A DNA stretch of 64,000 nucleotides. Source: an uncultured Gemmatimonadales bacterium. Its GTDB lineage: Bacteria; Gemmatimonadota; Gemmatimonadetes; Gemmatimonadales; Gemmatimonadaceae. Within the stretch, counting starts at the first letter, position 1. Every line of letters starts with the position of its first letter. The translations under genes were made by a program, and so were the position numbers. The notes beneath the pieces were generated by a model. That model had not been told where the DNA came from, made no database searches, and saw only the letters and a list, made by a program, of their open reading frames with translations. Where the stretch lies: positions 1-64,000 of the forward strand of contig CAWKNZ010000003.1 in NCBI GenBank assembly GCA_963851265.1. The letters run 5' to 3'. Positions 1-64,000 of the stretch are shown here, piece after piece.

Positions 1-33
1 CAGACCTCTGCCTTACCACTTGGCTACGGTGCC
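1..33 (-). tRNA. tRNA-Cys, 5' half (truncated by the window edge at the anticodon)
   Basis: Reverse complement reads GGCACCG-TA-GCC-AAGT-GGT-AA-GGC-A-GAGGT-CT-G: acceptor strand, short D-arm typical of tRNA-Cys, anticodon stem, then the first anticodon base G. The rest lies outside the window. Confidence 0.85.
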
Positions 34-119
34 CTAGCCGGCGGCGCGCCACCGGAGGAACCCAAGATCACTCCCCCTTCCGGCCCCGGCAACCCCCGCG
101 GCGCGCATGCGCGCCGCGG

Positions 120-725
120 TCAGCCCGTGCTCGCACCCGCGGGCCCGCCGGCGCGCACCACGTCGGCGAACACGCCTTCGTAGTATCCGACCGCGTCGGT
201 GTCGGTCTCGCCGGCGGCAGGCGCGGCGTCGGCGAAGGCGTCGCACATGCCGGCCGTACCACCCTCGGTACGCTCCCAACGCGACAGCGCGCGGGCGCAC
301 GCGGCGGCGTTGTCGACGAACAGGCGCGTGAGCGCGTCGGCTCGGTCGCGCACCAGCGCGTCGCCCGCGCGCGAGTCGGCGTCGGCTCGTGCGGTGACCT
401 CGTCCACCAACTCGCGCACGAGAGTGACGCTGCGACAGGCGAGCAGCATCTCGGCGAGTGCCGCGGGCGGTGTGAGCCGCCCGTCGAGGCAGCGGACCAG
501 GGCGTGACGTGCCGCAGAGGGGGCGAGCTCCGCCGTCAACCGCTCGACGAGCTCGCCCTCGACGCCTTCGCGACCCGGCCGGTCGCGGTGCAGCTCACGC
601 CGTGCAGCGTGTCCTGCCTCGAAGCTCGCCATGCCGGCGTTCGCGCGCACAGCGCGTGCCGGGCCGATCGGACCGTGCTTCGCCCGCGAGCCGTTCCGCG
701 TGGGAACCGGCTCGCGGGCGGTCAC
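120..725 (-). CDS. Hypothetical protein (start GTG 725 or ATG 632)
   Basis: ORF directly abuts the MCP stop codon and has globular-protein composition. No family recognised. Confidence 0.6.
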   Translation of the reverse strand: MTAREPVPTRNGSRAKHGPIGPARAVRANAGMASFEAGHAARRELHRDRPGREGVEGELVERLTAELAPSAARHALVRCLDGRLTPPAALAEMLLACRSVTLVRELVDEVTARADADSRAGDALVRDRADALTRLFVDNAAACARALSRWERTEGGTAGMCDAFADAAPAAGETDTDAVGYYEGVFADVVRAGGPAGASTG

Positions 726-2873
726 TCAGAACTCTTCGAGGACGGCCAGATCTCGCTCGCCAGCGGCAGGCGTCGTCTCCCGAGCGTCCGACCAGGCAGC
801 GACGGGGACGCGCGATGGCGGCACGGCCGCCCTTGCGCGCGTCGGAGCCGGCGCGGAGGCGTGCGGCGCCGTCACCGGCGGCGTGACGCGCACCGGAGCC
901 GAGATCTCCACCTCGGCGTCGTCGGCGAACGAATCACTCAACCGGAACGTCGCCACGAGGCGCCGCATTCCCTCCGACTCGCTCGAGAGTTCGACCGCCG
1001 CGCTCGACGACTGCTCGGCGCTCCCCGCCACCTGCTGCGTCACGCCGTTCATCGAGACCAGACCCGAGTTGATCTGTGCGACGCCGAGATCCTGCTGCTC
1101 GCTCGACGCCGAGATGTCTGCCATCACCTCGCCCACCGAATTGACGTCGGCGTTGATCTGCCGGAGGCGCTCCATCACCTCGCCGTTGAGTGCGACGCCC
1201 GCGTCGGCGTTCCGCACACTCGCCTCGATGAGCGTCCCCGTCTCGCGCGCCGCCTGGGCGGAGCGCTGCGCGAGCGCGCGCACTTCCTCGGCCACGACGG
1301 CGAAGCCGCGCCCGGCGTCGCCCGCCCGCGCCGCTTCGACCGCGGCGTTCAGGGCGAGGAGATTGGTTTGGAACGCGATCTCGTCGATCGTCCGCACGAT
1401 GCGCGCGGTGCGGTCGGCGCTCTCCTTGATGCGGCTGACCGCCTCGCTCAGCTCCTGCATGCTCGCCACCCCGGCGGCCGCGCCCGAGCGGGCATTCTCC
1501 GCCATCCCACGCGCGTGGCGGGCGTTGTCGGCGTTCTGCTTCGCGGCCGCGCCGAGTTGCTGAAGCGAGGCGCTGATCTCTTCGAGCGCCGCCGCCTGCT
1601 GCGACGATCCCTGGGCGAGCGCACCGCTGCCCGCCGCGATCTCGCCGCTCGCACCGGCCACCTGCTCAGCCGACGTCGCCACCTGCGCGAGTGCCTCGTC
1701 CAGATTGGCGACCGCGGCGTTGAAGCTGTCCTGCAACTGCACGAACTCGCCGTGGAACGCGCCCGTCATCCGCACGCTGAGGTCACGGTCGGCCACGCGG
1801 GTGAGCAACTCGGTGACGGTAGCCGTCGGCCCGCCGAGTTCGGTGAGCATGTCGTTCATCGCGACCATCATCTCGCGGTACGTGCCGCGGAACTGCTCGG
1901 CGTCAGTCCGCATGCCGAGTTCGCCGCCGCGCAGCGCGCTGACGACGGCGGTGACCTCGCGGACGAGCGTGCGCAGCGTGCCCTGCACCTCGGCGAACGA
2001 GCGGGACAGCACGTCCTGCGGCGACCGCGGGACGACTTCGACGCTCACGTCGCCTTCGGCGAGGCGCCCCGCCGCGCGCGCGATCTCCGCCTGCGCGGCA
2101 ACGATGCCGCGGAACGACTCCGCGAGCTCGCCGAGTTCGTCGCGCGATTCCACCACGACCGTGAGGTCGAGATCACCCTCCGCCAGGCGCCGCATCTTGT
2201 CGGCGATCTCACGCATCGGGGCGGCGATCCGGCGCCCGATGCGCGAGGCGAACACGACCCCGAGCGCGATGCACAGCGCGATCGCGACCACGACGCTCCA
2301 CGTCGCGGCGCGGTACGTCGACGCCCCCGCGGCGAGCTGACGCTTCGCCCCTTCCTCCGCCGCGTCGACGATGCGGCCGAGCGACGCGCCGATCCGGTCG
2401 TACTGCTCCTGCGACGTTCCGCCGAGGAGTGCGAGGGCACTCTTGCTATCACCCTTCCGGCCGGCGGCGACCACCGCGAGGCTCGTCTGCTGGTAGTCGC
2501 GCCACGCCGCCGTGAAGCTCGCGAACGCGGCCGAGTCGTCGTGCGTCGCGAGCTGCGCGGAGAGGCGCTTCGCCGCCTGCGTGACTTCGTCACGGTGCGA
2601 GTCCATTTCGGCTCCGTACCCGTCGCGGTCGGCCGCGGACGGCGAGAGCACGAGAAGCGCTTCCGCATTCCGGTACTCGGCCACGGCCTTGCCCATCGCG
2701 AGCGAGTGCCGCACGCTCGGCAGCCAGTGCGCGCCGACGTCCACGGACGCCGCGTTCACGCGGCTCACGCTCTTGAGCGAGTACAGCCCGAGCGCGGTCG
2801 TGAGCGTGAGGATGACCGCAAAGGCCAGGGCGAGCTTGCGGGCGAGTCGGAGATCGGCGAACCAACGCATCAT
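726..2873 (-). CDS. Methyl-accepting chemotaxis protein (4-helix sensor, HAMPs, MA domain)
   Basis: Two TM segments, HAMP repeats, [34 protein letters not shown] signature, C-terminal VLEEF pentapeptide-like tail. Confidence 0.97.
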
Positions 2874-2936
2874 CGGCCAGAAAGGGGGCGGAGGGTGCAA
2901 CGCGGGTAACGGGTGCAGCGCGGACGCGGGCGGCGA

Positions 2937-2964
2937 TCATCGGCGACGGTCGGGACGCGCGTGA
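2937..2964 (-). promoter_or_regulatory. Possible sigma28 (FliA)-type promoter of the MCP
   Basis: GCCGATGA -10-like box upstream of the MCP. The -35 (TCAC, 16-nt spacer) is a poor match. Confidence 0.3.
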
Positions 2965-3015
2965 CGTGACCCGACCGCACGGCCCACGGGGCGGAGTGCC
3001 GCCGAGGCACCGACC

Positions 3016-3753
3016 GTGCACGGGGCCGGTTCGTTCACCGCACACGTGCCGACCCTGCCTCCGCTTCCCCCGCCCGCGTCGCAGCCGTTCGACGTCGACG
3101 TCGCGCTCGCCCGCGTGGGCGAGGCGATCACGCCGTACGCGCCCGCCGCGATGTTCGCACTTCGCGACGGAGACGACGCACACCCCGGATACGGCACACT
3201 CTTTCAGCAGCTGGTCGCGTGCATCCTGTCCATCCGGACGTACGACGAGGTCTCGCTACCCGTCGCGCGGCGCCTGTTCGCGCGTGCCGCGACGCCGGCC
3301 GATGTGGCGGCGCTGCCGGAGGGGGAGATCGCCGACCTGATCGCCGAGTCGTCGTTCGCCCCGGCCAAGGCTCGGCAGATCGTCGCGATCGCCGTGCGGA
3401 CGGTGAACGAGTTCGGCGGGACGCTCCCGGCCGACGACGTCGTCCTGCAGTCGTTCGCGGGCGTCGGCCCCAAGTGCGCACACCTCGCACTCGGGGTGGC
3501 GCTCGGGGCGCCGTACATCTCGGTGGACGTGCACGTCCACCGCGTAACCAATCGGTGGGGCTACGTCGCGGCCGCCACGCCCGAGAAGACGCTCGCCGCG
3601 CTCGAGCGGGTACTCCCCGCGCGGTGGTGGGTGGAGATCAACCGGCGCCTCGTCCCGTTCGGGAAACACGTGTGCACCGGCGTGCGGCCGCGGTGTTCGG
3701 GGTGTCCGGTGCTGGACATGTGCGCGAGGGTGGGCGTCACCTCGCACCGTTGA
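3016..3753 (+). CDS. nth: Endonuclease III (HhH-GPD glycosylase with 4Fe-4S cluster)
   Basis: HhH GVGPKCA, VDVHVHR, and C-terminal C-x6-C-x2-C-x5-C motif. Confidence 0.93.
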   Translation: MHGAGSFTAHVPTLPPLPPPASQPFDVDVALARVGEAITPYAPAAMFALRDGDDAHPGYGTLFQQLVACILSIRTYDEVSLPVARRLFARAATPADVAALPEGEIADLIAESSFAPAKARQIVAIAVRTVNEFGGTLPADDVVLQSFAGVGPKCAHLALGVALGAPYISVDVHVHRVTNRWGYVAAATPEKTLAALERVLPARWWVEINRRLVPFGKHVCTGVRPRCSGCPVLDMCARVGVTSHR

Positions 3754-3783
3754 TGGCGTTCGCGGCCTCGAGCGGGTGACCCA

Positions 3784-3833
3784 CCGCGGGCCCGGGACCG
3801 GCCGAGGATGCTGGGCCGGTTCCGGGCCCGCGG
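3784..3833. terminator. 20-bp hairpin between convergent genes
   Basis: CCGCGGGCCCGGGACCGGCC / GGCCGGTTCCGGGCCCGCGG with one G-U pair and a 10-nt loop. Confidence 0.7.
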
Positions 3834-3854
3834 CGAAGCGGGGCTACGCGCGAA

Positions 3855-4667
3855 TTACGCGGCGGCGAACTCTTCCGCCGCGCCCATGAAGTCGCGGAAC
3901 AGGTGCCGCGTGAACGGATCGTGCACCTCGAACACCTCGGGATGCCACTGCACCCCGACCATGAACGCGTCGCGGTCCGCCTCGACGGCCTCGACGACCC
4001 CGTCGGGCGCGTAGGCCGATACCACGAGCCCCTCGCCCAGACGCTTCACCGACTGGTGGTGCATGCTGTTGACCGGCACCGAAGGCCGCGGCATTGCGGC
4101 GTGCAGGCGCGTCGCAGCGGCGAGCTCGACCTCGTGCGCGTGGTGCGTGCGCGCGAAGCCCTTGGTCGGGTAGCAGTCGTGCATCAGCGTCTCGCCACCC
4201 TTCGGGTCGTGCCACTGCGTCGGGATGTCCTGCCAGAGCGAACCACCGCGGGCGACGTTGATGACCTGCGCGCCGCGGCAGAGGCCGAGCACCGGCATGC
4301 CGTCCTCCCACGCCCAGCGGACGAGCTGCAGTTCGACGGCATCGCGGGCCGGGTCGAGGCGGCCGGTCTCCGGAACGACGGCCTCGCCGTACGTTTCGGG
4401 ATCCATGTCGACGCCGCCCGGGATCAAGATCCCGTCGAGGTTCTCGTAGATCGAGCGGAGCGTGTCGACGTCGTCGTGGAACAGGGGGATCATCCACGGC
4501 GCGGCGCCAATCTCGACGACCGCGCGGAAGTAGCGCTGATTCATCACCCAGCTTTCCGGCAACCCCTCGGGGATGCCGGCTATTGCGTGCAACGTCTGCG
4601 TCGTGACGCCGATGATCGGGCGCGCCTTGGCGCGGCGCACGGGTCGGGTCGGAGCGAACAGAGCCAT
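3855..4667 (-). CDS. Gamma-glutamyl-gamma-aminobutyrate hydrolase family (peptidase C26, class I GATase)
   Basis: PGGVDMDP, LGLCRGAQ nucleophile, NSMHHQ, GVQWHPE. GAGGT RBS precedes ATG 4667. Confidence 0.93.
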   Translation of the reverse strand: MALFAPTRPVRRAKARPIIGVTTQTLHAIAGIPEGLPESWVMNQRYFRAVVEIGAAPWMIPLFHDDVDTLRSIYENLDGILIPGGVDMDPETYGEAVVPETGRLDPARDAVELQLVRWAWEDGMPVLGLCRGAQVINVARGGSLWQDIPTQWHDPKGGETLMHDCYPTKGFARTHHAHEVELAAATRLHAAMPRPSVPVNSMHHQSVKRLGEGLVVSAYAPDGVVEAVEADRDAFMVGVQWHPEVFEVHDPFTRHLFRDFMGAAEEFAAA

Positions 4668-4821
4668 CGTATGTACCTCACGGCGCAACCCCGCGCGCAT
4701 GGTCGGCGCGAAACGGCGCGGTCTGGAGTGTCGAGCGAAAACGGACAGAAGGACGCGGCGGCAGGCCGGGCCAACGACCCGCCTGCCGCCGCGCACCCGA
4801 AAGTTACGCGATTTCTGACGT

Positions 4822-4841
4822 TACTGACGTGTCAGTCAGTA
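4822..4841. promoter_or_regulatory. Palindromic operator candidate TACTGAC-N6-GTCAGTA
   Basis: Perfect 7-6-7 inverted repeat (nested ACTGAC-N2-GTCAGT) in an AT-rich patch upstream of the C26 gene. Confidence 0.5.
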
Positions 4842-4846
4842 CACCG

Positions 4847-6154
4847 TCACGGCAAACTCGGTGCCGGCCGCCCGATTTCCTGATCGCCAATGCGGATGCT
4901 GGGCGTGACGTCGCTGCGCCGGTCGAGATTCCCGCCCGTCGGCGCGCGTCGGTCGATCCGGCGGTCGCTGCCGCTCACCCGCCGGTCGACGCGCGCCTCA
5001 CGGCGCTCCTCGACCGGTGCCGTCGGGCGCAGTTCGGAGCGGGGGATCGGCGTCACGCCTTCGGCCGTCTCGGCAATGATCTGGTCGACCACCGCGTGCA
5101 GGCTGCCCGTGCGCTCGAACGTGGCGAGCTGCCGGTCGGCGCTCGAGCCCTCGTCGAGGATGCGGTACGCGTACTCGACTTCCTTCCGCGTGCCGAGCTC
5201 GTCGACCACGTCGCCCAGGAACCAGTCGATGAACTCGCGGATGAGTTCGGGGGCGGGCTTCTCCTCACGCTTGCCGAAGTCGATCATGTTGCCGCCGAGC
5301 CCGAAGCGCATCGCGCGCCACTTGTTCTCGTCGATGAGCCGCGACGAATAGTCCCGAAACGTCAGGTTGTCGCGGCGCATCTTCCAGAGCTTGAACACGA
5401 GGGCCTGGATGATCGCCGCGACGCAGACGGCCTCGTCGACGCGCGTGCACGCGTCGCACAGGCGGAACTCGAGCGTCGGATACTTGAAGTGCGGCCGCGC
5501 GTCCCACCAGATCTTCGACCCGTCGGGGATGGATCCCACCTCGATGAGCGCGTCGATGTACTCCTGGTATTCCGACCACCCCGAGAGCCGCGTCGGAATG
5601 CCGGTGCGCGGGAAGCCGCGGAAGACGGTCGATCGGTAGCTCTTGAGCCCGGTGTTTCGGCCGATCCAGAATGGCGAGCTGGTGGTGAGCGCGAGCAGGT
5701 GGGGAAGGAAGTAGCGGGCGACGTTGAGTGCGTCGATCGCGAACTCCTTGTCCTCGATCCCGACGTGCACGTGCATGCCGAAGATCAGCAGTCGTTGCGC
5801 GAGATCGCCCATGTCGCGCCGCACGCCCTCGTAGCGCTCGAGCTGGGTGATGTCCTGCTCCCACCACGTCGAGAACGGGTGGCTCCCGGCGGACGCGATC
5901 GTCAGCCCACCTTCCGCGACGAGTCCCGTCACCGCGCCGCGCAGGCGGACCAACTCCTCGCGCACCTCTGCCGGCGTGTTGCAGGGCTTCGTCCCGACCT
6001 CGACGATGCTCTGGTGCAATTCGGGCTTCATCTGCACGTCGCCGGGCAGTTCGTGCTCCATGATCCGCCCGATGTAGCTCTTGAGCGCGCGCGTGTTCGG
6101 GTCGACGATCTGGTACTCCTCTTCGACTCCGAGGGTCAGGGAGGGTGGCTTCAT
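4847..6154 (-). CDS. Carboxylate-amine ligase, YbdK/GCS2 family
   Basis: TLGVEEEYQIVD, GMHVHVG, SSPFW, IWWDARPH, TLEFRLCD motifs; extra Arg-rich C-terminal tail. Confidence 0.95.
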   Translation of the reverse strand: MKPPSLTLGVEEEYQIVDPNTRALKSYIGRIMEHELPGDVQMKPELHQSIVEVGTKPCNTPAEVREELVRLRGAVTGLVAEGGLTIASAGSHPFSTWWEQDITQLERYEGVRRDMGDLAQRLLIFGMHVHVGIEDKEFAIDALNVARYFLPHLLALTTSSPFWIGRNTGLKSYRSTVFRGFPRTGIPTRLSGWSEYQEYIDALIEVGSIPDGSKIWWDARPHFKYPTLEFRLCDACTRVDEAVCVAAIIQALVFKLWKMRRDNLTFRDYSSRLIDENKWRAMRFGLGGNMIDFGKREEKPAPELIREFIDWFLGDVVDELGTRKEVEYAYRILDEGSSADRQLATFERTGSLHAVVDQIIAETAEGVTPIPRSELRPTAPVEERREARVDRRVSGSDRRIDRRAPTGGNLDRRSDVTPSIRIGDQEIGRPAPSLP

Positions 6155-6236
6155 ACGCGGACCTCGGCGGGGGGGGAGGGCGAGGGCTGAACAGCGGTGT
6201 CCGGCAGGCTGCTGTTACGTAAACCGTGCCAGGAGT

Positions 6237-7664
6237 TCACCGCGGGAGTACCACGAAATTGGGGACCTGCGATCCACCGCCGGCCGTCACATTGAGGAGT
6301 GCGTCCGTGGACAGCCGCGTCAGCACCCCTTCCATGGCGACGCCGTCGGTGACGTACGGCGCCGTGTCGATGAGGCGGTCGAGCAGGTGCACCTCGCCGT
6401 CGACCACACTCGGGTACGCCTCGAACGGGATGGCGACGCGTTGCTGGACCACGTACGGCTCGGCCAGCGCGCGGGCGACGGCCCGCTCCCAGTCGCCCTG
6501 GTCGACGGTCCAGCCGAGGACGATGCCGGTGCCCCCGTATTCGTCGTTGGGTTTGAGAACGAAGCGCTCGCGGTTCGCGGTGAGGTGCGGCACGAGGTCG
6601 ACGGCCTGCCCGTCGTGCACGGTGCGGCGTTCCTCGACGACGCGCGTCCACGGAATCCCGTCGGCGATCGCGGCGCGCGCCGCGTCGTCGAAGAGGCCGG
6701 CGTTGCGTTCGTCCGAGAGCACCGCGAGCGACGCCTTCTTGTGCAGGATCTTGCCGTCGGGCGGGTTGACCATGCACACGGCACCGGCCTGCCACGCGCG
6801 CAGCACGTCGGCGTCGGCGCCTGCGCGCTCGACGAGTTCGCTCAGCAGCACGCGCTTGTAGATCACGTCCACCGGTGCGCCGCCGAGGCCCAGATCGCCG
6901 TCGCGGTACTCCGCCGCGCGCGGGTCGGCGATGACGCAGTCGACCCCCTGGGCGCGGAAGAACGCCTGGAACATGAGGAATTCCTGACGCGTGGGCACGT
7001 CGTCCCAGTCCAGGATGGCCACGCGCGGCGCGACGCCGCGGGTCGGGCGCCCCGCCCCATCGGCCCACCGCCGCCAGGCGCCGAGCACGGCTTCGACGAT
7101 GCCGTAGTGGGCGAAGATGGGAAGCGCGTGCCAGCGGCGGACGAACGCGCGCATCGCCGGCAGTTCGAGGAAGGTGTCGGTGAGCGTGTCGTTGAACCCC
7201 GCGCCCGCGGGCGTCTCGCCGTTGACCTCGGTGAGGGCGAAGGTACCGCCGTCGCCGGCGTCGTCGACGATGAACGCGTCGAGGCGTGCCGTGGGACTCG
7301 AGATCGCCGCGCGCGGGCCGGTGGTGAGGAGCGACTCCTCCCATTCGGCGAGGCGGAACTGCGCGCGCAGCGCCGGGTCGGCCATCGCGGCCCGGTGCGC
7401 GGTGTTGAACGCGTGCATGAGGCCCGCGATACGCCGGCCGAGCGCGGCGTACTGGGCCGGCGTGAAGAAGCGCGGGCGGACGACGGTGCAGAGGCGGCGC
7501 GTGCCGAAGATCAGCCCGCGGCGTCCGAGCGCCGTTTCGAGTGCCCCCTCGGTGTCGGCGGCGAGCTGCGCCCCCGCCGACCCCTCGAGCAGGGCGTGGT
7601 ACGCGCCGATGGCGTCGGCCGGGGCGGGCGTCGCGGGGGCGCGGCGCGGGGGCGCTCCGCTCAC
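6237..7664 (-). CDS. Circularly permuted ATP-grasp ligase (glutathionylspermidine synthase-like)
   Basis: RLD...EVNGETPAG near the N-terminus, VLKPNDEYGGTGIVLG, YVVQQRV, NVTAGGG near the C-terminus. Confidence 0.85.
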   Translation of the reverse strand: MSGAPPRRAPATPAPADAIGAYHALLEGSAGAQLAADTEGALETALGRRGLIFGTRRLCTVVRPRFFTPAQYAALGRRIAGLMHAFNTAHRAAMADPALRAQFRLAEWEESLLTTGPRAAISSPTARLDAFIVDDAGDGGTFALTEVNGETPAGAGFNDTLTDTFLELPAMRAFVRRWHALPIFAHYGIVEAVLGAWRRWADGAGRPTRGVAPRVAILDWDDVPTRQEFLMFQAFFRAQGVDCVIADPRAAEYRDGDLGLGGAPVDVIYKRVLLSELVERAGADADVLRAWQAGAVCMVNPPDGKILHKKASLAVLSDERNAGLFDDAARAAIADGIPWTRVVEERRTVHDGQAVDLVPHLTANRERFVLKPNDEYGGTGIVLGWTVDQGDWERAVARALAEPYVVQQRVAIPFEAYPSVVDGEVHLLDRLIDTAPYVTDGVAMEGVLTRLSTDALLNVTAGGGSQVPNFVVLPR

Positions 7665-7674
7665 GGGGCGGTCC

Positions 7675-9078
7675 TCACGCCGGCGCGCCCCCGAAGAGCG
7701 ACGACCACGCCGGCTCGACCGCGCGGTGACCGCCGTCGCGCACGGCCTTGGCCATGCGCACCGCCATGTCGGCCATGTGCTCGACCACCCACTCGAAGTA
7801 CGTCGGGGTGAGCGAGTAGATGTCCATGTCGGGCGCGGGGTTCATGAAGTCGATGGCGTACGGAACGCCGCCGCGGATCGCGAACTCCATCGAGTTCATG
7901 TCGTAGCCTAACGCATGGCAGAGCGCGCGGGCGTCGCGCACGATCTTGGCGCCGAGCTGCGGGCTGAGGTGCGCGTGGTCGACGATGTACTTGCGCTGCT
8001 TGGGGTCGTACTTCATCGGGAGCACCTCGTCGCGGCCGATCACTAGGCAGCGCACGAAGTGCTCGAACTCGATGAACTCCTGCACGATCATGGTGAGGAG
8101 CCCCGAGGTGTTGTAATTGTGGAGCAGCTCCTGGGGCGTGCGGCAGACGTAGACCTCCTTCCAGCCGCCGCCGTGCGCGTCCTTGAGGATGCACGGCATG
8201 CCGATGTAGTCGATGATACCCTGCCAGTCGAGCGGGTACTCGAGGTTGCGGAGCGACTCGCTCGGGACGATGCCCGGCACGTACTCGCGGTTGGGCAGGA
8301 CCACCGTCTTGGGCGACGCGACGCCCAGCCGGTCGGCGAGCGACGCGCCGAAGAACTTGTCGTCGGCGCTCCACATGAAGGGGTTGTTGACCACCGCGGC
8401 GCCGCGCAGCGCGGCCTGCTTGAGGTACGTGCGGTAGGTGGGCACCTCGTGTGAGATGCGGTCGATGAGCAGGTCGTACGCGGGCGGGTCGTCGAAGCGG
8501 GGCGCGCCGATCTTCGCGTACTCCGCGACGACGCCGGCGTCGCGGCGCTCGACCGCCTTGAAGAACTCGGGCGGGAAGGACCACTCGCGTCCGACGAAGA
8601 GGCCGACGCGCGCGTCGCGCGTGGGCGTGTGGACGGCCGGCGCGGGGGCGCCGATCGGTGCGCTGACGCCACCGTCCTCGGTGACGAGGTTCTCGTCGGC
8701 GTCGGCGATCTCGACGGCGCTCGGCGCCTCGGGCGCCCGCATCTCGGGGATCCCCGCGGCCGTACCGCGCGCCGCCGACGCGCGCGCGCCCGGGTGCCCC
8801 GCTTCGGGCGCGGGCTCCGAGCCGGGCGCGTGGTCCGAGGTGCCCGGCGCGTACACGTCGGGCGCCTCGAAGTTGGGCGCGGGGCCGGTGCTCACCGCGC
8901 CCGCTGCCGCGTCGCTCGGCGCGCCGATGGGTGCGGCGATGGGCGTCCCGATCGGCTTCTCCCTGCCCGGCGCGTTCGGATCGCCCTCGGGGGTGAGCGG
9001 GCCGGTCGCGGCGGACGCGGCGGCGGACGACTTGGCGCCGACCTTCTTGATGCGAGGCTGCTTCTTCTTGTCGCTCAT
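7675..9078 (-). CDS. RimK/glutathione synthase-like ATP-grasp protein with a long Pro/Ala N-terminal extension
   Basis: DRISH, NNPF..ADDKF, ILKDAHGGGW, VQEFI, AIDFMNPAPD. Confidence 0.85.
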   Translation of the reverse strand: MSDKKKQPRIKKVGAKSSAAASAATGPLTPEGDPNAPGREKPIGTPIAAPIGAPSDAAAGAVSTGPAPNFEAPDVYAPGTSDHAPGSEPAPEAGHPGARASAARGTAAGIPEMRAPEAPSAVEIADADENLVTEDGGVSAPIGAPAPAVHTPTRDARVGLFVGREWSFPPEFFKAVERRDAGVVAEYAKIGAPRFDDPPAYDLLIDRISHEVPTYRTYLKQAALRGAAVVNNPFMWSADDKFFGASLADRLGVASPKTVVLPNREYVPGIVPSESLRNLEYPLDWQGIIDYIGMPCILKDAHGGGWKEVYVCRTPQELLHNYNTSGLLTMIVQEFIEFEHFVRCLVIGRDEVLPMKYDPKQRKYIVDHAHLSPQLGAKIVRDARALCHALGYDMNSMEFAIRGGVPYAIDFMNPAPDMDIYSLTPTYFEWVVEHMADMAVRMAKAVRDGGHRAVEPAWSSLFGGAPA

Positions 9079-9100
9079 CGGTCGAGAAGGGTGTGAGGGG

Positions 9101-9823
9101 TCAGTCGTGGCCGCCGACGTACATCCGGATCATGCGCTCCCACCACGGCCAGTCGTGGGCGAAGCCGCGCCACTCGCGGAGCGCGTTGCCGATGCCCTGC
9201 GACCAGAGGAGTCCGGAGAACGCGCGGTTGTTGTCGAGCGCGGGGTCGTCGAGGCCGATCGCCATGATGAGGTCCTGCCGGCGGTGGAGCGCGAGCTTGT
9301 CGCCGCTCATCGGCGCCGCGGCCAGCGCCATCGGGTTGACCTGGTCGACCGTGCCGTCGCGCTGGCCGTGCGTGAGTCGCAGGATGTCGTAGCTGCCGCT
9401 CATCCCCACGAGGCGGCGCACGACGTCGGGGTGGCGCATCGCGAACACGGCCGCGTCGTACGCGCCGAGCGAGGCGCCCGTGGCGATGATGAAGTCGTTG
9501 GGGTTACGCGAGTAGCTGAACGGAACGACTTCGTGGTAGACGTAGTTGTCGTACTGCAAGTGGCGCCACGCGCGCGCGCCGACGTGGAGGTCGCGGCGGT
9601 ACCAGCTCTCGTCGTGCACGTGGTGCAGGCAGTACATCTGCAGCCAGCCGTTTCGCAGATGGTCGCCCAGGACGTACTGCATGCGCCGGTCGGGCCACTC
9701 GTAGTACGTGCCCATGGACGTCGGGAAGACGAAGAGCTTCGCCCCGGCGTGGCCGTAGACGAGCAGGTCCATCGGCTTCCCGTCGAGGGCGGGGCTGTGC
9801 CAGCGGTGGTGTTCGGTGTGCAT
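9101..9823 (-). CDS. Esterase family alpha/beta hydrolase
   Basis: YGHAG...FPTSMG, GASLG nucleophile elbow, HDWPWW. ATG overlaps the upstream TGA (TGATG). Confidence 0.88.
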   Translation of the reverse strand: MHTEHHRWHSPALDGKPMDLLVYGHAGAKLFVFPTSMGTYYEWPDRRMQYVLGDHLRNGWLQMYCLHHVHDESWYRRDLHVGARAWRHLQYDNYVYHEVVPFSYSRNPNDFIIATGASLGAYDAAVFAMRHPDVVRRLVGMSGSYDILRLTHGQRDGTVDQVNPMALAAAPMSGDKLALHRRQDLIMAIGLDDPALDNNRAFSGLLWSQGIGNALREWRGFAHDWPWWERMIRMYVGGHD

Positions 9824-10644
9824 CAGGCTTTCAGCAGGAAGGGGATGACCTTCTTGAGTCGGCGACCCCACGCGGCCTCGTTGTGCGCGCCGCCCGCGGC
9901 GATCACCGTCCTGAGCGTGTCGCCCTCGTGGTAGCCCTTTCGCTGCAGCAGGTCGCGCAGCAGGCGGACGTTGTGCACCGTGCGCACGCCCTCGGCCGTG
10001 CCGACGTCGAGCCAGATGCGCCCGCGCGGCGCGTCGGCGGCTTCGACGAAGGGGAGGATGGCGCGGTTGGCGAACCAGAGCGCCGGACTCATGATGCCGC
10101 ACATGCGGAAGGCGTGCGGCGCGCGAAAGAACGCGTACGCGCTCACCAGGCCGCCCATCGACGAGCCGAGCACGCCGGTGGCCGCGGGCTCCGGGCGCGT
10201 GCGGAACTGCGCGTCGATCACCGGCTTGAGGGTGTGCAGCAGGAAGTCGACGTACCGGTCCGCGGTGCCGCCGCCGCCGACGCGCTCGTCGAAGAACGGC
10301 GAGTACTCGTCGATGCGCGAGCCGCCGGTGTTGGCGACCCCGACGACGATGGCCTCGTAGCCGAGGCGCGCGGCCGTTTGCATGGCGAGGTCGACGCGCC
10401 ACGCCCCGGAGAAGCTGAGCGCGGGGTCGAACAGGTTCTGCCCGTCGTGCATGTAGATCACGGGGTAGCGCGCGTCGGGCGCGCCGAGCCCGTAGGACGG
10501 GGGCAGGTAGACGTAGACGTCGCGGTGGTTGTGCAGCTCGGGGGAGTGCACGTCGCGCAGCACGGCCATCGCGCCCGGCGCGGCCGGGCGCCGCGCGAAG
10601 CGACTGCGCCGGCGCTGGGCCGCCGGCTCCAGCGCGTCGGTCAC
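9823..10644 (-). CDS. Putative esterase (alpha/beta hydrolase, IroE/Fes-like)
   Basis: VYLPPSY, YPVIYMHDGQNLFD, GSSMGG, HNEAAW. GTG start overlaps the upstream stop (GTGA). Confidence 0.88.
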   Translation of the reverse strand: MTDALEPAAQRRRSRFARRPAAPGAMAVLRDVHSPELHNHRDVYVYLPPSYGLGAPDARYPVIYMHDGQNLFDPALSFSGAWRVDLAMQTAARLGYEAIVVGVANTGGSRIDEYSPFFDERVGGGGTADRYVDFLLHTLKPVIDAQFRTRPEPAATGVLGSSMGGLVSAYAFFRAPHAFRMCGIMSPALWFANRAILPFVEAADAPRGRIWLDVGTAEGVRTVHNVRLLRDLLQRKGYHEGDTLRTVIAAGGAHNEAAWGRRLKKVIPFLLKA

Positions 10645-11858
10645 GCGGCGTAGAGCCGCAAGTCGGTGCCGACCGCGTCGGCCATGTCGAACAGCGTTTG
10701 CTTGTCGGGGTGGCGTACGGTGACGTAGCCGTCGGAGATGAGCGTCAGCACCCAGTCGCGGCGCGACGCCCCGACGGGGAGCAGGTCGACGCCGACGACC
10801 GCCGAGCCGAACCGGCGGTACAGGTCGTCGAGCCCGTCGATGCGCACGATGCGCCCCTGCCCCTCCGCGCGCTTGAAAATGTTGGCCACGTAGTACGCGC
10901 GCGACGGCACCTGGGAGAACGTCCCCTTCAACTCGGCCTCGGCGTAGCCGCCGAAGAGGTCGATGTCGGAGTTGTAGTTCATCAGGTCGACCGTGCGCGC
11001 GCCCGCCGGCCGCGCCGCGATCTCGCCGAAGACCACCTCGCCGTCGCTCTTGCGATACCACTCCATGTGCGTGAAGCCGGTCTGGAACCCCAGCGCCGCG
11101 AGCACGTCGTGGCCCTGCTGCACGCCGTCCTTCACCCACTCCGTGTCGATGTCGCGGAGCGAGAGCGTCTGCGGCGAGATCCACTCGAGCGTGCGCGCGA
11201 CGAGCGGGCGCGGGCGGTAGTAGCCGACGTGCTCGTAGAGGACGCTGCCGCCGGCGCAGACCGTGTCGTACGTGAACTCCTCGGCGTCGATGAACTCCTC
11301 GACGTTCACGGTCGCGACGTGGCCGAGGCGCTTGAGCGCGGCCTCGAGCTCGGCGGCGTCGTCGACGCGGAACGTGTCCATCGAGCCCGCGCCGTCGATG
11401 GGCTTGATGATCGCGGGGTAGCCGACGGCCTCGACGCCCTCGCGCACCTCGGCGGCGGTGGTCGCGCGGCGGTGGTAGGGCACGCGGACGCCGGCCGCGG
11501 CGACGGCCTGCTTCATCAGGTCCTTGTCGCGGAACAGGCGCGCCTGCTCGACGCCCATACCGGGAACGCCTAACGCCTCGCGCAGGCGCGCGGCGAGGAT
11601 CACGCCGGGCTCCCAGAGGCAGACCACGCGGTCGAAGGTGACGCGGCCCGCGGAGGCGCGCTGCACGGCGGCGACCGCGCCGGCCTCGTCGCGGATGTCG
11701 GCCTGGACGTAGCCCGAGAGGTGGTGGCGGGTCATCTCGGGGAGCTGCGACTCGGCGACGTCGCTCAGGCCGAAGACGCGCGCGCCCTGCCGCGCGAGGC
11801 CGCGCACGAAGAGCGGCATCTCGTCGGGGTACCCGGGGGCGATGAAGAGGACGTTCAT
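10641..11858 (-). CDS. ATP-grasp ligase (L-amino-acid ligase-like)
   Basis: FRDKDLMK, IIKPIDGAGS, VEEFI, FTHMEWY, GEIAARP. Confidence 0.92.
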   Translation of the reverse strand: MNVLFIAPGYPDEMPLFVRGLARQGARVFGLSDVAESQLPEMTRHHLSGYVQADIRDEAGAVAAVQRASAGRVTFDRVVCLWEPGVILAARLREALGVPGMGVEQARLFRDKDLMKQAVAAAGVRVPYHRRATTAAEVREGVEAVGYPAIIKPIDGAGSMDTFRVDDAAELEAALKRLGHVATVNVEEFIDAEEFTYDTVCAGGSVLYEHVGYYRPRPLVARTLEWISPQTLSLRDIDTEWVKDGVQQGHDVLAALGFQTGFTHMEWYRKSDGEVVFGEIAARPAGARTVDLMNYNSDIDLFGGYAEAELKGTFSQVPSRAYYVANIFKRAEGQGRIVRIDGLDDLYRRFGSAVVGVDLLPVGASRRDWVLTLISDGYVTVRHPDKQTLFDMADAVGTDLRLYAA

Positions 11859-11882
11859 GGGCGTGTGGTAGGGGGGCACGCG

Positions 11883-13109
11883 TTAGGCGAGTTCGACCCG
11901 CACGGTCGAGACGATCTCCGAGAGCGCCCGCTCGACCGCCGCGGTCTCGGGGTGGCGCACGAGGATCCAGCCGTCGCCCTCGTAGCTCGGGCGCGCGCCG
12001 AAGCCGGCGTGGGGCAGCTGCACGTCGGTGACGAGCGCGCGCGTCTGCTCCGAGAGGCGGTCGAGGCCGTGCGTGGCGCGGATCACGCCGCCCGCGCGGC
12101 CCTGCGCGCGGAGGAACGCCACGCCCGCGGCGTACTTGCGCGCGGGCGGGTCGAACGCGCCCTCGACCATGAGCCGCGCCCACGAGCGCACGAAGTCGGT
12201 GTCGGTGCTGCGCGAGACGAGCGTGGTGATCTGTGCGCCGGGCGGGCGGGCGGCGACCTCGCTCACCGCGACCGAGCCGTCGCGCCGGCGGAACCACTCC
12301 ATGTGCGTGAGGCCGGTGGTCATGCCTAACGCCGCGAGCGCCTCGTCGCCGACCCGCCTCGCGTCGTCGTACCGCGGGTCGTCGGCCTCGCGCGGCAGCA
12401 CGACGCACCACTGGATCCAGGGGTTCCGCACCGCGTCGAGCGGCGTCGGGTGGTAGCGCGTGAGCGAATGCCACACCGGGCGCCCGCCGACCGAGACGGT
12501 CTCGAGGGAGTGCTCCTCGCCGACGATGAACTCCTCGAGCAGCACGGGGTCGCCCGGCGCCGGGGGCGCGGCGGCCAGCGCGTCGGCCAGCTCGCCGTCG
12601 CTCGTCGCGCGAAAGGTCGCGACCGAGCCGGCGCCCGCGGGCGGCTTCACCACGACGGGGTAGCCGACGTGCGCGGCGAACGCCGCCGCCTCGGCCGGCG
12701 TCTCCGCGAGCGCGTGCCGCGCGCACGGCACCCCGGCGGCGCGCAGGATGTCCTTCATCCGCGCCTTGTCGCGAAAGTTGAGCGCGGTCTCGACGGGCAG
12801 GCCGTCGATGCCGAGCCGCGCGCGCAGCTGGGCGAGCGGGACCTGGAGCTGCTCGTACGCGCCGAACAGGCGATCCGGCGCGCCGATGCGGGCGCCGATC
12901 GCCTCGACCGCTCCGGCGAGCTGCTCGAGGTCGAGCACGTCGTCGACGCGCCAGTGCTGAGCCACGGCGCCGCGCACGTCGTCCGGCGCGTTGTCCAGCG
13001 GGTCCTGCGAGACCACGCCGAGCCGCACGTCGGGGAGCGAGGCGGTGGCCGTCACCATGCGGGCGGCACTGGGCGTGAGGTACGGCGCGGCGAAGATGAC
13101 CGTTGGCAT
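11883..13109 (-). CDS. ATP-grasp ligase (L-amino-acid ligase-like), paralogue of the downstream gene
   Basis: FRDKARMK, VVKPPAGAGS, LEEFI, THMEWF, EVAARPPG. Confidence 0.92.
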   Translation of the reverse strand: MPTVIFAAPYLTPSAARMVTATASLPDVRLGVVSQDPLDNAPDDVRGAVAQHWRVDDVLDLEQLAGAVEAIGARIGAPDRLFGAYEQLQVPLAQLRARLGIDGLPVETALNFRDKARMKDILRAAGVPCARHALAETPAEAAAFAAHVGYPVVVKPPAGAGSVATFRATSDGELADALAAAPPAPGDPVLLEEFIVGEEHSLETVSVGGRPVWHSLTRYHPTPLDAVRNPWIQWCVVLPREADDPRYDDARRVGDEALAALGMTTGLTHMEWFRRRDGSVAVSEVAARPPGAQITTLVSRSTDTDFVRSWARLMVEGAFDPPARKYAAGVAFLRAQGRAGGVIRATHGLDRLSEQTRALVTDVQLPHAGFGARPSYEGDGWILVRHPETAAVERALSEIVSTVRVELA

Positions 13110-13217
13110 GGCGCGTTCCTGACCGGGCGGGACTGGCGGACCTGGCGAATGTAGCGCGCTCGGGCTTCGCCTCCCCGCGCGCCGTAGCAGGTCCGTTCCG
13201 CACCGGACGTGCCGCGG

Positions 13218-15437
13218 CTACATGAGGTCGTCCAGTTCGCGCCAGCCGCGGGCGGAGAATCCGAGTCGCCACGCCACCGGCGAGAGCTGCTGTCGGGCCG
13301 CGTCGGGGAGCGTGCGCCCGATGCGGTGGATCGCCGTCTGCGCGTCGAACGGCGTGCCCGCCCCGGCCGCCTCCGCGAGATCGGCCAACCCCAGCACGCG
13401 CGCGACGGCCGCCCCAGCCGCGGCGGCGATCGGACCGCGCAGTCCGAGCGCAGACTCGTCGCCGGCCGACTCACGCAGCACCTCACCGAGCGCCTCGATC
13501 GCGCGCACGAGCGCAGCGCTCGCGAGGTCGCGCAGCTTGGCCTCGCCCGCGGCGAGTCGTTCGCGGTCCTCGGCGTCGAGCAGCCGCTGCACCACGGCGC
13601 GACGGAGTGCGAGCTCCACGCACGAGCGCGCCGGTTCGGGCAGATCGGTCAGCTTCAGTGCCGCACCGAGCGCATCGGCGAACGCGGGACGCGCCCCGGG
13701 AGCGCCGGGCACCGGGCGGACGAGGATCGTCACCCCCCGGGGGTCCACGTCCGACAGGCGGAACGCCCGGCCGGCGACCACGCCGGGGCTCGGCACGTCG
13801 ACGATCACCGCGTACGTGCTCCCCGTGCAGAGTCGGCGGTCGTGGACGTGAACGACCGGACCGCCCGGCGCGCCGGCGTCCACGTCCGCGTGCCACGTGG
13901 GTGGCGTGCTCTCCCGCGCTCCGACGGCTGCGACCGCCGCGACCCCCGCGGCCACGCGCACGGCGAGCGGCGGGTCGGCGGGCGCCAGGCGCTGGAGGAT
14001 CATGCGCGCCGAGCCAGCCGAGGCGTGCGTCCCGACGGCGACGCTGAGCGCACGACGCAGCCGGTCCAACACGGCGTCGCGGCGCGGGCCGGCCAGCATG
14101 GCCGCCCGCGCCGCTCGGGCGAGTATCGTGAGCGCGGCCGGGTCCGAGAGGTCGTCCGCGCCGAGGCCGTCGGCGTCGAACATCGCGAGCGTCTCGCGCG
14201 ACATCTCGAGGAGTTCACGCGCCCACACCGGGTCGGACGTGCTCGGAACGCATCCGCCGGCGAGTTCGCAGCTGTCCCCCGGCCCGCGGGCGTCGGGTAC
14301 GACGCTGTTGTAGGCATCGCGAACCGCATCCGCCCCGCCCCGCACGTTCGCGAACAGGATGGCCCCGTCGGCCGCGAAACGTTCGTCGAGTGCGCCGCGC
14401 AACTCCTGCAGGGCGGCGACGAGCGGCGCGCGCCACCCCTGCTCGGTCGACGGATCGCGCCGGCAACCGCACTCGGTCTGCCACCGGCCGAGCGCGTGCG
14501 GACAACTCCACGCCGTACGGTCGTGCACGCCGATCTCGTCCGTGGCCGGGTCGGCGGCGAGAACGGCGGCGTAGTTGGTGATCGCCGTCGGCGCACGCCG
14601 GAGTCCGTCGGCGCCGGTGCTCGGGTACTCGAGCGCGTCGATGGCGGCAGCGAGCGCCATGTCGCCGAAGCGGTGGTGCATGCCGAAGGTCTCGGCGGTG
14701 GCGGCGATGGCGACGAGCGGGTTCGCCGCGTCATGTTCGTCGAGTCGCGCCCGCATCCGGTCTGCCCATCCGCAGCCGTCGCGCAGCAGCGCGCCGAACG
14801 CCACGTCATGCGCGATGTCGGCGTCGTAGGTGCAGAGCGCGATCTCGCGCCCGGCGTCGCTGCGGTAGAGACCCGGGCGGCCCGCAGGCGGGAGGCCGTC
14901 GAGCTGGTGCGGCGCGAGGAGCGTGAACCGCACACCCTCCTGCGCGAGGACGTCGAGCGTCTCGTCGTCGACGGCCGTCTCGGGGAGCCACATCCCTTCG
15001 GCGGGGCGGCCGAAGTGGCGCGCGAAGTCGGCGAGTCCCCATCGGACTTCGGTGACCTTGTCGCGCCGCGTGAGGAGCGGCAGGACGATGTGATGGTAGG
15101 GGTGCGCGATGGCGTTGCCGCGCCCGAGGCGCTGTTCGCTCGCCCGGTCGGCCGCGAGAATCGCGTCGTAGGTGGCGGGCGCCGACCGCGCGAGCCACGC
15201 GAGCAGCGTCGGGGCGACGTCGAAGCTCGTGCGCGCGAGCGTGTCGACGATGCGGCGCACGCGGCCGTCCGCGTCGGTCACGCGCGCGGCGACGAGGGCG
15301 CGATAGCACGTGCGCTCGGCGCGCGCGTACACGTCGTGGTCCGGGGCCGCGTCGGCTTCGCGCGGCAGGTGGCCGAGCCAGGGGTCTACCCGCGGCGGCT
15401 GGTGCAGGTGCAGATGGAAGATGGCGGCCGGGGGCAT
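13218..15437 (-). CDS. GH57-family / DUF3536 protein, probably catalytically degenerate
   Basis: HLHQPPR.DPW, HIVLPL, GMWLPETAVD, WSCPH...RW..CGC, WRAPL. The usual TDGET reads ATAET. Confidence 0.82.
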   Translation of the reverse strand: MPPAAIFHLHLHQPPRVDPWLGHLPREADAAPDHDVYARAERTCYRALVAARVTDADGRVRRIVDTLARTSFDVAPTLLAWLARSAPATYDAILAADRASEQRLGRGNAIAHPYHHIVLPLLTRRDKVTEVRWGLADFARHFGRPAEGMWLPETAVDDETLDVLAQEGVRFTLLAPHQLDGLPPAGRPGLYRSDAGREIALCTYDADIAHDVAFGALLRDGCGWADRMRARLDEHDAANPLVAIAATAETFGMHHRFGDMALAAAIDALEYPSTGADGLRRAPTAITNYAAVLAADPATDEIGVHDRTAWSCPHALGRWQTECGCRRDPSTEQGWRAPLVAALQELRGALDERFAADGAILFANVRGGADAVRDAYNSVVPDARGPGDSCELAGGCVPSTSDPVWARELLEMSRETLAMFDADGLGADDLSDPAALTILARAARAAMLAGPRRDAVLDRLRRALSVAVGTHASAGSARMILQRLAPADPPLAVRVAAGVAAVAAVGARESTPPTWHADVDAGAPGGPVVHVHDRRLCTGSTYAVIVDVPSPGVVAGRAFRLSDVDPRGVTILVRPVPGAPGARPAFADALGAALKLTDLPEPARSCVELALRRAVVQRLLDAEDRERLAAGEAKLRDLASAALVRAIEALGEVLRESAGDESALGLRGPIAAAAGAAVARVLGLADLAEAAGAGTPFDAQTAIHRIGRTLPDAARQQLSPVAWRLGFSARGWRELDDLM

Positions 15438-15539
15438 GGCGACAGCAGGGGCGACGATCAGGGTGAAATCGCAGAGTGGCGGACTGCGTGGTCGCGAGGA
15501 TGACTGGCGACCCGGGCGCGATGAAACAGCGCGCCCGCG

Positions 15540-16124
15540 TCAGTCGAGGGCGGCGACGGTCTGCGTAGTCGACGGCGTACCGGCCGAGGCGCCGGCGACT
15601 GTCGCGCCCGCGGAGGCGATCGCGTCCGGGGCGGGAAGCGTCACGCCGGCCTTCGCCGCTCGAAGTGCGAGCACGTCGGGGTCGCGGAGCGACCGGAGCA
15701 TCGCGTCGGCCGCGCGATTCTGGAGATACCGGCCGCGCTCCCACCCTTCGACGACGCCTTTCGGAACGCCGTAGAGCAGCTCGCCGAGCTGACTGGTCGT
15801 GATGCCGAGTTCCTCCCGCAGGCGGCGGATGTCGCGCGGGGTGAGCAGGCCGTTCGCGTCGCGCATGCGCGTGACCGCGTCGCGTTCGGCGGATTCGCGC
15901 TGTTCGACCGTGCGCTGCTCGTCTCCACAGACGGCGCACCGGTACATCTCGCGCTCGACTTCGGCCTGCATTCCACTCAGGCGCACCGTGATGCGCTCCG
16001 CCGCGCGCTGATAGCGCCCGCCGCAGAATCGGTGCAGGTGGCCGTCGAGGAGGTGGTCGCCGGTCACGCGGCGCGCGCGGTGGTTGTGGTGCGGCGAGAC
16101 ATGGGCACGAAGATAATCGCCCAC
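15540..16124 (-). CDS. MqsA-like zinc-ribbon + XRE HTH protein (start uncertain)
   Basis: HRFC...CAVCG metal motif, LLTPRDIRRLREELG, WERG HTH features. Confidence 0.8.
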   Translation of the reverse strand: MGDYLRAHVSPHHNHRARRVTGDHLLDGHLHRFCGGRYQRAAERITVRLSGMQAEVEREMYRCAVCGDEQRTVEQRESAERDAVTRMRDANGLLTPRDIRRLREELGITTSQLGELLYGVPKGVVEGWERGRYLQNRAADAMLRSLRDPDVLALRAAKAGVTLPAPDAIASAGATVAGASAGTPSTTQTVAALD

Positions 16125-16208
16125 GTGGCCGCTCCCCGACCGCCGGCCACGCCCGCGCCCGTCGTGCCGGCGCCCCTCGTGGGGAGAGTGTGCCGCGGGG
16201 GCGTGCGG

Positions 16209-16574
16209 TTACGCCGCGCGCGGCAGCGCGCGGGCGCGCGCGACGACGGTGGCCAACGCGCGTACGACGCGCTCGTCGCCCTCGCGGAGCAGGGCGGCGA
16301 GGATGTGCTTGCACACCTGATCGCGCCACACGTGATCACCGCAATCGCAGCGCGGGTGCGCCGCCGTCACGAGGTCGACCCAGTGGTCGCCCGCGCCGCC
16401 GCTGACGCGGTAACGCCCTTCGGCGACGCGTTCGGCCGCGAGCTCGAGCCCGCGCTCGAGCCGATCGAGGTCGACCGCGTCGGCCCCGTCGATCTGCACG
16501 AGCGGCGCCGTCCGGGCGCGTCCGATGCTCGCCACCTGTCCTGCGCCACTCGTCGTCCGTCCGTCCGTCTGCAT
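16209..16574 (-). CDS. Small SWIM zinc-finger protein
   Basis: CDCGD-x7-CKH SWIM motif preceded by YRVSGG..HWVDL. Confidence 0.8.
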   Translation of the reverse strand: MQTDGRTTSGAGQVASIGRARTAPLVQIDGADAVDLDRLERGLELAAERVAEGRYRVSGGAGDHWVDLVTAAHPRCDCGDHVWRDQVCKHILAALLREGDERVVRALATVVARARALPRAA

Positions 16575-16728
16575 CGCCAGTCTCCGCTCCCCGTCCGTCC
16601 AACTAACGCGTTTCAGTACAACGACTTACCGGAATGATACCCGTGCCGTTGGCGAGAGTTCGCCGAACCGTTTCGAGTGGTCACGGCGGGCGCGACGCGG
16701 TGGCCTGCCGTTCGCAAGCGGAAGCGGC

Positions 16729-16935
16729 ATGACCGACGATCTCTCTGACCCGCGCCCGTCGCCGCGTGCGGCGCCGCCGATCGCACCGCCGGCGGCCGAC
16801 GATGCGTCGTCCGCGACCGATCAGCCCACGGACGCGTCGCCCGCCGCCGACGCCCGAACCCCCACCGAGTACACCGAGGCGCCCGGAAGCCACCGACGTC
16901 CGGGCGACGGCGCGGCGCTCGACGTGGGCGGATGA
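16729..16935 (+). CDS. Possible small acidic, disordered protein
   Basis: 68-codon ORF whose stop overlaps the next ATG (ATGA). Confidence 0.35.
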   Translation: MTDDLSDPRPSPRAAPPIAPPAADDASSATDQPTDASPAADARTPTEYTEAPGSHRRPGDGAALDVGG

Positions 16936-17546
16936 CGGGCCACCAGCCGATCGCGTTGCGGGTCGCGTCACGATTGGCGGTGAGCGCGCGAGCGGCCAGC
17001 GCGCTGACCGCGGGAGCGCTGGTGATAGCCGGGTGTGGCGGCGGTCGCGATGCGTCGCAGGCGTCCGAGTCCGCCAGGGCATCGCGCGCTGGGACCGGCG
17101 CTGGACCCGCGACGGGCGGCGGCGCGGCGGGCGCACACGCGGCCTCTGGTGCCGCGCGCTGTCCGCACGACGGGCGCTGGCGGGTGTGCAGCCTCGTCGA
17201 CCGCCTGGACAAGGCCGGCCTCGTGCCGCGCGTGGACACCACCGCGCCGGCCGAACATCTCGCGTTCCTGCATGCGCCGGGCACGGTCGTGCACCTCGGG
17301 CTCGGCGAGTTGCACACGTTCGTCTACGACGACACGGCCGCGCTGGCGCGGGACGTCGCCGGACTCGACACCGTGCGCGTGGTGCCGCGGGGCGGCACGT
17401 ATGCCTGGTCGGCCACGCCGACGTTCGTGCGCTCGGCGAATCTGCTGGCCGTGCTCCTCACGCCCAACGAGCGGCAGATCGAACGCATTCAGCTCGCGCT
17501 CGAAGCCGGCCCGCCGCAGCCGGGAGGCGCACCCGCCTCGCAGTGA
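16932..17546 (+). CDS. Hypothetical lipoprotein
   Basis: Signal peptide with VIAGC lipobox, linker, then a compact C-terminal domain. Confidence 0.7.
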   Translation: MTGHQPIALRVASRLAVSARAASALTAGALVIAGCGGGRDASQASESARASRAGTGAGPATGGGAAGAHAASGAARCPHDGRWRVCSLVDRLDKAGLVPRVDTTAPAEHLAFLHAPGTVVHLGLGELHTFVYDDTAALARDVAGLDTVRVVPRGGTYAWSATPTFVRSANLLAVLLTPNERQIERIQLALEAGPPQPGGAPASQ

Positions 17547-17764
17547 CGGGCGCGTCACGCACCTGAGGTCGGTCGTGCGCGACGAGCGCGCAAACAACCG
17601 CGTTGTGCAATTCTGGACGCGTCGAAGGCGCGCCACAGGCGCGGCGGCTGCGTGGTGCGTGCTCGACAGTGCACATTCTGCACGATGACGGGTAGCTTGG
17701 ACGTGCCAATCCAGTGCGGCGGCTCAGCCGTCGCTGCTTCGTCATTCCCTGCCCCTGCCTCTTC

Positions 17765-20029
<2,265 letters not shown>

Positions 20030-20049
20030 CCGGGCGAGCTGCCTAACGG

Positions 20050-20091
20050 ACGGAACGGGCGGGGCTCGGTTGAGCCCCGCCCGTTCCGTTT
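20050..20091. terminator. Intrinsic, probably bidirectional terminator
   Basis: Perfect 18-bp stem ACGGAACGGGCGGGGCTC-GGTT-GAGCCCCGCCCGTTCCGT followed by TT, between convergent genes. Confidence 0.85.
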
Positions 20092-20093
20092 GC

Positions 20094-22319
20094 TCACCGC
20101 ACGGCGATCGCGGCGAGTGTGCCGCCGGCCTCGGCGATGTAGAGGACTCCCTGGCTACTCAGCGCCATCTCGCCGACGCCCGGGTAGCTCCACACGGGGA
20201 GGTGGGTGGCGAGGTCGACGGCGTACGTGGTGCCGGGCGAGCCGTACCCGCCGCTCACCCCGACGAACAACAAGTTGTTGGTCACGATCACGGCGCCGGT
20301 CATCGTCGTCGCGGGCGGAGCTCCCCACGTCCACAGGGCCGCGCCGTCGCTCTCGCGCCGGGCCGCGATCTGAGTGTTGCTCGCGGCATAGACGACCCCA
20401 CTCGCGACCGACGGGATGCCAATGAACCCCCCGCTCTGCTCCCACGCGACGCGTTTCGCGACCAGGTCGACCGAGACCAGCCGGTTACCGACGATGACGA
20501 ACGCGTCGTTGGTTCCGCCGATCACGGGTGTGCCCGCGGCCGGCAGACGGCTGTCGTTCACCTGATACTGGACCGACCCGTCGGCGGGCGTGACGGCGTT
20601 CAGCGTCGCTGATCCCACCACGCCGTTGAACGCGTACGCCACGCCGTTCGCGGCGGCCGGCGCCCAACCGCTGACCTGAGACAACGCCATGAAGAAGTTG
20701 CGCTGTCCGCTGGTCACGTCGAACCCGTACATCCCGCCGTAATATCCGCCAGCCGTGAGCACGGTCTGACCCGAGACGACCGGTGCGCGCCAGTGCTCCC
20801 ACTGGCTGTCGAACGCGGTCTTGAAGCGCAGGCTGCCGTCGCCCGCGTTGAGCGCGTACATGAACGTGTCCTCGTGACCGCCCGAGGTCATGTATACACT
20901 GCCATTGTCGTACGTCGGCTGATTGATGCCGAATATCGCACCGAAATCGCGAACCCACTGCTGCGAGCCGTCCGCGGGGCTGAGCGCGAACAGTCGCTGG
21001 CTCGTGAAGTACCCGCTGGTCGAGACGTACACGCGCCCGTCCCCGGCGGACGGCTGATTGAGCAGCGTCCCGCCTGCAACGGTGCTCACCCAGCGTTCGC
21101 GAAACACGCCCGGGTCGAGGGTCGCATTGACGTACCCGCTGTGCTGCGCGTTGCCCTGGTACGTGGTCCACTCCGCGGCGGCGGACCAGTCGGCCGTCGG
21201 GCGCGTGAGCACGGTGACGGTCGCGGACGCGGTCTTGCCGTCTGTCGTCGCGGTGAGCGTCGCGGTGCCGGCCGAGACCGCGGTCACCTTGCCCGCGCTG
21301 TCGACCGTGACCTTGCCGCGGTCGGAACTGGTCCACGCGATCGGGCGCGCGACGAGCGAGTCGCCGGTGGCCGCGTACAGGCCGACCCCGATTTGCGCGG
21401 TCTGTCCTGCGTACAGGGCGCCGCCGACCACCGCGCCGGTGAGGGTGATCTGATCGACCGGCATGCTTCGCACCGCGTAGATCCCCGAGGACCCGATGGC
21501 GCCGGCGACCGCCTTGGTGGTCGTGTTCACCGTACTTCCGCGAACGACGGTCCACGCGCCGGCCGACACCGTGTACAGCTGGAGGCTCTGCTCGACGGTG
21601 CCCGACGCGAGCTTGGCCGGATCGTACTTGATGGACAGCGTTGCCGGTCGCACGAAGGTGACGCCGTCGGGCCCGAGCTCATAACTCGAGTTCCCCACCA
21701 GCCGCGCGTCCTGCGGCGCACCGAGCGCGGGCCGGACGAGCAGGAGCGTCGCTTGCTGCACCCCCCCGACGGGGACCGTGAGGCTGAACACTCCGCCGAT
21801 GGCGCTCAGGATGCCGCCCTGCGTTCCGATCGGGCCACCCGAGCGAACGTCGACGGTCGTCGAGCCCGCGTGCCCGTTCGAGGCCGCCGTGATGGTCGCG
21901 GTCCCTGCGCCGAGTGCGACGACGAGCCCGCTCGACGACACCGCGGCCACGGTCGGATCGGTCGAGTTCCACGTCACCGACTGATCCGAGACCACGCCAC
22001 CGGTCGCGTTGAGCGCGGTGGCCGCGAGCCGGACGGAGTCGCCGACGAGCAACGTTCCCGCGGGCGCGCCGGTGACCACGACTTCCGAGACGCTCGACGC
22101 GGTAGCACCCGGCCCGGTGCTATCGTGGCCACATGCGGCGACGATGAAGGTGGCTAGAAACGCGAGTACGCCGCGTGCTGTGCGCGCGGGCGCCGCGAAC
22201 GAACGGAGGGACGTGCATCCGGGAGGTGGCTTTTCGGAGGGGCGCGGGTCGCGGCACGCGAGCGACCTCGAGCATATGGCAGGATGGGTGGGCGCCCGAT
22301 TATGTGACGCACGACACAT
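20094..22319 (-). CDS. Lipoprotein with Ig-like (Big_2) domains and a PQQ-like beta-propeller (start uncertain)
   Basis: IVAAC lipobox; WNSTDPTVAAV and WTSSDRGKVTV Ig repeats; WTTYQGNAQHSG; repeated xAxDGxxxW blades. Confidence 0.85.
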   Translation of the reverse strand: MCRASHNRAPTHPAICSRSLACRDPRPSEKPPPGCTSLRSFAAPARTARGVLAFLATFIVAACGHDSTGPGATASSVSEVVVTGAPAGTLLVGDSVRLAATALNATGGVVSDQSVTWNSTDPTVAAVSSSGLVVALGAGTATITAASNGHAGSTTVDVRSGGPIGTQGGILSAIGGVFSLTVPVGGVQQATLLLVRPALGAPQDARLVGNSSYELGPDGVTFVRPATLSIKYDPAKLASGTVEQSLQLYTVSAGAWTVVRGSTVNTTTKAVAGAIGSSGIYAVRSMPVDQITLTGAVVGGALYAGQTAQIGVGLYAATGDSLVARPIAWTSSDRGKVTVDSAGKVTAVSAGTATLTATTDGKTASATVTVLTRPTADWSAAAEWTTYQGNAQHSGYVNATLDPGVFRERWVSTVAGGTLLNQPSAGDGRVYVSTSGYFTSQRLFALSPADGSQQWVRDFGAIFGINQPTYDNGSVYMTSGGHEDTFMYALNAGDGSLRFKTAFDSQWEHWRAPVVSGQTVLTAGGYYGGMYGFDVTSGQRNFFMALSQVSGWAPAAANGVAYAFNGVVGSATLNAVTPADGSVQYQVNDSRLPAAGTPVIGGTNDAFVIVGNRLVSVDLVAKRVAWEQSGGFIGIPSVASGVVYAASNTQIAARRESDGAALWTWGAPPATTMTGAVIVTNNLLFVGVSGGYGSPGTTYAVDLATHLPVWSYPGVGEMALSSQGVLYIAEAGGTLAAIAVR

Positions 22320-22384
22320 TCTGGCAAGTGCGGCGCTCCAGCCGCCCTAGTTCGACACGACGCCGAGTCGCGGGCCGCTGGCCG

Positions 22385-23782
22385 TCAGTACCGCGCCAGG
22401 TACCGCCGCAACTCCCACTCGGTGACCTGCGTGCTGTACTCCCGCCACTCCGCGCGCTTCGCCGCGAGGTAGTGCTGCGTCACGTGCGGGCCCAACGCCG
22501 CGCGCACGACCTCGTCGCGTTCCAGCTCGTCGCACGCCTCGCCGAGGTCGTGCGGCAGGTCGTCGATGCGCAGCCGGCGCCGCTCACGCCAGCTCATCTC
22601 GGCCACCTCCTGCGCCACCGGCTCGCGCCACTCGGCGTTCGTGGCCACGCCGTCCAGTCCCGCGGCGATCATCACGGCGAGTGCGAGGTACGGGTTGGCC
22701 GCCGGGTCGGGCGTGCGCACCTCGAGCCGTGTGGCCGCGCCGCGGCGCTCGGGCACGCGCACGAGCGGTGTCCGACTCCTCAGACTCCACGCCACGTGCA
22801 CCGGCGCCTCGAAGCCGGGGACGAGGCGCTTGTACGAGTTGACGAGCGGGTTCGTGACCGCACACATCCCGCGGGCGTGGCGGAGGAGGCCGCCGACGTA
22901 GTGGAGCGCCGTGCGCGACAGCCCCCACTCGGCGCCGGGGTCGGCGAACGCGTTCTCGCCGACCCCGCCGTCGCGGTCGAGCGCGACGAGCGCCTGGTGC
23001 GTGTGGAGCCCGCTGCCGTTCTGCCCGAACACCGGCTTGGGCATGAACGAGGCGACGAGGCCGAACCGTCGGGCGACGTGCTTCACGACGAACCGGAGCG
23101 TGATCACGTCGTCGGCGGCCGCGAGGGCATCGGCGTCACCGAGGTCGATCTCGTGCTGGCCGTGCGCTCCCTCGTGGTGCGCGCCCACCACCGGGACGCC
23201 GAGCCGCTCGAGCAGCTCGACCATCGCGCGGCGGGCCTCCTCGCCGTGATCGACCGGCGCGAGATCGAAGTAGCCGCCGACGTCGTGCGTCGCGGTGCTC
23301 GCAGCGCCGTCGGGCCCGGCAGGAAACAGGAAGAACTCGACCTCGGCGTTGGCGCGCACCGCGTAGCCGCGCTCGGCGGCCACGGCGAGCTGACGGCGGA
23401 GCACGGCGCGCGGGTCGCCGGCGAACGCCGTGCCGTCGGTGGTGGTGACGTCACAGATCACGCGGGCGACGCGCGCGTCGTCGGGCGGCGCTCCGCCAAA
23501 AGGAAGGACGCGGTACGTGGACAGGTCGGGGCGGAGGAGCATGTCGCTCTCCTCCGCGCGCGCGAAGCCCTCGATCGCGGCGCCGTCGAACAGGACCTCG
23601 CCCGCGAGCGCTTCGCCGAAGCGGGACGCGGGGACCTCGACGTTCTTGTTGACGCCGAGGATGTCGGTGAACTGGAGGCGGAGAAAGCGTACGCCCTCCG
23701 CGCGCATGCGCTCGAGCAACTCGGCGGCGTCGGCCGGCTGCGGGGGCGTCGACGGGGCGTCCGGGGGCGTCATGCGTGGCAT
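22385..23782 (-). CDS. glnA: Glutamine synthetase type I-alpha-like protein
   Basis: LQFTDILG, ESDM, HHE..GQHEI, MPKP..NGSG.H, NSYKRLVPGFEAP, DPAANPYLA. Confidence 0.9.
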   Translation of the reverse strand: MPRMTPPDAPSTPPQPADAAELLERMRAEGVRFLRLQFTDILGVNKNVEVPASRFGEALAGEVLFDGAAIEGFARAEESDMLLRPDLSTYRVLPFGGAPPDDARVARVICDVTTTDGTAFAGDPRAVLRRQLAVAAERGYAVRANAEVEFFLFPAGPDGAASTATHDVGGYFDLAPVDHGEEARRAMVELLERLGVPVVGAHHEGAHGQHEIDLGDADALAAADDVITLRFVVKHVARRFGLVASFMPKPVFGQNGSGLHTHQALVALDRDGGVGENAFADPGAEWGLSRTALHYVGGLLRHARGMCAVTNPLVNSYKRLVPGFEAPVHVAWSLRSRTPLVRVPERRGAATRLEVRTPDPAANPYLALAVMIAAGLDGVATNAEWREPVAQEVAEMSWRERRRLRIDDLPHDLGEACDELERDEVVRAALGPHVTQHYLAAKRAEWREYSTQVTEWELRRYLARY

Positions 23783-23903
23783 GGGCGCAAGGTACGGAGC
23801 GCGGGCGCGCCGGGCATGTGCCTTGCGCCCGCGTCACCCGCCTCGCCACTGAGGGCGAGCACACACAAACGCCGACGCGATCTGACACACCGCGGAGGAC
23901 CGC

Positions 23904-24341
23904 ATGGCACAGGAACCGAGAACGGCGGGCGATGTGATGACCCGCAACCCGCGCACGGTCACGCCCGACACGCCCGTGCGCGAGGCCGCGCAGCTCATGC
24001 GTAGCGAGGACACCGGCGCGCTGCCCGTGGTGGAGGGCGGCAACTCGAATCGGCCGATCGGCCTCATCACCGACCGCGATCTCGCGCTCCGCGTCGTGGC
24101 CGAGGGGAATCTCGACGCCCGCGTCCGTGACGCGATGACGCCCAACGCGCACACCGCGCGCGAGCACGACGATCTGCAGAAGGTGATGGACCTGATGGCG
24201 CGCGAGCAGGTGCGGCGCGTTCCGATCGTCGACGAGCGCGGCGACCTCGTCGGGATCATCGCGCAGGCGGACGTCGTGCTGCAGGCGGACGCCAAGCGCG
24301 CCGACCAGACGGTTCAGGCGATCTCGCGCCCGGGCAGCTGA
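23904..24341 (+). CDS. CBS-domain pair protein
   Basis: GALPVV, GLITDRD, RRVPIVD..LVGII; GGAGG RBS. Confidence 0.93.
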   Translation: MAQEPRTAGDVMTRNPRTVTPDTPVREAAQLMRSEDTGALPVVEGGNSNRPIGLITDRDLALRVVAEGNLDARVRDAMTPNAHTAREHDDLQKVMDLMAREQVRRVPIVDERGDLVGIIAQADVVLQADAKRADQTVQAISRPGS

Positions 24342-24441
24342 AGCTGCCGTTGGCGGGTCGCTGACGCGCCCTACGGCACGCGCGGTCGTCGGCCGGCGCC
24401 GGATGACACCGGCGCCGGCATGTGCGGTGTAGCTTTCGGGT

Positions 24442-25323
24442 ATGTCGACGTCCGCCCAACCGACCACGCCTCCGGCGCTCGCGTCCGCCGCCGGGACGGC
24501 GGTGCGCCCGCGGTACTGCGCCGCGTGCGGCGCCGCGCTGTCTGCCGGTGCCAATTACTGCCACCGCTGCGGGACGGCGGTCGTCGCCGCATCGGGCGCA
24601 CCGACGGCGGGCGCGCCGCGCGCGCGCGGTCGCAGCATGGCCGAGGTCGCGCCGTGGGCGGTCGCGTTCGTCGCGTTCCTCGCCCTCGCGGCGATGGCCG
24701 CCGGGCGCAACCTCGGCGCGTCGCGCGGGAATGGGCTCGACGCGCCCCAGAACGCGCTGCCCCAGGCCTCGCTCGGCGAGACGGCGGCGCCGCAAGATGC
24801 GCGCGGTGGAGGCGATCCGCCCATCGCACCGTTCGCGGGCGGCGCGGCCCGAACCGGGCGGCCGCCCGACCTGTCGCAGATGACGCCCCGCGACATCGCC
24901 GATCGGCTGTTCGACCGCGTGATGCGGCTCTCGGGCGAGGGCAAGGTCGACAGCGCGCAGTTCTTCGCGACGATGGCGTTGCAGAACTATGCGCGCATGC
25001 CGGCGGCCGGCGTGCCGTTCGACGCCGACCTGCGGTACGACATGGGGCGAATCGCCGAGGTTGCGGGACGTGGCGAGATCGCGTCGGCGCAGGCGGACAC
25101 GATCCTCCGCGCGAATCCGACGCACCTGCTCGGGCTCGTGCTCGCCATCAAGGGGGCGGCGTTGCAGGGCGATCGGACCCGGCTGGCCGACGCGCAGCGT
25201 CGACTCATCGCGGCCGCCCCGGCAGAGCGCGCCAAGAACATCGAGGAGTATCAGCGGCACGGCAACGACATCGATGCCGCACTGAAGCTGGCGACCGCGA
25301 CGGGCCCGGGCGCGCCGCGGTAG
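24442..25323 (+). CDS. Zinc-ribbon membrane protein with a TPR-like C-terminus
   Basis: YCAACG...YCHRCG, one TM segment, helical C-terminal domain. Confidence 0.75.
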   Translation: MSTSAQPTTPPALASAAGTAVRPRYCAACGAALSAGANYCHRCGTAVVAASGAPTAGAPRARGRSMAEVAPWAVAFVAFLALAAMAAGRNLGASRGNGLDAPQNALPQASLGETAAPQDARGGGDPPIAPFAGGAARTGRPPDLSQMTPRDIADRLFDRVMRLSGEGKVDSAQFFATMALQNYARMPAAGVPFDADLRYDMGRIAEVAGRGEIASAQADTILRANPTHLLGLVLAIKGAALQGDRTRLADAQRRLIAAAPAERAKNIEEYQRHGNDIDAALKLATATGPGAPR

Positions 25324-25342
25324 GCCCAGCGTCACCGCCGCG

Positions 25343-27541
25343 GTGCCTCGTTCCGACCTCGCCGTCCGCACGCCCCTGGTGGCGGCGTCGCCGCGCGTCG
25401 GCGACGCCCGCTCGACGGTCGGCACGGCGGATGGCGCGACCACGCTGTGCGTGCTCGTGCTCGACGGGCGGGGGCGCGTGATCACCGCCGATGCGGCGGC
25501 CGCGTCGATCGTGGCCGGCGGCGGCTCATCCCTGAGGCGGGGCGTCGACCTGCCGACCGCGTTGCGCTCCGCCGGCGAGGGGACCGCCGCGCTCGCCGTC
25601 GCGAATGCGCTGGCGGCTCAGGACGGCGCGGAAGTGGTGTTCACCGTCCACGACGCGGTCGGGCTCGCGCGCGCGCGGTGGCGGATGGTGCCCATCCCAC
25701 CGCTGCCCGCGGCGGGCGCGGCGTGGACCGTCGTGGTCGAACGCGAGCCTAACGGTGCCCCGGGACGGCGTGAGGCCGAGACCCTGGCGGCGGTCGCGCG
25801 CGAGCTCGCCCGCGGCGGGGAGGACGAAACCGCGGCGCTCGCCAGGCTCGCGCGCGGCGCGGTCGCCCTGTTCGAGGCGGCCGGCGCGTGCGTCGTCACG
25901 GTGGACGGTCCGGACGACCGCGACACGGTGCCGGAGCGGCGCGCGCGCGTCGCCGCAGCGGCGGGGTCGCTCGAACCGCTCACCGGCCACGTCACTCGGC
26001 TGGTCGGCGAGCCGTTGCTGTTCGGCGCCGTCGCGCGCAGCGGGGACGTGGTCGTCGTCAACGACGCCGAACACGATCCGCGCGTGGATCCGCGCTACGG
26101 TCTGCCGTCCTCCGTGCGCCAGGTGCTCGCAGTACCGCTCGTCATCGACGACCGGATCGCTGCGCAACTCTGCGTGGTCAACGTGCCGCGCGGTGCCTTC
26201 GCCACCCCGGACGTGGAGCTGGCGCGGCAACTGGCCGACCACGGCGCACTCGCGCTGCGCAACGGGCGCCTGCTGGCGGCGCGCGCGCTCGCGCAGGCGC
26301 GCGCCGAAGCCGCAGGCGCGATCGCTCAGGCGGCGCTCGACGCCGACGACGCGCGGGCCGGCGCGGCCAAGATTCTTGCCGAGCTGGATCGCGTCGTTCC
26401 CTCGCGCGGCAAGCTGCTGAGCGTCAATGACCGCGAGCGCGGGGTGTTGCAATGCGTGGCCGCCATCGGCGACGCGTCGAACCTGGCCGGCACGGAACGG
26501 CCCGTCGCGGAGACCAACTGGTACGAGGCGCTCGCGCGTGGCGAGCTCGTCGACATTCCCGACCTCGAAGCGGCGCAGCGCGAGCGCGGCCTCGCCGCCC
26601 GACCGACTCCCTCGGGCCCCGTCGTGCTCGTTCCGATCATGGCCCGCGGCGTGCCCGTCGGCGACGTTTGCGTGCAGTACGCGGCGGCCGTGCCGTTCGG
26701 GGCCGCGACGCTCGACACGTTGCGCCTGCTGGGTCCGTCGATCGGGGTCGCGATGGACGTGCTGCTGCGCGACGAGCGCGAGCGTGAGCGCGCCGGGGAG
26801 GAGCGGCGCTGCGACGACCAGCTGCGCGAGGCCGAGAAGCTCGCCGCACTCGGCGAACTCGTCGCCGGCGTCGCACACGAGATCAACAACCCGCTCGCGG
26901 GCATCTCGGCGTTCGCCGAACTGCTCCTCGACGAGCCGCCCGACTCGGCGCTCAATGCCGAGAACCGGGAGGCCGTGCGCCTCATCAAGCGCGAGGCCGA
27001 CCGGGCGACCGCCGTCGTGCGCGACCTGCTGACGTTCGCGCGCGAGGCGGCCCCAGTCTGGGGCCCCGTCACTCTTCCCGTGTTGCTCGAGCGCACGGTG
27101 CGCGTCCGTGCGTACGCGGCGCGCACGGCGGGGCTCGACCTGCAGCTGGACGTTCCGCCCGATCTGCCCCCGGTCCGCGGCGACGAGCGCAAGCTGCAAC
27201 AGGTGTTCATCAACCTCATCGCGAACGCCGAGCACGCCGCGCGTACCGCCCCGGCGGGTGGGCGCCGCGTGACCGTGCGTGCGTGGCGCGACGGGACCGA
27301 CCGCGTCGCGGTCCGGGTGAGCGACACGGGCCCGGGCGTGCCGCCCGACGTGCTGGGGCGCGTGTTCGAGCCGTTCTTCACGACCAAGCCGCCGGGTGAG
27401 GGGACCGGGCTGGGGCTCAGCGTCAGCTACGGCATCGTCCAGGCACACCGCGGCACGCTGCGCGCACAAAATCTGCCCGCCGGCGGTGCCGCGTTCGACG
27501 TGCTCCTCCCGGTCGACTCGGGATTCCGCGAACCTCGATGA
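25343..27541 (+). CDS. GAF-domain sensor histidine kinase
   Basis: AHEINNPL H-box, QVFINLIANA, DTGPG, FEPFFTTK, GTGLGL; two GAF-like domains. Confidence 0.93.
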   Translation: MPRSDLAVRTPLVAASPRVGDARSTVGTADGATTLCVLVLDGRGRVITADAAAASIVAGGGSSLRRGVDLPTALRSAGEGTAALAVANALAAQDGAEVVFTVHDAVGLARARWRMVPIPPLPAAGAAWTVVVEREPNGAPGRREAETLAAVARELARGGEDETAALARLARGAVALFEAAGACVVTVDGPDDRDTVPERRARVAAAAGSLEPLTGHVTRLVGEPLLFGAVARSGDVVVVNDAEHDPRVDPRYGLPSSVRQVLAVPLVIDDRIAAQLCVVNVPRGAFATPDVELARQLADHGALALRNGRLLAARALAQARAEAAGAIAQAALDADDARAGAAKILAELDRVVPSRGKLLSVNDRERGVLQCVAAIGDASNLAGTERPVAETNWYEALARGELVDIPDLEAAQRERGLAARPTPSGPVVLVPIMARGVPVGDVCVQYAAAVPFGAATLDTLRLLGPSIGVAMDVLLRDERERERAGEERRCDDQLREAEKLAALGELVAGVAHEINNPLAGISAFAELLLDEPPDSALNAENREAVRLIKREADRATAVVRDLLTFAREAAPVWGPVTLPVLLERTVRVRAYAARTAGLDLQLDVPPDLPPVRGDERKLQQVFINLIANAEHAARTAPAGGRRVTVRAWRDGTDRVAVRVSDTGPGVPPDVLGRVFEPFFTTKPPGEGTGLGLSVSYGIVQAHRGTLRAQNLPAGGAAFDVLLPVDSGFREPR

Positions 27542-28668
27542 TCCCGTTGCCCGACGCATCGTTCGCTCGGCCCACCCCACCACAACGCGGCACGCCCGGC
27601 GTCGACGCGCGCGTGCTCGTCGTCGACGACGAGGAAACGATCCGCCTCGCGATCGGGCGTTTTCTCGAGCGCCGCGATTACGCGGTCACGGTCGTGCCCA
27701 ATGCCGCGAGTGCGCTGGACGCGCTCGCGGCCGAGCCGGCCGGCCACTACGCCCTCATGCTCTGCGACGTGCGTATGCCGGGCATGAACGGGGTCGACCT
27801 CGTACCGCACGCGCGCACGCTCGACCCGGGACTCGCGGTGATCATGCTGAGCGCCGTCGACGACGCCGCGAGCGCGCGGGCCGCGTTCACCGCCGGCGCG
27901 GTCGACTATCTCGTGAAGCCGGTCGAACTCGCCGCGCTTCAGCAGGCCGTCGAGGACGCGCTTCGGCGCCGCGCGCTGGAGCGGGCCCGCCAGACCGCCG
28001 AGGATGCCCTGCGCGACGAACTGGATGCGCAGCAGGCCGCGGTGGTCGAGGCGCAACGCGCCGCCGTCGCCTCCACGCGTGCGACGAGCGTCGCCGTGGC
28101 CGAGGCGCTCGTGACGGCGCTCGAAGCAAAGGACCCGTTCACCCGGGGGCGGGCGGCCCGCGTCGCCGCGCTCGCCGCCTCGATTGCCGCCGAACTCGAG
28201 TTCGACGAGGACCTGGTCGAGTCGGTACGGCTCGCCGCGCGCCTGCACGACGTGGGCACCATCGGGGTGCGGGACGAGGTGCTGCACAAGCCCGGACCGC
28301 TCACGCCCGAGGAGCGCGCGCACGTACGCGAACACGTTCGATTGGGGCTCGCCATTCTCGCGCCGCTGGCCGCGGTCCCGGGGATGGGCGACGTGATCGC
28401 CGCGGTCGCGGATCACCACGAGCGATGGGACGGGGCCGGCTACCCCCGCGCGATTGCCGGAGCGGCGATCGCGCCGGGCGGGCGCGTCCTCGCGGCGGCC
28501 GACGTGTGGGACGCGGTCACCTCAGCGCGCGCCTACCAGGGCGCGCTGACGCCCGACGCCGCGCTCGAATACCTCGGCACGCTCGTCGGGGGGCTCCTGG
28601 ACCCCGACGTCTACGCCGCGCTCGTGCGCGTCGTCAGGCGCGGCGAGGCGCTCAGCTTTCTGGAGTGA
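27538..28668 (+). CDS. Response regulator with HD-GYP output domain
   Basis: REC domain (VVDDE, DVRMP, YLVKP); LHDVG; HHERWDGAGYP; ATGA overlap with the kinase gene. Confidence 0.93.
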   Translation: MIPLPDASFARPTPPQRGTPGVDARVLVVDDEETIRLAIGRFLERRDYAVTVVPNAASALDALAAEPAGHYALMLCDVRMPGMNGVDLVPHARTLDPGLAVIMLSAVDDAASARAAFTAGAVDYLVKPVELAALQQAVEDALRRRALERARQTAEDALRDELDAQQAAVVEAQRAAVASTRATSVAVAEALVTALEAKDPFTRGRAARVAALAASIAAELEFDEDLVESVRLAARLHDVGTIGVRDEVLHKPGPLTPEERAHVREHVRLGLAILAPLAAVPGMGDVIAAVADHHERWDGAGYPRAIAGAAIAPGGRVLAAADVWDAVTSARAYQGALTPDAALEYLGTLVGGLLDPDVYAALVRVVRRGEALSFLE

Positions 28669-28707
28669 TCGCCGTGACGGCCGCGACCGCCGGGTAGCGG
28701 TGCGGCG

Positions 28708-29532
28708 TCAGCGGTGCCAGTGCCGCGCGGTGGTCCACCGGCGCGCGTCGAACAGCGCCGGGTCGAGCGCGACGTCGGCGCGGATGCCGTCGTACTCCTC
28801 GAGAAGGGTGCGCGTCCCGCCGGTGTAGTTCTCGACGCGTGCCGCGACCCAGCCGCCGCCGACCTCGCGGTAATCTCCGAACCGGAAGTCGGTGGTCTTG
28901 GTCGAATCGCCGGCCGTGGGCTCGAGCAGGCGCACGAAGACGAGGCGCTCCTGGTCGATCCAGTACTGCGCGGAGTGCAGGTTGCCAGGCGCGCCGCCGA
29001 CGACCCACACGGGGCGCCCATCCCACTGATCCTCGCGCACCGGCCCGCTCGGAAAGCCGAGCGAGCGGAGGACGGTTTCGCTTCGCGCGGCCGACTGGCC
29101 GTAGACGTCGAAGCCGAGCACGAGTAGCGGGTTGTGGCCTGCGACCGCGGCGACGACCCGCCCATCGCGGACGACGTACTGGCTGTCGTTCGCGAACAGC
29201 GTCCCGCTGCGGAGGGTCGAGTCGCGATCGATGCGGAGCTTGCCCGGCACCGAGAGCGCCTCGTACCACACTTCGTGGCGCTCGCGCCCGTCGCGCCCGA
29301 CGAGCGTCGTGCGCTGCGTGAACGTCAGCGTGCGGTACCAGCGCGCGGCGTAGCGCGCACGCATGGCGTCCAGCAGCGAGGTCGCGTTGGCCGGCGCCGG
29401 CCTCGGTGCCGGCGACGGTGCTGCGGTGGACGACCCGCCGCATGCGGCGACGACCGCGAGCAGGAGTGCGGACGCGAGCGTGGCGACGAGACGAGGCCCG
29501 TCGGCGCAGTGACGGCGCGGTAGAGTCGACAT
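28708..29532 (-). CDS. Hypothetical lipoprotein (LolA-like beta-rich fold possible)
   Basis: VVAAC lipobox and alternating beta-strand pattern. The fold is inference. Confidence 0.7.
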   Translation of the reverse strand: MSTLPRRHCADGPRLVATLASALLLAVVAACGGSSTAAPSPAPRPAPANATSLLDAMRARYAARWYRTLTFTQRTTLVGRDGRERHEVWYEALSVPGKLRIDRDSTLRSGTLFANDSQYVVRDGRVVAAVAGHNPLLVLGFDVYGQSAARSETVLRSLGFPSGPVREDQWDGRPVWVVGGAPGNLHSAQYWIDQERLVFVRLLEPTAGDSTKTTDFRFGDYREVGGGWVAARVENYTGGTRTLLEEYDGIRADVALDPALFDARRWTTARHWHR

Positions 29533-29553
29533 GAGCGGAATATGCGATCCCGC

Positions 29554-30831
29554 TCAGCCGGTGGCAGGCTCGATCTCGCGCAAACGTCGAAGCGGTGCGA
29601 CGAGGCCGGCCGTGATCCCGACGACGACGAGCGTCAGCACGCCACCGAGCACCACACTCGGCGCCGCGCCGAAGAGCTTCGCGGTGACGCCGCTCTCGAA
29701 TTCGCCGATCTCGTTGGACGAGCCGATGAAGATTTGATTCACGCTCGACACGCGCCCGAGCAGGCGGTCGGGGACCATCAACTGCAGCAGGAGCGCGCGG
29801 ATGTTGACGCTGACCATGTCGACGGCTCCGCTGAACGCGAGTAGCGCGACCGACAGCGGGTAGCTGGTGGACAGCCCGAAGCCGATCATCGACAGGCCGA
29901 ACAGGGCGACCACGACGAGCAGAACAAGACCCGGCTGCCGCACCGGCGGGCGGTGCGCGAGCGAGAAGGCGACGATGACCGCACCGGCCGCGGGCGCGGC
30001 GCGCAGCACGCCCAACCCCTCGGGGCCGACGTGGAGGATCCGGTCGGCGAAGACCGGGAGCAACGCCGTCGCGCCGCCGAAGAGCACGGAGAACAGGTCG
30101 AGCGCCATCGCGCCGACGAGCACCGGCTGCGTGCGCAGGTAGTGGATGCCCTCCAGCAGACTCGCGAGCACGGGTTCGCCGCTCGGCGTGCGCGGCGTCG
30201 GCGTGTGACGCACGCGGACGAACGCGACGAGCGCGACCACCATGAGGGCGGCGGCAACCGCGTAGGCCACCGGCGGCCCCGTGAAGCCGTAGAGCAGACC
30301 GCCGATCGCGGGGCCCCCGACGGCGGCGCCCTGCCACGTCACACTCCGCCACGTGACCGCGTTGGGCAGGACGTCGCGCGTGACGAGCTCGGAGGCGAGC
30401 GCCTGACGCGCGGGCTGCAGGAAGCTGCGCGCGATGCCGCTGACGAAGATCACGCCGTAGATGGCCCGAACGAGCACGGCCGACCCCGGCGATCGCAGCG
30501 ACAATGCGAGAAACGCCAACGAGCAGACGGCGAGCACGACCGTCGACGCGAGGACGAGACGGCGGCGATCGTGTCGGTCGGCGACGTGCCCGGCCCACAG
30601 CGCGACGCTGATGAACGGCAGCGCCTCGGCCAGTCCGATCAGGCCGAGCGAGAGCGGGTCATGCGTGACGCCGTAGACCTGCCACGACACGACGACGGTC
30701 TGGATCTGTGTCGCGAGCGTGAGGGCCAGCGTAGCGACCGTGTAGCGGCGGTACGCCGGAACACGTAGGGCCGCGTAGGGGTCGTGGCGCGGGCCGTCCT
30801 CGGCCCGCGCTCGCCCGGTACTAGACGTCAG
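29554..30831 (-). CDS. MFS transporter (EntS-like); start uncertain
   Basis: About 12 TM segments, GHVADRHDRR motif A, LLGRVSS. CTG 30831 or GTG 30927 as start. Confidence 0.9.
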   Translation of the reverse strand: MTSSTGRARAEDGPRHDPYAALRVPAYRRYTVATLALTLATQIQTVVVSWQVYGVTHDPLSLGLIGLAEALPFISVALWAGHVADRHDRRRLVLASTVVLAVCSLAFLALSLRSPGSAVLVRAIYGVIFVSGIARSFLQPARQALASELVTRDVLPNAVTWRSVTWQGAAVGGPAIGGLLYGFTGPPVAYAVAAALMVVALVAFVRVRHTPTPRTPSGEPVLASLLEGIHYLRTQPVLVGAMALDLFSVLFGGATALLPVFADRILHVGPEGLGVLRAAPAAGAVIVAFSLAHRPPVRQPGLVLLVVVALFGLSMIGFGLSTSYPLSVALLAFSGAVDMVSVNIRALLLQLMVPDRLLGRVSSVNQIFIGSSNEIGEFESGVTAKLFGAAPSVVLGGVLTLVVVGITAGLVAPLRRLREIEPATG

Positions 30832-31240
30832 AGCGTGACGACGCGTGCGGGGTCGCGGGCGCGCCGATCGTGCTCTCGCCGTACAGCTCGCGGTACGTCG
30901 CGTCGACGCTGTTGTCGTCCGGCGCACCGATCAGCGACGCCGGCGTGCGCCCGGCAGCCCGCATCCCGAGCGCCCAGAGGGCACTCACGCCGGCGATGCT
31001 GCCCGAGACACCGATCAGCAAGCTGAGGATGTCGATGATGACGTGCCCGCCAAGCGGAAGCCCCTCGATCCGCGCCAGGAGGCGGAGGGCGCCCTTGTAG
31101 GCGAGGATGCCCCACACCGCGAAGGCGAGCATCGAAACGCCAGCCTCGACGGCTCGACGCTGCCAGGGCGCCACGGTAGGACGCGGGAAGCTCGGCACGG
31201 GCGGGGCGAGCGGTGGGCGGATCGAGGCGTGGCCGATCAT
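30821..31240 (-). CDS. Hypothetical membrane protein (2 TM)
   Basis: Two hydrophobic segments; co-oriented with the MFS gene. Confidence 0.6.
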   Translation of the reverse strand: MIGHASIRPPLAPPVPSFPRPTVAPWQRRAVEAGVSMLAFAVWGILAYKGALRLLARIEGLPLGGHVIIDILSLLIGVSGSIAGVSALWALGMRAAGRTPASLIGAPDDNSVDATYRELYGESTIGAPATPHASSRSDV

Positions 31241-31443
31241 GGGCGGGACGGTGCGGATTCGGCCGACTCAGCGGCGATCGAACAGCTGGATGAAAGCACG
31301 GTAGTGCGCGGTTGCCCTACGTTCAACCCTTGCTGGCGCAACTCGAACTTGGTCGAATCGGTTCGATACAGAGCAAGATACGTGTAGCACCTGCGTTCGT
31401 ATACCGGTCAACCGCGCGCAAGTTTCGCCGGCGGCGGAAGTCC

Positions 31444-33144
31444 TCAGACCACGGACGCGGCCGTGGAGCGGAACGTCGGCGGGCGCCGCGCGTGCGTGGC
31501 CTGCTCGAACGCGTACGCCAGGCGGATGAGGCGCTGTTCGCTCCACGCGCCCGCGAAGAACGACAGGCCGATCGGGAGGCCGTGCACGAACCCGGCGGGC
31601 ACCGTGATGTGCGGGTACCCGGCGACGGCCGACGCCGACGAGTACCCGCCACCGAAGTGGTCGCCGACCACGAGGTCGACCGTCCACGCTGGGCCGTTGG
31701 TGGGGGCGACGATCGCGTCGAGGCGGTTGGCCGCGAGCGTGGCGTCGATTCCCTCCGCGCCGGCGAGGCGGCGATTGTCGGCGAGCGCCTTCTGGTAGGC
31801 CGCGTCCGACAGCGGGCCGCGTGCCTCGCTCTGCTCGAACAGTTCCTGCCCGAACCACGGCATCTCGCGGTCGGCGTGGCGGCGGTTGAATGCGATGAGG
31901 TCGGCGAGCGTGCGCGGCAGCGGGTCGCCCGCCGCGTTGGTGGCCGACGCATCGACCCCGCGGAAGCGCTCGGCGAGGTACGCGTTCATGTCGGCCTTGA
32001 GCTCGTACTGCAGCACTTCGTTCTCGGTCGCGTCCCACTTGCCGGTGGTCGCGATGGTGACCGGGTCGACGAGTACGGCGCCCGCATCGCGGAGTGCGCG
32101 GAGCGCGGCCTCCATCACGAGGTCGACGTCGGCGTGGAAGCCGAAGCTCGAGCGAAGGACGCCGATGCGCGCCCCCCGAAGCGCGCCGGCGTCGAGTCCG
32201 GCCGCGTAGTCGGCAACGACGTGCGGCTGCGCGGCCACGGTGGCCGCGTCGCGCGGGTCGGCGCCGCCCGAGGCGAGCACGCCGAGCAGGGTTGCCGCGT
32301 CGCGCACCGTGCGGGCCATCGGCCCGGCGGTGTCTTGCGAGTGCGCGATCGGGATCACCCCGGCGCGGCTCACCAGGCCCAACGTGGGCTTGATGCCGAC
32401 GACGCCGTTGATCGCCGACGGGCAGACGATCGAGCCGTCCGTTTCGGTCCCCACGGCGATGGCGGCGAGGTTGGCCGACACGGCCGCGCCCGACCCCGAG
32501 CTCGATCCGCACGGCGAGCGGTCGAGCACGTACGGGTTGCGCGTCTGGCCGCCGCGCCCGCTCCAGCCGCTCGACGACCGCGTGGAGCGGAAGTTGGCCC
32601 ACTCGCTCAGATTGGTCTTGCCCAGAAGCACGGCGCCCGCGCTGCGCAGCCGCGCCGCCAGGAAGGCGTCGCGCGGCGCGGGCCGCCCGGCGAGCGCGAG
32701 CGACCCGGCCGTGGTCTGCATCCGGTCGCCGGTGTCGACGTTGTCCTTGAGCAGGACCGGGATGCCGTGTAGCGGACCGCGCACGCGACCGGCGGCCCGT
32801 TCCGCGTCGAGCCTGGCTGCTTCGGCGAGCGCGTCCGGGTTGACCTCGATCACCGCCGCCGTGCCCGGGCGGCCGCCGCCCGGCCGATCGACCGCTTCGA
32901 TGCGCGCGAGGTAGGCTGCCGCCAGCGCCCGCGCGGTCGTCGCGCCGCTCGCCATCGCCCGCTGCAGGTCGGCCACGGTCGCCTCCTCGAACGCGAAGGG
33001 CGGCGCCGACGCGGCGGGCAGTGCGGAGCCGTCGGCGGTGCCGATCGGGGCCGGCTGCGCCACGGCCGACGCGGGCAGCGCGGCGGAGACGGCGCCGAGG
33101 GCGCCGGCAGCGGCGGTAGTACCGAGGAACGAGCGACGATTCAT
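31444..33144 (-). CDS. Amidase signature family enzyme with Tat signal
   Basis: MNRRSFL twin-arginine motif; GPLHGIPVLLKDN, GSSSGS, GTETDGSIVCP. Confidence 0.95.
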   Translation of the reverse strand: MNRRSFLGTTAAAGALGAVSAALPASAVAQPAPIGTADGSALPAASAPPFAFEEATVADLQRAMASGATTARALAAAYLARIEAVDRPGGGRPGTAAVIEVNPDALAEAARLDAERAAGRVRGPLHGIPVLLKDNVDTGDRMQTTAGSLALAGRPAPRDAFLAARLRSAGAVLLGKTNLSEWANFRSTRSSSGWSGRGGQTRNPYVLDRSPCGSSSGSGAAVSANLAAIAVGTETDGSIVCPSAINGVVGIKPTLGLVSRAGVIPIAHSQDTAGPMARTVRDAATLLGVLASGGADPRDAATVAAQPHVVADYAAGLDAGALRGARIGVLRSSFGFHADVDLVMEAALRALRDAGAVLVDPVTIATTGKWDATENEVLQYELKADMNAYLAERFRGVDASATNAAGDPLPRTLADLIAFNRRHADREMPWFGQELFEQSEARGPLSDAAYQKALADNRRLAGAEGIDATLAANRLDAIVAPTNGPAWTVDLVVGDHFGGGYSSASAVAGYPHITVPAGFVHGLPIGLSFFAGAWSEQRLIRLAYAFEQATHARRPPTFRSTAASVV

Positions 33145-33324
33145 GTGCGGGGCGGGCGGAGGGCAAACGCGGAGCGGAAAGAGAACGCCCCGCATCCGAC
33201 CGCGCCACGGCGCCGCGCAGGTTGCCGGTTTGAGGGTTGCGGCCGTCGCGCGTCACGCGTCCCTGTGGCGTTCGCGCCACACACGGTGCCTGCCGTACCG
33301 GCGCCTCAAGCCCCACTCTCAGTC

Positions 33325-34140
33325 GTGTTCTCTTCCCCACTCCGAGCCACCGTGACCGGCACGGGCGACGCCGTCCTCGTGTTGGCCAACGGCGTCGGCA
33401 CGCACCAGCACACGTGGCGGCACATCGTGGCGGCGCTCGAGCACGAGTGCCGCCTCGTCCGATTCGACTATGTGGGCACGCCCGACGCCGACCTCGCCGA
33501 GTACCGGCCCGAGCGATACGACACGCTCGACGGGCACGTGGACGACGTGGTCGCGTTGCTCGACGACCTCGACGCGGCCGACGTGATCTGGGTGGGGCAC
33601 TCGGTGAGCGGGATGATCGGACTGCTCGCGGCGGCGGCGGCGCCGGAGCGCATCGGGCGCCTGGTGACGGTGTCGGCGTCGCCGCGCTACCTCGACGACG
33701 AGCCCGCGGGCTACGTCGGCGGGTTCACGCCGGAGGCGCTCGACGACGTGTTCGCGGCGACCACGGCCGACTATCACGCGTGGGCCGGCGGCTTCGGTCC
33801 GCTCGCCGTGGGCCGGGCGAACGCGCCGGATGCGGGCGAGGAGTTCGCGGCGTACCTGCGGCGTATGCGCCCCGACATCGCGCGGCAGACGCTGCGGGCG
33901 GTGTTCACGAGCGACTTCCGCGCCGTCCTCCCGCACATCGCCCAGCCGGTCACGGTGGTGCAGCCGAGTGCCGACGTCGCGGTGCCCACGGCGGTGGGGC
34001 GGTATCTCGCGGCCACGCTTCCGTCGGCGACGTATTACGAACTGCGCGCCGAGGGGCACCTACCGCATCTGACCGCGCCGGCGGAGATCATCCCGGTCTT
34101 GCGGGGCGTGCTCGCCGACGCGGCCGCCGTTCGCGCGTGA
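33325..34140 (+). CDS. RsbQ/KAI2-like alpha/beta hydrolase
   Basis: GHSVSGMIG, SASPRYL, DVAVP, EGHLPHL, all typical of the RsbQ/D14 family. Start estimated. Confidence 0.88.
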   Translation: MFSSPLRATVTGTGDAVLVLANGVGTHQHTWRHIVAALEHECRLVRFDYVGTPDADLAEYRPERYDTLDGHVDDVVALLDDLDAADVIWVGHSVSGMIGLLAAAAAPERIGRLVTVSASPRYLDDEPAGYVGGFTPEALDDVFAATTADYHAWAGGFGPLAVGRANAPDAGEEFAAYLRRMRPDIARQTLRAVFTSDFRAVLPHIAQPVTVVQPSADVAVPTAVGRYLAATLPSATYYELRAEGHLPHLTAPAEIIPVLRGVLADAAAVRA

Positions 34141-37100
34141 ACGCCTCGATTGCCAGCGCGGCCCAGGCGTCGCACGCGCTCTCGGCCCTCGACGCGCTCA
34201 CCGGGGCCGTGCGCGACCTGCTCGGCGCCGACGTGGTGCTCGCGTTCGGGTGGAGCGACGATCGGACCGCGCGCGTGCGCGCCGCGGCTCCCGCGCTGCC
34301 GGCAGGCGGCGCGCCCGTCGCGTGGCCCGCCACCCTGACGCTCGCGCGCCCGCCGATCGCCGCGCGTGGCGGCGTGCACGTCGAGCTCGACGTTCCGCGG
34401 CGGCTCGTGTCGAACGCGCTTCGCCTCGCGCTGCCCGTGCCGGCCCGTGCTGCCCTCGTGGTCACCGCCGGCGCGCCGGACGGCATCGCCGACGATGCGT
34501 CGCCGGGCGGACTGCTGGCGATCTGGCACACGGCGCGGCTGGACGCGACGGACGCGGCGTCCCTCGGAAGCCGGGTGGCCGGACTGCGCCCCGCCCTCGC
34601 GCGCGCACTCGCCGAGGACGGCGCGGAACTGGCGCACGACCGGCTCGCTGCGCGGCTCGCGGCGGTGATGACGACGAGCGCGCAGGCGATCGTCTTCGTC
34701 GACGCGGCCGCGGGGACGATGGTGAACGCAGCCGCCGCGCGCCTGCTCGGACTCGGGCCCGGCGCGGCCGACACCGCGCACGTGGCCGAGCGCATGGCCG
34801 CGCTGCGCGCGCGGGCGGTGAACGCGGACGAGCTGGAAGCCGACGCACGCCGCCTCGTCACCGACCCCGACGCGCGGCTGGAGCACTGGAGCTGGACCTT
34901 CGACGCGCCGGAACGACTGCACCTGCGTGTCGCCTCGGTGCCGGTGGCGCGCGGCCAGTCGCCGGCGTCCACCGGCCGACTCTGGACGTTCGACGACGTC
35001 ACGCGGGAGGTCGAGGGGCAGCGCGCCGCGCGCGCGAGCGAGGCGCGCTTCCGGGCGGCGATGGACGCCTCGCCGGACGCGTGCTTCCTGCTCGAGTCGG
35101 TCGGGGGCGCCGACGGTGGCGTCGACGATTTCGTGTTCATCAAGGCGAACGCGGGCGCCGGCGCGCTGTTAGGCATGCCCGCCGAGGGGCTCGTCGGCAA
35201 GCGCATGTGCGAGACATTCCCGACGGTGCGCGGCAGCGAGCTGTTCGCCCGCTATGCGGCGGTCGCGACGACTCGCGTGATATACGAGGGCGAGTACCGA
35301 ACGCGCGACCCGCGGACCGCCGCGGCGTGGCTCTCGCTGCAGGTCGTGCCGGTGGTCGGGACGGACGCCGCGGGGAGCGGGATCGCGATCACGGCGCGCG
35401 ACGTCACGGCGGCCAAACGGGCCGAGGCGGAGGCGCGGCTGGTGCACGACGTCACGCGCGTCGTGGGCACGGCGTCCGACGCGCGGGAGGCGCTCCGGGC
35501 GGCGCTGGCCGCCATGTGCACGTCCACCGGTTTCGTGTACGGCGAAGCGTGGGTGGCGGAGACGGTGGGGCACGACGACGCGACGCGGACCGGTCCGACA
35601 ATGGTGCAGGGCCCCGTCTGGCACGCCCCGGACGACGAACGCCTGCGCGCCTTCGCCACCGCGTCCGCCGCCTACACGTTCCGCCCGAGCCAGGGCCTAC
35701 CCGGGCAGGTAGTCGCCGCGGGCGCTCCGGTGTGGCTTCCCGACATCACCGACCCGCATGCGGAATTTCAGCGCGCGGCCCTGGCGCGGCGCACGGGAAT
35801 TCGCCGCAGCTTCGCCATCCCGGTGATGGCCGACCGGAGCCTCGTCGCCGTCCTCGCGTTCTACTCGCGGGAGGCGGGCGAGTGCGGTCGGGCGGAGCGC
35901 GACCTGCTGGAGGCCGTCGGCGCGCAGGTCGGGCCGGTGGTGCGGCAGAAGCTGGCCGAAGCCGCACTGCGCGAGCGCGAGGCCGAACTGCGCGCCCTGT
36001 TCGCGGCCATGCGCGACGTCGTGCTCGTGTTCGACGCCGACGGCACGTACCTGCGGGTAATGCCCACGATGCCGGCGCGCGCCCTCCAGCCGGTCCAGGG
36101 TGTGGTGGGGCAACGCGTGCACGACGTGCTGCCGACCGACGTCGCGGACCAGATCCTTGCGACCGTGCGCCGCGTGATCGCGACGGGCACCGCGCAGCAC
36201 CTCGATTACACGATGGACGCGCCCGGCGGCCCACGGTGGATCGCCGCGACGGGTTCGCCGCTCGGCCGCGACGCCGTGCTCTGGGTGGCGCGCGACGTCA
36301 CGGTTCAGAAGTCTGCCGAGGCCGCCGTGCGTCAGAGCGAGTCGCGCTACCGCGGCGTGCTCGAAAACCTGAGCAGCTTCGCGGTGCAACTCGACCGGGC
36401 GGGGCGGATCACATTCGTGAACGACGCGCTGCTGGCGGCTACCGGCTGGACGCGCGACGAGGCGCACGGCGCGGACTACTTCGCGCGCTTCATCCCCGAC
36501 GAACACGGCCTCGGCGCGGCGTTCGCGAGGACCGTAGGGCTCGGTCGGGCCGACGGCGTGCCCGCACACTACGAGCACGAGATCCTCACGCGGGACGGAA
36601 GGCGCCGCCTCGTGGCGTGGGACACCGCGGTGCTGCGCGACAACGCAGGGCAGGTCGAGGGTGTGTCGAGCGTGGGTCGCGACGTGACCGACGAGCGCCA
36701 CCTCGCGGCCGAGCGCGAACGTCTCGTGCGCGCGCTCGAAGACTTGGCCGAGCAGGACGATCTCACGGGACTCCTCAACCGCCGGGGGTTCGTGCGCATG
36801 GCCACGCAGGAGCGCAAGAGCGCGGCGCGCACGGGGCGGCTGGACGGCGTGTGCTACGTCGATCTCGACCGCTTCAAGCCGATCAACGACACGTACGGGC
36901 ACGCGGCGGGCGACGCCGCGCTGCGTGCGGTCGCGCGCGTGCTGCGCGACACCATGCGCGGCGCCGATTTCTGCGCGCGGCTGGGCGGCGACGAGTTCGC
37001 GGTGTACGCACTGGGGATCACGGCGGCGGGAGGCACACAGGTGCTGGCCGACCGGCTGCGCGGCGCCCTGGCCGCACACAACGTGGCCGCAACCGCCGCG

Positions 37101-37238
37101 GGGCGGCCGTACGAGCTCGCGTTCAGCGTGGGGGTCGCCGAGTTCACCGGTGGCGAGCAGCTCGACGAGGTGTTGGCGCGGGCCGACGGCGCGCTCTACG
37201 CGGCGAAACGCTCCCGGGTCACGCTCGCCAGGTCATGA
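34137..37238 (+). CDS. PAS/GAF diguanylate cyclase
   Basis: Several PAS/PAC repeats, GAF, DDLTGLLNRR, DLDRFKPINDTYGH, intact RGAD I-site, RLGGDEF. GTGA overlap with the upstream hydrolase. Confidence 0.95.
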   Translation: MNASIASAAQASHALSALDALTGAVRDLLGADVVLAFGWSDDRTARVRAAAPALPAGGAPVAWPATLTLARPPIAARGGVHVELDVPRRLVSNALRLALPVPARAALVVTAGAPDGIADDASPGGLLAIWHTARLDATDAASLGSRVAGLRPALARALAEDGAELAHDRLAARLAAVMTTSAQAIVFVDAAAGTMVNAAAARLLGLGPGAADTAHVAERMAALRARAVNADELEADARRLVTDPDARLEHWSWTFDAPERLHLRVASVPVARGQSPASTGRLWTFDDVTREVEGQRAARASEARFRAAMDASPDACFLLESVGGADGGVDDFVFIKANAGAGALLGMPAEGLVGKRMCETFPTVRGSELFARYAAVATTRVIYEGEYRTRDPRTAAAWLSLQVVPVVGTDAAGSGIAITARDVTAAKRAEAEARLVHDVTRVVGTASDAREALRAALAAMCTSTGFVYGEAWVAETVGHDDATRTGPTMVQGPVWHAPDDERLRAFATASAAYTFRPSQGLPGQVVAAGAPVWLPDITDPHAEFQRAALARRTGIRRSFAIPVMADRSLVAVLAFYSREAGECGRAERDLLEAVGAQVGPVVRQKLAEAALREREAELRALFAAMRDVVLVFDADGTYLRVMPTMPARALQPVQGVVGQRVHDVLPTDVADQILATVRRVIATGTAQHLDYTMDAPGGPRWIAATGSPLGRDAVLWVARDVTVQKSAEAAVRQSESRYRGVLENLSSFAVQLDRAGRITFVNDALLAATGWTRDEAHGADYFARFIPDEHGLGAAFARTVGLGRADGVPAHYEHEILTRDGRRRLVAWDTAVLRDNAGQVEGVSSVGRDVTDERHLAAERERLVRALEDLAEQDDLTGLLNRRGFVRMATQERKSAARTGRLDGVCYVDLDRFKPINDTYGHAAGDAALRAVARVLRDTMRGADFCARLGGDEFAVYALGITAAGGTQVLADRLRGALAAHNVAATAAGRPYELAFSVGVAEFTGGEQLDEVLARADGALYAAKRSRVTLARS

Positions 37239-37830
37239 ACCAGTCGCGCTGCGTTTCGGCGCCCATGGTGAACGTGCCCGGGCCGGCGACGACGAAGCCG
37301 TACCGGGTGTAGAACGACACCGCGCGGGCATTCGCCTGATAGACGGCGAGCCAGAGCGGGTCGGCGCCCCCGGGTTCGGCTTGCGCGCGCGCCTGCACCG
37401 CCCGCAGCAGTGCGGGACCGACGCCGCGCCCGTGCCACGCGTGGTCGACGTAGAGGCGCGCGAGCTCGCGCGGGTGTGCGCCGGCGCACGCCGCCGGTGG
37501 GGCGGCGTCCGCGTGCGGGCGAAGGCGGAGCTGTGCGTACCCGGCCCACTCCGCAGCTGCGGCGCTCTCGACGTCGGCGATCATCGTGACGAGCGCCGGG
37601 TCGGCGAGTTCGACGCGCTGCCGCTCGGGCGTGAAGTGGGTGCGTACGTACGCGGCCACGTCCTCGGGGCGGCTGTTGGCGACAGGACCGACGCCCCCGC
37701 GCGCGTAGGTGGTCGTGAACGTGCGCGCGGCGAACTCGGCGAGGTCCGCCGCGTCGGACGGCGTGGCGACCCGCACGCGGACCGGGGCGTTGGCCGAGCA
37801 TGGCGCGGTCTGTGCCGTTTCTACGCGCAT
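37219..37830 (-). CDS. GNAT N-acetyltransferase (PaiA-like)
   Basis: ELARLYV..WHGRGVG, WLAV..NARAVSFY..YGF. Confidence 0.9.
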   Translation of the reverse strand: MRVETAQTAPCSANAPVRVRVATPSDAADLAEFAARTFTTTYARGGVGPVANSRPEDVAAYVRTHFTPERQRVELADPALVTMIADVESAAAAEWAGYAQLRLRPHADAAPPAACAGAHPRELARLYVDHAWHGRGVGPALLRAVQARAQAEPGGADPLWLAVYQANARAVSFYTRYGFVVAGPGTFTMGAETQRDWFMTWRA

Positions 37831-37853
37831 ACCCTTCCGATTCGAGAGGTCAG

Positions 37854-38216
37854 ATGACACGTTCGCTCGCCGCCGCACTGATCGCGGCCGCCGCCCTCGC
37901 CGTGCCTGCACGCCGCGCCGCCGCCCAGACCGTGAAGGAGGACGTCAATACGGGCGCCCACGCCGTCGGCAGCACCGCGTCGAAGATCGGCAAGGGCACC
38001 GCGAAGGTCGCCGTCAAAGCCGCCGACGCGACGGCGGACGAGGGCAAGAAGATCGGGAAAGGCACGGCGAAGGTCGCGGTCACGGCGGCCGATGCGACAG
38101 CCGACGAGGGCAAGAAGGTGGGTACGTACGTCAAGCACCGCGTGAGCAAGCCGCACCGGAAGTCTGCGGCCGCACGTCGCGCCGCCGCGGCCAGGGCCGA
38201 CTCGACACGCCGCTGA
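37854..38216 (+). CDS. Small secreted protein with 22-aa repeats (LEA-like)
   Basis: GAGGT RBS, signal peptide ending AAAQ, and KIGKGTAKVAVxAADATADEGK twice. Confidence 0.75.
   Translation: MTRSLAAALIAAAALAVPARRAAAQTVKEDVNTGAHAVGSTASKIGKGTAKVAVKAADATADEGKKIGKGTAKVAVTAADATADEGKKVGTYVKHRVSKPHRKSAAARRAAAARADSTRR
37983..38114 (+). repeat. 66-bp tandem repeat x2 (coding)
   Basis: Units 37983-38048 and 38049-38114 differ mostly at synonymous sites. Confidence 0.85.
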
Positions 38217-38258
38217 TCGCCCGCGCGTCGAAACCGGCGCGTCGCCGCCCGCAGGCGG

Positions 38259-38684
38259 TCAGCCGCGGGACGACCTCCACGGCCGGCCGCCGCCCGCGGG
38301 ACATCGATACACGAGCCCTTCGAGCCCGCCCGCGCCCTGCAGCTGCCACGCTTCTTCGCGCGGGTGCGGCTGGACAGTGAGCAGCGTCCCGTCGCTGAAC
38401 GCGATCTCGACCGCGCCGCTCTCGGCCACGTCCAGCGCCTCGACGCGGCGCCCGACGAGGGTCAGGAGGGGCGCGAGTCGTTCCGGCTCCGCGGGGTCGA
38501 CGCGACGTGCCTCGCCGTCCGCCTGCTGAAGGGTGAACGGCACCCCGACGCGCAGCTCGATCGCGTCGTGCAGCGAGTAGGTGAGCAGCCGCATCGCGCG
38601 CAACTCCACGAGCAGCTGCGTCACGCGATGTTCGTCGAGCAGAAGGACGTGCCCACCAGGGCGTTCGTCGAGCGTCGCAGACAT
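38259..38684 (-). CDS. Hypothetical protein (DUF6188-like)
   Basis: Ends with IAFSDG..LTVQP...EAWQ...CPAGGG, a pattern I recall for this family. Not verified by search. Confidence 0.65.
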   Translation of the reverse strand: MSATLDERPGGHVLLLDEHRVTQLLVELRAMRLLTYSLHDAIELRVGVPFTLQQADGEARRVDPAEPERLAPLLTLVGRRVEALDVAESGAVEIAFSDGTLLTVQPHPREEAWQLQGAGGLEGLVYRCPAGGGRPWRSSRG

Positions 38685-38739
38685 GCTCGCAAGGTAGCCG
38701 CGGCGTCGAGCCCTCCCGCGGTCGCTCGGCCCCGCTCCG

Positions 38740-39798
38740 TCAGCGCGCATGTGCGGCGAAGTAGGTGAGGAGCCAGCGGGAGAGAGGCACCCGGGGCGCG
38801 GGACGCGGAGCAAGCAGCCAGGGCCGGCGGCCGCCCGGCCACGCGTGCGCGTTCCCGTGGACGAGGAGCTGCGCCGCCACGAGCGAGTCCGGACACCCCG
38901 CGTACGCGTCGGCCGTGACGCGCGCCGCCGCCCGCCGCACGACGGGGCCGGCGCAGGCATTCCGACGCCCCCAGAACGCGAGCGCCGCGCGCATCGACTC
39001 CGCGGCGCGGTACGGACCGCCCTGGCCGCGGTTCTCGGCGAGGTCGGCGCGCAACTCGGCGTCCTCACCGCCGCGCACGAGCCACACCGGCGTGGGCCGC
39101 GGGGCCGCACACGGCGCGTCTGGCATCGTTCCTTCGACGCTCGCGACGGCGGCGACGAGGTCCGGGCGGTTGCAGGCAATCATCAGTGCGAGCGTGCCGC
39201 CGATCGAGAAGCCGGCCGCATACACGCGGCGGCGGTCGACCGACCCCTCCGCGACGAGGGTGCGCACCACGGCCGCGGCAAAAGCCACGTCGTCCACCCG
39301 GTCGGACGACGCGGGGGCGCAGCACGCGCCGACGTTCCACGTGCGTGAAAGACCGCCGAGCGCGTCACCGACGAGCGGCAGGCGGGCGACGGTCGGCCAG
39401 CGCGACACGCCGTCCGGATAGGCGACGAGCACGCGCGCCCGGTCGGCCGCGTCGTCGAGACCCGATTCGTACTCGAGCGTGCGCCCGGTCGCCGTGTGGC
39501 CGTGGAAGGCGAGGACGAGGGGGAGTGGCTGCTCGGGGTCCCACGCCGCGGGGTGGTGCAGCCGATAGCTGCGCACGCGCCCGCCGACCGTGAGCGTGCG
39601 CGTCTCGGTGCGCGGCGCCCCGACGACGAGGGCCGGCCAGAGCACGCGTAGCGCGAGCGCGAATGCGGCCGCGCCGACGACGACCCACGCCGCGGCGCGC
39701 ACGCGGCGCGCCCAGACGTCGGCGCGCCGGCGGCCGCCGTGCCGGCGGTCGGCGGCACGGCGGTCGGGCGCGGCGGGCCGAGGCTCGACGGACGTCAT
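38740..39798 (-). CDS. LpqC/PHB-depolymerase family esterase, membrane-anchored
   Basis: RSYRLH, LAFHG, VAYPDG, WNVGACC, DDVAF, GFSIGG, HAWPGG. Confidence 0.85.
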   Translation of the reverse strand: MTSVEPRPAAPDRRAADRRHGGRRRADVWARRVRAAAWVVVGAAAFALALRVLWPALVVGAPRTETRTLTVGGRVRSYRLHHPAAWDPEQPLPLVLAFHGHTATGRTLEYESGLDDAADRARVLVAYPDGVSRWPTVARLPLVGDALGGLSRTWNVGACCAPASSDRVDDVAFAAAVVRTLVAEGSVDRRRVYAAGFSIGGTLALMIACNRPDLVAAVASVEGTMPDAPCAAPRPTPVWLVRGGEDAELRADLAENRGQGGPYRAAESMRAALAFWGRRNACAGPVVRRAAARVTADAYAGCPDSLVAAQLLVHGNAHAWPGGRRPWLLAPRPAPRVPLSRWLLTYFAAHAR

Positions 39799-39910
39799 TG
39801 GGCGGTGGACACGGCCCGGCGCTGGTGCAAGCGCGGTGCGAGCGCGGCGGCGCGTTAGGCCATGCCCGTCTCCGCCGGCGCAGCCGGGGTGCTACGCCGC
39901 CCGCGGGGCG

Positions 39911-39936
39911 TAAACGTTCGGGGGGATCGGGACGTC
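39911..39936 (+). promoter_or_regulatory. ECF-type promoter TAAACG-N16-CGTC
   Basis: TAAAC GTTCGGGGGGATCGGGA CGTC, upstream of the OMP gene. Confidence 0.75.
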
Positions 39937-39983
39937 CAACCTGTACACGCCGTTCACAACGCCGCCCGCATCGAGGCTCCGTC

Positions 39984-40136
39984 ATGCGCCGTCACCCGCA
40001 CTCGCCGTCCGCCGTCCGCCGCGCCGTGCCGCCGACCCTTCCGCGGCTGTGGCTCGCGTCCGCGGTGTGCGAGGCCGCGGTGGCGCTCGGGGCCGCGGGC
40101 GCGTTCTTCGTCACACACAGCACATTTTTCCGATGA
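39984..40136 (+). CDS. Possible 50-aa hydrophobic leader ORF
   Basis: GAGG upstream; stop overlaps the OMP ATG (ATGA). Confidence 0.35.
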   Translation: MRRHPHSPSAVRRAVPPTLPRLWLASAVCEAAVALGAAGAFFVTHSTFFR

Positions 40137-40750
40137 ATCGACTTGCTGCAGTCGCGCTCGTCACGGCTGCCGGCGCGCTCGCCGCGGCGCCGGCAGCCGC
40201 ACACGCCCAGTTCGGGACCGGCCGTACCAGTCCGCTGTCGTTCGGCGTCGAGGGCGGGCTCTCGGTGCCCGCCGGCAACCTCGGCGACAACCTGAACTCC
40301 GGCTACTCCGTGGCCGGCATGGTCGACCTGCACCCCGCACCCGGGCCGCTGTCGCTCCGCCTCGAGGTCGGCTACGACCGCTTCAACTACAAGGACGCGT
40401 ACCAGACGTACGTCGCGCAGATCGCGGGCGGCAACTACTCGTCCAACACGCACTTCCTGCGCGGCACGGCGAACCTCGTCTACCGGTTCTCGAACATGAG
40501 CGGGTTCCGCCCGTACCTCACGGGCGGCGTCGGGGTGTACAACAACAGCGACGGGACCACGCTCCAGTACGGGAACACGACCACCTCGTACAGCTCGGGG
40601 TCGACGACCAAGTTCGGCGTCAACGGCGGCGTGGGGGTCGAGCTGCCGCTCTCGGGGATCACGCCGTTCATCGAGGTGCGCGCGCACGGCGTTCAGACCG
40701 ACTACACGCCGGTGACGTACGTGCCCATCACGGTCGGCTTCCGCTTCTGA
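40133..40750 (+). CDS. Outer membrane beta-barrel protein (8-strand OmpA/OmpW-like)
   Basis: AHA signal cleavage site, RPYLTGGVG, C-terminal VGFRF. Confidence 0.9.
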   Translation: MNRLAAVALVTAAGALAAAPAAAHAQFGTGRTSPLSFGVEGGLSVPAGNLGDNLNSGYSVAGMVDLHPAPGPLSLRLEVGYDRFNYKDAYQTYVAQIAGGNYSSNTHFLRGTANLVYRFSNMSGFRPYLTGGVGVYNNSDGTTLQYGNTTTSYSSGSTTKFGVNGGVGVELPLSGITPFIEVRAHGVQTDYTPVTYVPITVGFRF

Positions 40751-40790
40751 GCGGTCGCCGCCCCGCGCCGTCGGGCGGACCGGCCGGCGC

Positions 40791-42200
40791 CTAACGCGCC
40801 GGCCGGTCCGCCCGGGCGGGGAGCGTCAGGGTGAACGCCGCCCCGCCCTGCGGCGCGGCGCCCGCGGTGAGGTCGCCGCCCAGCGCGCGCGCGACCCGCC
40901 GCGCGGCGGCGAGTCCGACGCCCGCGCCCGCGATGTGTCGCGTGCCCGCGAGCCGCACGGACTCGGCGAACACGCGCTCGTACGCGTCGGGGGGCACGCC
41001 GGGGCCGCTATCGTGCACGGCGAGCCAGCATCCGCCGTCCGGGCCCGGGCCACCGGCGACCTCCACCCGTCCGCCGGCTGGCGTGTACTTGCACGCGTTG
41101 GACAGGAGGTTGCCGAGCACCTGGTGTACGCGGGCAGGGTCGGTGTCTACCCAGCACGGCACGCCGTCGGGGGAGCCGACGCTGCAGGTCAGCGAGAGCC
41201 CCGCGCGGGCCGCGAGGGCGGCGTGTTCGGCGACCGCGTCCCGCGCCAGCGTTTCGAGCGACACGCGGTCCGGGCGTACGGCCAGCCCCCCACCCTCGGC
41301 CATCGCGACCGCGAGCATGTCGTCGACCCCGCCGAGCGTGGCCGTGATGAGCCGATGGCTGCGCGCGAGCGAGTCGGCCTGGCGCGCGTTGACCGGTCCA
41401 AGCAGCCCGTCGGCGACGAGCTCGATGTGCCCGCGAGCGGCGGCGAGCGGATTCCGCAGGTCGTGCGTCACGCCGCGCAGAACGGCCGCGCGCTCGGTGT
41501 GCGCGGTCTCCAACTCGCGGCGCTGCGATTCGGCGAGCGCGGCGAGGCGCGCGGTGCGCAGGCCCGCGCGCGCGAGCATGAGGACGCCCAGGACGGCCAG
41601 GCCGACGAGCACGGCGTCCGTCATCACCTCCGTGTTCCGGGCCCGCGCGATGGCCCGCGTCTCGTGCTCGGTGTAGCCCGAGAGCGCGCCGTCGAGCCCT
41701 TCGGCTGCGTCGAGGGCGGCGAGGCCGCGCGTGTCGACGTGCCCCTCGTGCCAGGCCGCGACGGTCCTCCGGAGGGTGTCGGCGGAGGCGCGGATCCGCT
41801 CGTCGGTGAGCGGCGCGACGAGCGAGTCGACGGCGCGGATGTCGGCCGAGACCGTCGCGTGCGCGAGTCGCCCGCGTTCGCTCGCGTTGGGACCCATCAC
41901 CCGCGCGCCCGTGGCGGCTTCGTACAACTCGACGCCGATTCCCGCCTCGAGATCGTTCACCGCCACGCGGGCGGGGGCGACGTGTTCGGTGAGGCGCCGC
42001 CGCGCCTGGAACGGTCCCACCGACGTCACCAGCGGCACGAGGGCCAGCGCGGCGAGCAGGACGATGACGGTGGCGAACGGAATCCAGAGGGCGCCGGAGC
42101 CGACGGGCCCGGTCGACGCGGGTTCGTGCGTCACGTCGCGCGTCGAGCCGGGCATGGAGGCGAGAAGGGGACCGGGTGGGGCGGAGCGCAGGCGCTGCAC
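40791..42200 (-). CDS. Membrane sensor histidine kinase (orphan)
   Basis: Two TM segments, THDLRNPL, NLLSNACKY, DSGPG, GAGVGL. Confidence 0.9.
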   Translation of the reverse strand: MQRLRSAPPGPLLASMPGSTRDVTHEPASTGPVGSGALWIPFATVIVLLAALALVPLVTSVGPFQARRRLTEHVAPARVAVNDLEAGIGVELYEAATGARVMGPNASERGRLAHATVSADIRAVDSLVAPLTDERIRASADTLRRTVAAWHEGHVDTRGLAALDAAEGLDGALSGYTEHETRAIARARNTEVMTDAVLVGLAVLGVLMLARAGLRTARLAALAESQRRELETAHTERAAVLRGVTHDLRNPLAAARGHIELVADGLLGPVNARQADSLARSHRLITATLGGVDDMLAVAMAEGGGLAVRPDRVSLETLARDAVAEHAALAARAGLSLTCSVGSPDGVPCWVDTDPARVHQVLGNLLSNACKYTPAGGRVEVAGGPGPDGGCWLAVHDSGPGVPPDAYERVFAESVRLAGTRHIAGAGVGLAAARRVARALGGDLTAGAAPQGGAAFTLTLPARADRPAR

Positions 42201-42206
42201 TCGGGA

Positions 42207-42232
42207 GACGCGGGCGTGAGCAGGTTCGTTTA
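42207..42232 (-). promoter_or_regulatory. ECF-type promoter TAAACG-N16-CGTC
   Basis: TAAAC GAACCTGCTCACGCCCG CGTC, ending 6 nt before GTG 42200 (leaderless geometry). Confidence 0.75.
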
Positions 42233-42317
42233 GAACCTACAGGGTGCAGTTGACAGCAGCGGAGGGCGGGGGTTGGATGCGGCGACCATCGCCCGCCCCC
42301 CTCTGCGAGTGTCCGAC

Positions 42318-43241
42318 ATGACTGTCGCACCATCAGCAACGGCCGTGAGGCCCTCCGGCGGCAGCCTCGCCGGCAAGACCCTGTTCATCACCGGGGGGAG
42401 CCGCGGCATCGGGCTCGCCATCGGGGTGCGAGCGGCCCGCGACGGCGCCAACGTCGTGATCGCGGCCAAGACCGACGCGCCGCATCCGAAGCTGCCGGGC
42501 ACGGTGCACTCCGCGGCGGCCGAGATCGAGGCGGCCGGCGGCCGGGCGCTCGGCGTCGTCTGCGACATTCGGTCGGCGGATCAGCTGCAGGCCGCGATCG
42601 ACCAGACCGTCGCGGCGTTCGGCGGGATCGACGTCGTCGTCAACAACGCGAGCGCGATCAGTCTCACGCCCACGGCCGACACCCCGATCAAGCGCTACGA
42701 CCTGATGCAGGAGGTGAACGCGCGCGGCACGTTCCTCTGCACGCAGCTGGCGCTGCCGCACCTGCGGCGCGCGCCCAATCCGCACGTGCTCACGCTGTCG
42801 CCGCCGCTCGACATGCGACCGCGCTGGTTCGCGGGCCACGTCGCTTACACGGTCGCCAAGTACGGCATGAGCATGTGCACGTTGGGCATGGCCGAGGAGT
42901 TCCGCGCGGAGGGGATCGCGGTGAACTCGCTCTGGCCGTTGACGGCGATCGACACGGCCGCCGTGCGCAACGTGCTCGGCGGGGACCGCATGGCGCGCAT
43001 GAGCCGGACCCCCGACATCGTCGCCGACGCCGCCCACGCGATCCTCACGCGGCCGGCGCGCGAGTGCACCGGCAACTTCTTCATCGACGAGGAGGTGCTA
43101 CGCGAGAGCGGGGTCACGGACTTCGCCCCGTACGCCCCGCACTCAGCCGACGGGCCGCTCGTCGCGGACTTCTTCGTTCCCGACGCGGTGTTCGAGCGGT
43201 CGCCGACGCAGGTCGTGCACGCGCTCGACGGGGCGCACTAA
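42318..43241 (+). CDS. SDR oxidoreductase (HSDL2/citronellol dehydrogenase-like)
   Basis: TGGSRGIG, AAKT..PHPKLPGT, NNASAI, YTVAKYGMS. Confidence 0.93.
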   Translation: MTVAPSATAVRPSGGSLAGKTLFITGGSRGIGLAIGVRAARDGANVVIAAKTDAPHPKLPGTVHSAAAEIEAAGGRALGVVCDIRSADQLQAAIDQTVAAFGGIDVVVNNASAISLTPTADTPIKRYDLMQEVNARGTFLCTQLALPHLRRAPNPHVLTLSPPLDMRPRWFAGHVAYTVAKYGMSMCTLGMAEEFRAEGIAVNSLWPLTAIDTAAVRNVLGGDRMARMSRTPDIVADAAHAILTRPARECTGNFFIDEEVLRESGVTDFAPYAPHSADGPLVADFFVPDAVFERSPTQVVHALDGAH

Positions 43242-43261
43242 CGGCGTCTCGGGTGAACGGT

Positions 43262-43285
43262 GGACCCCCGCTTTCGCGGGGGCCC
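43262..43285. terminator. Hairpin between convergent genes
   Basis: CCCCCGC-TTTC-GCGGGGG stem-loop. Confidence 0.55.
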
Positions 43286-43302
43286 AGGGTTGTCACTGGC
43301 GG

Positions 43303-44667
43303 CTATTCGTACCGCAGCGCCTGAATGGGGTCGAGCGACGCCGCGCGCCGCGCGGGCCACGTCCCGAAGATCACGCCGACCACGGCGGAGAACGCGAACG
43401 CCATGATCACCGACGCCGGCGCGACCTCGGTGCTCCAGCCGAGGAACGCGTGGAGCGCGATGGCCGTCCCCCAGCCGATGGCGACGCCGATCAGCCCGCC
43501 GAGCGAGCAGAGCACCACGGCCTCGGTGAGAAACTGGAGGAGGATGGTCGCGCGCGAGGCGCCCAACGCCTTGCGCACGCCCACCTCGCGCGTGCGCTCG
43601 GTGACGGAGACGAGCATGATGTTCATGATCCCGATGCCGCCGACGAGCAGCGACACCGTCGCGACGCCGGCGAGCAGGTAGGTGAACACCTGCGTGGTCT
43701 CGCCGAGCGTGTTGAGGAAGTCGGCCTGGTTGCGGATCTGGAAGTCGTCCGGGCGGCCGACCGGCGTGCGATGCGCGCGGCGCATGATCCGCTGCACCTC
43801 GGCCATCGTCTCGGGAATCTGCGCCTCGTTCGGGGCGAGCACCGAGATGGTGCGCAGGTTCTCGGTGCCGAACAGGCCGAAACGCGCCGTCGAGAGCGGG
43901 ACGATGATCTCGTCGTCCGGATCGTTGAAGCCGGTGGCGCCGCCCTTCTGGGCGAACACCCCGATGACGGTGAACGACTGCGCGCCGAGGCGGATGCTCT
44001 GGCCGACGAGCGCCTGGGGGTCGGTGACGCCGAGGTTGCCGGCGGTGGTCGCGCCGACGACGGCGACGCGCTTGCGGCCGGCGTCGTCGGACTGGGTGAA
44101 CATGCGGCCGGCCGCCACGGTGTAGCGGCGTACATCGGCGTAGTTGGGCGACGTGCCGATGACCTGCGTGCTCGCGTTCGCGGTGCCGAACTGCACCTGC
44201 TGCTGCTTCGTCATCTCGGGTTCGACCGCGGCGATGACCTGGGCGCGCTGCGTGAGGAAGTCGGCGTCCTGCACCTTGAGCGGGGCGCGGTCGGTCTGCG
44301 ACGCGACGCCGCCGGTGAACACCTGCCCCGGAATGACGGTGAGGAGCGTGGTGCCGAGTGAGGAGATGCGGTTCTTGACCGCGTCCTGTGCGCCGCGGCC
44401 GAGCGCGAGCATGGCGATCACCGCGCCGACGCCGATGATGATGCCGAGCATCGTGAGGAGCGAGCGCAGCTTGTTGACGCGCAGCGCCTCGAGCGAGACG
44501 CGGAGCACCTCGCCGAACTGCATCCCGCGATGCTTTGCGGGCGGCGGCGGCGCGCTCCGCCGCGGAGCGGGCGACGGCTCGGGCGGCGCCCCGGGCCGGA
44601 CCGCGGGGGTCGGCTCGAGCGCGGGGTCGACCGACGTGTCGCCGGGCGGACGGAGTGTGACGGCCAT
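43303..44667 (-). CDS. MacB-like ABC transporter permease (no fused ATPase)
   Basis: RSLLTMLGIIIGV, GGIGIMNIMLVSVTERTREVG, PARRAASLDPIQALRYE. Confidence 0.95.
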   Translation of the reverse strand: MAVTLRPPGDTSVDPALEPTPAVRPGAPPEPSPAPRRSAPPPPAKHRGMQFGEVLRVSLEALRVNKLRSLLTMLGIIIGVGAVIAMLALGRGAQDAVKNRISSLGTTLLTVIPGQVFTGGVASQTDRAPLKVQDADFLTQRAQVIAAVEPEMTKQQQVQFGTANASTQVIGTSPNYADVRRYTVAAGRMFTQSDDAGRKRVAVVGATTAGNLGVTDPQALVGQSIRLGAQSFTVIGVFAQKGGATGFNDPDDEIIVPLSTARFGLFGTENLRTISVLAPNEAQIPETMAEVQRIMRRAHRTPVGRPDDFQIRNQADFLNTLGETTQVFTYLLAGVATVSLLVGGIGIMNIMLVSVTERTREVGVRKALGASRATILLQFLTEAVVLCSLGGLIGVAIGWGTAIALHAFLGWSTEVAPASVIMAFAFSAVVGVIFGTWPARRAASLDPIQALRYE

Positions 44668-44751
44668 CTCTGAATCTCCTCGAAAGTCGGCGGGGCCGAA
44701 CGGGACCCGCCTTACGCCGTACGCATCACGAACGGACGATGAACGCGCGCC

Positions 44752-46365
44752 TCAGCCGGGCGGTCGTCCCCCGCCGCCACCACCGCCGCCGGTGGCGCCG
44801 CCTCCTGCGCCGCCGCCCTGGCGACCGCCCGAGCCCGACCCGCCGCCGCCGATGCCCGGCAGCGCGGTGCGGCTGCGGATCTGATTCTGGAACTGCGTTC
44901 GCTGCTGCTGCAACACTGCGGCCGAGACCAGCGCGACCTGCTCACCCTCGCTCAGACCGTTGGTGATCTCGACGACGTCGTAGTTGGACAGGCCCACGGT
45001 GACGACCCGCGGAATGAACGCGGGCTGCTGGGCGGTCCCACCCTTCACGAACACCACCGCGTGCGCGCCGGGGACCAGCGCGCCGCCCTGTCCGCTCCCC
45101 GCGCCACCGCGGCCACCGCCCTGGCCGCCGCCGTTGCCGCCGCCCGCACCACCTCCCCCACCACCGCCCGCAGCGCCGCCACCACCGCCACCCGCCCCGC
45201 GGCCGGTGCGCCGCCCGGCGCCTCCGGCCGCGGCTCCCCCGGCCGCGGCGGCGCCCGCCGGTCCCGCCGCGCCACCGCGGCCGCCTACGGTGACGCTCCC
45301 CGGCGTGTCGGCGCCGGCCGCTCCCGCCCCCGCCCCGCGGTTGCCGCGTTGTGCCTGCAGCATCTGGCGCACCGAATCCGCGTCGAGCCCGAGCGCGGTC
45401 GCGGCGCTGGCCGCGTCGCGCCCACTCCGGACCGCGTCGACCGGCACGGCGAGCACGTTGTCGCGCTCCGAGACGAGCACCGACACGTCGGTGTTCATCC
45501 CGGGCATGAGCGCCCGGTCCGGGTTGTCGATGCGGATGAGCACCGGGAAGAACGTGACGCTCTGCTGAACGGTCGCCTGCGGCTCGACCTTCTCGACGAC
45601 GCCCTTGAAGGTGCGGCCGGGGTACGCGTCGACGGTCACGCGCGCCTCCTGTCCCGACCGCACGCGGCCGATGTCGCTCTCGTTGACGAGCGTGCTGTCG
45701 TAGACCGCGCCGAGGTTCGCGACCGTCATCAGGATGGTGCCGCCAGACGGCGAGTTGATCGACGACGCGATGACCTGGCCGAGCGAGACGGGCCGCGTGA
45801 TGATCGTGCCGGCCGACGGCGCGCGGATCACGACGTTCTCGATGCCGATGCGCGCGTTCTCGAGTTGCGACTGCGCGGCGACGAGCGCGGATTGCGCGTT
45901 CGCGTACGCGAGCCGCGCCGCCTCGATGTCGGGCGCGGTGAGCACGCCCTGGCGCAGCAACGCCGTGTCGCGGACGAACTGCGTGCGGGTGATCTGCACC
46001 TGCGAGCGCGTCGCGACCACCGCGGCGTTCGCCTGGTTGAAGTTCGCCGTCGGGATGCGCGGGTCGATGCGCACGAGCACCTGCCCCGCGGTGATCTGCG
46101 ATCCGGTCTGCACCGGCAGCGCGGTGATCTGCCCCGACGTCTGCGAGCGTACGTCGACCGCGTTGATCGGCGTCACCGTGCCGGTCGCCTCGACGTCGAC
46201 GACGATGTTCTGCCGTGCGGCGGGAGCGCTCTGGATGGCCGTCGCCGCGTCGGCCTGCTTCTTGGCGCACGCCCCGGCCAGCGTGGCCGCGGCGGCGAGG
46301 GTGGCGGGCAGCGCGAGCGATCGGCGGCGGGGGCGCGACGGCATGGGCAGGGGCGGGAGGGTCAT
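44752..46365 (-). CDS. MacA-like periplasmic adaptor (lipoprotein) with Gly-rich inserts
   Basis: LAGAC lipobox, IRAPSAG, VNESDIG, VDAYPG, LMPGM, VEITNGLSEGEQV. ATGA overlap with TolC. Confidence 0.92.
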   Translation of the reverse strand: MTLPPLPMPSRPRRRSLALPATLAAAATLAGACAKKQADAATAIQSAPAARQNIVVDVEATGTVTPINAVDVRSQTSGQITALPVQTGSQITAGQVLVRIDPRIPTANFNQANAAVVATRSQVQITRTQFVRDTALLRQGVLTAPDIEAARLAYANAQSALVAAQSQLENARIGIENVVIRAPSAGTIITRPVSLGQVIASSINSPSGGTILMTVANLGAVYDSTLVNESDIGRVRSGQEARVTVDAYPGRTFKGVVEKVEPQATVQQSVTFFPVLIRIDNPDRALMPGMNTDVSVLVSERDNVLAVPVDAVRSGRDAASAATALGLDADSVRQMLQAQRGNRGAGAGAAGADTPGSVTVGGRGGAAGPAGAAAAGGAAAGGAGRRTGRGAGGGGGGAAGGGGGGGAGGGNGGGQGGGRGGAGSGQGGALVPGAHAVVFVKGGTAQQPAFIPRVVTVGLSNYDVVEITNGLSEGEQVALVSAAVLQQQRTQFQNQIRSRTALPGIGGGGSGSGGRQGGGAGGGATGGGGGGGGRPPG

Positions 46366-47687
46366 TGGTTGCCGCCGACGAGCGCTTCGAGCTGCGCCCG
46401 CGCGGACCGCGCGGAGAAGCGCGCCTGCACGAGTCCGAGCCGCGCCTGGGTGAGCGTCGTCTGTGCGGTGAGCACGTCGAGCGAGGTGGCGACGCCGAGC
46501 TGGTATCGCTGGCGCTGCACGCGCAGGTTCTCCTCGCCGGCGGCGATGGCCTGCGCCTGGGTCGCCTCCTGCTGCCCCGCGGTGCGGAGCTCGGTCAGCG
46601 CCTGCACCAGCGTCTGCTGCGCGGCCAGCTCCTGGTCGCGCACCGAGGCCTCGCTGTTGGCGTAGTTGACCTCGGCGTTGGCCACATTGGTGGCCGTGTT
46701 CAGCTGATCGAAGACGGGCAGCGTGATCGCGAGCCGCAGCTGCCCGCTTGGCACGTAGCTCCCCGAGAAGATGTCGAGCGTGCTCGCCGCGCCGGTGAGG
46801 TTGCGGCCGTAGCTGACCGACAGGTTGGGGAAGTACGCGGCGCGTGCGGAGCGCGACTGGTTGCGCGCCTGTTCCACCGACGCCCGCGCCTGCCGCACCG
46901 CGGGCCCCGTGGCGGCGAGGCGTGCGAGCCCGGCGCTGTCGATGGTGAACGCGGTGTCGGGCGGCAACCCGCCGACCGTCGCGCTCACCGGCGCGTCGGA
47001 GCCGATCACGCGGGTGAGGGTCGCGTCGGCGTTGGCCCGGTTGCTGGCGGCGGTGATCGCGGCGAGCTGCGCCTGCCCGACGGCGATCACCGCCTGCAGC
47101 GAGTCGCTGCGCGTGGCGGTCTGGGCGCGGAGCCGCACCGTGGCCAGGGTGAGCTGCGTCTGCGCCTGGGCGAGCTGGTCGCGCGCGGCCGCTTCGGTCT
47201 CGCGTGCGGCCAGCGCGGCGAAGTACTGCTGCTTGACCGAGAGGGCGAGGCTCGCCCCGGTCGACTGGGTGTTTGCGCCGGCGGCGGCCTCCTGCGCCCG
47301 CGCGGCGCGCACGTCGTACACGCGCCTGAAGCCGTCGAACAGGGTGAGCGACGCCGTGAACCCGGTCGTGGTCTGGTACGCGCCGCTCACGATCTCGCCC
47401 GTCTGCGTGTTGACGCGCTGCGTGACGTTGATCTGGCGCGTGAGCCCGCCCGTGACCTGCACGGCGGGGAGGAACTGCGCGTACGCGCCCCGGAGGGCGA
47501 CGCTGCCGGCGCGCACGAGGCCGCGCGCCTGGATGGCGCCGGGCGCGGCCCGCTGCGCCGTCTTGATGGCGTCGGCAAGCGAGATCGGGCGGCCGGTCGC
47601 GCTGTCGGAGGCGAGCGTTCCGGGCGCGGCGACGAGATCGCTCGCGACCGGCGGCAGCGTCGCGGGCAGTTGAGCAGCGAAGAGCAT
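46362..47687 (-). CDS. TolC family outer membrane factor
   Basis: ISLADAIK, LTLFDG, ITLPVF, RYQLGVATSLDVLTAQ. Confidence 0.92.
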   Translation of the reverse strand: MLFAAQLPATLPPVASDLVAAPGTLASDSATGRPISLADAIKTAQRAAPGAIQARGLVRAGSVALRGAYAQFLPAVQVTGGLTRQINVTQRVNTQTGEIVSGAYQTTTGFTASLTLFDGFRRVYDVRAARAQEAAAGANTQSTGASLALSVKQQYFAALAARETEAAARDQLAQAQTQLTLATVRLRAQTATRSDSLQAVIAVGQAQLAAITAASNRANADATLTRVIGSDAPVSATVGGLPPDTAFTIDSAGLARLAATGPAVRQARASVEQARNQSRSARAAYFPNLSVSYGRNLTGAASTLDIFSGSYVPSGQLRLAITLPVFDQLNTATNVANAEVNYANSEASVRDQELAAQQTLVQALTELRTAGQQEATQAQAIAAGEENLRVQRQRYQLGVATSLDVLTAQTTLTQARLGLVQARFSARSARAQLEALVGGNQ

Positions 47688-47748
47688 GGCGGGGGTGCAG
47701 GCGAATGCGGCCGAGCGGTGACGCGCACCGCCCGGCCTTCGACACGTC

Positions 47749-47774
47749 AACGCACGGCGGCGGCGAAGCGTTTA
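47749..47774 (-). promoter_or_regulatory. ECF-type promoter TAAACG-N16-CGTT
   Basis: TAAAC GCTTCGCCGCCGCCGTG CGTT, upstream of tolC-macA-macB. Confidence 0.75.
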
Positions 47775-47806
47775 GCGCCGCCGCCTTCGCACCCGCACCG
47801 TACTGC

Positions 47807-48394
47807 TTACGGCGTGCCCATACGCCCGCCCGACATGCCCCCGCCGCCGCGCGGTGCGCTCCGCGCCGCGCCGCTCAACTGCGCCTCGGCGAACGCGCTG
47901 CGGCGCATGTCGTCCTCCATCTTCGCGGCGCGCGCCCGCTGCTCCGGATTCAGCGCGGCCAGCGCGTCCTCGCGCGCCTGCGCCTCGGCGTCGCGCTGCG
48001 CACGGAGCGCGGCCGCCCGCGCGCGCAGCCGATCGCGCATGGCGACCCGATCGCTGTCGCTCATCGTCGTCCACACGTTCGGATCGCTCGGCGGCTTGAG
48101 CGAGGCGGCGCGCGCGCTGAGCGTGTCGACCGCCGCATCGCGGCGCACCTTGGCCGCGCTCACGCGCCCGACCTGCTCCGGGTTGAGCCCCAGGTCCGCA
48201 CGCCGCTCGAGCACCACGTCGACGAGATTGATGGTGTTCGGATCGCGCTTGGGACGTGCGTCCGCGCTATCCCGGTTGTCGCCGCCGCCGCGCGAACGGC
48301 CACCGCTGAACTGCGCGCGCGCGGGCAGGGCGGCGCCGGCGAGCGCGGCGAACGCGACCACGACCGGGGTCACGCGAGAGAAGCGGTGCGACAT
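47807..48394 (-). CDS. Secreted Spy/CpxP-like (LTxxQ) protein
   Basis: ARA signal cleavage site; LGLNPEQ and ALNPEQ motifs flanking helical segments. Confidence 0.72.
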   Translation of the reverse strand: MSHRFSRVTPVVVAFAALAGAALPARAQFSGGRSRGGGDNRDSADARPKRDPNTINLVDVVLERRADLGLNPEQVGRVSAAKVRRDAAVDTLSARAASLKPPSDPNVWTTMSDSDRVAMRDRLRARAAALRAQRDAEAQAREDALAALNPEQRARAAKMEDDMRRSAFAEAQLSGAARSAPRGGGGMSGGRMGTP

Positions 48395-48417
48395 GGAAGC
48401 GGCAGGCTGCGAGGGGA

Positions 48418-48460
48418 ACGGACGGGGAGCGCGGCAAACTACCCCGCGCTCCCCGTCCGT
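48418..48460. terminator. 17-bp hairpin downstream of the lipoprotein gene
   Basis: ACGGACGGGGAGCGCGG / CCGCGCTCCCCGTCCGT perfect stem with a 9-nt loop. Confidence 0.75.
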
Positions 48461-48480
48461 GTGCCGTAGTCAGCCGCCGA

Positions 48481-49494
48481 TCACGAGCAGCTCAGGCGGC
48501 CGCGCGGCAGCGGGAGCGTGCAGTTCTTGGTCGTGTCGTTCTGCACGATGACGACCTTCGCGGTGGCCGAGCCGTCGTACGTGACGACCTCGCGGCGCTT
48601 GGTCGTCGTCGCCGACCCGCCGGCGAGGGTGACGGTCGCCTGGGTGGCGCGGATCACCGTACCGGCCGTGGGATACACGCCCGACCCGGTCTTGACCGGG
48701 ATCACCAACCCGGTCGTCGTATCGCCCATGACGCGCGTAGCGCTGAACTTGGTGCTGTCGCTGAGTGTGCCGGAGGTCGATTCCTGCCCGGCCGAGGTGC
48801 CGTTGACCGTGCGCTGTGCGCTGCCGCCGGCGAGGCCGACGACGGTGCGATCGCTCACGGTGCTGACCGTGCTCGTCGCCGTCGCCACGGTCACGCGCGC
48901 GCTGTCGGGCCCGAAGCCGTGGCCGAAGCCGTGGTGATCACGCGGGGTGAACGTCGTCGTCCCGCTCACCTCGACGTGCGTCACGGCGGTGTTCGTCGTG
49001 GTGTCGAGGGCCTGCTGGGTCGCGCCCGCCGCGGTCGTGTAGATCGCGTAGCTCGAGATCGTCAGGCCGTTGAGAGTGGTCGGCGCGCAGGTGATGCGGC
49101 CCGTGCTCGCCGCGAACGTGCAGCTGGTGGTTGGGGCGCCGCCGAACGGGTTGCCGAACTCGCCGCGGCCGAAGCCCGGCCCGAAGCCGCCAAGGCCGGC
49201 GAACTCACCGCCGAGCCCGCCGCCCATGAAGGCGCTGAAGCCAAGGCCGCCGTCGCCGCCCCCGTCGTGGCCGCCGTGTCCACCCGGGCCGAACGAGCCG
49301 GTGTTTCCGCTCGCGTCGAAGCTGCTCGACACCATGTCATAACCGGGTGTCGCGCTGGTGAACGCGGTCGAGAGAAGGGCGGACGACGTCGCGGCCGCGG
49401 CGGCCGAGGGCGCAGTGGCGGTGTCGCTGCACGCGGCGGCGAGCACGCCGCCCAACGCTGCGACGCCGACGACGAGCTTGGGGAAGCGGGACAT
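48481..49494 (-). CDS. Thr/Gly-rich lipoprotein of unknown function
   Basis: LAAAC lipobox, Gly/Phe-rich segment, beta-rich Thr-rich body with Cys pairs. Confidence 0.8.
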   Translation of the reverse strand: MSRFPKLVVGVAALGGVLAAACSDTATAPSAAAAATSSALLSTAFTSATPGYDMVSSSFDASGNTGSFGPGGHGGHDGGGDGGLGFSAFMGGGLGGEFAGLGGFGPGFGRGEFGNPFGGAPTTSCTFAASTGRITCAPTTLNGLTISSYAIYTTAAGATQQALDTTTNTAVTHVEVSGTTTFTPRDHHGFGHGFGPDSARVTVATATSTVSTVSDRTVVGLAGGSAQRTVNGTSAGQESTSGTLSDSTKFSATRVMGDTTTGLVIPVKTGSGVYPTAGTVIRATQATVTLAGGSATTTKRREVVTYDGSATAKVVIVQNDTTKNCTLPLPRGRLSCS

Positions 49495-49599
49495 GCGGAA
49501 CGGCTCCGGAAGTTGGGATCTGGTGAAAGCGGACGGCGCGGCGCCTGGTCACCTGCGCATGGTCACTTGCGCGTGATCGCCTGGGCGGCGCTGCGTCCA

Positions 49600-49626
49600 A
49601 CACACGCGTCCGAAACGGGCCCCCTA
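49600..49626 (-). promoter_or_regulatory. Promoter candidate TAGGGG-N15-GTGTGT
   Basis: Identical boxes and spacing to 50295-50321. The TAG is the stop codon of the sigma gene. Confidence 0.7.
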
Positions 49627-50247
49627 CTCCGATCCCTCGTCCCCGCCCGGCAGCCACGGGCCGAGCCGGGCGCGGAGCAAGCGGAGGGCACGCCCCATCT
49701 GCGCCTCGACGGTTTTGGGGGAGATGCCGAGCCGCGCCGCGATGTCGCTGTATCGAAGACCCTCGGCGCGGCTGAGCAGGAACACCCGCCGGCAGCCCGG
49801 GGGGAGCGCCGCGACCGCCGCGTCGATCGCCGCGGCCAGTTCGCCCTCGACGGCCTGGGCGGCGGGGCTCGCGCCGGGCGCTGCCTCGTCGACGGCGAGC
49901 ATCGGAGCCGCGCGCGCCGCGACGCGGGCGTGACGCAGCCGGTTGAGCGCGCGGTTCCGCACCGCGCGGATCAGATAGGGGCCCGGCTCGTCGCCCGTGT
50001 CGAGCGTCGTGCGCCGACGCCACAACTCGAGCAGGACGTCCTGTGCGAGCTCCTCCGCCGCCGCGGCGTCGCGAAGCATCCGGTCGGCGACGCCGACGAG
50101 CGGGGCGTACCAGCGCCGGAAGATCGCGTCGAATGCCGCGGATGGTCCCGCGTCGTCGTCGGCCCCCTCGCGGAGGCGGGCGAGCAGGGCGCGGTCGTCC
50201 TCGATCGGCGAGTCGTCTTCGTCGAGCGGTGAAGCGTCGGAATGCAA
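49624..50247 (-). CDS. ECF sigma factor (FecI-like / Bacteroides-expansion type)
   Basis: AEELAQDVLLELW, YLIRAVRNRALN, LPPGCRRVFLLSR.EGL.Y, SPKTVEAQM. TTG start estimated. Confidence 0.9.
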   Translation of the reverse strand: MHSDASPLDEDDSPIEDDRALLARLREGADDDAGPSAAFDAIFRRWYAPLVGVADRMLRDAAAAEELAQDVLLELWRRRTTLDTGDEPGPYLIRAVRNRALNRLRHARVAARAAPMLAVDEAAPGASPAAQAVEGELAAAIDAAVAALPPGCRRVFLLSRAEGLRYSDIAARLGISPKTVEAQMGRALRLLRARLGPWLPGGDEGSE

Positions 50248-50294
50248 CAGGGCGGACGGAAGAAGGCGACGACCGGCTACCGAGCGGGCCCGCG

Positions 50295-50321
50295 TAGGGG
50301 TAGCGTTCGCCTCCTGTGTGT
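50295..50321 (+). promoter_or_regulatory. Promoter candidate TAGGGG-N15-GTGTGT
   Basis: Ends 8 nt before the FecR ATG (leaderless geometry). Confidence 0.7.
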
Positions 50322-50329
50322 ACAAGGGC

Positions 50330-51664
50330 ATGAACGGTCGCGAACCTTCGTCGAGCGCGTCGCCGGACCGGCCGGTTCCCGAGGGAACCGGGCCGGACTG
50401 GACGGCGATCGCGCGCCTCGTCGCGGGCGAGCCCGCGGCGAACGCCGACGAGCGCGCGCGCGAGGACGCCGCGCGCGCCTGGCTCGCCGCGCGTCCCGAC
50501 GAGGCGGCGCGGGTTGCGGCGCTCGGACGCGTGCTCACGCCGTCCGCCCTCGCCGACGTGTCGCGCGCCGAGGGCGCGGATGGATCGGGGCGTGTGGTCG
50601 ACGTCGAAGCCGCACTGGCGCGGGTACGGCGCGCCGCGCTCCTCGACCGCGCCCCGGCCGCGACCGCTGCGCGCGAGAGCACCGGGCCGCAGATCGCGAT
50701 CCCGCAGCTCACGGGTTCGCAGCTCACGGGTTCGCAGCTCACGGGTCCGCAACTCACGGTCGTGCGCGGCGGAGCGCCCCGCCCGCCCGCCTCCGAACCG
50801 GCGCGTGCCACGCCGCGGCAGCTGGTCATGCCCCGGCCGGTGCCGGCGTGGCGGCGTGCGGCCGGATTGGTGGCAGCCGCGGCGATGCTCACCGCTGGGC
50901 TCGCCTGGTGGCGGACGGGTGGACGGGTCGGCCGCACCCTGACCGATTCGGGCGCGGGCGGTACGACCGTCGCGCAGCACGTGGTGACGGCGGTCGGCGA
51001 GCGCCGGGTGCTCCCCCTCGCCGACGGGTCCGCGGTCGTGCTCGGCCCGGCGAGCACGCTCGACGTGCCGGCCGGCTACGGCGGCGCGGCGCGGCGCGTC
51101 CACCTCACGGGCGAGGCGTATTTCCGCGTCGTGCACGACGACCAGCGCCCGTTCGAGGTGGCGGCGGGCGACGCGATCGTGCACGACGTTGGCACCGCGT
51201 TCGTGGTCCGCGCCGGCGGCACCCCGGGCCAACCGGTCGACGTCGCGGTGACGACGGGAGTCGTCCGCCTGCAGGCGGCGGGTCCGGCGAGCCCGGGTAC
51301 CGAGCGGGACGGTGTGCTCCTCCGCGCTGGCGACCGCGGCCGCGTCGCCGCGGCGACCAGCGGCGCGCCGGCCGCGGCGGCCGTCGTCGCGCGTGGTGCG
51401 GACGTCGGGTCTGACACCGCCTGGACCACCGGCCACCTCGTCTTCCGCGACGCCCCGCTCGGCGACGTGGCCGGCGCGCTGCGTCGCTGGTACGGCATCG
51501 ATCTGCGCTTCGCGGACTCGGCGGTTGCGCAGCGCCACCTCACGGCCACCTTCGCGGGTGAGTCGACCGGCGCGGTGCTGCACGTGATCGAACTCGCCAC
51601 CGGGGCGCGCCTCGATCGCCACGGCGATACCGTCGTGGTGCGGGAGGCCGCGCCGTCCCACTGA
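50330..51664 (+). CDS. FecR-family anti-sigma factor
   Basis: TM segment, LADGS.V.LGPAS, LTGEAYF.V, VGTAF, AWTTG.L.F, LRRWYG. Confidence 0.93.
   Translation: MNGREPSSSASPDRPVPEGTGPDWTAIARLVAGEPAANADERAREDAARAWLAARPDEAARVAALGRVLTPSALADVSRAEGADGSGRVVDVEAALARVRRAALLDRAPAATAARESTGPQIAIPQLTGSQLTGSQLTGPQLTVVRGGAPRPPASEPARATPRQLVMPRPVPAWRRAAGLVAAAAMLTAGLAWWRTGGRVGRTLTDSGAGGTTVAQHVVTAVGERRVLPLADGSAVVLGPASTLDVPAGYGGAARRVHLTGEAYFRVVHDDQRPFEVAAGDAIVHDVGTAFVVRAGGTPGQPVDVAVTTGVVRLQAAGPASPGTERDGVLLRAGDRGRVAAATSGAPAAAAVVARGADVGSDTAWTTGHLVFRDAPLGDVAGALRRWYGIDLRFADSAVAQRHLTATFAGESTGAVLHVIELATGARLDRHGDTVVVREAAPSH
50703..50760 (+). repeat. 15-bp tandem repeat x about 4 in fecR
   Basis: CGCAGCTCACGGGTT units encoding (P/S)QLTG. 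Confidence 0.9.
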
Positions 51665-51669
51665 GCCGC

Positions 51670-54261
51670 GTGCCGTTTTCGGCGACGTCGCGCCGGCGCG
51701 CCCGGCGCCGGCGGGTGCGTGCCGCGCGCGCGGCGCGCGCGACCACGATGCTGGCTCTCGTCGCGGGTCCGGTGAGGGCCGGCGCGCAGGCCGCCGCGTG
51801 CACGCCGGTTTCGCTGCGCGACGCACTCGACCGTATTGCCGCAGCGGCGCACGCACGCCTCTCGTACAGCCGCGAGCTCCTAGACGTCGACCGCGCGGTG
51901 TGCGAGCCCGCGCCCAACGCACCGCCGCTGGCCGCGCTCGACGAACTGCTTCGCGGCACGGGCCTCGAAGCGGTGTCGGTGGGCGGCGGACAGATCGTGC
52001 TGACCCCGTCGGCGCACGCAGCCGGTGACGGGGTCGGATCGGCGTCGCGGCCGGCCGTGCTCGACCGCGTGGTCGTCACTGGGAGTGCAGCCGGCGCGCC
52101 CGCGCGCGGGCTCCCGGTCGCACTCTCGGTCGTCGACGGCACCGCGCTCGGCGCGCGCGCGACCACCGCATTCTCGACGGCGCTCGACGGGGTGATCCCG
52201 GGGCTCTGGGTCTGGACGCAGCCCACGACCACGCTGCTCGCGCGCTACGCCGGCCTGCGCGGCGCGAGCTCGTTCGGCCTCACCACGCCCAAGCTCTACA
52301 TCGATGGGGTGGAGGTCGCGAACCCGCTGTTCGTCACCTCGCTCATGCCCGACCAGATCGAACGGATCGAGGTGATCCGCGGACCGCAGGGGGCCGCGCT
52401 GTACGGGGCGGACGCGATCAGCGGCGTCATCAACATCGTCACGCGACACGACGGCGCGGCCAACGGCGGGCGCGACGTCACGCTTCGCAGCGGCGTGGGC
52501 GCCGCAGCCACGGCGTTCGCGCCGCGCCCCGCGTTCTCGCAGGACCAGGGACTCACGCTGCGCGCGGGCTCTGGCGCGCAAACCGGTGGGCTGTCACTCG
52601 GTTTCGCCACGCTCGGACCGGTCGTTCCGGGACGGACCGCGTACCAGTTCAACGCGCTCGGCAACGCACGCCGCATCGGGCAGAACGGCGTGCTCACGCT
52701 CACCGCGCGACTGGCCGACGCGATCACCCCGCCGAGCGACACCAGCGGACTCGGGTCTGCCGTCGCCGCGTCGCAGGCCATCGCGGCGATGCAGCACATC
52801 ACCCAACTCACGCTCGCGGCCAACCAGGTGCGCACGGCGGGGGGGCGCTGGACGCAGACGTTCACCGCAGGCGTGGACGCGTACCACCTGTCGGGCATGG
52901 CTGCCCCTTCGGTCGCCGCGCTCCCGGCGGGTGCGGACACGACGCAGCAGGGCGCGCGCGGCTCGGCCGCCCGTGGCACGCTCCGGGCGAGCACCACCGC
53001 CACGTACGACCCGGCGCGCGACGTTGCCGTGACCGTGACCGGCATCGCCGACTACGGCCTGCTGCGCGACGGCACGCAATACGACAGCCCCTACGGCATG
53101 TCGCAGTCCGGCGGCACGCCGCTCCCCCAGACCACGCCGACCTCGGGATACGCGCACGGCGGACTCACGACGTCTACGCCGGTGACCTGGCTGAGCACGG
53201 CCGGACTCGTGGGACAGACCACGGTCGCGCTCCGCGACGCGCTGTTCGTCACGGCCGGCCTTCGGGGCGAACGCAACGACGGCTTCACCGCCGCGAGCCG
53301 CACCGCGCTACTCCCGTCGCTCGGGGTGTCGGCGGTGCGGACCCTCGGCGGCGCGACGCTCAAGCTGCGCGGGGCGTACGGCAGCGGGCTCAAGCCGGCC
53401 CGCAACGAGGCGCGCACCCTCTCGTGGCACGCCATCGGCGGCGGCGCACTCCCGTCGTCTCTCGCACCGGAATCGCAGACCGGTGTCGAGGCCGGCGCCG
53501 ACCTGTTCCTGGGCCGCGCCGCGCGCGAGGGCGGGGCGGCGACGACGCTCGCGCTGCACGTCACCGGCTACGACCAACACGCGTCCAACCTGATCCAGCA
53601 GGTCGGACTCGCGCCGAGCGGGCGCGACCACGACCGGCGGTGGACCGAGCCGTCCGCCGACTGGGCGGGCACGTGGTCCGACGCCGATTCGGACGGCCAC
53701 CGCTACGGTCCGAAAGGTCTCGCCTACGAGCTGCAGAACGTCGGGGCGATCAGCAATCGCGGGTTCGAAGGTGAGACGCAGCTCCGTGCGACGCGCCCCG
53801 GCCGCGGCGTGCTGACGTTCGGGGCCACGGTCGCGTACGTCGACAGCCGGGTGACGCACACCGCGGACACCTATAGCGGCGAGCTACGCGCGGGCGACCG
53901 GGTGCTCGAGGTGCCGCGGTGGACGTTCGGCGCCACGGCGAACTGGCGCATTGCGGGCTGGGCCACCACGGTCGGGCTCGCGCGCGCGGCCAACTGGATC
54001 AATTACGACCGCGTTGCACTCGTACAGGCGGTCGGCGCGGGGCGCGCGGATTCGGCGCTCACCGGCCCCGCACTGCGCGCGTACTGGCGCACCTACGCGG
54101 GCGAGACGCGGCTCCGTGCCGACATCCTGCGCGAACTCACGCGCGGCCTCTCAGTGGTCCTGACCGGTGAAAACCTGCTCGGTCAGCAGCGCGGCGAGCC
54201 GGACAATCTCACCACGCTTCCCGGGCGGACCTTCACCGCCGGCGTCCGCGCCCGCTTCTGA
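51670..54261 (+). CDS. TonB-dependent receptor with N-terminal signalling (STN-like) domain
   Basis: LDRVVVTG TonB box, IERIEVIRGPQGAALYG..GVINIVT plug, LAPE, C-terminal VRARF. Confidence 0.93.
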   Translation: MPFSATSRRRARRRRVRAARAARATTMLALVAGPVRAGAQAAACTPVSLRDALDRIAAAAHARLSYSRELLDVDRAVCEPAPNAPPLAALDELLRGTGLEAVSVGGGQIVLTPSAHAAGDGVGSASRPAVLDRVVVTGSAAGAPARGLPVALSVVDGTALGARATTAFSTALDGVIPGLWVWTQPTTTLLARYAGLRGASSFGLTTPKLYIDGVEVANPLFVTSLMPDQIERIEVIRGPQGAALYGADAISGVINIVTRHDGAANGGRDVTLRSGVGAAATAFAPRPAFSQDQGLTLRAGSGAQTGGLSLGFATLGPVVPGRTAYQFNALGNARRIGQNGVLTLTARLADAITPPSDTSGLGSAVAASQAIAAMQHITQLTLAANQVRTAGGRWTQTFTAGVDAYHLSGMAAPSVAALPAGADTTQQGARGSAARGTLRASTTATYDPARDVAVTVTGIADYGLLRDGTQYDSPYGMSQSGGTPLPQTTPTSGYAHGGLTTSTPVTWLSTAGLVGQTTVALRDALFVTAGLRGERNDGFTAASRTALLPSLGVSAVRTLGGATLKLRGAYGSGLKPARNEARTLSWHAIGGGALPSSLAPESQTGVEAGADLFLGRAAREGGAATTLALHVTGYDQHASNLIQQVGLAPSGRDHDRRWTEPSADWAGTWSDADSDGHRYGPKGLAYELQNVGAISNRGFEGETQLRATRPGRGVLTFGATVAYVDSRVTHTADTYSGELRAGDRVLEVPRWTFGATANWRIAGWATTVGLARAANWINYDRVALVQAVGAGRADSALTGPALRAYWRTYAGETRLRADILRELTRGLSVVLTGENLLGQQRGEPDNLTTLPGRTFTAGVRARF

Positions 54262-54375
54262 GGAGCGAGCGACCGGCGCGGCCCTCGCGATTCGCGTGGG
54301 GCCGGACCGCTGCGCGGATCGCCGCGTCCGGCAGTCCCATCACACCACCGCCTGTCGACGCGTCTGACCGCCCGC

Positions 54376-54864
54376 TTACGGCCGCGGTCCTCTCGCGGGA
54401 TCGGCGCCGGGCCCGCCCGGGCCGCCGCCCGGGCCGCCCGGGCCGCCCGGGCCGAACCGGCCGCGCATCCGCCGCTCGTGCTCGGCGTGCGCCGAGTCGA
54501 ACCGGACACGCTGCTCGGGCGTGAGCACCGCGCGGACGTCCGCGCGCGTCGAGTCGAGGATCGCCCGCAGCGACTGTCCGGGGCCGCGCCAGAACCCGTC
54601 GATCTGTCCGCGGCGCGCCACGAGCACACTGTCGATCCGCGTGCGCTGTGGCGCACTCAAGCCGTAGCTCGCGATCGGTCCGCCGTCGAGCAACATCTCG
54701 TCGCGTGGCCCGCGGCGTGGGCCGCGTGCGCCGAATCGCGTTCCGACTCCCCAACCCGTGCCTGCCCCCGCCAGGAAGACGAGCAGCATCGCGAGCGCGG
54801 CGAGCCACCGCGTGTTCGGCGCCGCCGGTGACGGCCCCGCGTCCCCACCGTCGGCTAGGGTCAC
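54376..54864 (-). CDS. Membrane-anchored LTxxQ (Spy/ZraP-like) protein
   Basis: LLVFLAGAG TM segment, GLSAPQ and VLTPEQ motifs; GTGA overlap with the upstream gene. Confidence 0.75.
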   Translation of the reverse strand: MTLADGGDAGPSPAAPNTRWLAALAMLLVFLAGAGTGWGVGTRFGARGPRRGPRDEMLLDGGPIASYGLSAPQRTRIDSVLVARRGQIDGFWRGPGQSLRAILDSTRADVRAVLTPEQRVRFDSAHAEHERRMRGRFGPGGPGGPGGGPGGPGADPARGPRP

Positions 54865-55376
54865 GGAGCGCCCCCGAGCCCGATCGCGCGGCCGAGCGCG
54901 TCGACGCTCGGCGCACGCGCCTGGTCGGGCCACTGCGCGCTCGGATCGTGGAGACTGAGCGCCTGGACCGCCGACGCGTCGCTGAGTTCCTGCCCGGTCG
55001 CGGAGCCGGGGCCCGTTCCCAAGCGCGCGAGTCCCACGGCCAGCAGCCCGGCCGCCGCCGCCGCGAACAGGGCCGGGCGGAGCGCCCGCGCGAAGAGAGG
55101 GGTCAGCTCGTCGCGTCCGCGCGCGCGACCCGCGACGCGCCCGGCCGCGTGCGTCGTGCGGACGACGACGAGCGGCGGACGGCCGCCCCGAAGCGCGGCG
55201 CGGCGGGTGAGTTCGGCCGAAGCCGCGGCCTCGATCCGCCGCGCGAGCGCGTCGTACTCCGCCGCGCTGCGCGCGTACGCGCCGAGTTCGGGAGGCGGCG
55301 GCTCGGCCGCGAGTTGCGCGTCCGTCACCGGATCGAGGTCCGTAGGGGCCATGTCGTCGGCTCTGTGGTCCGTCAT
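54861..55376 (-). CDS. Single-TM putative anti-sigma factor
   Basis: ATGA-coupled to the ECF sigma gene; one TM segment. Confidence 0.6.
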   Translation of the reverse strand: MTDHRADDMAPTDLDPVTDAQLAAEPPPPELGAYARSAAEYDALARRIEAAASAELTRRAALRGGRPPLVVVRTTHAAGRVAGRARGRDELTPLFARALRPALFAAAAAGLLAVGLARLGTGPGSATGQELSDASAVQALSLHDPSAQWPDQARAPSVDALGRAIGLGGAP

Positions 55377-56011
55377 CGGTCAGCTCCGCGCCGCCACTCG
55401 GCGCTCAACCGCTCGCGGAGTGCGCGCCGCGCCCAGAACAGGTGCGCACGCACGGTCCCCTCGGCGATCCCTAGATGGTCTCCGATCTCGCGGTGGGTCC
55501 ACCCCTCCACGTCGTGCAGCAGTACCACGGACCGGCGCGTCTCGGTCAGCGACGCCAGCGCGGCGCGCAGATGGTCGCGCGCGTCGGCCCGTTCGGCCGC
55601 GTCGAGCACGCCCCCACCGGTCGACGCGGCCAGCGCGCCCGAGAGGCTCGCCGCGCGCTCGTCGTCGTCGAGCGATTCCGCGCGGCGCACGCGGGCACGG
55701 CGCCGCAGGTCGATGGCGCGGTTGCGCACGATGACGAGGAGCCAGGGGCGGAATTTCTCCGCCGGGCGGCACTCCTCGATGCGCGTCAGCGCGGTCACGA
55801 ACGCGTCCTGCGCGCAGTCGTCGGCGTCGGTGGGGTCGCCGAGTACCGACAGGGCGGCACCGCGTGCCGCGGCGAGGTGCCGCCGCACGAGGAGGCCGAA
55901 CGCGCCGCGGTCGCCCGCCACCGCCCCCTCGACGAGGACGGCGTCGGAGACGTCCGCGGGCGGCGCGCCCGCGGGAGGAACGTCCGCGGCAAACGCGTCA
56001 GCGGCAGCCAC
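55373..56011 (-). CDS. ECF sigma factor (RpoE/SigW-like)
   Basis: GDRGAFGLLV, DADDCAQDAF, FRPWLLVIVRN, EIGDHLGIAEGTVRAHL. Confidence 0.93.
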   Translation of the reverse strand: MAAADAFAADVPPAGAPPADVSDAVLVEGAVAGDRGAFGLLVRRHLAAARGAALSVLGDPTDADDCAQDAFVTALTRIEECRPAEKFRPWLLVIVRNRAIDLRRRARVRRAESLDDDERAASLSGALAASTGGGVLDAAERADARDHLRAALASLTETRRSVVLLHDVEGWTHREIGDHLGIAEGTVRAHLFWARRALRERLSAEWRRGADR

Positions 56012-56041
56012 CGCTTGCGAGACGGGCTGCGCGGAGCGCGG

Positions 56042-56515
56042 TCAGCCGTGCCCGGGGCCGCCCATCCCGCCCTGGCCGCCCTCGCGCATCCGCTGCTGGC
56101 CCTGCTCGCGCATCTTGGCCAGGTTGGCGTCGAACGTCTTCTGCTGATCGGGCGTGAGGATGGCGCGCATGGCCGTGCGCTGCGACTCCATCTCGTGGCG
56201 GAACTGCATCATCGTCGCGCTGTCCGGAGGGCCGCCCTGCATCATCTGGCTGCGCATGGCCTGCATGCGCGTGCGGCCGGCGGCCTGCACCGAGTCGAGC
56301 TGCGCGCGCTGCGCGTCGCTCAACGTGATGCCCTGCATCAGCATGCCCATGCCGCGCATGCCCATGCCGCCGCGGCCCGGACCGCCGGCCGGCGGCTGGC
56401 CCGCTGGGGGCTGGTCGCCTGCCTGCGCGGCAAGCACGGCCGGCGCGGCGCAGCAGATCGAGGCGATCGCCGCGGCGAACGCGACGCGGTGGGGAAAACG
56501 GAGGATCGAGATCAT
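56042..56515 (-). CDS. Spy/CpxP family periplasmic protein
   Basis: Signal peptide; ITLSDAQ and ILTPDQQ motifs; Met/Gln-rich helices. Confidence 0.85.
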   Translation of the reverse strand: MISILRFPHRVAFAAAIASICCAAPAVLAAQAGDQPPAGQPPAGGPGRGGMGMRGMGMLMQGITLSDAQRAQLDSVQAAGRTRMQAMRSQMMQGGPPDSATMMQFRHEMESQRTAMRAILTPDQQKTFDANLAKMREQGQQRMREGGQGGMGGPGHG

Positions 56516-56624
56516 GGCGGGACTCGCGAAAGCTACGGGTGGGGGTCGCACCGCAGCGAAGGACCGTGGCGTGCTGCGCGACGGCGGAGCGCTCGAGGGT
56601 GCGGTCGAGCGCTCCTGTCGAGAA

Positions 56625-56650
56625 GACGCGGAGCCGTCGGACAGCGTTTA
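56625..56650 (-). promoter_or_regulatory. ECF-type promoter TAAACG-N16-CGTC
   Basis: TAAAC GCTGTCCGACGGCTCCG CGTC, upstream of the spy-ECF operon. Confidence 0.78.
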
Positions 56651-56715
56651 AGCGTGGCCTTCAACCACGAGTTCGATCGCGGCGTTCGAGAGGTGCGGCC
56701 ACCGGCCGTCGCGGG

Positions 56716-56740
56716 TAAACGCGGGCCGACGGTGGGGCGT
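56716..56740 (+). promoter_or_regulatory. ECF-type promoter TAAACG-N16-CGT
   Basis: TAAAC GCGGGCCGACGGTGGGG CGT, divergent from the previous one, upstream of the Oar-like gene. Confidence 0.72.
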
Positions 56741-56820
56741 GTGCAGGGCGGGACGGAATCGGCACGCGCCGCGCGCCCCTCTCCTGCCCTTCCAGTGTAG
56801 CGCCCGTTCACGCCCGCCGT

Positions 56821-56880
56821 CGCGTGCCCCGCTCTCGCATGCCCCGCTCTCGCATGCCCCGCTCTCGCATGCCCCGCTCC
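56821..56880 (+). repeat. 15-bp tandem repeat x4 across the translation start
   Basis: CGC(A/G)TGCCCCGCTC(T/C) units, each with an in-frame ATG or GTG. Confidence 0.92.
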
Positions 56881-59800
56881 ATGCGCCGTTCCGCGCGCCG
56901 CGTCCGCCCCTGGCTCGCGGCCGTCGCCGTGTTCGCCGCCCCCGCGCTCGCCGCGCCCGCGGCCGCAGCGGCGCAGGTCGGCACGACCACCGACGTGCTC
57001 ACCGGCACGATCCGCGACCCCGCGGGCAAGCCGCTCGCCGGCGCGACCGTCACGGTCACGTCGGTCGAGACGCAGGTCGCCCGCACGCGCCAGACCGACG
57101 CCAAGGGACGCTACGTGATCGTCTTCCCCGAAGGCGGCGGGCGCTACCAGCTCTCGGCGCGCAGCATCGGCCTCGCGCCGCGCACGGTGCTCGTCCAGCG
57201 ACAGGTGGACGAGGACCAGCTGATCGCCAACCTCACGTTGGGCACGCCCGGCGCGAGCGGCACGCCGACGCTCGACCGCGTCGTCGTCCGCGGCCAGCGC
57301 AACGCGGGACGCGGCAACGACCGCCCGTCCCCGGGCTCGACCGAGCGCCTGCTCACCCCCGACCAGGTGCTGCGCCTGCCGATCGAGGACGCGAGCGACC
57401 TCACCGCCCTCGCCGCACTCGCGCCGGGTGTGGTGAGCATCACGGGCACCGACTCGACGGCGAACAGCTTCTCGGTCGCGGGGCAGCGCACCGACCAGAA
57501 CAACGTCACGCTCGACGGCATCTCGTTCGGGTCCAGCTCGATCCCGCAGGACGCCGTACGCAACACGCGCGTGATCACGAGCACGTACGACGTCGCGCGC
57601 GGGCAGTTCTCGGGCGGGCAGATCGCGAGCACCACGCGCTCGGGGACGAACCTGCTTCAGGGCAGCTTCACCGAGCAGTACCGCAATCCGAGCCTCGCGT
57701 GGTCGCCGGCTGGCGCGGGCGCGTTCGGCCAGAGCTACCTGCAGAACAGCTTCTCGGGCGGGATTGGCGGACCGATCATCAAGGACCGCCTGTTCGTCTT
57801 CGGCGCGTTCCAGCTGCGTGAACGCTACGACCCGATTCAGTCGCTCACGACGGCGAACGCGACGACGCTCGAGCGCCTCGGCGTGAGTCCCGATTCGGCG
57901 GCGCGCTTCCTCGGCGGCCTGTCGCAGTACGGCGTGGCGCCGACGCTCGCCGGGATACCGTCGCGACGCACCACCAACAGCGACCAGCTCTTCGCGCGCG
58001 TCGACGCCGTGCTGACGCAGAGCGAAACGCTCACGCTGCGTCTCGACGCCCGCCGTACGAGCGCCGACGCGACGCGCATCTCCGCACTCGGCCTTCCCTC
58101 GGCGGGAGGCACGCAGAGCCAGAGCGGCGGCGGCGTGTTCGGCTCGCTCACGTCGCAGTTCACCGCCACCGACGGACTCTTCGCCGGCGCGTTGATCAAC
58201 GAGGTGCGCGCCTACCGTTCGTTGGGCAAGCAGGCCACCGACGCGTACCTCGACGCGCCCGCTGGGCGCGTGCAGCTGATCTCCGCGCTGCCGGGGGCTG
58301 CCGGCACCGCCGGGGGCGTCGGGGCGACGGTGCTACAGTTCGGCGGCAACGCCTCGCTGCCGCAGGCGAGCAACAACACGGCGTTCGAGGGCACCGAGGA
58401 GCTGTCGTTCATCCCCGCCGGCCGGCCGCACCGCGTCAAGCTCGGCGCCCTGCTCAACGTGAGCGACCTCGACCAGACCACGGCGACCAACAGCCTCGGC
58501 ACCTACACGTTCTCGTCGCTCGCCAACTTCCTCGCCGACCAGCCCTCGCAGTTCACCCGCACGCTCTCGCCCACGCAGCGCCTGGGCGGGTCGGTGAACG
58601 CGGCCGTCTACGCGGGTGACACGTGGCGCGCCGGCCAGGGCGTGCAGCTGACCTACGGGCTCCGCGTCGAGCACTCCAACTACACCCACCCGCCCGCGGC
58701 GAACGCCGCGCTCGACTCGGCGTTCGGCGTGCGGACGGGCGCGTTCCCCACCGAGACGCACCTGAGCCCGCGCATCGGCTTCACCTGGGCGCCAGTCCGC
58801 GCCTCCGCGCCGAACGCGAACGCCGACGCACCGGGCGCGCAAGGCGGCGCGCCCGATGCGGGCGGACGCGGGGGTGGCGGGGGCGGCGGCTTCGGTGGCC
58901 GCGGGGGTGGCGGATTCGGCGGGGGCTTCGGCGGCGGTCGGACCGGCGGTCCGACGACGGTGATCCGCGGCGGCATCGGCGAGTTCCGCGGGCTGGCGCC
59001 TGCCGGACTGTTCGCCGCCGCGCAGGGCGCGCCGGGGTTCCTCGCCACGCAGTCGCAACTCGTTTGCACCGGGGCGGCCGTGCCCGCGCCCGACTACGGC
59101 GACTGGACGAGCGACCCCGCGGCCATTCCGTCGTCGTGCGTCGACGTTCCGATCGACGGCATTCCGGTGGGCGCGCCGGGCACTGGCGCCCGCCCCAATG
59201 CGGTCGTCATCGGGCAGGGGTTCCAGGCGCCGCGCGCATGGCGCGCCTCGCTCGGCGGCCAGCGGCGGGTCGGCGAGCGCACCGCCGTCTCGCTCGACCT
59301 CAACTACGCGCTCGGCGTGGCGCAGTACGGGTTCCGCGACCTCAACCTGAACACGGCGCCGCAGTTCACGCTCGCCGCCGAGGGCGGTCGGCCCGTGTAC
59401 GTGCCCGCGTCCAGCATCGTGCCGGCGACCGGGGCGCTCTCGCTGTTCAACTCGCGCGTCGACCCCGCCTTCGGCCGCGTCCTCCAGACGACGAGCGGGC
59501 TGCGGTCCGACACCAAGCAGGCCACGCTCGGCGTCAACACGAGCACCGCGCGCGGCCTCCTCCTGAGCGCGAGCTACACGTTCACGCGCTCGACCGACGA
59601 GTCGTCGTTCCCGGGATCGTTAGGCGGCGCGGGGGTCGCGGGCACCACGCCCGGCAACCCCAACCTCGTGCAGCGCGCCACCAGCGACCTCGAGCGCCGG
59701 CACCAGCTCCTCGCGACGATCACCTACCCGATCACGTCGACGGTCGAGCTGACGTCGATCGCCCGCCTCAACTCGGGCGCGCCGTTCACGCCACTCGTCG

Positions 59801-60759
59801 GCAACGACATCAACGGCGACGGCGCGCGCGACGACCAGGCGTTCGTGTTCAACCCGGCGGCCGCGTCGGACACGGCGGTCGCGGGCGGGATGCGCCGCGT
59901 GCTGGCCGCGGCGCCGGCGAGCGTGCGCCGCTGCCTCACCTCGCAGCTCGGCCTCGTCGCGGCGCGCAACAGCTGCACGGGCCCGTGGACCCCCTCGCTC
60001 GATTTTCAGGCCAACATCCGCCCGACCGTGTTCGGGCTCGACCGCCGCCTGTCGCTCTCGGTGTCGACGACCAACTTCCTCTCCGGGCTCGACCAGCTGG
60101 TCCACGGCTCCAACAACGTGCAGGGTTGGGGCAACCCGGGACGCCCGGACGCGACGCTGCTCACGGTGCGAGGCTTCGACCCCGCGTCGCGACAGTTCCT
60201 CTACACGGTCAACGAGCGCTTCGGACAGACGGGCGCGGGGGCGAACGCGTTCCGCGTTCCGTTCTCGTTAGGCCTCCAGGCGCGCCTGGCGATCGGACCC
60301 GACCCGGCGCGCGACCGGCTGCGTCAGGTGTTCGGCGATCCCGGCGCCAGGGGTGCCGACGCGTCCGCGGCGTTCAACGACCGCTTCGCGCGGCTGGTCC
60401 CCAACCCGATCGACACGATCCTCGCGCTCCGCGATTCGCTCGCGCTCACGCCGCCGCAGCTCGGGAGCCTCACGACCCTCCGCGATTCGCTCCGCGCCCG
60501 CAACGCGCCACTCGCGGACTCGCTGCGTGCGCGCCTCGCCGCGGCACAGAGCGCGCCCGACCCGCGGCAGGCGTTCGCCACGATCGCGCCGCTGCTGCAG
60601 CGCGCGAGGGCGAACGCCGCCGCGACGTTGACGGCCGCACAGGGAGTGCTGACGCCCGAGCAGTGGGCGCGGGTGCCGGAGAGCGTGAAGCGGCCGCCCC
60701 GCGGCGGGGTGGGCGGAGGAAGAGGAGCGGGACGACCGGGCGGCGCCGGCGGGCCGTGA
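56824..60759 (+). CDS. Oar-like TonB-dependent-type outer membrane protein with CarboxypepD_reg N-terminal domain and C-terminal LTxxQ domain
   Basis: LTGTIRD..G.PLAGATV, TDAKGRY, LDRVVVRG, GQFSGG..TRSGTN, SPRIGFTW. Start lies between 56824 and 56881. Confidence 0.9.
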   Translation: MPRSRMPRSRMPRSRMPRSMRRSARRVRPWLAAVAVFAAPALAAPAAAAAQVGTTTDVLTGTIRDPAGKPLAGATVTVTSVETQVARTRQTDAKGRYVIVFPEGGGRYQLSARSIGLAPRTVLVQRQVDEDQLIANLTLGTPGASGTPTLDRVVVRGQRNAGRGNDRPSPGSTERLLTPDQVLRLPIEDASDLTALAALAPGVVSITGTDSTANSFSVAGQRTDQNNVTLDGISFGSSSIPQDAVRNTRVITSTYDVARGQFSGGQIASTTRSGTNLLQGSFTEQYRNPSLAWSPAGAGAFGQSYLQNSFSGGIGGPIIKDRLFVFGAFQLRERYDPIQSLTTANATTLERLGVSPDSAARFLGGLSQYGVAPTLAGIPSRRTTNSDQLFARVDAVLTQSETLTLRLDARRTSADATRISALGLPSAGGTQSQSGGGVFGSLTSQFTATDGLFAGALINEVRAYRSLGKQATDAYLDAPAGRVQLISALPGAAGTAGGVGATVLQFGGNASLPQASNNTAFEGTEELSFIPAGRPHRVKLGALLNVSDLDQTTATNSLGTYTFSSLANFLADQPSQFTRTLSPTQRLGGSVNAAVYAGDTWRAGQGVQLTYGLRVEHSNYTHPPAANAALDSAFGVRTGAFPTETHLSPRIGFTWAPVRASAPNANADAPGAQGGAPDAGGRGGGGGGGFGGRGGGGFGGGFGGGRTGGPTTVIRGGIGEFRGLAPAGLFAAAQGAPGFLATQSQLVCTGAAVPAPDYGDWTSDPAAIPSSCVDVPIDGIPVGAPGTGARPNAVVIGQGFQAPRAWRASLGGQRRVGERTAVSLDLNYALGVAQYGFRDLNLNTAPQFTLAAEGGRPVYVPASSIVPATGALSLFNSRVDPAFGRVLQTTSGLRSDTKQATLGVNTSTARGLLLSASYTFTRSTDESSFPGSLGGAGVAGTTPGNPNLVQRATSDLERRHQLLATITYPITSTVELTSIARLNSGAPFTPLVGNDINGDGARDDQAFVFNPAAASDTAVAGGMRRVLAAAPASVRRCLTSQLGLVAARNSCTGPWTPSLDFQANIRPTVFGLDRRLSLSVSTTNFLSGLDQLVHGSNNVQGWGNPGRPDATLLTVRGFDPASRQFLYTVNERFGQTGAGANAFRVPFSLGLQARLAIGPDPARDRLRQVFGDPGARGADASAAFNDRFARLVPNPIDTILALRDSLALTPPQLGSLTTLRDSLRARNAPLADSLRARLAAAQSAPDPRQAFATIAPLLQRARANAAATLTAAQGVLTPEQWARVPESVKRPPRGGVGGGRGAGRPGGAGGP

Positions 60760-60790
60760 CGGCGCGCGTGGTCGCGTCGTCGCGGCCGCC

Positions 60791-62212
60791 TCAGCCGGCC
60801 AACCGCAGCGTCACGGTGAACGTCGACCCGCGCCCTTCTCGACTCCTCACCCGCAGGTCCCCGCCCATTCCCCGCGCCAGGTCGCGCGCGATCGCGAGCC
60901 CGAGCCCCGTGCCCTCATGCGCGCGGGTGTACCCCGCGCGTACCTGCACGAACGGCTGAAACACCGACTCCTGCCGCTCGCGCGGGATACCGATTCCCGA
61001 GTCCGTGACGCGCACGAACGCGACCCCGCCGCGCGTCGCGTCGCGTACCGCGGTGCGCGTGAGCACGGCCACCCGCACCCGCCCTCCCTCGGGCGTGAAC
61101 TTCACCGCGTTCGAGAGCAGGTTCACCATCACCTGAACCAGCTTCTCGCGGTCGGCCCACACCTCGTGCTCCCCTTCGGCCGGTGTTGGGCGCTCGAACA
61201 GGAGGCCCTTCGCCGCGAGCTGCGGCTCGACGAGCGGCGCCACCTGCTCGACGACCTCCGCCATCGCGACCGGCTTGACGTCGTACTCCACGCGCCCGCT
61301 CTCGAGCTTGGCGTAGTTGAGCACGTCGGTGATCAGGCCGAGGAGATGGCGTTGGGCGCGGTCGACGCGGGCGAGCGCGTCGCGCTGCGCGTCGGTCACC
61401 GGGCCGTGCAGTCCCATGTCGAGTAGCTGCACGTAGCCGGCGATCGCGTTGAGCGGCGTGCGCAGTTCGTGGCTCATGTTGGCCAGGAACTGGCTCTTGC
61501 TCTGGTTGGCGCTCTCGGCGCGCGCGCGCGCGGCTTCGGCCTCGGCGCGCGCGGCGCGCTCGGCCGCGTAGAGTTGTGCGCGTTCGACCGCCTGCGCGCA
61601 TTGCTGCGCGACCGCGAGAAGGAACGCCCGATCTTCCGGCGCGAAGGTGCGTGCCTCGTCGAAGTTGAAGCCGAGCGCGCCGACCGCCTGTGGGGTCGCG
61701 CCGTCGAGGCCCGGGGCGAGCAGCGGCACGGCGACCATCGCGCCGTCGCCGTTCTCTTGCGAGAGCGGCGCGAGGTGCGGATACCGGGCGCGGCGCGCCT
61801 CCGCCGACGTGAGGAGCAGCGGCTCGCCGCTGCGGACCACGTCGCTCAGCGGGAACTCGGACGCGAGCGGGATCCGCGCGTATCTCGCCATCGCCTCGGC
61901 GCTGTACCCGCACGAGGCGACGACGTTGAGCACCTGGCCCGGTCCGTCGGGATCGGCGGCGAGCAGTGCGACCGCGCCGCGGCGTGCGCCGAGCGCCCGC
62001 GCCGCGTGCTCGATGACGACCGCCGCGACCGCTTCGGGCGTGGCGGCGCGGACCAGCGCCCCCGTGACCGCGAGCAGCGCGTTCGCGCGCGCGACGGCCG
62101 CGTCGCGGACGTGGGTCGGAACGCCGTCGGTCCGACCTCCCGCCGCCGCAGGGCACGAAGGTTCGGGGCGATAGCTGTCGAACGACGAACGGGCATGGGT
62201 CGCGGCGGGCAT
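60791..62212 (-). CDS. Cytoplasmic GAF histidine kinase (orphan)
   Basis: GAF domain, [32 protein letters not shown]. Confidence 0.93.
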
Positions 62213-62265
62213 GAGCAGGTGACGACTCACGCCGCGGGCGGGCACCCGACCGACGCGCGACGAAC

Positions 62266-64000
62266 TTACGGTCGCCCGCCGCCGGGCGGTCCGCCGAACG
62301 CCTGGCGGAACGGGTTCTTGACGTCGTCGCCCACCTTGGCCCACTGCGCGGGCGTGAGGATCGCCTGCGACTGCTGCACGGCCTCCTCGAGGAGCTGGCG
62401 GCCGCGGGCGAGGTCGGGACGGATGGTCGAGAAGATGACCGCCGGGTCGGGGTTGCTGCCGAGTTTCTGGACCTTCGCGCGCAGGTCGGTTCGGAACCGC
62501 TGGTAGCGCGCCGCGAGCGAGTCACGCACGGGCTCGAGCTTGCGCACCTGCGCGGAGTCGAGGCCGAGCGAGTCGCGCAGGTCGATGAGCTTCGCGGCCG
62601 GGTTCAGGCTGGCGGCGAGCGCGGTGCTGGGTGCGGCTCCGCCCTGTCCGCCGCCGAGCAGGCCGGCGAGCGGACCGCCCCCGCCACCCCCGCCGCCCGG
62701 ACCGCCACCGCCCGGACCGCCGCCCCCGAAGCCGAACGCGCCGAAGGGGTTCGCGCCGTAGACGTATCGCGCCTGGATGCCGAGCTGGAACGTCTGCCGG
62801 AACACGGAGGCCTGGCCGGTCGTGTTCCCGAAGCGCTGGTTCACCGTGTACGAGTACGTCTGCGTCGTCGGGTTGAAGCCGTTGATCGCGAGCAGCGTCT
62901 GGTCGGGGCGCACCTGCTGCCCCCAGCCGCGCAGGTTGCTGGACCCGTGGAAGAGCTGGTCCAGCCCGGCGAGCGTGTTGAGCAGCGTGGCGGAGATCGT
63001 GAGGCGGCGTTGCAGGCCGAGGCGGTCGGGCTTGTAGTTGAACTGCACGTCGAGCCCCGGCACCCACGGCCCGCGGCAGCTGTTGCGCCCGGCCACCTGA
63101 CCGAGCTGCGACTCGAGACACGCCCGCGCCGAGCTCGGCGCGCTCGCGAGCACCTGCTGCATCGCGGCGGCGAGGGCGGGGTCGAGCCCCGGCGCCTTCG
63201 GGTCGAAGACGAACGCCGCATCGTTGCGCGCGCCGTCCCCGTTGACGTCGCCGTTGACGGTCGGCGTGTAGGGCGCGCCGCTCGTCAGGCGGCCGATGCC
63301 GGTGACCTCGAACGACGGGTTGAGCGGGAACGTCGCGGTCCCGATCAGGTTGTGCCGGATGTCCTGGTCGGCGCTCGCGAACGGCAGCAGGTTGGGGTTG
63401 CCGCGCGTGGGCGTCTGCTGGTAGCCGAACGCCGGCGGGCCGAACGCGTACGAGCTCTGGTCGCGGTTGCGCGCGACCGTCCACGACAGGTTGAAGATCG
63501 CCCCGCGCGAGCTGATGCCGTTGAGCGACGCGGTGACCTGCGCGTTGCGCGAGCGCAGCCCCGAGCTCACGTCGAGCACCTGGCCGAACGCCGCGTCGCG
63601 ACGGCTGGCGGCGAGCGACGTCGCGCCGGTGAGCGGCGAGATCGCGGTCGGCGAGACGAACACCGGCCGGTTGCCCTCCTGCGCGAGCGTGAAGCCCGAC
63701 CCCGCGGCGGTGTTGAGGTTCGCGTCGGTCACGCCGTACTGCGCGACGCCCCACGCGTAGCTCGCGTCGAGGCCCGCGGTCCAGCGCTCCCAGAAGCGGC
63801 GCGTGACGCCTAACGACGCGCGCACCGAGCGGGGGGAGCGGAAGTCGGGCGCGAACGCGGTCACCGAGGGCACCGCGCTCGAGGCGACCGCGCCCGGGAA
63901 GAGGGTCCCGGGGCGCTGCGTGCAGGTGGTCGGGATGGCCGACACGCCGCTCGCGAGGATCGCCGAGTAGTCCGGGCCGACGGGGTCGAGGCAGGTGATC
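62266..64000 (-). CDS. Oar-like outer membrane protein, C-terminal part (paralogue of 56824-60759); extends beyond the window
   Basis: Shared motifs: GVAQYG..D.NLNTA, SGAP.TP, DVNGDGARND.AFVF, CL.SQLG..A.RNSC.GPW, GLDQL.HGS.N..GWG. Confidence 0.9.
   Translation of the reverse strand, partial: ITCLDPVGPDYSAILASGVSAIPTTCTQRPGTLFPGAVASSAVPSVTAFAPDFRSPRSVRASLGVTRRFWERWTAGLDASYAWGVAQYGVTDANLNTAAGSGFTLAQEGNRPVFVSPTAISPLTGATSLAASRRDAAFGQVLDVSSGLRSRNAQVTASLNGISSRGAIFNLSWTVARNRDQSSYAFGPPAFGYQQTPTRGNPNLLPFASADQDIRHNLIGTATFPLNPSFEVTGIGRLTSGAPYTPTVNGDVNGDGARNDAAFVFDPKAPGLDPALAAAMQQVLASAPSSARACLESQLGQVAGRNSCRGPWVPGLDVQFNYKPDRLGLQRRLTISATLLNTLAGLDQLFHGSSNLRGWGQQVRPDQTLLAINGFNPTTQTYSYTVNQRFGNTTGQASVFRQTFQLGIQARYVYGANPFGAFGFGGGGPGGGGPGGGGGGGGPLAGLLGGGQGGAAPSTALAASLNPAAKLIDLRDSLGLDSAQVRKLEPVRDSLAARYQRFRTDLRAKVQKLGSNPDPAVIFSTIRPDLARGRQLLEEAVQQSQAILTPAQWAKVGDDVKNPFRQAFGGPPGGGRP

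Follow-up and report, generated by a model that had tools for sequence, protein, structure and literature searches.

The nine-gene cluster at positions 3855-15437 of the window (by which we mean the whole 64,000-nucleotide stretch analysed here, from an uncultured Gemmatimonadales bacterium) is tied to alpha-glucan metabolism, and this link is real: relatives of its genes recur beside genes for glycogen metabolism, and its core, among the Gemmatimonadota sampled, is found only in genomes encoding a glucan synthase. As to the function, we propose, at a little under even odds (a probability of roughly 0.45), that the ligases in the cluster make a glutamyl or peptidyl unit, and that esterases resembling carbohydrate esterase family 1 (CE1) would attach this unit to an alpha-glucan and remove it again.

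Gene content and organization

All nine open reading frames lie on the minus strand, co-oriented and in the order given by the preliminary description of this DNA, with intergenic spacings of 108, 3, -4, -1, 22, 10, 82, and approximately 180 bases. Of the several overlapping stop and start codons mentioned in that description, one is firm, the TGATG at 9823 at the junction of the two esterases, and a second (-4) requires esterase 1 to start at GTG 10644 and not at ATG 10569, thus one or two overlaps are present. A scan found no promoter or terminator, a result of no informative value at 73% GC, and bases 1-30000 gave no match in Rfam. Horizontal acquisition of the cluster as an island is ruled out by flat GC and by identical gene order in congeners.

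Conserved motifs are intact in all five ligases and all three hydrolases. The family labels assigned earlier are strong for the GCS2/YbdK ligase, the C26 hydrolase, esterase 1, the leading ATP-grasp proteins, and GH57/DUF3536, but weak for the RimK-like and the circularly permuted ATP-grasp. The two leading ligases, ATP-grasp 1 (11883..13109, 408 amino acids) and its paralogue ATP-grasp 2 (10641..11879, for which orthologues favour a start at ATG 11858), are approximately 37% identical to each other, and L-amino-acid ligases are nearest to both, with dipeptide formation as a prediction. ATP-grasp 1 possesses a three-domain ATP-grasp fold nearest to RizA, 3VOT, and BacD, matches L-amino-acid ligases at E 1e-16, with TM scores of 0.73-0.78 and a structural identity of 16-21%, and conserves K115, K155, E192, H269, E271, E284, and R288, which we take to be its ATP- and metal-binding residues. 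The third ATP-grasp protein (7675..9078) belongs to an unnamed family and is weakly labelled as RimK-like, matching PF08443 at 24.5 bits and TIGR00768 at 36 bits, below the RimK family threshold (cut-off of 143); it carries a low-complexity N-terminal extension of approximately 155 amino acids, and it has D410 and N413 at the positions of Glu and Asn in Ddl. The circularly permuted ATP-grasp (6237..7664) matches PF14403 in its C-terminal part only, and below the cut-off (26 versus 32 bits, E 5e-6), and a sequence search of the PDB returned no solved relative. The YbdK/GCS2 carboxylate-amine ligase (4847..6154; PF04107), which has an Arg-rich tail, is above both of its cut-offs (NF010039, 500 versus 371 bits; TIGR02050, 278 versus 176 bits). 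The peptidase C26 gamma-glutamyl hydrolase (3855..4667, likely starting at ATG 4667) matches PF07722 at 204 bits and conserves the Cys-His-Glu residues (C121, H233, and E235, numbered from 4640).

Within the host genome, the two leading ligases match each other, esterase 1 alone among the others has a clear second relative, and faint second relatives exist for esterase 2 and C26. Matches in the ESM Atlas were to ATP-grasp and esterase clusters only, none of them named. A fusion search across the 150 best representatives found no ligase joined to a glucan-binding or an esterase domain; the long matches in this search came from ATP-grasps of other groups arranged in tandem, or apparently from misjoined frames. 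None of the nine genes matches the transglutaminase families, and the Alpha-E gene, noted earlier as missing, is indeed absent from all five genomes searched (the host and four relatives), the same search being positive in 3 of 14 controls.

Esterase 1 (9823..10644, or from 10569) belongs to PF00756 and conserves a candidate Ser/Asp/His triad (S137, D188, and H229, numbered from the 10569 start). Esterase 2 (9101..9823, 240 amino acids), with invariant S118, D193, and H223, has no Pfam match of its own at 1e-3, while its homologues carry PF00756, and its nearest solved structures are esterases, several of them named as feruloyl esterases or as members of carbohydrate esterase family 1. The Ser-Asp-His alpha/beta hydrolase of PF00756 expected of carbohydrate esterase family 1 is thus present, with action on a carbohydrate ester as a prediction. 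Antigen 85 acyltransferases, which act on trehalose esters, are matched by esterase 2 distantly and weakly (E 0.001-0.02).

Connection to alpha-glucan metabolism

The first line of evidence is gene linkage. Of 42 metagenome loci that span 8 kb or more around the first ligase, 27 include a gene of glycogen metabolism, and the order of the genes varies among them. Where a genome has both GlgA and the RimK-like gene, the two are within 30 kb of each other in 19 cases of 44, versus approximately 2% expected by chance, and the other 25 genomes, many of them fragmented, have no GlgA within this distance. In one set of loci, the GlgA beside the ligases is only approximately 37% identical to the other linked GlgA. 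The most frequent neighbours are enzymes of the polymer (GlgA, GH57 branching enzyme, and phosphorylase), not trehalose genes. Beyond this set, GH13, GH77, or GlgA neighbours are present at 6 of 20 esterase-2 loci in the phylum of locus L016 (Bacteroidota), and similarity to a reference set detected a glycogen gene at none of 20 such loci in the phylum of locus L059 (Ktedonobacteraceae), for which annotation is incomplete.

The second line of evidence is co-occurrence, in a sample of 201 genomes of Gemmatimonadota. The core is present in 51 of these, a quarter, and relatives of the system occur in two or more further phyla. All 51 encode GlgA or GlgE, and the core is absent from all 61 genomes with neither enzyme (Fisher p 6e-10, or 9e-6 and 0.002 within families; these values overstate the significance, as the counts include close kin, such as seven genomes of genus g36). 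In a size-matched subset the contrast is 9 of 15 versus 0 of 7 (p 0.017). All seven core-bearing genomes without GlgA encode the unrelated GlgE, versus 8 of the other 69 genomes that lack GlgA. The control gene cphA is present in 12 of the 61 genomes lacking both synthases, and is thus independent of glucan synthases. The host genome is itself one without a GT5 GlgA, and it encodes the GlgE route outside the cluster, along with TreS, a maltokinase-like gene, GlgX, GlgB, MalQ, TreY, a phosphorylase, GlgC, and a TIGR02149 glycosyltransferase. The preliminary description had suggested a synteny survey for conserved gene order and for linkage to glycogen genes, and the linkage has turned out stronger than a single sequence could reveal.

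A widespread core and an optional ligase pair

The gene arrangement is non-random, and it resolves into two blocks. The core, which is widespread, consists of an esterase, the RimK-like ligase, the permuted ATP-grasp, the YbdK ligase, and C26; the other block, two L-amino-acid-ligase-like genes, is optional. Among the best 80 of 486 loci, as ranked by the RimK-like gene and many of them incomplete, 75 contain the permuted ATP-grasp, 74 esterase 2, 62 esterase 1, 60 the GCS2 ligase, and 49 C26, while the first ligase is present in just 12 and GH57 in just nine. The neighbourhood is therefore conserved, as had been anticipated, with regard to the ligase and hydrolase set but not as a unit of nine genes, since 36 of the 51 core-bearing genomes miss the leading pair.

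The pair is seen only in company with the core or with a paralogous core. Of 22 genomes with the pair, 15 also have the core; three were fetched from the remaining seven, and in all three a paralogous core adjoins the pair. In this paralogous block the hydrolase corresponding to C26 belongs to family S51, and the esterase shows weak N-terminal matches to glucan-binding families, all below cut-off. In genus g36 the core and the pair are apart, and the pair is away from glycogen genes. On plasmids, esterase 2 is represented in 15 records and the first ligase in three, all distant, and the RimK-like gene has no match there; two plasmids carry a distant pair of ATP-grasp and esterase 2, and two further ones esterase 2 alone, in each case without glycogen genes.

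The GH57/DUF3536 protein

The sole glucan gene remaining in the cluster is the leading one (13218..15437, 739 amino acids; Pfam GH57 and DUF3536). Its catalytic barrel is modelled at pLDDT 84, with top structural matches all to GH57, and the nucleophile (CSR-3) is retained as the invariant E153. However, the acid/base Asp (CSR-4) is lost, T247 aligning with D214 of 1K1W, the acid/base reference position (PMC5347038). In an alignment of 77 rows, duplicates included, this position is Asp in 66, Glu in one, and Thr, Asn, or Val in 10 (from six genomes). Also lost are 24 of 92 near-invariant positions, those of the last conserved region among them, and glucan binding may be gone as well. A decaying pseudogene is rejected on the basis of the intact reading frame and of dN/dS below 0.35 (0.26-0.30 at dS of approximately 0.7), even if this ratio is the highest or near-highest among the genes tested and the host genus sits on a long stem branch. 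With the acid/base residue replaced yet the gene under purifying selection, the protein is predicted to be a pseudoenzyme, and should not be read as an active glucan enzyme.

Proposed function and its alternatives

In the scheme we propose, synthesis would begin with a gamma-glutamyl amide made by the YbdK/GCS2 ligase. The RimK-like ligase and the permuted ATP-grasp, working via acyl-phosphates, would then lengthen or activate this unit, and the L-amino-acid-ligase-like pair, where present, would add a dipeptide. The two serine esterases would load the unit onto sugar hydroxyls, and unload it, by transacylation, the acceptor being possibly glycogen or its maltooligosaccharides, held in a reversible ester bond, and glutamate would be regained through C26. 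Staying in the cytoplasm, the product would be a coat, bearing nitrogen or charge, over the carbon store, and GH57 may be a remnant of an ancestral glycogen operon, inactive but retained for a non-catalytic role. The gene order, the conserved residues, the replaced GH57 residue, the linkage to glycogen genes, and the co-occurrence with glucan synthases are observed, while all substrates, the sequence of reactions, the transacylating role of the esterases, and the attachment to glucan are inferred. What suggests sugar-ester chemistry is the presence of two intact serine esterases, one nearest to feruloyl/CE1 enzymes, which an all-amide product would not need. A bolder version, in which reversible glutamyl-peptide decoration of glycogen couples carbon and nitrogen storage in several phyla, with either route of glucan synthesis, and the dead GH57 serves as an adaptor between ligases and granule, we regard as doubtful.

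Counting against attachment to glucan are the lack of a carbohydrate-binding domain, by Pfam, in the eight enzymes following GH57, and the non-sugar esters and thioesters that are also among the substrates of PF00756 esterases, as well as the glycogen-free loci in the phylum of L059, the 25 genomes without a nearby GlgA, the g36 pair, and the plasmids. Co-regulation with glycogen offers another account of the linkage. The most serious competitor, if a somewhat unlikely one, is a product that stays free inside the cell, a gamma-glutamyl oligopeptide or amide that stores nitrogen or acts as a solute under stress; it would be co-regulated with glycogen but unattached to it, and the hydrolases would recycle it. 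Five amide-type ligases and a C26 hydrolase suit such a peptide cycle, linked ligases are described as often acting in succession in a passage of PMC4431377, and both the missing carbohydrate-binding domains and the many genomes with the core away from glycogen genes agree with it, but it leaves unexplained the two CE1-like esterases and the absence of the core from the 61 synthase-less genomes, 12 of which do encode cyanophycin synthetase, an enzyme of nitrogen storage.

The same linkage and co-occurrence data fit with a small-sugar acceptor (maltose, maltose-1-phosphate, trehalose, or a short maltodextrin) yielding a soluble aminoacyl-sugar, to which the antigen 85 matches of esterase 2 and the presence of TreS and TreY would also point; we consider this improbable, given the weakness of these matches and the prevalence of polymer enzymes, not trehalose genes, among the neighbours. 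RimK itself modifies a protein. Tagging of a protein (glycogen enzymes, for example, or the dead yet conserved GH57) with glutamyl or peptidyl groups that hydrolases would take off recalls the peptide synthesis or modification system of permuted ATP-grasps, Alpha-E, and transglutaminase described in a passage of PMC3597751, and it appears still less probable, with Alpha-E in none of the five genomes, the RimK score far below cut-off, and GH57 in only nine of the best 80 core loci. Least credible of all is the notion of the core, the pair, and GH57 as independent neighbours joined by rearrangement, with GH57 a slowly decaying relic, as the separation of the blocks in g36 and the dN/dS and stem branch of GH57 are outweighed by the core in 15 of 22 pair-bearing genomes, the paralogous core in three of three others, and the intact GH57 under constraint.

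Thus, of the products suggested by the preliminary description, attachment to an alpha-glucan now ranks slightly ahead of a free oligopeptide, with protein tagging last, and the general notion of a ligase and hydrolase set independent of NRPS stands. Glycogen in bacteria is commonly regarded as nothing more than polymerised glucose. A system of five to eight enzymes found only with a glucan synthase, of either route, suggests that widespread soil bacteria carry out overlooked reactions on this polymer or in its vicinity. The window presents the system in a compact, one-locus version, while the GlgA-less lineage that retains the ligases and the presumably dead GH57 provides a natural experiment. 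Should the free peptide be correct instead, the cluster would still represent an orphan pathway for a peptide, one that includes several ligase families without a name.

Comparison with known systems

A literature search, mostly outside subscription papers, found no description of the cluster, its glycogen link, or its product, in agreement with the preliminary description, which knew of no characterised product. As to the GH57 protein, it shares the GH57/DUF3536 family with PoGH57, a 4-alpha-glucanotransferase encoded within a GlgE-pathway locus according to passages of PMC11206854, but differs from it in lacking the acid/base Asp and in heading a putative ligase operon. Groups of GH57 "like" proteins without catalytic residues are on record in passages of PMC6037648, which name no such DUF3536 group.

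The cyanophycin system (CphA, CphB, and IadA) shares with the cluster NRPS-independent amide synthesis by an ATP-grasp enzyme and a class-I amidotransferase-like hydrolase, but the cluster lacks a Mur-ligase domain, possesses five separate ligases and two esterases, and scores at best 36 bits versus 850 for TIGR02068 (CphA) among its nine genes. As true cphA, cphB, and iadA are encoded elsewhere in the host genome, cphA on other contigs, the cluster is no stand-in for the cyanophycin pathway, which is thereby ruled out. PuuA/PuuD likewise pairs a gamma-glutamylating ligase with a C26 hydrolase; this catabolic route is ruled out by scores, the ligase here being of the YbdK type and C26 falling below the PuuD cut-off (NF008471, 113 versus 266 bits), and by the missing oxidase and dehydrogenase genes. 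RizA (4WD3), BL00235 (3VOT), and BacD/YwfE (3VMM) are the proteins that ATP-grasp 1 matches best, in sequence as in fold, while the ligases of the cluster differ in forming a constant pair of paralogues, and none of the nine genes encodes an exporter.

Another close system is that of the neighbourhoods of circularly permuted ATP-grasps (Pfam PF14403) for which Iyer et al. reportedly predicted amidoligase function in 2009. These reportedly have in common with the cluster a permuted ATP-grasp adjoining a COOH-NH2 (GCS2) ligase, further ATP-grasps, and hydrolases. The cluster differs in the absence of Alpha-E and in a PF14403 score below cut-off, and it appears to add the L-amino-acid-ligase-like pair and the tie to alpha-glucan metabolism.

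Gene organization and the conserved core

All nine genes listed in the preliminary description were recovered in an ORF check of the window, all on the minus strand (3855..15437), in the order GH57/DUF3536, ligases 1 and 2, esterases 1 and 2, RimK-like ATP-grasp, permuted ATP-grasp, GCS2/YbdK ligase and C26 hydrolase, with middle spacings of 3, -4, -1, 22 and 10 bases, end spacings of 108, 82 and approximately 180 bases, and a level GC content throughout the window. Profile searches firmly assign the GCS2/YbdK, C26, esterase 1, both leading ATP-grasp and GH57/DUF3536 products to their families, and assign the RimK-like and permuted ATP-grasps weakly. Alignment of each gene with 61-152 orthologues shows that the window copies retain nearly all conserved positions, among them the candidate catalytic residues of the esterases and of C26 and the Lys and Glu positions of the ATP-grasps; we assign the residue roles from general knowledge of the families. 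The closest named relative, a Gemmatirosa MAG (locus L001), has an identical gene order and a RimK-like domain 97% identical. A tail of approximately 69 aa on the GCS2 ligase contains the (D/E)RR repeat five times (4850-5050, minus strand) and recurs in L001 and another locus, L127, and partly in a third, L128; it may resemble Arg-rich c-di-GMP-binding segments. A low-complexity stretch of approximately 155 aa extends the N-terminus of the RimK-like ligase (8610-9078, minus strand) and is present in only 6 of 119 orthologues, every one a close relative.

The survey of synteny and glycogen linkage proposed earlier as a check found a conserved core and linked glycogen genes, with the leading genes less widely kept: the best 80 of 486 loci matching the RimK-like gene, many of them incomplete, contain the permuted ATP-grasp in 75 cases, esterase 2 in 74, esterase 1 in 62, GCS2 in 60 and C26 in 49, with ligase 1 in only 12 and GH57 in only 9. 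In a phylum sample of 201 genomes, the core marker is present in 51 and the ligase pair in 22, of which 15 also have the core, while 36 core genomes lack the pair. The remaining seven pair-bearing genomes belong to one family, with the core marker under threshold in all, and in the three that were fetched the pair adjoins a paralogous block encoding a third ligase and an S51-like hydrolase together with a longer esterase, a ligase sharing 28% identity with the RimK-like one, and a relative of esterase 2. As 15 of the 22 carry the core and 3/3 of the others fetched carry the paralogous block, the ligase pair appears to be an accessory to a core. Relatives of esterase 2 occur in 27 of 151 genomes in the phylum of L059 (a record titled Ktedonobacteraceae) and in 65 of 201 in that of L016 (a record titled Bacteroidota). 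The cluster count covered 44 loci, 40 of them fetched from these two phyla and 4 from elsewhere, and the RimK-like gene is also present in 18. Six loci encode a second, distant GCS2-like protein of approximately 490 aa after the core (e.g., L035:18035-19516, L075:14382-15857). In the phylum of L016 (loci L168, L172, L173, L170), a different class-I amidotransferase replaces C26, and an unannotated protein of approximately 393 aa is often encoded downstream of the core.

Directly upstream of the cluster are an MqsA-family antitoxin-like gene (15540-16124, minus strand; TIGR03830 just above cut-off), conserved in two congeners and with no cognate toxin seen, and a small Cys/His-rich ORF (16209-16574, minus strand), conserved in one. 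Neither the type III glutamine synthetase gene 2.3 kb upstream (17714-20029, plus strand) nor a second glutamine-synthetase-like ORF, recognized by eye (22385-23773, minus strand), is a conserved cluster neighbour outside the host genus, within which an endonuclease III-like gene (3016-3753, plus strand) converges on the cluster 3' end.

Association with glycogen metabolism

In many relatives, glycogen genes stand in a row ahead of the ligases (phosphorylase, GlgA, GH57 branching enzyme, GH57/DUF3536, GH57 glucanotransferase). Among the 80 metagenome loci of ligase 1, a glycogen gene is present in 27 of the 42 that span at least 8 kb, the 38 shorter ones being excluded; gene order varies among the linked loci, and GlgA of one group is only approximately 37% identical to that of the other. 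Of the 44 genomes possessing both GlgA and the core marker, 19 have the two no more than 30 kb apart (approximately 2% expected). Among loci from the phylum of L016, 6 of 20 have GH13, GH77 or GlgA neighbours; none of 20 from that of L059 has a glycogen gene by similarity to the reference set, and no glycogen genes were seen with the distant plasmid copies. In three loci of the GlgA-flanking type (L216, L226, L236), an arginine deiminase gene adjoins the ligase pair, a hint that Arg, citrulline or ornithine could be a substrate.

In the same 201 genomes, GlgA is encoded in 125 and GlgE in 26. One or the other is present in all 51 core genomes, and none of the 61 genomes with neither has the core. 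All seven core genomes without GlgA, from seven genera, encode GlgE, versus 8 of 69 other GlgA-less genomes. One of the seven, G011, is an unpublished genome on which this count and the size-matched one partly depend; with it left out, GlgE is found in 6/6 (p 1.5e-5, too strong a value, as for the co-occurrence test generally, because related genomes do not count independently and the sample consists mostly of MAGs). Two families, each taken alone, show the same pattern, as does a subset matched for size (9/15 versus 0/7); cphA, a control storage gene, is present in 47/140 versus 12/61.

No GT5 GlgA was found in the host genome, only one weak PF08323 match, a TIGR02149-type glycosyltransferase adjoining glgC, with the same weak match in three congeners. 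The host does encode a GlgE locus (TreS, a maltokinase-like gene, GlgX, GlgB, MalQ, TreY, phosphorylase), and its cyanophycin genes are separate from the cluster. At locus L264 (G000:C7:264335-273999), glgC and a TIGR02149 glycosyltransferase are within approximately 5 kb of iadA, cphB and cphA, so that genes for carbon storage adjoin those for nitrogen storage; C9 carries a second cphA.

The leading GH57 protein

The cluster's GH57 gene (13218..15437, 739 aa), the sole GH57 gene detected in the host genome, encodes a product with a GH57 fold in its predicted structure. The nucleophile E153 is retained, and in a profile alignment T247 falls on the column of D214 of the Thermococcus 4-alpha-glucanotransferase, named as the acid/base in a passage of PMC5347038. 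Among 77 GH57 rows, duplicates included, this position is Asp in 66, Glu in 1 and another residue in 10, the last from six genomes, of which four belong to the host genus and have Thr or Asn and two lie outside it and have Val. The four Asp-less sequences in the GH57 tree form a single clade (support 100/99), whose sister is an Asp-bearing copy, likewise first in its ligase row, from a genome (G593) with no GlgA match; in another genome, G585, GlgA is followed by GH57 (Val) and then by the ligases. This series of loci reads as a stepwise loss of the glycogen operon, with this GH57 as the one gene left. Of 92 near-invariant positions, the host genus retains 68 and has lost 24, including the last conserved region. 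By a simple counting method, dN/dS is 0.26-0.30 at dS of approximately 0.7 in three species (0.07-0.37 for other cluster genes), so the protein is a maintained one, predicted to be catalytically inactive. GH57 proteins without catalytic residues are on record (in a part of PMC6037648), and the characterized DUF3536 member PoGH57 is described, in a section of PMC11206854, as a glucanotransferase in a GlgE locus. Within residues 310-325, two Cys come after a Trp-Ser-Cys-x-His motif (C312, H314, C323, C325); this possible metal site is kept in both active and dead copies.

Proposed function and relation to known systems

Ligase 1 (11883..13109) is closest in sequence and fold to L-amino-acid ligases, a family described in part of PMC6920838, and esterase 2 (9101..9823) to feruloyl/CE1 esterases, antigen 85 matches being weak. 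The amide ligases and the gamma-glutamyl hydrolase imply a peptide-like unit; the two serine esterases imply an ester, and the genomic dependence on a glucan synthase indicates an alpha-glucan as the alcohol partner. On these three grounds, we favour, at a probability of roughly 45%, a glutamyl or peptidyl unit that would reversibly decorate glycogen or maltodextrins. A free peptide co-regulated with glycogen is the next, less probable alternative. A small aminoacyl-sugar as the product is unlikely, and protein tagging by the ligases is more doubtful still. That these genes are unrelated neighbours is very improbable.

The system is real, conserved and uncharacterized, and literature searches on the cluster, its families and its host found the cluster and its glycogen link nowhere described. 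Iyer et al. (2009) reportedly predicted amidoligase neighbourhoods, and their text or supplement may already include the core. Compared with such predicted NRPS-independent amidoligase clusters, the present one is a variant, distinguished by its tie to alpha-glucans and by a lineage-specific GH57 predicted to be dead.

Follow-up and report, generated by a model that had tools for sequence, protein, structure and literature searches.

Words and proteins of known systems and the copies in the window

The HIP1 octamer of cyanobacteria is hyper-abundant and under frame-independent selection, and a role in chromosome structure through a binding protein was proposed for it (PMC5861425, PMC4390886), a reader that was never found according to the cited part of that literature (PMC5861425). 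The uptake words DUS of Neisseriaceae and USS of Pasteurellaceae are short and non-palindromic, occur in thousands on both strands and in several frames, are scarce in foreign DNA and rRNA and have dialects (PMC2817400, PMC7811141). CdbA of Myxococcus xanthus is a small ribbon-helix-helix (RHH) protein with hundreds of sites both within genes and between them, a sequence preference, repeats one helical turn apart, little classical regulation and a role in chromosome organisation (PMC7156744), and the Omega (ParB) repressor of plasmid pSM19035 is an RHH dimer that reads a non-palindromic heptad and has heptad arrays at its own promoter (PMC9499535). The word described here shares these traits, or would share them under the reading that we favour, as far as the cited passages describe them.

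The window (the whole stretch of DNA analysed, 64,000 nt) belongs to genome G000, and the word is the heptamer GTTAGGC, mostly present as CGTTAGGC. Twelve copies were found, 11 as CGTTAGGC and one, at 35168, as TGTTAGGC. They start at 11882, 35168, 39854, 59619 and 60267 on the + strand (n=5) and at 7906, 11568, 12324, 20041, 25747, 40789 and 63808 on the - strand (n=7), and every coordinate given for them in an earlier note on this DNA, as well as its count of 7 against 5 by strand, was correct. The expectation for the octamer in 100 dinucleotide shuffles of the window was 0.89 +/- 0.93, with a maximum of 5, against 11 observed, and all occurrences of TTAGG in the window are part of GTTAGGC.

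Seven copies put TTA-GGC in frame. GCG-TTA-GGC is read on the - strand at 7906..7913 (Ala-Leu-Gly, ATP-grasp gene 7675-9078), 11568..11575 (ATP-grasp gene 10641-11858) and 12324..12331 (gene 11883-13109); TCG-TTA-GGC at 63808..63815 on the - strand (gene 62266-66054, which extends beyond the window) and at 59618..59625 and 60266..60273 on the + strand, both within the outer-membrane barrel gene 56881-60759; and CTG-TTA-GGC at 35167..35174 (+ strand, the TGTTAGGC copy) in the PAS/GAF/GGDEF gene 34137-37238. Among the remaining five, two coincide with stops: the + strand copy at 11881..11888 reads GCC-TAA-C on the - strand, the stop of gene 11883-13109, and the - strand copy at 40789..40796 reads CGT-TAG-GC, the stop of gene 40791-42155. 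Two are intergenic (20041..20048, - strand, between the convergent genes 17840-20029 and 20094-22079, and 39853..39860, + strand) and one, at 25747..25754 on the - strand, appears as GAG-CCT-AAC-G (Pro-Asn) in gene 25343-27541 (+). The same contexts had been reported before and came out again with independent gene calls, which derive from a custom codon model and no standard annotator, so that the frame counts carry its error. TTA had also been suspected to be rare outside the motif, and indeed 7/7 TTA codons of the window genes and 78% of those genome-wide lie inside the word.

Window copies turn over at synonymous sites between relatives. The copy at 7906 is retained in G003 and G004 and synonymously lost in G001 and G159, the one at 11568 is retained in G001, G003 and G004 and missing in G159, the one at 12324 is retained in G004 and G159 and missing in G001 and G003, and the stop copy at 11881 is not retained in G001 or G003.

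A genome-wide signal

The whole G000 genome contains 1,762 GTTAGGC, 885 on the + and 877 on the - strand, a density of about 1 per 2.6 kb and a 24-fold excess over a codon-shuffle null. Copies occur in each of the four open reading frames, at stop codons and in intergenic DNA, with 1,291 of the 1,762 within called genes, and CGTTAGGC is not equal to its own reverse complement. Hence the word is a genome-wide DNA-level signal that overrides codon choice, as the earlier note had proposed from the window. Its use on both strands and in four frames rules out translation-level control of the bldA type through TTA. The earlier argument against Chi or KOPS probably holds for strong polarity, which appears to be absent, and the local orientation skew tracks gene strand; as the genome is a draft, there may still be a weak bias, of at most about 2-fold.

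C precedes the core in 79% of the copies and T in 14%, so YGTTAGGC describes the word better than the strict octamer; the surroundings of the copies in G000 showed no wider consensus and neither REP-like repeats nor IS footprints. The R-box of integron attC sites has the consensus GTTRRRY. The attC-like sites of relatives start with GCCTAAC and end with CGTTAGGC, the two bases found before the core, C and T, match these two ends, G000 itself has nine attC-like sites and an intI match, and in G048 and G055 the gene of an AP2-like protein (see below) adjoins attC-like sequence. The integron integrase could have left the copies as footprints or use them as chromosomal landing pads, the word being equal to the attC core of the lineage, but we consider this very unlikely. 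The intI gene is present in 22/31 relatives, word-rich or not, and was not found in the word-rich G008 and G018 (93% and 79% complete); attC-like pairs hold at most about 1% of the copies, paired inverted copies are depleted and other GTTARRY cores are rare in G000. In the window, no copy among the 12 has the inverted R''/R' partner 50-140 bp away that marks an attC site downstream of a cassette gene, and insertion does not account for synonymous copies in intact genes. In spelling the word is identical to the attC ends of the lineage, but more than 99% of GTTAGGC copies are lone double-stranded words inside genes without an inverted partner.

Copies avoid one another below about 300 bp in G000. 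Available Leu-Gly positions are used in 6/395 cases (1-2%) at less than 150 bp from another copy and in 17-26% at 300-4000 bp, control words show no such short-distance dip, and only 26 pairs lie 100 bp or less apart against about 70 expected from the 1,762 copies. Convergent spacers are rich in the word (1.42 per kb) and divergent ones poor (0.25), genes of low GC3 have less of it (0.13 vs 0.46-0.56/kb) and it is rare in rRNA regions. A 45-kb word-free gap of G000 (C1:182876-227962) contains parAB and parS-like palindromes. Six genomes had observed/expected counts in the 80 kb around parB of 49/52.9, 32/31, 80/99.8, 15/18, 14/18.4 and 12/13.1, and four others had 23/34.5, 23/38, 11/19.4 and 5/16.6; avoidance of the partition site holds for G000 but not generally, and it was therefore left out of the evidence.

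All frames, both strands, scarcity in low-GC3 genes and rRNA and synonymous turnover make a signature like that of DUS or USS. ComEC is present in G000, and according to the cited part of the source a single site saturates the uptake of a short fragment and drive should lead to even spacing (PMC7811141). The word might then be an uptake (or recombination) tag amassed by molecular drive during natural transformation, the two small proteins described below having adapted later or being passengers. However, ComEC was found in 5/5 genomes checked and is equally present in the word-poor G047 and G147, the two genes that track the word encode proteins without a hydrophobic export signal, and the dialect of the word follows them. 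The depletion of close pairs is also unlike the USS of H. influenzae, of which 23% lie within 100 bp of another in the cited text (PMC7811141). On balance a tag of this kind is unlikely.

G000 contains an Eco57I-like m6A methyltransferase; the wider survey of its methyltransferases was by motif scan only. m5C is poorly seen by SMRT sequencing. A target whose frequency is raised by methylation-linked repair has been proposed for HIP1. HIP variants track methyltransferases in cyanobacteria (PMC4390886). Applied to this word, the idea is hardly credible: 39 GTTAGGC lie in 50 kb of a named plasmid record of the word-rich Gemmatirosa kalamazoonensis, yet the published SMRT motifs of this species are only RGATCY, ATGCAC and CCAGN7TCA (PMC3974934), so that the word is not among the three m6A motifs of this relative, with m5C poorly covered, and the methyltransferase type of G000 is also found in the word-poor G047 and G147. 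Among the analogies listed in the earlier note the best fit is the nucleoid-protein site, the evidence speaks against an m6A methylation site, and the uptake sequence stays as the main rival.

Two candidate readers and the dialects of relatives

A nucleoid protein with sequence specificity probably has YGTTAGGC as its binding site, and the candidate reader in G000 is encoded outside the window, at C4:24564-24953. It is a predicted RHH protein with a lysine/alanine-rich, H1-like tail. The fold assignment comes from the sequence pattern and from look-alikes in the Atlas (DUF7557 at 0.93 and a cluster with RHH_1 (26%) at 0.92); distant members give weak antitoxin hits, Pfam and a PDB search with the profile gave no match, and the monomer model, with two helices but without a strand, found nothing with Foldseek. 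Residues Q14, T16 and W18 are invariant. The gene is present in G000 and in 4/220 other genomes of the order, those four being the densest in the word; G001, G003 and G004 carry it. Seven GTTRGG lie upstream of it in G000, the first rank among about 3,600 upstream regions (the next has 4). Among metagenomic homologues, at least two GTTRGG-type sites were found upstream in 11/17 of the longer form, and tail-less 58-aa homologues (n=14) have 0-1, though their host genomes are the densest. Such a promoter array is less special in G159, because triple arrays are common at gene ends there (28 matches). Among the 31 metagenomic contigs with the RHH gene (1-5 kb), six lack the word outside the promoter. 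No RHH relatives were found in viral_contigs, and 80 long loci from a pair search, a weak test, included no clear soil phage enriched in the octamer.

A second candidate was reached through another pair search; triple-array searches yielded mostly gene-end tandem repeats, and a sigma-factor gene with three upstream copies in G212 was dropped, its G000 homologues having none. This AP2-like protein is unrelated to the RHH candidate but has a similar basic tail. Its model (pLDDT 92; E6-11, E16-27, E33-42, H49-64) packs a three-stranded sheet on one helix and has as nearest DNA-binding match the AP2 domain of Plasmodium SIP2 (6sy0; Z 6.5, rmsd 2.4, 53 aligned), with 2gcc at Z 4.2. With Z under 8 the resemblance is at fold level only, and at that level the model agrees with an AP2/ERF-type fold. 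An Atlas AP2 cluster matches at 0.85, Pfam AP2 did not match, Foldseek returned nothing at E<=0.001, the PDB sequence search was negative and a comparison of A3 with A4 found them unrelated. Strong hits for the gene occur in 14/102 family genomes, all of which lack the RHH gene, and it was not found in G000; G012, G016, G017 and G018 carry it too. In 13 dense genomes 55 near-matches lie upstream of it against 11.0 expected. Outside the family 17 genomes of the order have a strong hit at only 3-33 copies/Mb, with few upstream sites (8 vs 3.9 expected, 14 scored), and no alternative word was seen in 100 kb each of the low-count carriers G072, G140, G231 and G032.

The earlier note had asked for related genomes, and the word is present in some Gemmatimonadales, patchily by genus and with dialects. 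In 101 family genomes (G011 was left out), 14/14 with at least 100 copies/Mb have one reader gene, never both, and 0/79 with less than 25 copies/Mb have either. The ratio of CGTTGGGC to control is 1.39-6.56 in eight RHH genomes and 0.62-1.31 in 16 dense AP2 genomes; it reaches 1.89 in word-poor genomes, and 1.38 and 1.84 in two sparse AP2 carriers. CGTTAGGD amounts to 1.4-6.5% of the word in RHH genomes and 15.6-54% in dense AP2 genomes, a gap that narrows, and vanishes for G218, when the highest background is subtracted. The secondary spelling therefore follows the reader, CGTTGGGC with RHH and CGTTAGGD with AP2-like, and the promoter arrays share the genome dialect, with GTTGGGC for RHH and CGTCAGGC, CGTAAGGC, CGTGAGGC and CGTTAGGT/G for AP2-like. 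On RpoB the RHH genomes do not form a single clade (AU p=0.0001), in quick trees with G000 itself absent, genus g1 represented by G004 and the AU test on 17/26 rows. Kin genomes are not independent, so there are perhaps only 2-3 real contrasts.

Both small proteins might also bind a word that another process, such as an enzyme of site-directed repair or recombination, creates and keeps, being its partners or regulated targets. That two unrelated folds came to one octamer is less puzzling if the word was there before them, tail-less RHH homologues have no promoter arrays, and G040, G030 and G037 have the word and neither reader profile; G040 (87% complete) has 208 copies/Mb, with 27/28 sampled copies inside genes. 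We consider this unlikely and rate it slightly below the uptake tag. In at least two separate branches a different small protein goes with different genome-wide secondary spellings, from which it follows that its specificity shapes the genome, and no third gene was found, short of a full phylogenetic profile.

A proposed chromatin word and described systems

Under the nucleoid-protein reading, the small, cytoplasmic RHH protein would organise or compact the chromosome. Its dimer would read the pseudo-palindromic word by the beta-ribbon bearing the invariant residues and its basic tail would hold flanking DNA. One site would serve a patch of about 300 bp, so a second site nearby would not be favoured. 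Arrays of weaker sites at its own promoter would be occupied only by surplus free protein, so that the amount of protein is tied to how many sites there are. Among the other word-rich relatives the AP2-fold protein would in most cases have this role instead. More tentatively, and with more doubt than belief, Gemmatimonadaceae may have a sequence-addressed chromatin whose 8-letter word was taken from the integron attC core and selected genome-wide to anchor a nucleoid protein, and whose reader was swapped more than once (RHH to AP2-like or the reverse, with H1-like tails), each swap retuning the spelling.

If true, no earlier hyper-iterated word of bacteria would have had its intracellular reader identified, the manner of marking a chromosome would be one not yet described, and chromosome packing would be linked to integron sites, so that one may ask whether attC sites are guarded or exploited by the reader. 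Two small, easily expressed candidate readers with opposite spelling preferences make the idea directly testable: RHH should prefer CGTTAGGC over CGTTGGGC and need the final C, and AP2-like should take CGTTAGGN and not CGTTGGGC. A DNA-level demand that overrides codon choice is in any case shown in an abundant soil phylum. In the main texts of the open literature no publications on this word or either protein were found.

The readers of DUS and USS are surface uptake proteins in the sources as cited, whereas the genes that co-occur with GTTAGGC encode small cytoplasmic basic proteins, and the word is shorter (7-8 bp), is built from the rarest codons and is depleted in close pairs, which are common for USS. 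For CdbA no interchangeable AP2-fold reader is known. Its motif is a loose direct repeat, in contrast to an exact word in codons at a 24-fold excess, and c-di-GMP is a ligand of CdbA, no H1-like tail being described in the cited passages (PMC7156744). Omega acts, as described there, on six local arrays of a plasmid (PMC9499535) and GTTAGGC consists of single sites over a whole chromosome. HIP1, finally, is palindromic, methylated and phylum-wide, with no identified binding protein in the cited part of the source (PMC5861425), whereas GTTAGGC is non-palindromic, absent from the m6A motifs of one methylome, patchy by genus and provided with two candidate readers.

Genome-wide excess of GTTAGGC

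The draft assembly of the genome under study (G000; 4.60 Mb, 12 contigs, with the window at contig C3:1-64000) contains 1,762 copies of the heptamer GTTAGGC versus 96 expected under an order-2 Markov model, and this word ranks first among heptamers with both order-1 and order-2 models. The preceding base is C in 79% and T in 14% of the copies, with no longer consensus. In the window (73.3% GC), the 12 copies described in an earlier note, 11 of them as CGTTAGGC, were recovered at the same coordinates. Shuffled windows gave 0.89 octamers and never reached 11, and independent gene calls returned the same codon, stop and spacer contexts. TTA had looked rare elsewhere, and indeed 7/7 TTA codons of the window genes, and 992 of 1,275 in all G000 genes, fall within the word. 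In 3,609 called genes, 1,281 copies were seen where a synonymous-codon shuffle predicts 52.7 (1,034 and 25.8 for CGTTAGGC); GTTGGGC was the sole one-letter variant clearly raised (2.6-fold; GTTCGGC 1.4). The proposal of a genome-wide selected DNA signal is thus borne out by 1,762 copies, in all open frames and on both strands.

The frame xxG-TTA-GGC was used in 989 of 7,839 chances (0.6% expected), GTT-AGG-C in 25 of 3,348 (0.02%), xxG-CCT-AAC in 194 of 1,108 (2.2%) and xGC-CTA-AC in 73 of 861 (0.8%). The word is also formed by 120 TAA and 82 TAG stops, and 285 copies lie between genes. Because all four open frames, stops and spacers use the word, the pressure is on double-stranded DNA and not on protein or translation. 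Density climbs with GC3 from 0.13 to 0.56/kb, and is 0.25/kb in divergent versus 1.42/kb in convergent spacers. Close pairs are depleted (observed/expected 0.2-0.6 at <300 bp; seven control words around 1), and an available [APST]-Leu-Gly position uses the word in 6/395 cases if another copy is no more than 150 bp away and in 17-26% at 300-4000 bp.

The lack of strand bias claimed earlier stood for the totals (885 on the plus and 877 on the minus strand), with local skew tracking gene direction. Hand sums for C2 900-1650 kb gave a Leu-Gly use of 96/576 on the majority strand versus 14/136, and a Pro-Asn use of 14/214 versus 7/59, leaving room for at most a weak replichore polarity.

In the window, the 18.8-kb word-free stretch at 40796-59618 is the fourth-largest gap of the genome, its size being within the chance range. 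The operon at 4800-15500 shows gains and losses of the word at synonymous positions across four relatives. The minus-strand cluster at 3855-15437 comprises a carboxylate-amine ligase-like gene, three ATP-grasp genes and esterase-like genes, and its gene order is kept in four other Gemmatimonadales (G001, G003, G004, G159). A 45-kb gap (C1:182876-227962) surrounds gidA-parA-parB and contains a variant parS-like palindrome, TGTGGCACGTGCCACA, found beside parB also in G001 and G004, with the usual parS form in other genera. General avoidance of parS by the word was rejected, holding in G000 but only weakly in four of ten relatives.

Two candidate word-binding proteins

A scan for K/A tails gave a single such ORF, a candidate ribbon-helix-helix (RHH) gene (C4:24564-24953, minus strand, 129 aa). 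Apart from G000 itself, its first 60 residues had matches in just 4 of the 220 remaining genomes of the order, the four densest; a profile search of 66 genomes added G001, G003 and G004, with nothing strong in the other 59. GTTAGGC density at 14/14 GTDB loci with a homologue was 1.5-14.8 per 10 kb. The alignment has a strand-helix-helix pattern with invariant Q14, T16 and W18, which we take to fit RHH; the assignment comes from Atlas look-alikes and weak antitoxin Pfam matches, and the monomer model is without the strand. The upstream 300 bp, common to a small divergent gene, contain seven GTTRGG sites (first of ~3,600): four GTTGGGC, one GTTAGGC and an inverted GTTAGGA pair. In G159, GTTGGGC repeats occur at 11 bp intervals. 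Among metagenomic loci (31 scored of 32 fetched), at least two upstream sites were found in 11/17 longer forms, with GTTAGG usually ~80-105 bp before the start, and in 0/14 tail-less 58-aa forms.

Close word pairs in word-rich genomes without RHH led to a second gene, AP2-like (93 aa, in G179), predicted to encode a K/A-rich arm and a domain of three strands and a helix (model, pLDDT 92). Its nearest structures are AP2 domains (6sy0, Z 6.5; 2gcc, Z 4.2), and comparison with the RHH profile found the two unrelated. Strong matches occur in 14 of 102 Gemmatimonadaceae genomes, RHH carriers none among them; the gene is also in G012, G016, G017 and G018, and a search of G000 did not find it. In 101 family genomes (leaving out G011; kin are not independent), one reader is carried by 14/14 with at least 100 copies/Mb, 4/8 with 25-100 and 0/79 with fewer than 25. 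The 400 bp upstream of the AP2-like gene in 13 dense carriers contain 55 near-matches versus 11.0 expected (27/33 loci grouped). Against this link, the gene occurs in 17 genomes from outside the family at a word density of 3-33 copies/Mb, upstream sites being few in the 14 of them that were scored, and three genomes 87-98% complete (G040, G030, G037) contain the word with neither reader gene found.

Spelling of the word and its possible role

Secondary spellings were tabulated in 24 reader genomes and 7 controls from 46 searched. The 8 RHH genomes had ratios of CGTTGGGC to its reversed control of 1.39-6.56; the range for the 16 dense AP2 genomes was 0.62-1.31, and word-poor genomes reached 1.89. 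CGTTAGGD relative to the word was 1.4-6.5% with RHH and 15.6-54% with AP2, a contrast partly due to background and with denominators mixing CGTTAGGC and YGTTAGGC counts. Each reader gene's own promoter array shows the same variants as its genome. RHH carriers appear in two places of a quick RpoB tree, one of them among AP2 carriers; an AU test (LG+G4, 17 rows) rejects monophyly of the RHH carriers (p-AU 0.0001). The shift of spelling with the reader, together with this lack of monophyly, argues that in two or more branches spelling tracks the protein and not the lineage, which is the strongest sign that the candidate readers recognise the word and influence how often it occurs.

A DNA uptake tag spread by uptake drive would account for the genomic signature of the word and for even spacing (PMC7811141), but gives no account of the tie to two cytoplasmic proteins, and ComEC was found alike in word-rich and word-poor genomes. 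As for a methylation target, 50 kb of a named plasmid from Gemmatirosa kalamazoonensis include 39 copies, while the published methylome lists three other m6A motifs (PMC3974934); an Eco57I-like methyltransferase (C7:579717-585511, adjoining a helicase-like gene) does not track the word, being in 5/5 family genomes tested, with or without it. We favour, with moderate confidence, a docking site of a sequence-specific nucleoid protein as the most likely role. Such a protein would dock about every 2.6 kb, its basic tail coating or bridging a few hundred bases, and the weak-site arrays might let the reader limit its own synthesis. A literature search found no description of the word or of the two candidate proteins.

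Distribution and likeness to integron sites

Across 221 genomes of the order, YGTTAGGC counts range from 2 to 4,963, high counts being scattered over genera of all three families and most genera being low. Short tandem runs of the word (period 9-18 bp) occur at gene ends in G159, G119 and G170, mostly at stops between convergent genes. A GTTAGG site pair is conserved between orthologous outer-membrane receptor genes of genus g41 (L329/L330; G100:C152:8751, G145:C9:597905). A sigma-70-family gene is preceded by an AT-rich promoter with three copies (L278/L343; G212:C14:32070-32131), and none was seen upstream of its G000 homologues. In the 100 kb sampled from G231 (L388-L392), the heptamers in excess stem mainly from an AGAAGTG-type repeat, probably a local tandem repeat.

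In low-count genomes the word forms arrays whose units start with GCCTAAC and end with CGTTAGGC, with an imperfect hairpin between, and from this organization we identify them as putative integron attC-like sites. G000 has nine such sites, at most about 1% of its copies, and an intI match; intI is present in 22/31 relatives and does not track the word. The intI matches of G000 (C6:3041-6044, C10:188936-211290) are in two pieces separated by ~2 kb, in which lies a serine-recombinase-like ORF, and the attC arrays hold numerous small toxin-antitoxin-like cassettes as well as IS copies. The AP2-like gene directly adjoins attC-like sequence in word-poor G048 (L359) and G055 (L352). The attC consensus is GTTRRRY, and a reader initially linked to integron sites is one possible account of the core shared by the word and attC.

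Follow-up and report, generated by a model that had tools for sequence, protein, structure and literature searches.

The window analysed here, a 64,000-nt stretch of a contig from an uncultured Gemmatimonadales bacterium, contains a cluster of envelope and export genes, five copies of a promoter-like motif and the genes of two ECF sigma factors. The gene labels given in an earlier note, which had been read from the letters alone, were upheld by a Pfam search. The features of the cluster are the following:

39911..39935, + strand: promoter-like site 1, TAAACG-N16-CGTC, ahead of the 50-codon ORF and the small beta-barrel gene
39984..40136, + strand: 50-codon ORF, its stop overlapping the start of the barrel gene
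40133..40750, + strand: small outer-membrane beta-barrel protein (PF13505, E 6e-10)
40791..42155, - strand: orphan sensor histidine kinase (HisKA, HATPase_c; H-box; hydrophobic spans 25-43 and 177-195)
42208..42232, - strand: promoter-like site 2, ahead of the orphan kinase gene
43303..44667, - strand: MacB-type permease without ATPase domain (MacB_PCD and FtsX only)
44752..46365, - strand: MacA-type periplasmic adaptor (TIGR01730 above cutoff)
46362..47687, - strand: TolC-type outer-membrane channel (PF02321, E 1e-45)
47750..47774, - strand: promoter-like site 3, ahead of tolC-macA-macB
47807..48394, - strand: exported Spy/LTXXQ-like protein (Atlas matches of 0.90-0.92 to LTXXQ clusters)
49624..50247, - strand: ECF2, FecI-like sigma (TIGR02985 137.9, cutoff 126.4)
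50318..54261, + strand: FecR-type anti-sigma and STN-plug TonB-dependent receptor (FecR, FecR_C, STN, Plug), the cell-surface signalling unit of ECF2
54376..54864, - strand: membrane-anchored Spy/CpxP-like protein, gene 3 of the ECF1 triad (best solved match Spy)
54861..55376, - strand: putative anti-sigma (from alignment and topology, a single membrane span between a conserved cytoplasmic helix and a periplasmic tail that is also conserved; no cysteine)
55373..56011, - strand: ECF1, likely reader of the sites (212 aa; PF04542 and PF08281 above cutoff; TIGR02937 98.2 vs 42.9)
56042..56515, - strand: Spy-like periplasmic chaperone, gene 1 of the ECF1 operon (PF07813 37.1, cutoff 24.3)
56626..56650, - strand: promoter-like site 4, putatively autoregulatory, ahead of the operon spy-ECF1-anti-sigma-54376
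56716..56740, + strand: promoter-like site 5, divergent from site 4, ahead of the Oar-like barrel gene
56881..60759, + strand: Oar-like large beta-barrel (carboxypeptidase-like domain, plug, barrel; PF25183, PF13620)

By Pfam and TIGR02937 criteria, ECF1 is an ECF (group 4) sigma factor. Its sigma-4 segment G185-W193 is invariant or nearly so across 29 aligned homologues and, among the 15 sigma-like proteins of the source genome, is present in ECF1 only. The putative anti-sigma gave no match in Pfam, NCBIfam or PDB. The anchored 54376-54864 protein had no match in Pfam; Atlas placed it near LTXXQ/Metal_resist clusters (0.88-0.91), its match to Spy was weak (E 0.005) and its family has no invariant His or Met. 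A Spy-like segment was also found at the C-terminus of the Oar-like barrel (about 60400-60678), where PF07813 scored 24.0, just under the cutoff of 24.3. This tail is kept in 117 of 120 homologues and appears to be a character of the barrel family, and a PDB sequence search with it returned nothing useful. The 50-codon ORF has a counterpart in genome G004 (70% over 37 residues) and none in G001. Inside the cluster span there is also a unit that the earlier note left unmentioned, formed by ECF2, FecR and the TonB-dependent receptor (49624-54261). In the source genome no site was found upstream of ECF2, and the Spy/LTXXQ-like gene at 47807-48394 has no site of its own.

The pattern TAAACG-N16-CGT was confirmed at the five sites, with a 16-base spacer at each. 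Within the window every TAAACG carries CGT at this spacing (5/5), as had been noticed by eye, while elsewhere in the genome only 4 of 104 do. One hundred dinucleotide shuffles of the window gave a mean of 0.14 and a maximum of 2 such sites, vs the 5 observed. The genome-wide scan proposed in the earlier note found 109 TAAACG, 9 of them with CGT at 16 bases, and 5 of these lie in one 17 kb stretch. When nine sites were placed at random, five fell within 17 kb in none of 200,000 trials, a figure that overstates the clustering because the motif was picked from the same window. Independent gene calls also bore out that all five sites are intergenic and aimed into a gene, at a distance of 48-140 bases. 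Across the genome, CGT-bearing TAAACG amounts to 2/61 inside genes vs 7/48 between genes, and the seven intergenic sites all point into a gene; thus the motif is not equally common inside genes, the outcome that the earlier note had named as a refutation. The exact sites C8:272333 and C8:72124 fall within genes, and C2:1666829 is aimed at a doubtful 57-codon ORF. A sixth site, distal to the cluster, is conserved within the genus. The earlier note had suggested looking ahead of the second Oar-like gene, which starts near contig position 66054; no site was present there. A candidate sixth promoter of the cluster at 39956 (- strand, TGAACG-N16-CGTC, towards an esterase) was rejected, being absent from G001 and G004, and a search of a plasmid collection returned no match. 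Site 1 is the weakest profile match (rank 9 in one ranking, outside the top 22 in another), and site 3 overlaps both a GC hairpin and, on the opposite strand, a TCAACG-N16-CGTT site at 47747.

Conservation was concentrated in the boxes. At orthologous places the boxes were kept in 5/5 cases in G001 and 4/4 in G004, and in G003 at the three cluster targets seen, while the spacers between them had a mean identity of 51% over 15 pairs from three same-genus genomes. Site 1 is kept in G001 and G004, site 2 in G001 and G003, and site 3 in G001 (as TAAACA) and G004. The same holds ahead of ECF1's own operon, where two boxes at fixed spacing are conserved while the spacer varies. TAAAC[ACG]-N16-CGT was found upstream in 29 of 33 ECF1-like loci and in none at six other spacings; these loci were deduplicated and non-self, and each had 950 bases upstream. 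Loci L035-L114 were for the most part distant ECFs, of which L036 alone was used. A profile trained without the source genus ranked four window sites 1, 2, 3 and 5 in 4.6 Mb. It is extremely improbable that the motif is an ordinary transcription factor binding site and not a promoter: AACG-N16-CGTT is palindromic and site 3 has that form, but four of the five sites are non-palindromic, all five are directed into genes at 48-140 bases, the motif tracks one sigma lineage, and AAC and CGT boxes at such spacing match the ECF promoters described in PMC7826278.

Which sigma reads the sites was addressed through the distribution of the motif. TAAACG stood ahead of the Oar homologue in 5/5 genomes with ECF1 vs 1/25 others, and TAAAC ahead of tolC in 4/6 vs 0/24. 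FecI-like ECF2 (49624-50247) lies among the sites and has orthologues in G001, G004, G059, G118 and G108, the last with a site about 140 bases ahead of the ECF2 copy, and its Asn84 also accepts CG (0.40). Nevertheless, seven of eight ECF2-like genes have no site ahead of them, the sites persist in four g84 genomes whose matches to ECF2 reach 32-44% or are lacking, and residue 171 in the sigma-4 domain of ECF2 is Glu, whereas Arg or Lys would be expected for C at -31; we consider ECF2 a highly improbable reader.

A second sigma required closer comparison. The source genome has one copy of a sister ECF (contig C2, 464011-464667), whose three-gene layout is that of ECF1 and which is near-universal in the family (146 of 151 genomes). 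The two sigmas share the -10 box, the spacer, Arg171 and Asp84. In the published ECF code Arg171 prefers C at -31 (0.88) and Asp84 prefers CG (0.62), and ECF1 agrees with both. They differ at the residues reading -35/-34, A-H-W in ECF1 vs S-D-H in the sister, and in the corresponding promoter letters, TA vs YC. These are the positions to which the code assigns -34 (172 and 173) and -35 (176) (PMC7776599 Table S1). The published test found no base preference for Ala172, and the proposal that His173 alone gives A at -34 was ruled out by loci L118, L124, L149, L006 and L009. Among the four ECF1-like loci in which the site is absent, two (genus g60) are preceded by GCAACG or CTAACG despite having A-H at 172-173, so the residue rule for -35/-34 is not strict.

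Alternatively, and in keeping with the shared -10 box, spacer, Arg171 and Asp84, the sister ECF could read the sites alone or mostly, TAAAC being a tolerated variant of YCAAC and ECF1 one target. Sites 47774 and 56650 score 13.8 and 11.8 on the sister's profile, and tolC follows the sister ECF in 82 of 101 genomes. Genome G056 (no ECF1 match; 80% complete) has TAAACG ahead of its Oar gene, and other ECF1-less genomes have CAAACG, TTAACG or GCAACG there, a variation at -35/-34 from which the sister ECF may tolerate TA. Against this, sister-ECF loci had CAAC-N16-CGT[AT] in 42/42 and a TAAAC-type site in 0/42, C at -34 was found in 30/30 of the sister's own promoters in the family, and the four window sites that rank highest score 10-13 bits lower on its profile. 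Since ECF1 loci keep TAAAC in 29/33, and TA would not stay fixed in one lineage only under a tolerant reader, we regard the sister as an improbable main reader.

Overall, the five predicted promoters are quite likely read by ECF1, which would switch on its own operon, TolC-MacA-MacB, two barrels and the kinase. The earlier proposal that the sigma at 55373-56011 drives a clustered regulon holds as to the ECF-type promoter, the envelope and export targets and the likely reading by ECF1; the regulon is not purely clustered, because one distal site is conserved. From the target families we infer a role in envelope stress. TAAAC(G/A) would act as the -35 box and CGT as the -10 box, with transcription starting a few bases beyond CGT. 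By means of its conserved cytoplasmic helix, the one-span 54861-55376 protein may tether ECF1 to the inner membrane, and the anchored 54376-54864 protein may report periplasmic stress to the anti-sigma's tail. ECF1 released in this way would give positive feedback through site 4, damped by the co-made anti-sigma. Envelope protein that has misfolded, or a compound acting on the membrane, would be the most likely signal, rather than metal, because neither His nor Met is invariant in the 54376 protein; for lack of invariant ligands, metal sensing as in CnrX was rejected. ECF1 and its sister would divide the work with limited cross-talk, because reading residues and promoter letters both differ at -35/-34.

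The earlier note had included the kinase in a cascade, in which ECF1 would induce the orphan kinase and, through it, a further set of genes. In favour of this, the kinase possesses an H-box as well as a periplasmic portion, and site 2 ahead of it is kept in two further genomes; a variant in which ECF1 induces ECF2 finds some backing in the G108 site. However, both the kinase gene and its site are gone from the syntenic region of G004, the kinase was not found adjacent in the ECF1 loci of other genera examined, and a crude motif scan placed the nearest receiver-like gene 13 kb off, with no partner or output identified. The cascade is thus unsupported, and we hold it to be unlikely.

The history of the two sigmas was also considered. 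Because copies from two other families fall within the sister clade, the idea that ECF1 is a recent duplicate of the sister ECF was rejected. ECF1 is probably old and has been retained in a patchy manner, and its sister relation to the near-universal ECF is weak in the tree (90/86). In genomes with W-type ECF1, tolC is detached from the sister ECF in 6/6 and preceded by TAAAC in 4, these six representing 3 genera only; detached tolC also occurs in 12 genomes without ECF1, and tolC in G059 and G118 is preceded by TTAACG, an exact match to neither sigma's motif. In genomes with W-type ECF1, the TAAAC version of the promoter seems mostly to stand ahead of tolC-macA-macB and of the Oar-like gene. 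We tentatively suggest, as a doubtful extension, that a single envelope-stress programme of Gemmatimonadaceae is run by sister sigmas that can stand in for each other, pump and barrel having been rewired from YCAAC to TAAAC where the patchy ECF1 is present, by a two-base change matching a change of three recognition residues, and that the barrel's Spy-like tail could pair with the anchored partner, so that sigma release would depend on the condition of an outer-membrane channel with no FecR involved. If true, this would be a natural regulon handover legible across genomes.

Known ECF groups were compared through their published descriptions. In PMC7826278, ECF290 and ECF111 modules combine an ECF with a Pfam-less one-span anti-sigma at +1, as is 54861-55376 here, and with a heavy-metal-resistance/LTXXQ protein at +2 (membrane-bound in ECF290), a place taken here by the 54376 protein with its weak Spy match; ECF290 shares CGT at -10. 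However, Proteobacteria make up 98% of ECF290, and its -35 box is ACGG, where TAAAC(G/A) is found here, and the ECF111 promoter, TTGAACCT/GTCTAAA, is not the one seen here. For neither group does the available part of PMC7826278 list Gemmatimonadetes or describe a TolC-MacAB or Oar-like barrel regulon. ECF281 differs in its zinc-finger anti-sigma and GGAACTT/GTCTAA promoter, the anti-sigma here being without cysteine. ECF25, which holds a Gemmatimonadetes subgroup (s4), is described with zinc-binding-domain, DUF4384 or DUF4349 anti-sigmas, none of which was found here; its promoter GGAAC/GTC is given for s1 and s2. CnrYXH of Cupriavidus metallidurans (ECF291) resembles the predicted system at this locus in that a short anti-sigma in the membrane holds the ECF, the periplasmic helical partner is anchored, and the sigma controls itself and a neighbouring tripartite efflux pump; it differs in gene order (-2 for the anti-sigma and -1 for the metal sensor, vs +1 and +2 here), in the metal ligands of its sensor, which the 54376 partner lacks as invariant residues, and in its promoter and RND pump, the pump here being MacAB-type. 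Bacillus ECF30/ECF31-type sigmas have TGAAAC or TGAAC at -35, CGT(C) at -10 and a cell-envelope role (PMC7826278), but are described from Firmicutes only, with a different anti-sigma. The SigW model scored 65.9 with ECF1, vs a cutoff of 243. SigW controls the MacAB-like yknWXYZ. In E. coli, RpoE-RseA-RseB and the Cpx/Bae-controlled Spy follow the same three-gene logic of sigma, anti-sigma and periplasmic partner, with envelope targets. ECF1 scored 62.9 vs 236 for RpoE, the promoter is another one, and the regulon here is small and mostly local.

The general design (ECF, anti-sigma, Spy-like protein, TolC-MacAB) is of a known, ordinary kind. What would be new are the two related promoters in Gemmatimonadota, the way in which targets seem to be divided among the sister sigmas, and the barrel family with a Spy-like tail; literature searches on Gemmatimonadota ECF promoters found no paper. 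Gene regulation in these common soil bacteria has hardly been described, and the analysis yields two precise promoter motifs, likely readers and a short target list. The ECF1/sister pair offers a natural experiment on the published recognition code (172, 173, 176) and bears on the movement of targets between sister sigmas.

Regarding the pump, outer channel, adaptor and MacB permease were all identified in tolC-macA-macB, so the parts of a MacAB-TolC pump are present. A fused or co-encoded ATPase was found neither in the source cluster nor in loci L309-L314, and one is co-encoded in L136. Separate ATPases are described for the MacAB family in PMC5985334, and the best candidate in trans is C2:1727991, with 80% to the L136 ATPase.

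A motif search of the window located TAAACG-N16-CGT at 39911(+), 42232(-), 47774(-), 56650(-) and 56716(+) (sites 1 to 5), the same five sites, strands and spacing on which an earlier note, made from the sequence alone, had proposed a five-promoter regulon of an ECF sigma. TAAACG occurs five times in the window and, as that note had also claimed, every copy carries CGT at N16; shuffled window sequence contained 0.14 sites on average. Genome-wide (4.6 Mb), TAAACG occurs 109 times and 9 copies have CGT at this spacing, 5 in the window and 4 of the 104 elsewhere (Fisher P = 1e-6, an inflated value, since this window itself supplied the motif). Using our own gene calls, produced by a self-trained model and not by standard annotation, CGT accompanied 2 of 61 genic hexamers versus 7 of 48 intergenic ones, all seven aimed into a gene, so that the motif is not equally common inside genes. 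A start codon lies 48-140 bases downstream of each of the five sites. The genes of the cluster are the following, with families assigned by Pfam/NCBIfam except for the one-span and anchored proteins:

40133-40750, small beta-barrel
40791-42155, membrane kinase
43303-47687, macB-macA-tolC, without ATPase
49624-54261, second ECF (ECF2, 49624-50247, -), FecR and STN receptor
56515 down to 54376, operon of spy, ECF1 (the proposed reader, 55373-56011, -), a one-span protein and an anchored protein
56881-60759, large Oar-like barrel

The proteins encoded at 54376 and 47807 had no Pfam match and are similar to LTXXQ/Metal_resist clusters in the Atlas; for the 54376 family, Spy was the best solved match (E = 0.005). 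Both the cytoplasmic helix and the periplasmic tail of the one-span protein are conserved among 23 aligned sequences, its sequence contains no cysteine and no relative was found among solved structures; by position and shape it is a putative anti-sigma. Several other elements accompany these genes. A 50-codon ORF with a hydrophobic end (39984-40136), whose stop overlaps the barrel start, was found in G004 and not in G001, two genomes of the same genus. Three near-identical 21-base repeats (56824-56880) lie directly 5′ of the Oar-like gene start. Downstream of ECF2, a lipoprotein-like gene of no known family (48481-49494) has homologues adjoining spy-ECF1 in locus L141 and ECF2 in locus L315. 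Two overlapping genes at 33352-37238 encode what we take, from their translations, to be an RsbQ-like hydrolase and a PAS/GAF diguanylate-cyclase-like protein.

ECF1 orthologues (84-89% identity) were present in 3 of the 4 other genomes of the genus. G001 keeps all five sites, with the tolC site as TAAACA; G004 keeps 4/4, the kinase and its site being missing together; and in G003 sites were seen at spy, Oar and the kinase. Mean spacer identity to this genome was 51% (15 pairs). A sixth, distal TAAACG-N16-CGT (C2:1643413-1643437), upstream of a gene presumably encoding a fumarylacetoacetate-hydrolase-family protein, is kept in all three of these genomes and absent from G059, G118 and G108.

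Homologue names assign the genome to the Gemmatimonadaceae. ECF1-like genes occur in 18 of 401 family genomes, covering five genera, and further ones in metagenome loci. Out of 69 non-self loci, 40 had 950 bases upstream, leaving 33 once near-duplicates were removed; the 29 shorter loci were excluded. TAAAC[ACG]-N16-CGT was found upstream in 29 of the 33, the exceptions being L118, L124, L147 and L149, and spacings of 13-15 or 17-19 gave 0/33. Operons of spy, Oar and tolC in other genera have this motif upstream as well. In extended form its consensus reads TAAAC(G/A)-N14-(C/T)G-CGT-N-T. Applied to the genome, a profile from 53 non-self sites placed four window sites on top, the distal site at rank 5 and 39911 at rank 9; once this genus was dropped from the training set, the four took ranks 1, 2, 3 and 5, the distal site took rank 9 and 39911 fell below 22. 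The promoter motif is real and well conserved and ECF1 is very probably its reader, as the earlier note had proposed; the regulon would be a small one, for envelope and export, of known design.

The other sigma factor of the cluster, ECF2, scores above the TIGR02985 cutoff and neighbours FecR. No site was found upstream of ECF2 here, in G001, in G004 or in four copies of G059 and G118; only in G108 does one lie ∼140 bases before the orthologue (G108:C262:1254-1278). Four genomes of genus g84 keep the motif without a close ECF2. Therefore, ECF2 is unlikely to be the reader; in G108 it may instead be one of the targets, which would link one sigma to another. Induction of the kinase from its site is plausible. 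The cascade that the earlier note built on it found no support: the kinase site is conserved in three genomes, all of one genus, and no partner was identified.

The established part of this system comprises the sites, their conservation and their co-occurrence with ECF1, which we read as the regulator. Beyond it, the one-span protein would hold ECF1 until periplasmic stress, sensed via the anchored Spy-like partner, released it; ECF1 would then amplify its own synthesis through site 4 and induce the chaperone, the pump and two barrels. The partner has no invariant His or Met, and therefore protein or membrane damage is a more likely signal than metal. The tolC-macA-macB genes lack an ATPase here and in six relatives' loci (L309-L314), whereas in L136 the ATPase heads the operon. 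The pump ATPase must be supplied from elsewhere; the closest genome match to that of L136 (80%) is C2:1727991, in a second pump operon, and separate ATPases are described in the text consulted of PMC5985334. Both Oar-like barrels end, past the last predicted strand, in a Spy/LTXXQ-like tail (60400-60678 and 62266-62700). The tail of the large barrel contains two LTxxQ motifs and scores 24.0 for PF07813 (cutoff 24.3); among 120 Oar homologues PF07813 was flagged in 26 and the closing motif was present in 117. The tail profile weakly matches the 47807 protein (E = 0.006). We infer the fold of the tail and the side of the membrane on which it would lie from sequence.

A sister ECF (C2:464011-464667), 44% identical to ECF1, has a like layout of ECF, one-span protein and Spy-like protein (C2:462851-464704) behind the promoter CCAACG-N16-CGTT. 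It is present in 146 of 151 family genomes, and (T/C/A)CAAC(G/A)-N16-CGT(T/A) lies upstream in 30/30 loci, this genome's among them. In deduplicated sister loci, including 13 from two other families, CAAC was found in 42/42 and TAAAC in 0/42. According to the portion of PMC7776599 consulted, RpoE position 176 corresponds to -35, 172 and 173 to -34, 171 to -31 and 84 to -13/-12; Asp84 prefers CG (0.62), Arg171 prefers C (0.88) and Ala172 showed no base preference. When RpoE numbering is carried over according to the distances between these residues, ECF1 reads R-A-H-x-F-W versus R-S-D-x-H-H in the sister, Asp84 and Arg171 being common to both; the promoters therefore differ where the proteins differ. 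The residue-to-promoter rule is loose, with V-H-H and TAAACG in g84, and A-H-H and GCAACG or CTAACG in genus g60. A tree was built from 54 picked loci plus seven further ECFs of this genome (61 rows); in it the two lineages are sister groups with weak support (90/86), and their split predates the family.

The top intergenic matches of the sister profile fall upstream of the sister operon, of a sigma-70-family gene (C2:664166) and of genes for long exported proteins (C9:28102, C7:413667 and C3:234437). Within 47741-47810, site 3 lies inside a GC hairpin directly 3′ of the 47807 gene stop, with a good sister-type site on the opposite strand (47747 +, score 18.5), antisense into that gene. Locus L312 (G159:C11) has two triads in tandem: directly before the sister ECF-tolC operon stands one that combines an ECF of a third type, a Spy-like gene and a homologue of Oar.

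The tolC orthologue, present in 101 genomes, lies ≤1.5 kb behind the sister ECF in 82 and elsewhere in 18, one genome having no sister match. The 18 include all six genomes with W-type ECF1 (Trp at the -35-reading position); the other 12 lack it, and contig breaks account for some. Among the best 30 tolC loci, TAAAC was upstream in 4/6 ECF1 genomes, the remaining two having TTAACG, versus 0/24 others. Among the best 30 Oar loci, TAAACG was found in 5/5 ECF1 genomes versus 1/25 others; a genome counts as lacking ECF1 when no match was obtained at E 1e-46. Several of the 25 have NCAAC, CAAAC or TTAAC variants, and the exception, G056, is 80% complete and yielded no match to ECF1. The unpublished genomes G011, G054, G152 and G313 are single rows in these tallies, and no claim hangs on them. 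The same targets are apparently split between the sister sigmas, a pattern among kin genomes, the six coming from three genera, that does not amount to a statistical test.

Paralogous ECFs with shared targets are described in the text consulted of PMC8103513. In that of PMC7826278, ECF290 and ECF111 are defined by the layout of ECF, anti-sigma and heavy-metal/LTXXQ protein, which ECF281 and ECF291 also show; compared by their descriptions, each is mismatched to ECF1 by promoter, taxon or anti-sigma type. The same text names TAAAC for two groups, ECF03, with TTAAACC and a TC-type -10, and ECF272, with TTTAAACCTTT, CG(A/T)CTAA and a RskA-like anti-sigma, and places Gemmatimonadetes in five ECF groups. 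Literature searches returned nothing relevant on Gemmatimonadota or Gemmatimonas ECF promoters or regulons or on LTXXQ fused with TonB-dependent proteins; for ECF281 the classification paper alone came up. The supplements of PMC7776599 other than Datasets S1, S2 and part of S6 contain no 'Gemmat', and the motif may already have been predicted computationally. The regulon design itself is already known; the novelty lies in the lineage, in a pair of promoters with a two-base difference, in the way the two sisters apparently divide the same targets and in the barrel with its tail.

Follow-up and report, generated by a model that had tools for sequence, protein, structure and literature searches.

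Predicted TonB-dependent outer-membrane barrels of Gemmatimonadota with a C-terminal LTXXQ domain

Genes and promoters of the locus

The window, i.e., the whole stretch of 64,000 nucleotides that was analysed, derives from an uncultured Gemmatimonadales bacterium and ends in two genes, referred to here as P1 and P2 (Table 1). Their products are paralogues (581/1275 residues identical, 46%) and were regarded in a preliminary description as Oar-like outer-membrane barrels, an assignment which was corroborated by the N-terminal extension (PF13620), the plug and a 22-stranded structural model. The same description had the two genes converging around an orphan GAF kinase. P1 does converge on the kinase and on P2, but P2 and the kinase share a strand, and the kinase was rejected as a partner, as it is cytoplasmic, without membrane segment and absent between P1 and P2 in both same-genus genomes examined (2/2); it is a local insertion outside the transporter system. 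A co-directional lipoprotein gene 3' of P1 and a linked periplasmic protease gene were searched for in the 64-kb window and not found, and no specific conserved partner, protease included, was apparent among the neighbour clusters of 80 loci (a DegP-like cluster, named by inspection, was present in 5/80 loci). A FecA/FecR/FecI-type system neighbours the P1 locus (49624-54261). Phe is the last residue of the receptor at 51670-54261, as had been stated for this ordinary receptor, and occupies the terminal or next-to-terminal position in two Oar-like paralogues without tail that are encoded outside this locus.

Table 1. Features of the P1/P2 locus, in coordinates of the window
Feature	Position	Strand	Basis or remark
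TolC / membrane fusion protein / MacB-like permease operon	43303..47774	-	same promoter type as P1, site at 47774
Small helical membrane-anchored protein	54376..54864	-	weakly Spy-like (tail profile E 0.006); Pfam none
Probable anti-sigma factor	54861..55376	-	one membrane segment, Pfam none; role inferred from position
ECF sigma factor	55373..56011	-	Pfam; likely reader of TAAAC-N17-CGT promoters
Free periplasmic LTXXQ protein (Spy-like)	56042..56515	-	first gene of divergent operon
Divergent promoter, same type	56624..56650	-	before free LTXXQ / ECF / anti-sigma operon
Second AAC-N17-CGT site before P1	56663-56685	+	
P1 ECF-type promoter TAAAC-N17-CGT	56716..56742	+	motif; kept in genomes G401, G404, G283
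P1 gene	56881..60759	+	open frame 56824-60759, likely ATG 56881; 1292 aa, Oar-like barrel and C-terminal LTXXQ domain
P1 signal peptide	56881..56973	+	inspection: basic start, hydrophobic core, Ala-rich cleavage before Gln
P1 N-terminal extension, CarboxypepD_reg	56998..57219	+	PF13620, E 2.4e-16
P1 TonB-box-like segment	57271..57294	+	L-x-x-V-x-V-x-A pattern
P1 plug	57328..57645	+	PF07715 E 0.0013 (below cut-off); structural model and alignment
P1 barrel	57658..60294	+	PF25183 E 1.8e-46; 22 strands in model, counted by eye
P1 Gly-rich disordered insert	58804..58947	+	turn between strands 12 and 13; pLDDT <50
P1 last strand, internal degenerate beta-signal	60262..60294	+	structural alignment, 149-row alignment
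P1 linker, two short helices	60295..60399	+	model; absent from barrel-less form
P1 LTXXQ (Spy/CpxP-superfamily) core	60400..60690	+	two LTxxQ motifs around long helical hairpin
P1 Gly/Pro/Arg-rich low-complexity end	60691..60756	+	sequence
GAF-HisKA-HATPase kinase	60791..62245	-	without membrane segment; bystander insertion
P2 gene, 3' part	62266..64000	-	complete gene 62266 to contig position 66054; 1262 aa
P2 LTXXQ core	62317-62607	-	tail profile E 5e-25; Pfam LTXXQ alone no match
P2 last strand	62758-62790	-	

The ECF promoter that had been proposed for the first gene was identified upstream of P1, and its core (AAC-N17/18-CGT) was found upstream of 38/55 relatives as compared to 45/323 other genes and 6.1 after shuffling; in the P2 intergenic region no ECF-type promoter was found. 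A promoter of the same type precedes the ECF sigma factor's own operon, hence this sigma factor probably reads these sites, among them that of a kinase with two membrane segments (40791-42155). In the own genus and in G283 a P1-type gene was observed to diverge from a cassette that encodes ECF sigma factor, anti-sigma factor and LTXXQ protein, with promoters of matching type on both sides; among the 80 loci the cassette is not a conserved neighbour, and the anti-sigma query, a single sequence, matched the own genus only (4/41 genomes). Within the cassette, the small membrane-anchored protein occupies a CnrX-like position. In the genome, 9 of the 23 best-scoring promoter sites (a cut chosen after the fact) precede peptidase genes and the motif precedes 1/14 further operon-leading paralogues of those peptidases, the link of peptidase genes to the promoter thus being soft. 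A general secreted-protein or DegP regulon was not supported, since genes with signal peptides are not enriched for the motif (16/188 vs 116/1790) and none of the DegP genes carries it (0/5); motif-positive neighbour genes amounted to 20/351.

Barrel, last strand and C-terminal tail

The P1 model (pLDDT 87, pTM 0.88) contains 22 long strands, compares with solved transporters at Z 28-33 and has a plug which aligns with solved plugs from about model residue 14 onwards. When P1 was compared by sequence with the solved structures, nothing was returned at E<0.45. The L-x-x-V-x-V-x-A segment, which we take to be a TonB box, is conserved in its core columns (Leu 133, Val 100 and Val 108 of 149 aligned rows), and the genome holds 13 TonB_C matches. 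P1 and P2 are hence predicted to be plugged 22-stranded TonB-dependent barrels of Oar-like architecture, whereby strand parity would place the Gly-rich insert on the periplasmic side. The barrel family PF00593 does not match P1, PF25183 matching instead, and for this reason P1 was filed under Oar-like architecture and not under the Oar subclass by the Pfam definition of PMC6434023. In the SusC test, TIGR04056 reached 12-14 bits (368 required) and an adjacent SusD is absent.

Solved transporters end where P1 continues: P1 Ile1157 aligns structurally with their terminal residue, and for all 50 listed solved entries the alignment ends at model residue 1008-1009. The canonical beta-signal is C-terminal and reads G-x-x-aromatic-x-aromatic (PMC13067283). 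The P1 strand is internal, and among the relatives its two aromatic positions are aromatic in 37/149 and 15/149 rows respectively, the latter (terminal-Phe) column being aliphatic in 132/149. P2 retains two Tyr at these positions and the alternating pattern of the last strand is intact in tailed barrels. The earlier statement that a Spy-like domain takes the place of the beta-signal therefore needs to be amended: the tail is real, and the signal is internal and degenerate rather than lost.

Beyond the last strand P1 continues without a stop for a further 155 residues or so, in line with the extension of about 150 residues that had been described for both proteins, and the P2 tail was confirmed as well. 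Pfam LTXXQ (PF07813, cut-off 24.3 bits) matches the P1 tail alone with 28.8-29.3 bits and whole P1 with 24.0 bits; it recognises 89/102 tails at E<=0.01 and does not match P2 by itself. Four motif residues are near-invariant in the 149 rows (Leu1208 95%, Gln1212 97%, Leu1276 96%, Gln1280 98%), and neither P1 nor P2 is matched by the NCBIfam Spy (equivalog NF007769) and CpxP models. As anticipated, structure prediction gave a 22-stranded barrel with a periplasmic helical hairpin. When the tail model was compared with solved structures, CnrX, STV, CpxP, ZraP and Spy were among the top 31 rows, aligning at 2.5-3.5 A rmsd over 71-99 residues; their Z of 6.2-7.6 lies in the range of common helical arrangements, and a designed bundle came first. 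Foldseek returned nothing for the tail at E<=0.001 (STV having the highest probabilities, 0.69 and 0.63), and the tail profile matched solved-structure sequences weakly (STV, E 0.059). Taken together, the Pfam match and the models uphold the proposal of a barrel subfamily into which a Spy/CpxP-like periplasmic domain is built. The tail is predicted to leave strand 22 towards the periplasm and to be held more or less in place there, the pTM of P1 exceeding a rough estimate of 0.77-0.84 for a free-floating tail. The tail homodimer prediction (score 0.00) counts neither way, and mutual information between tail and barrel (242 rows, effective 155) was dominated by conservation and kinship.

The cradle of Spy is basic, whereas the tail core as a whole is near neutral (median net charge +1, range -15 to +7, n=147), which as far as net charge goes counts against a Spy-like holdase. 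Metal sensing by the tail was rejected, as the ligands of CnrX and ZraP, which we take to be conserved His and Met (Met123 is named in a PDB title), have no counterpart: no tail-core column exceeds 12% His, Met or Cys.

Conservation and natural variants

Tails of 139-185 residues were found in 105/105 close relatives and of 139-220 residues in 147/149 wider relatives (30-62% identity), the remaining 2/149 rows stopping inside the tail. In the fetched loci 107/117 barrel frames carry the tail; of the others, four are interrupted by a contig end, four contain a frameshift and two are truly short. The taxonomic survey, which covered Gemmatimonadota, returned tail-profile matches in 182/401 genomes of the phylum and in 88/93 of the bacterial family; all 80 named loci belong to Gemmatimonadota or unassigned bacteria, as do those members of ten distant clusters that bear a name, the best 150 out of 1007 strong representatives having been considered. 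Isolates with the gene include, under their source's names, Gemmatirosa kalamazoonensis (P0014) and strain T265 (P0005).

Two natural variants are informative. Five barrels lack the tail and are nevertheless kept by purifying selection (dN/dS 0.17-0.25), hence transport appears to be possible without the tail. A barrel-less protein, consisting of N-terminal extension, TonB box and tail, occurs in 8/16 genomes of one genus and is likewise retained (dN/dS 0.12-0.27 in 28/28 pairs), suggesting that the tail has a job beyond the folding of its own barrel. Among 114 short matches, 17 were inspected for free-standing tails, of which 16 proved to be pieces of barrel-family proteins and the last a free LTXXQ protein.

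What appears to be new is the LTXXQ domain as C-terminus of a TonB-dependent barrel, barrel and domain types each being already known. In agreement with the earlier claim that this architecture is undescribed, no description of the fusion was found in the literature searched, which comprised mainly titles and abstract openings.

Interpretation and comparison with known systems

As best explanation, which we hold tentatively, it is suggested that P1 and P2 conduct polypeptides at the expense of TonB and that the tail, as a putative Spy-like holdase, is tethered to the barrel from below. Signal peptide, extension, TonB-box pattern, barrel and tail form one conserved frame, and according to the model a plug and 22 strands would be followed by a tail that emerges from strand 22 on the periplasmic side. 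Judged from motif statistics, a putative ECF sigma factor would switch on expression, upon which BAM would engage the last strand as an internal beta-signal, with the tail remaining periplasmic. TonB would then pull the box and the plug would open, allowing a peptide or a partly unfolded protein to thread the pore. Probably pairing with another domain of its kind, the LTXXQ domain would bind the chain on the periplasmic side, prevent it from slipping back or aggregating and finally hand it on. Import towards periplasmic peptidases is slightly preferred over Oar-like export of a periplasmic protein.

Spy is an ATP-independent holdase and a dimer (PMC8144458), Oar exports a protein (PMC6434023) and for FusA import a periplasmic clamp was proposed as ratchet (PMC6071955). 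Foldseek ranked the protein importers YddB (6.5e-31) and FusA (3.2e-30) first for the P1 model, and a second aligner gave them the most aligned residues (658 and 681 vs 516-623 in the other 48 rows). By Z, however, FecA comes first (33.4), FusA fourth (30.4) and YddB 48th (27.8), so that size may account for the similarity to protein importers. The Oar domain order, accounting for 28% of all TonB-dependent transporters (PMC6434023), is too common to say much on cargo. An extended version is regarded as doubtful: one chain would provide pore, gate and ATP-free Spy-type ratchet of a self-contained TonB-powered translocator for unfolded polypeptide, induced through an ECF stress regulon, and the barrel-less sibling would connect the same chaperone to TonB as a soluble periplasmic module.

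Among the alternatives, a signalling adaptor is improbable but deserves consideration. Like CpxP, CnrX and ZraP, the tail would bind an anti-sigma factor or sensor kinase and release it if the barrel is loaded, misfolded or lost, the transporter thereby reporting the state of the outer membrane to its own ECF sigma factor. CnrX, CpxP and ZraP score at least as high as Spy against the tail, no other context is as well conserved as the ECF-type promoter, which the kinase with two membrane segments shares, the gene diverges from the cassette in the own genus and G283, and the barrel-less form could act as soluble decoy. Yet the cassette already holds a free LTXXQ and an anchored Spy-like protein and is no conserved neighbour, as detailed above, the tail lacks a metal site and the GAF kinase next to the gene resides in the cytoplasm and lacks conservation.

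A purely structural part without cargo is likewise unlikely: the tail would latch the plug and extension, pair barrel dimers, or aid folding in place of the terminal aromatic residue. The aliphatic residue at the terminal-Phe position, the pTM suggestive of a placed tail and the dimeric nature of Spy (PMC8144458) are compatible with this, as is the barrel-less form, which fuses extension and tail as if they were one unit. Against it, the tail-less barrels, also devoid of a terminal aromatic residue, are under selection, so that folding does not require the tail there, and the tail itself is under selection even where any barrel is missing.

Most TonB-dependent transporters import small nutrients, and FecA, PirA, Cir and BtuB lead by Z-score; P1 may thus be an ordinary importer of an oligosaccharide, metal chelate or vitamin with the tail as fused periplasmic binding or buffering module, which we consider quite unlikely. 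To our knowledge, LTXXQ proteins are known only as protein or metal binders, and the metal ligands are missing. Gemmatimonadota secrete many carbohydrate enzymes (PMC11495043), in keeping with nutrient import, but neither a SusD partner nor a substrate-specific cluster recurs beside the gene. That the tail is an artefact of a missed stop codon, named earlier as a possible refutation, or a chance helical extension is practically negligible, for although P2 by itself lacks a Pfam LTXXQ match, the tail and its near-invariant motifs recur throughout the relatives and fetched loci.

In solved TonB-dependent transporters the chain stops with the last strand, and the add-on domains known for them lie at the N-terminus. 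The tailed family, which almost every genome of one bacterial family contains, indicates that a 22-stranded barrel can be built when its beta-signal is internal and not aromatic and when a folded domain follows it in the periplasm. This has a bearing on the way in which BAM initiates folding. Should the tail be a holdase, the family would offer a one-gene test of how TonB-dependent barrels move proteins and of the source of direction in the ATP-free periplasm. The natural tail-less and barrel-less forms can serve as ready-made controls.

P1 resembles Oar of Myxococcus xanthus in signal peptide, CarboxypepD_reg, TonB box, plug and 22-stranded barrel (PMC6434023), a likeness of domain architecture, and differs from it by about 155 extra residues with LTXXQ after strand 22, the missing terminal aromatic residue and the unmatched PF00593; the transporter survey of PMC6434023 deals with N-terminal architectures only. 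FusA and YddB, the best Foldseek matches with the longest structural alignments, work with FusC and PqqL (M16), whereby a periplasmic partner grips the unfolded chain (PMC6071955, PMC6793856). P1 shares 11-13% identity with them, they are not its best matches by Z-score and no linked protease was seen in the window; its periplasmic partner is fused and non-catalytic, and an ECF-type promoter replaces iron control. In FecA/FecR/FecI a transporter and a periplasmic domain are likewise tied to an ECF sigma factor, but the signalling domain of FecA is an N-terminal STN, whereas the extra domain of P1 is C-terminal and helical and has no conserved anti-sigma neighbour. With Spy, CpxP, ZraP, CnrX and Salmonella STV the tail shares two LTxxQ motifs and a long helical hairpin; those proteins are small and free or anchored in the inner membrane, whereas the tail is the C-terminus of an outer-membrane barrel, near neutral in net charge, without metal ligands and unmatched by the NCBIfam Spy and CpxP models. 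The periplasmic domain of OmpA sits C-terminally, too, but there eight strands are combined with a peptidoglycan-binding domain and in P1 22 strands with LTXXQ. The periplasmic domain of OmpA and outer-membrane proteins without C-terminal signal are described in PMC13067283. In OmpA-type proteins, as in P1, the periplasmic domain follows the barrel, which makes the last strand an internal beta-signal in both.

Fusion of barrel and tail in P1 and P2 and its conservation

The preliminary description had presented P1 and P2 as two paralogous Oar-like barrels running on into a Spy-like domain, and the open frames bear out the continuation in both proteins (46% identity, 581/1275), whose chain runs beyond the last barrel strand through a linker and a domain of helices to a Gly-rich end. 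P1 comprises 1292 aa when read from its likely start ATG at 56881, the same length as in the protein collection's own gene call. Residues are numbered by the 1311-aa frame, whose N-terminus upstream of this ATG is probably untranslated, its repeated character being explained by a 15-base unit that occurs about three times directly before the ATG. The receptor beside P1 terminates with Phe. At other places the source genome holds two Oar-like paralogues that stop at the last strand, with Phe as terminal or next-to-terminal residue.

A missed stop codon or chance extension as origin of the tail was rejected, as tail and LTxxQ motifs are conserved across diverse relatives: the tail measures 139-185 aa in 105/105 close relatives and 139-220 aa in 147 of the 149 rows of a wider alignment (full-length rows picked from two family searches, 30-62% identity), in which Leu and Gln of both LTxxQ motifs are 95-98% conserved. 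A search with P1 residues 950-1300 matched 1044 proteins among 8000 scored, whereby 95-100% of this region was covered among the 120 matches listed. Barrel frames in the fetched loci carry the tail in 107 of 117 cases, the others being cut by a contig end (4), frameshifted (4) or truly short (2). The taxonomic survey revealed a family tail profile (E<=1e-8) to match 182 of 401 phylum genomes, the unpublished genome G157 included, namely 88/93 genomes of the own family, 76/166 of the next family and few in other orders, whereby the weakest matches may be free LTXXQ proteins rather than members of the barrel family. All 80 named loci belong to Gemmatimonadota or unassigned bacteria. Some genomes hold up to 7 tail matches, and loci L143 (G238) and L144 (G095) show tandem family copies, each with its own AAC-N17-CGT site.

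Barrel and LTXXQ domain are both of known kinds, their fusion being apparently undescribed. Precomputed Pfam annotations already place PF07813 on some family members, so that the fusion is visible in databases, yet apparently undescribed; like the preliminary description, which knew of no account of this architecture, we found none in the literature searched, chiefly titles and abstract openings.

Features of the window and of related loci
Feature	Position	Strand	Remark
P1 open frame	56824-60759	+	single uninterrupted frame
CarboxypepD_reg	P1 residues 59-132		Pfam
Plug	P1		Pfam, weak match
Barrel	P1		Pfam PF25183
LTXXQ	P1 residues 1202-1283		Pfam
15-base repeats	56824-56880
Asp-Ser/Thr-hydrophobic triplets	60433-60525		three, in tail
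P2	contig position 66054 to 62266	-	1262 aa
Small barrel	40133-40750		TAAAC-N17-CGT site
Membrane kinase	40791-42155		TAAAC-N17-CGT site
TolC-adaptor-MacB operon	43303-47687		TAAAC-N17-CGT site
Further free LTXXQ-like protein	47807-48394	-	matched at E 0.024 by Pfam and at 1e-4 by the tail profile
Lipoprotein-like, beta-rich protein	48481-49494	-	no Pfam or NCBIfam match
FecI / FecR / STN-receptor set	49624-54261		complete
Receptor beside P1	51670-54261		terminal Phe
Free LTXXQ / ECF / anti-sigma operon (probable anti-sigma factor at 54861-55376)	54376-56515		TAAAC-N17-CGT site
Second ECF sigma factor	G000:C2:464011-464667		high-scoring AAC-N17-CGT site
Sigma-70-type gene, by inspection	G000:C2:664166-665053		high-scoring AAC-N17-CGT site
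Tail-less members	L094, L105, L139, L140, L141
Barrel-less protein	L136:4568-5320 (G228), L149-L156

Last barrel strand and LTXXQ tail

The structure model of P1 residues 150-1295, built from a 62-row alignment (pLDDT 87), contains 22 long strands, counted by eye, and after the last of these (1147-1157) only helices follow. When solved structures were compared with this model, all 50 entries listed ceased aligning at model residue 1008-1009, and the last chain residue of FecA, BtuB, Cir, FusA and YddB maps in each case to Ile1157, a position occupied by Leu, Val or Ile in 132/149 rows and by an aromatic residue in 15/149. Because the solved chains end here and the column is mostly aliphatic, the putative beta-signal is internal and degenerate rather than missing; of the earlier claim that these proteins lack a beta-signal at their end, the continuation of the chain past the last strand held, but the signal itself is not absent. 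A review describes some outer-membrane proteins as having no C-terminal signal (PMC13067283).

Strand parity and the established topology would place the tail in the periplasm, and by strand parity the disordered Gly-rich insert (residues 661-708) would be periplasmic, too. A rough estimate of our own yields a pTM of 0.77-0.84 for a free and 0.85-0.92 for a placed tail; the pTM of the P1 model (0.88) falls into the latter range, hence the tail is probably in a docked position in the model. The family keeps a TonB-box pattern (149-row alignment), and the source genome holds 13 TonB_C matches. Four Cys of P1 (748/772 and 1037/1051), invariant in 149/149 rows and located in extracellular loops, probably form two disulfides. 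The Asp-rich loop near residues 995-1004, likewise invariant, resembles a calcium site.

The Spy-like character ascribed to the tail found support, as Pfam LTXXQ matches 89/102 family tails. Taken by itself, the P1 tail scores above the curated cut-off. For P2 taken by itself, Pfam LTXXQ shows no match, but the family tail profile matches it at 5e-25; in the source genome the next matches of this profile after the family include free LTXXQ proteins. Structural matches of the tail model (pLDDT 86.5) include CnrX (Z 7.6, 3.5 A, 99 residues), STV (Z 7.5, 3.1 A, 95 residues), CpxP (Z 6.5, 2.6 A, 90 residues), ZraP (Z 6.5, 2.5 A, 71 residues) and Spy (Z 6.4, 2.6 A, 82 residues). Since its top match is a designed bundle (Z 8.0) and Z values of this size are common for helical proteins, the LTXXQ assignment draws jointly on motif, profile and structure. 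P1 and P2 match neither the Spy nor the CpxP model of NCBIfam, and judging from sequence the tail is related to Spy, but is not Spy itself. The Asp-Ser/Thr-hydrophobic triplets of the tail (Asp in 98%, 96% and 72% of 105 relatives) resemble the Bacteroidota O-glycosylation site; such triplets also appear to be frequent in nearby secreted proteins.

Natural deletion forms, promoter and genomic context

Two natural deletion forms were identified. In five barrels, 1070-1084 aa long, the chain stops 4-18 residues past the last strand with neither tail nor terminal aromatic residue, and some genomes with such a barrel also hold a tailed copy. Conversely, a barrel-less protein of about 245 aa, present in 8/16 genomes of genus g5 and 8/401 genomes of the order, combines a signal peptide, the family N-terminal extension (CarboxypepD_reg), a TonB box and the LTXXQ core. 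It has neither plug nor barrel, nor the linker helices; each of its halves matches this barrel family best. The dN/dS values of tail-less barrels (0.17-0.25 in 10/10 pairs) and of the barrel-less protein (0.12-0.27 in 28/28 pairs, synonymous sites being near saturation) indicate purifying selection on both, and the former may serve as natural test cases for beta-signal rules. The two forms mark barrel and tail as separable modules, and folding its own barrel is not the sole task of the tail.

The motif AAC-N17/18-CGT, presumably ECF-type by its likeness to known consensus sequences, precedes 38/55 relatives versus 45/323 other genes (shuffle control: mean 6.1, maximum 14; wrong spacings: 5-6/55), the relatives being kin and hence not independent; this candidate promoter is a conserved element of the family context. 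At least five sites of its TAAAC-N17-CGT form mark a putative compact envelope regulon at 39911-56742: they precede P1, for which an ECF promoter had been noted before, the free LTXXQ/ECF/anti-sigma operon, TolC-adaptor-MacB, the membrane kinase and the small barrel, and are mostly kept in G401 and G404, two genomes of the same genus. Genome G283 holds the same divergent cassette (P1 versus LTXXQ/ECF/anti-sigma), and P2 lacks an AAC-N17-CGT site. Genome-wide, 149 of 3790 genes (own-script gene calls) carry the motif, the site of P1 ranking 38th. Among the best-scoring 23 sites, a cut set after 17 genes picked by eye from the motif list had been scanned for domains, 9 precede peptidases (M13, M14, S9, zincin, TldD, S41); other peptidase paralogues carry the motif in 1/14 and DegP genes in 0/5 cases, and signal-peptide genes are not enriched for it. 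In view of the sites before two further sigma genes, promoters of this class may be read by two or more sigma factors or may supply them.

Within the island, the MacB-like gene shows only permease domains in Pfam and its operon holds no ATPase gene; the further free LTXXQ-like protein upstream of the TolC operon brings the Spy-like domains to up to five. The lipoprotein-like protein occurs in G401 and is missing from the G404 stretch, and the STN receptor of the FecI/FecR set has Pfam plug and STN matches and no barrel match. A tie of the GAF kinase to the barrels was rejected: the kinase lacks a membrane segment, and in G401 and G404 it is missing between P1 and P2, the two genes converging directly in the latter genome. 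Neighbour clustering of 80 loci revealed no specific partner gene.

Possible functions and comparison with known systems

Tentatively, the fusion may be regarded as a conduit for polypeptides that is driven by TonB and carries a tethered holdase. The sequence data show the fusion and its conservation, the motif before the genes and the two deletion forms; barrel, plug and periplasmic tail position are predicted by the model, and TonB dependence, cargo, direction and holdase activity are what we infer. With the P1 barrel, Foldseek ranked YddB and FusA first; a second structural aligner gave these two the longest alignments and FecA first by Z. Oar was described to export the protease PopC (PMC6434023), FusA to import ferredoxin, a process in which a clamp in the periplasm was proposed to act as a ratchet (PMC6071955, PMC6793856), and Spy to be a dimeric, ATP-independent chaperone (PMC8144458). 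That the tail is a signalling adaptor appears rather unlikely, and a structural latch or dimer clip is likewise doubtful; an ordinary nutrient importer is improbable. Spy, CpxP, CnrX, ZraP and STV resemble the tail (rmsd 2.5-3.5 A); the tail differs from Spy in the near-neutral charge of its core and from metal sensors in having no conserved His, Met or Cys in the 149-row alignment.
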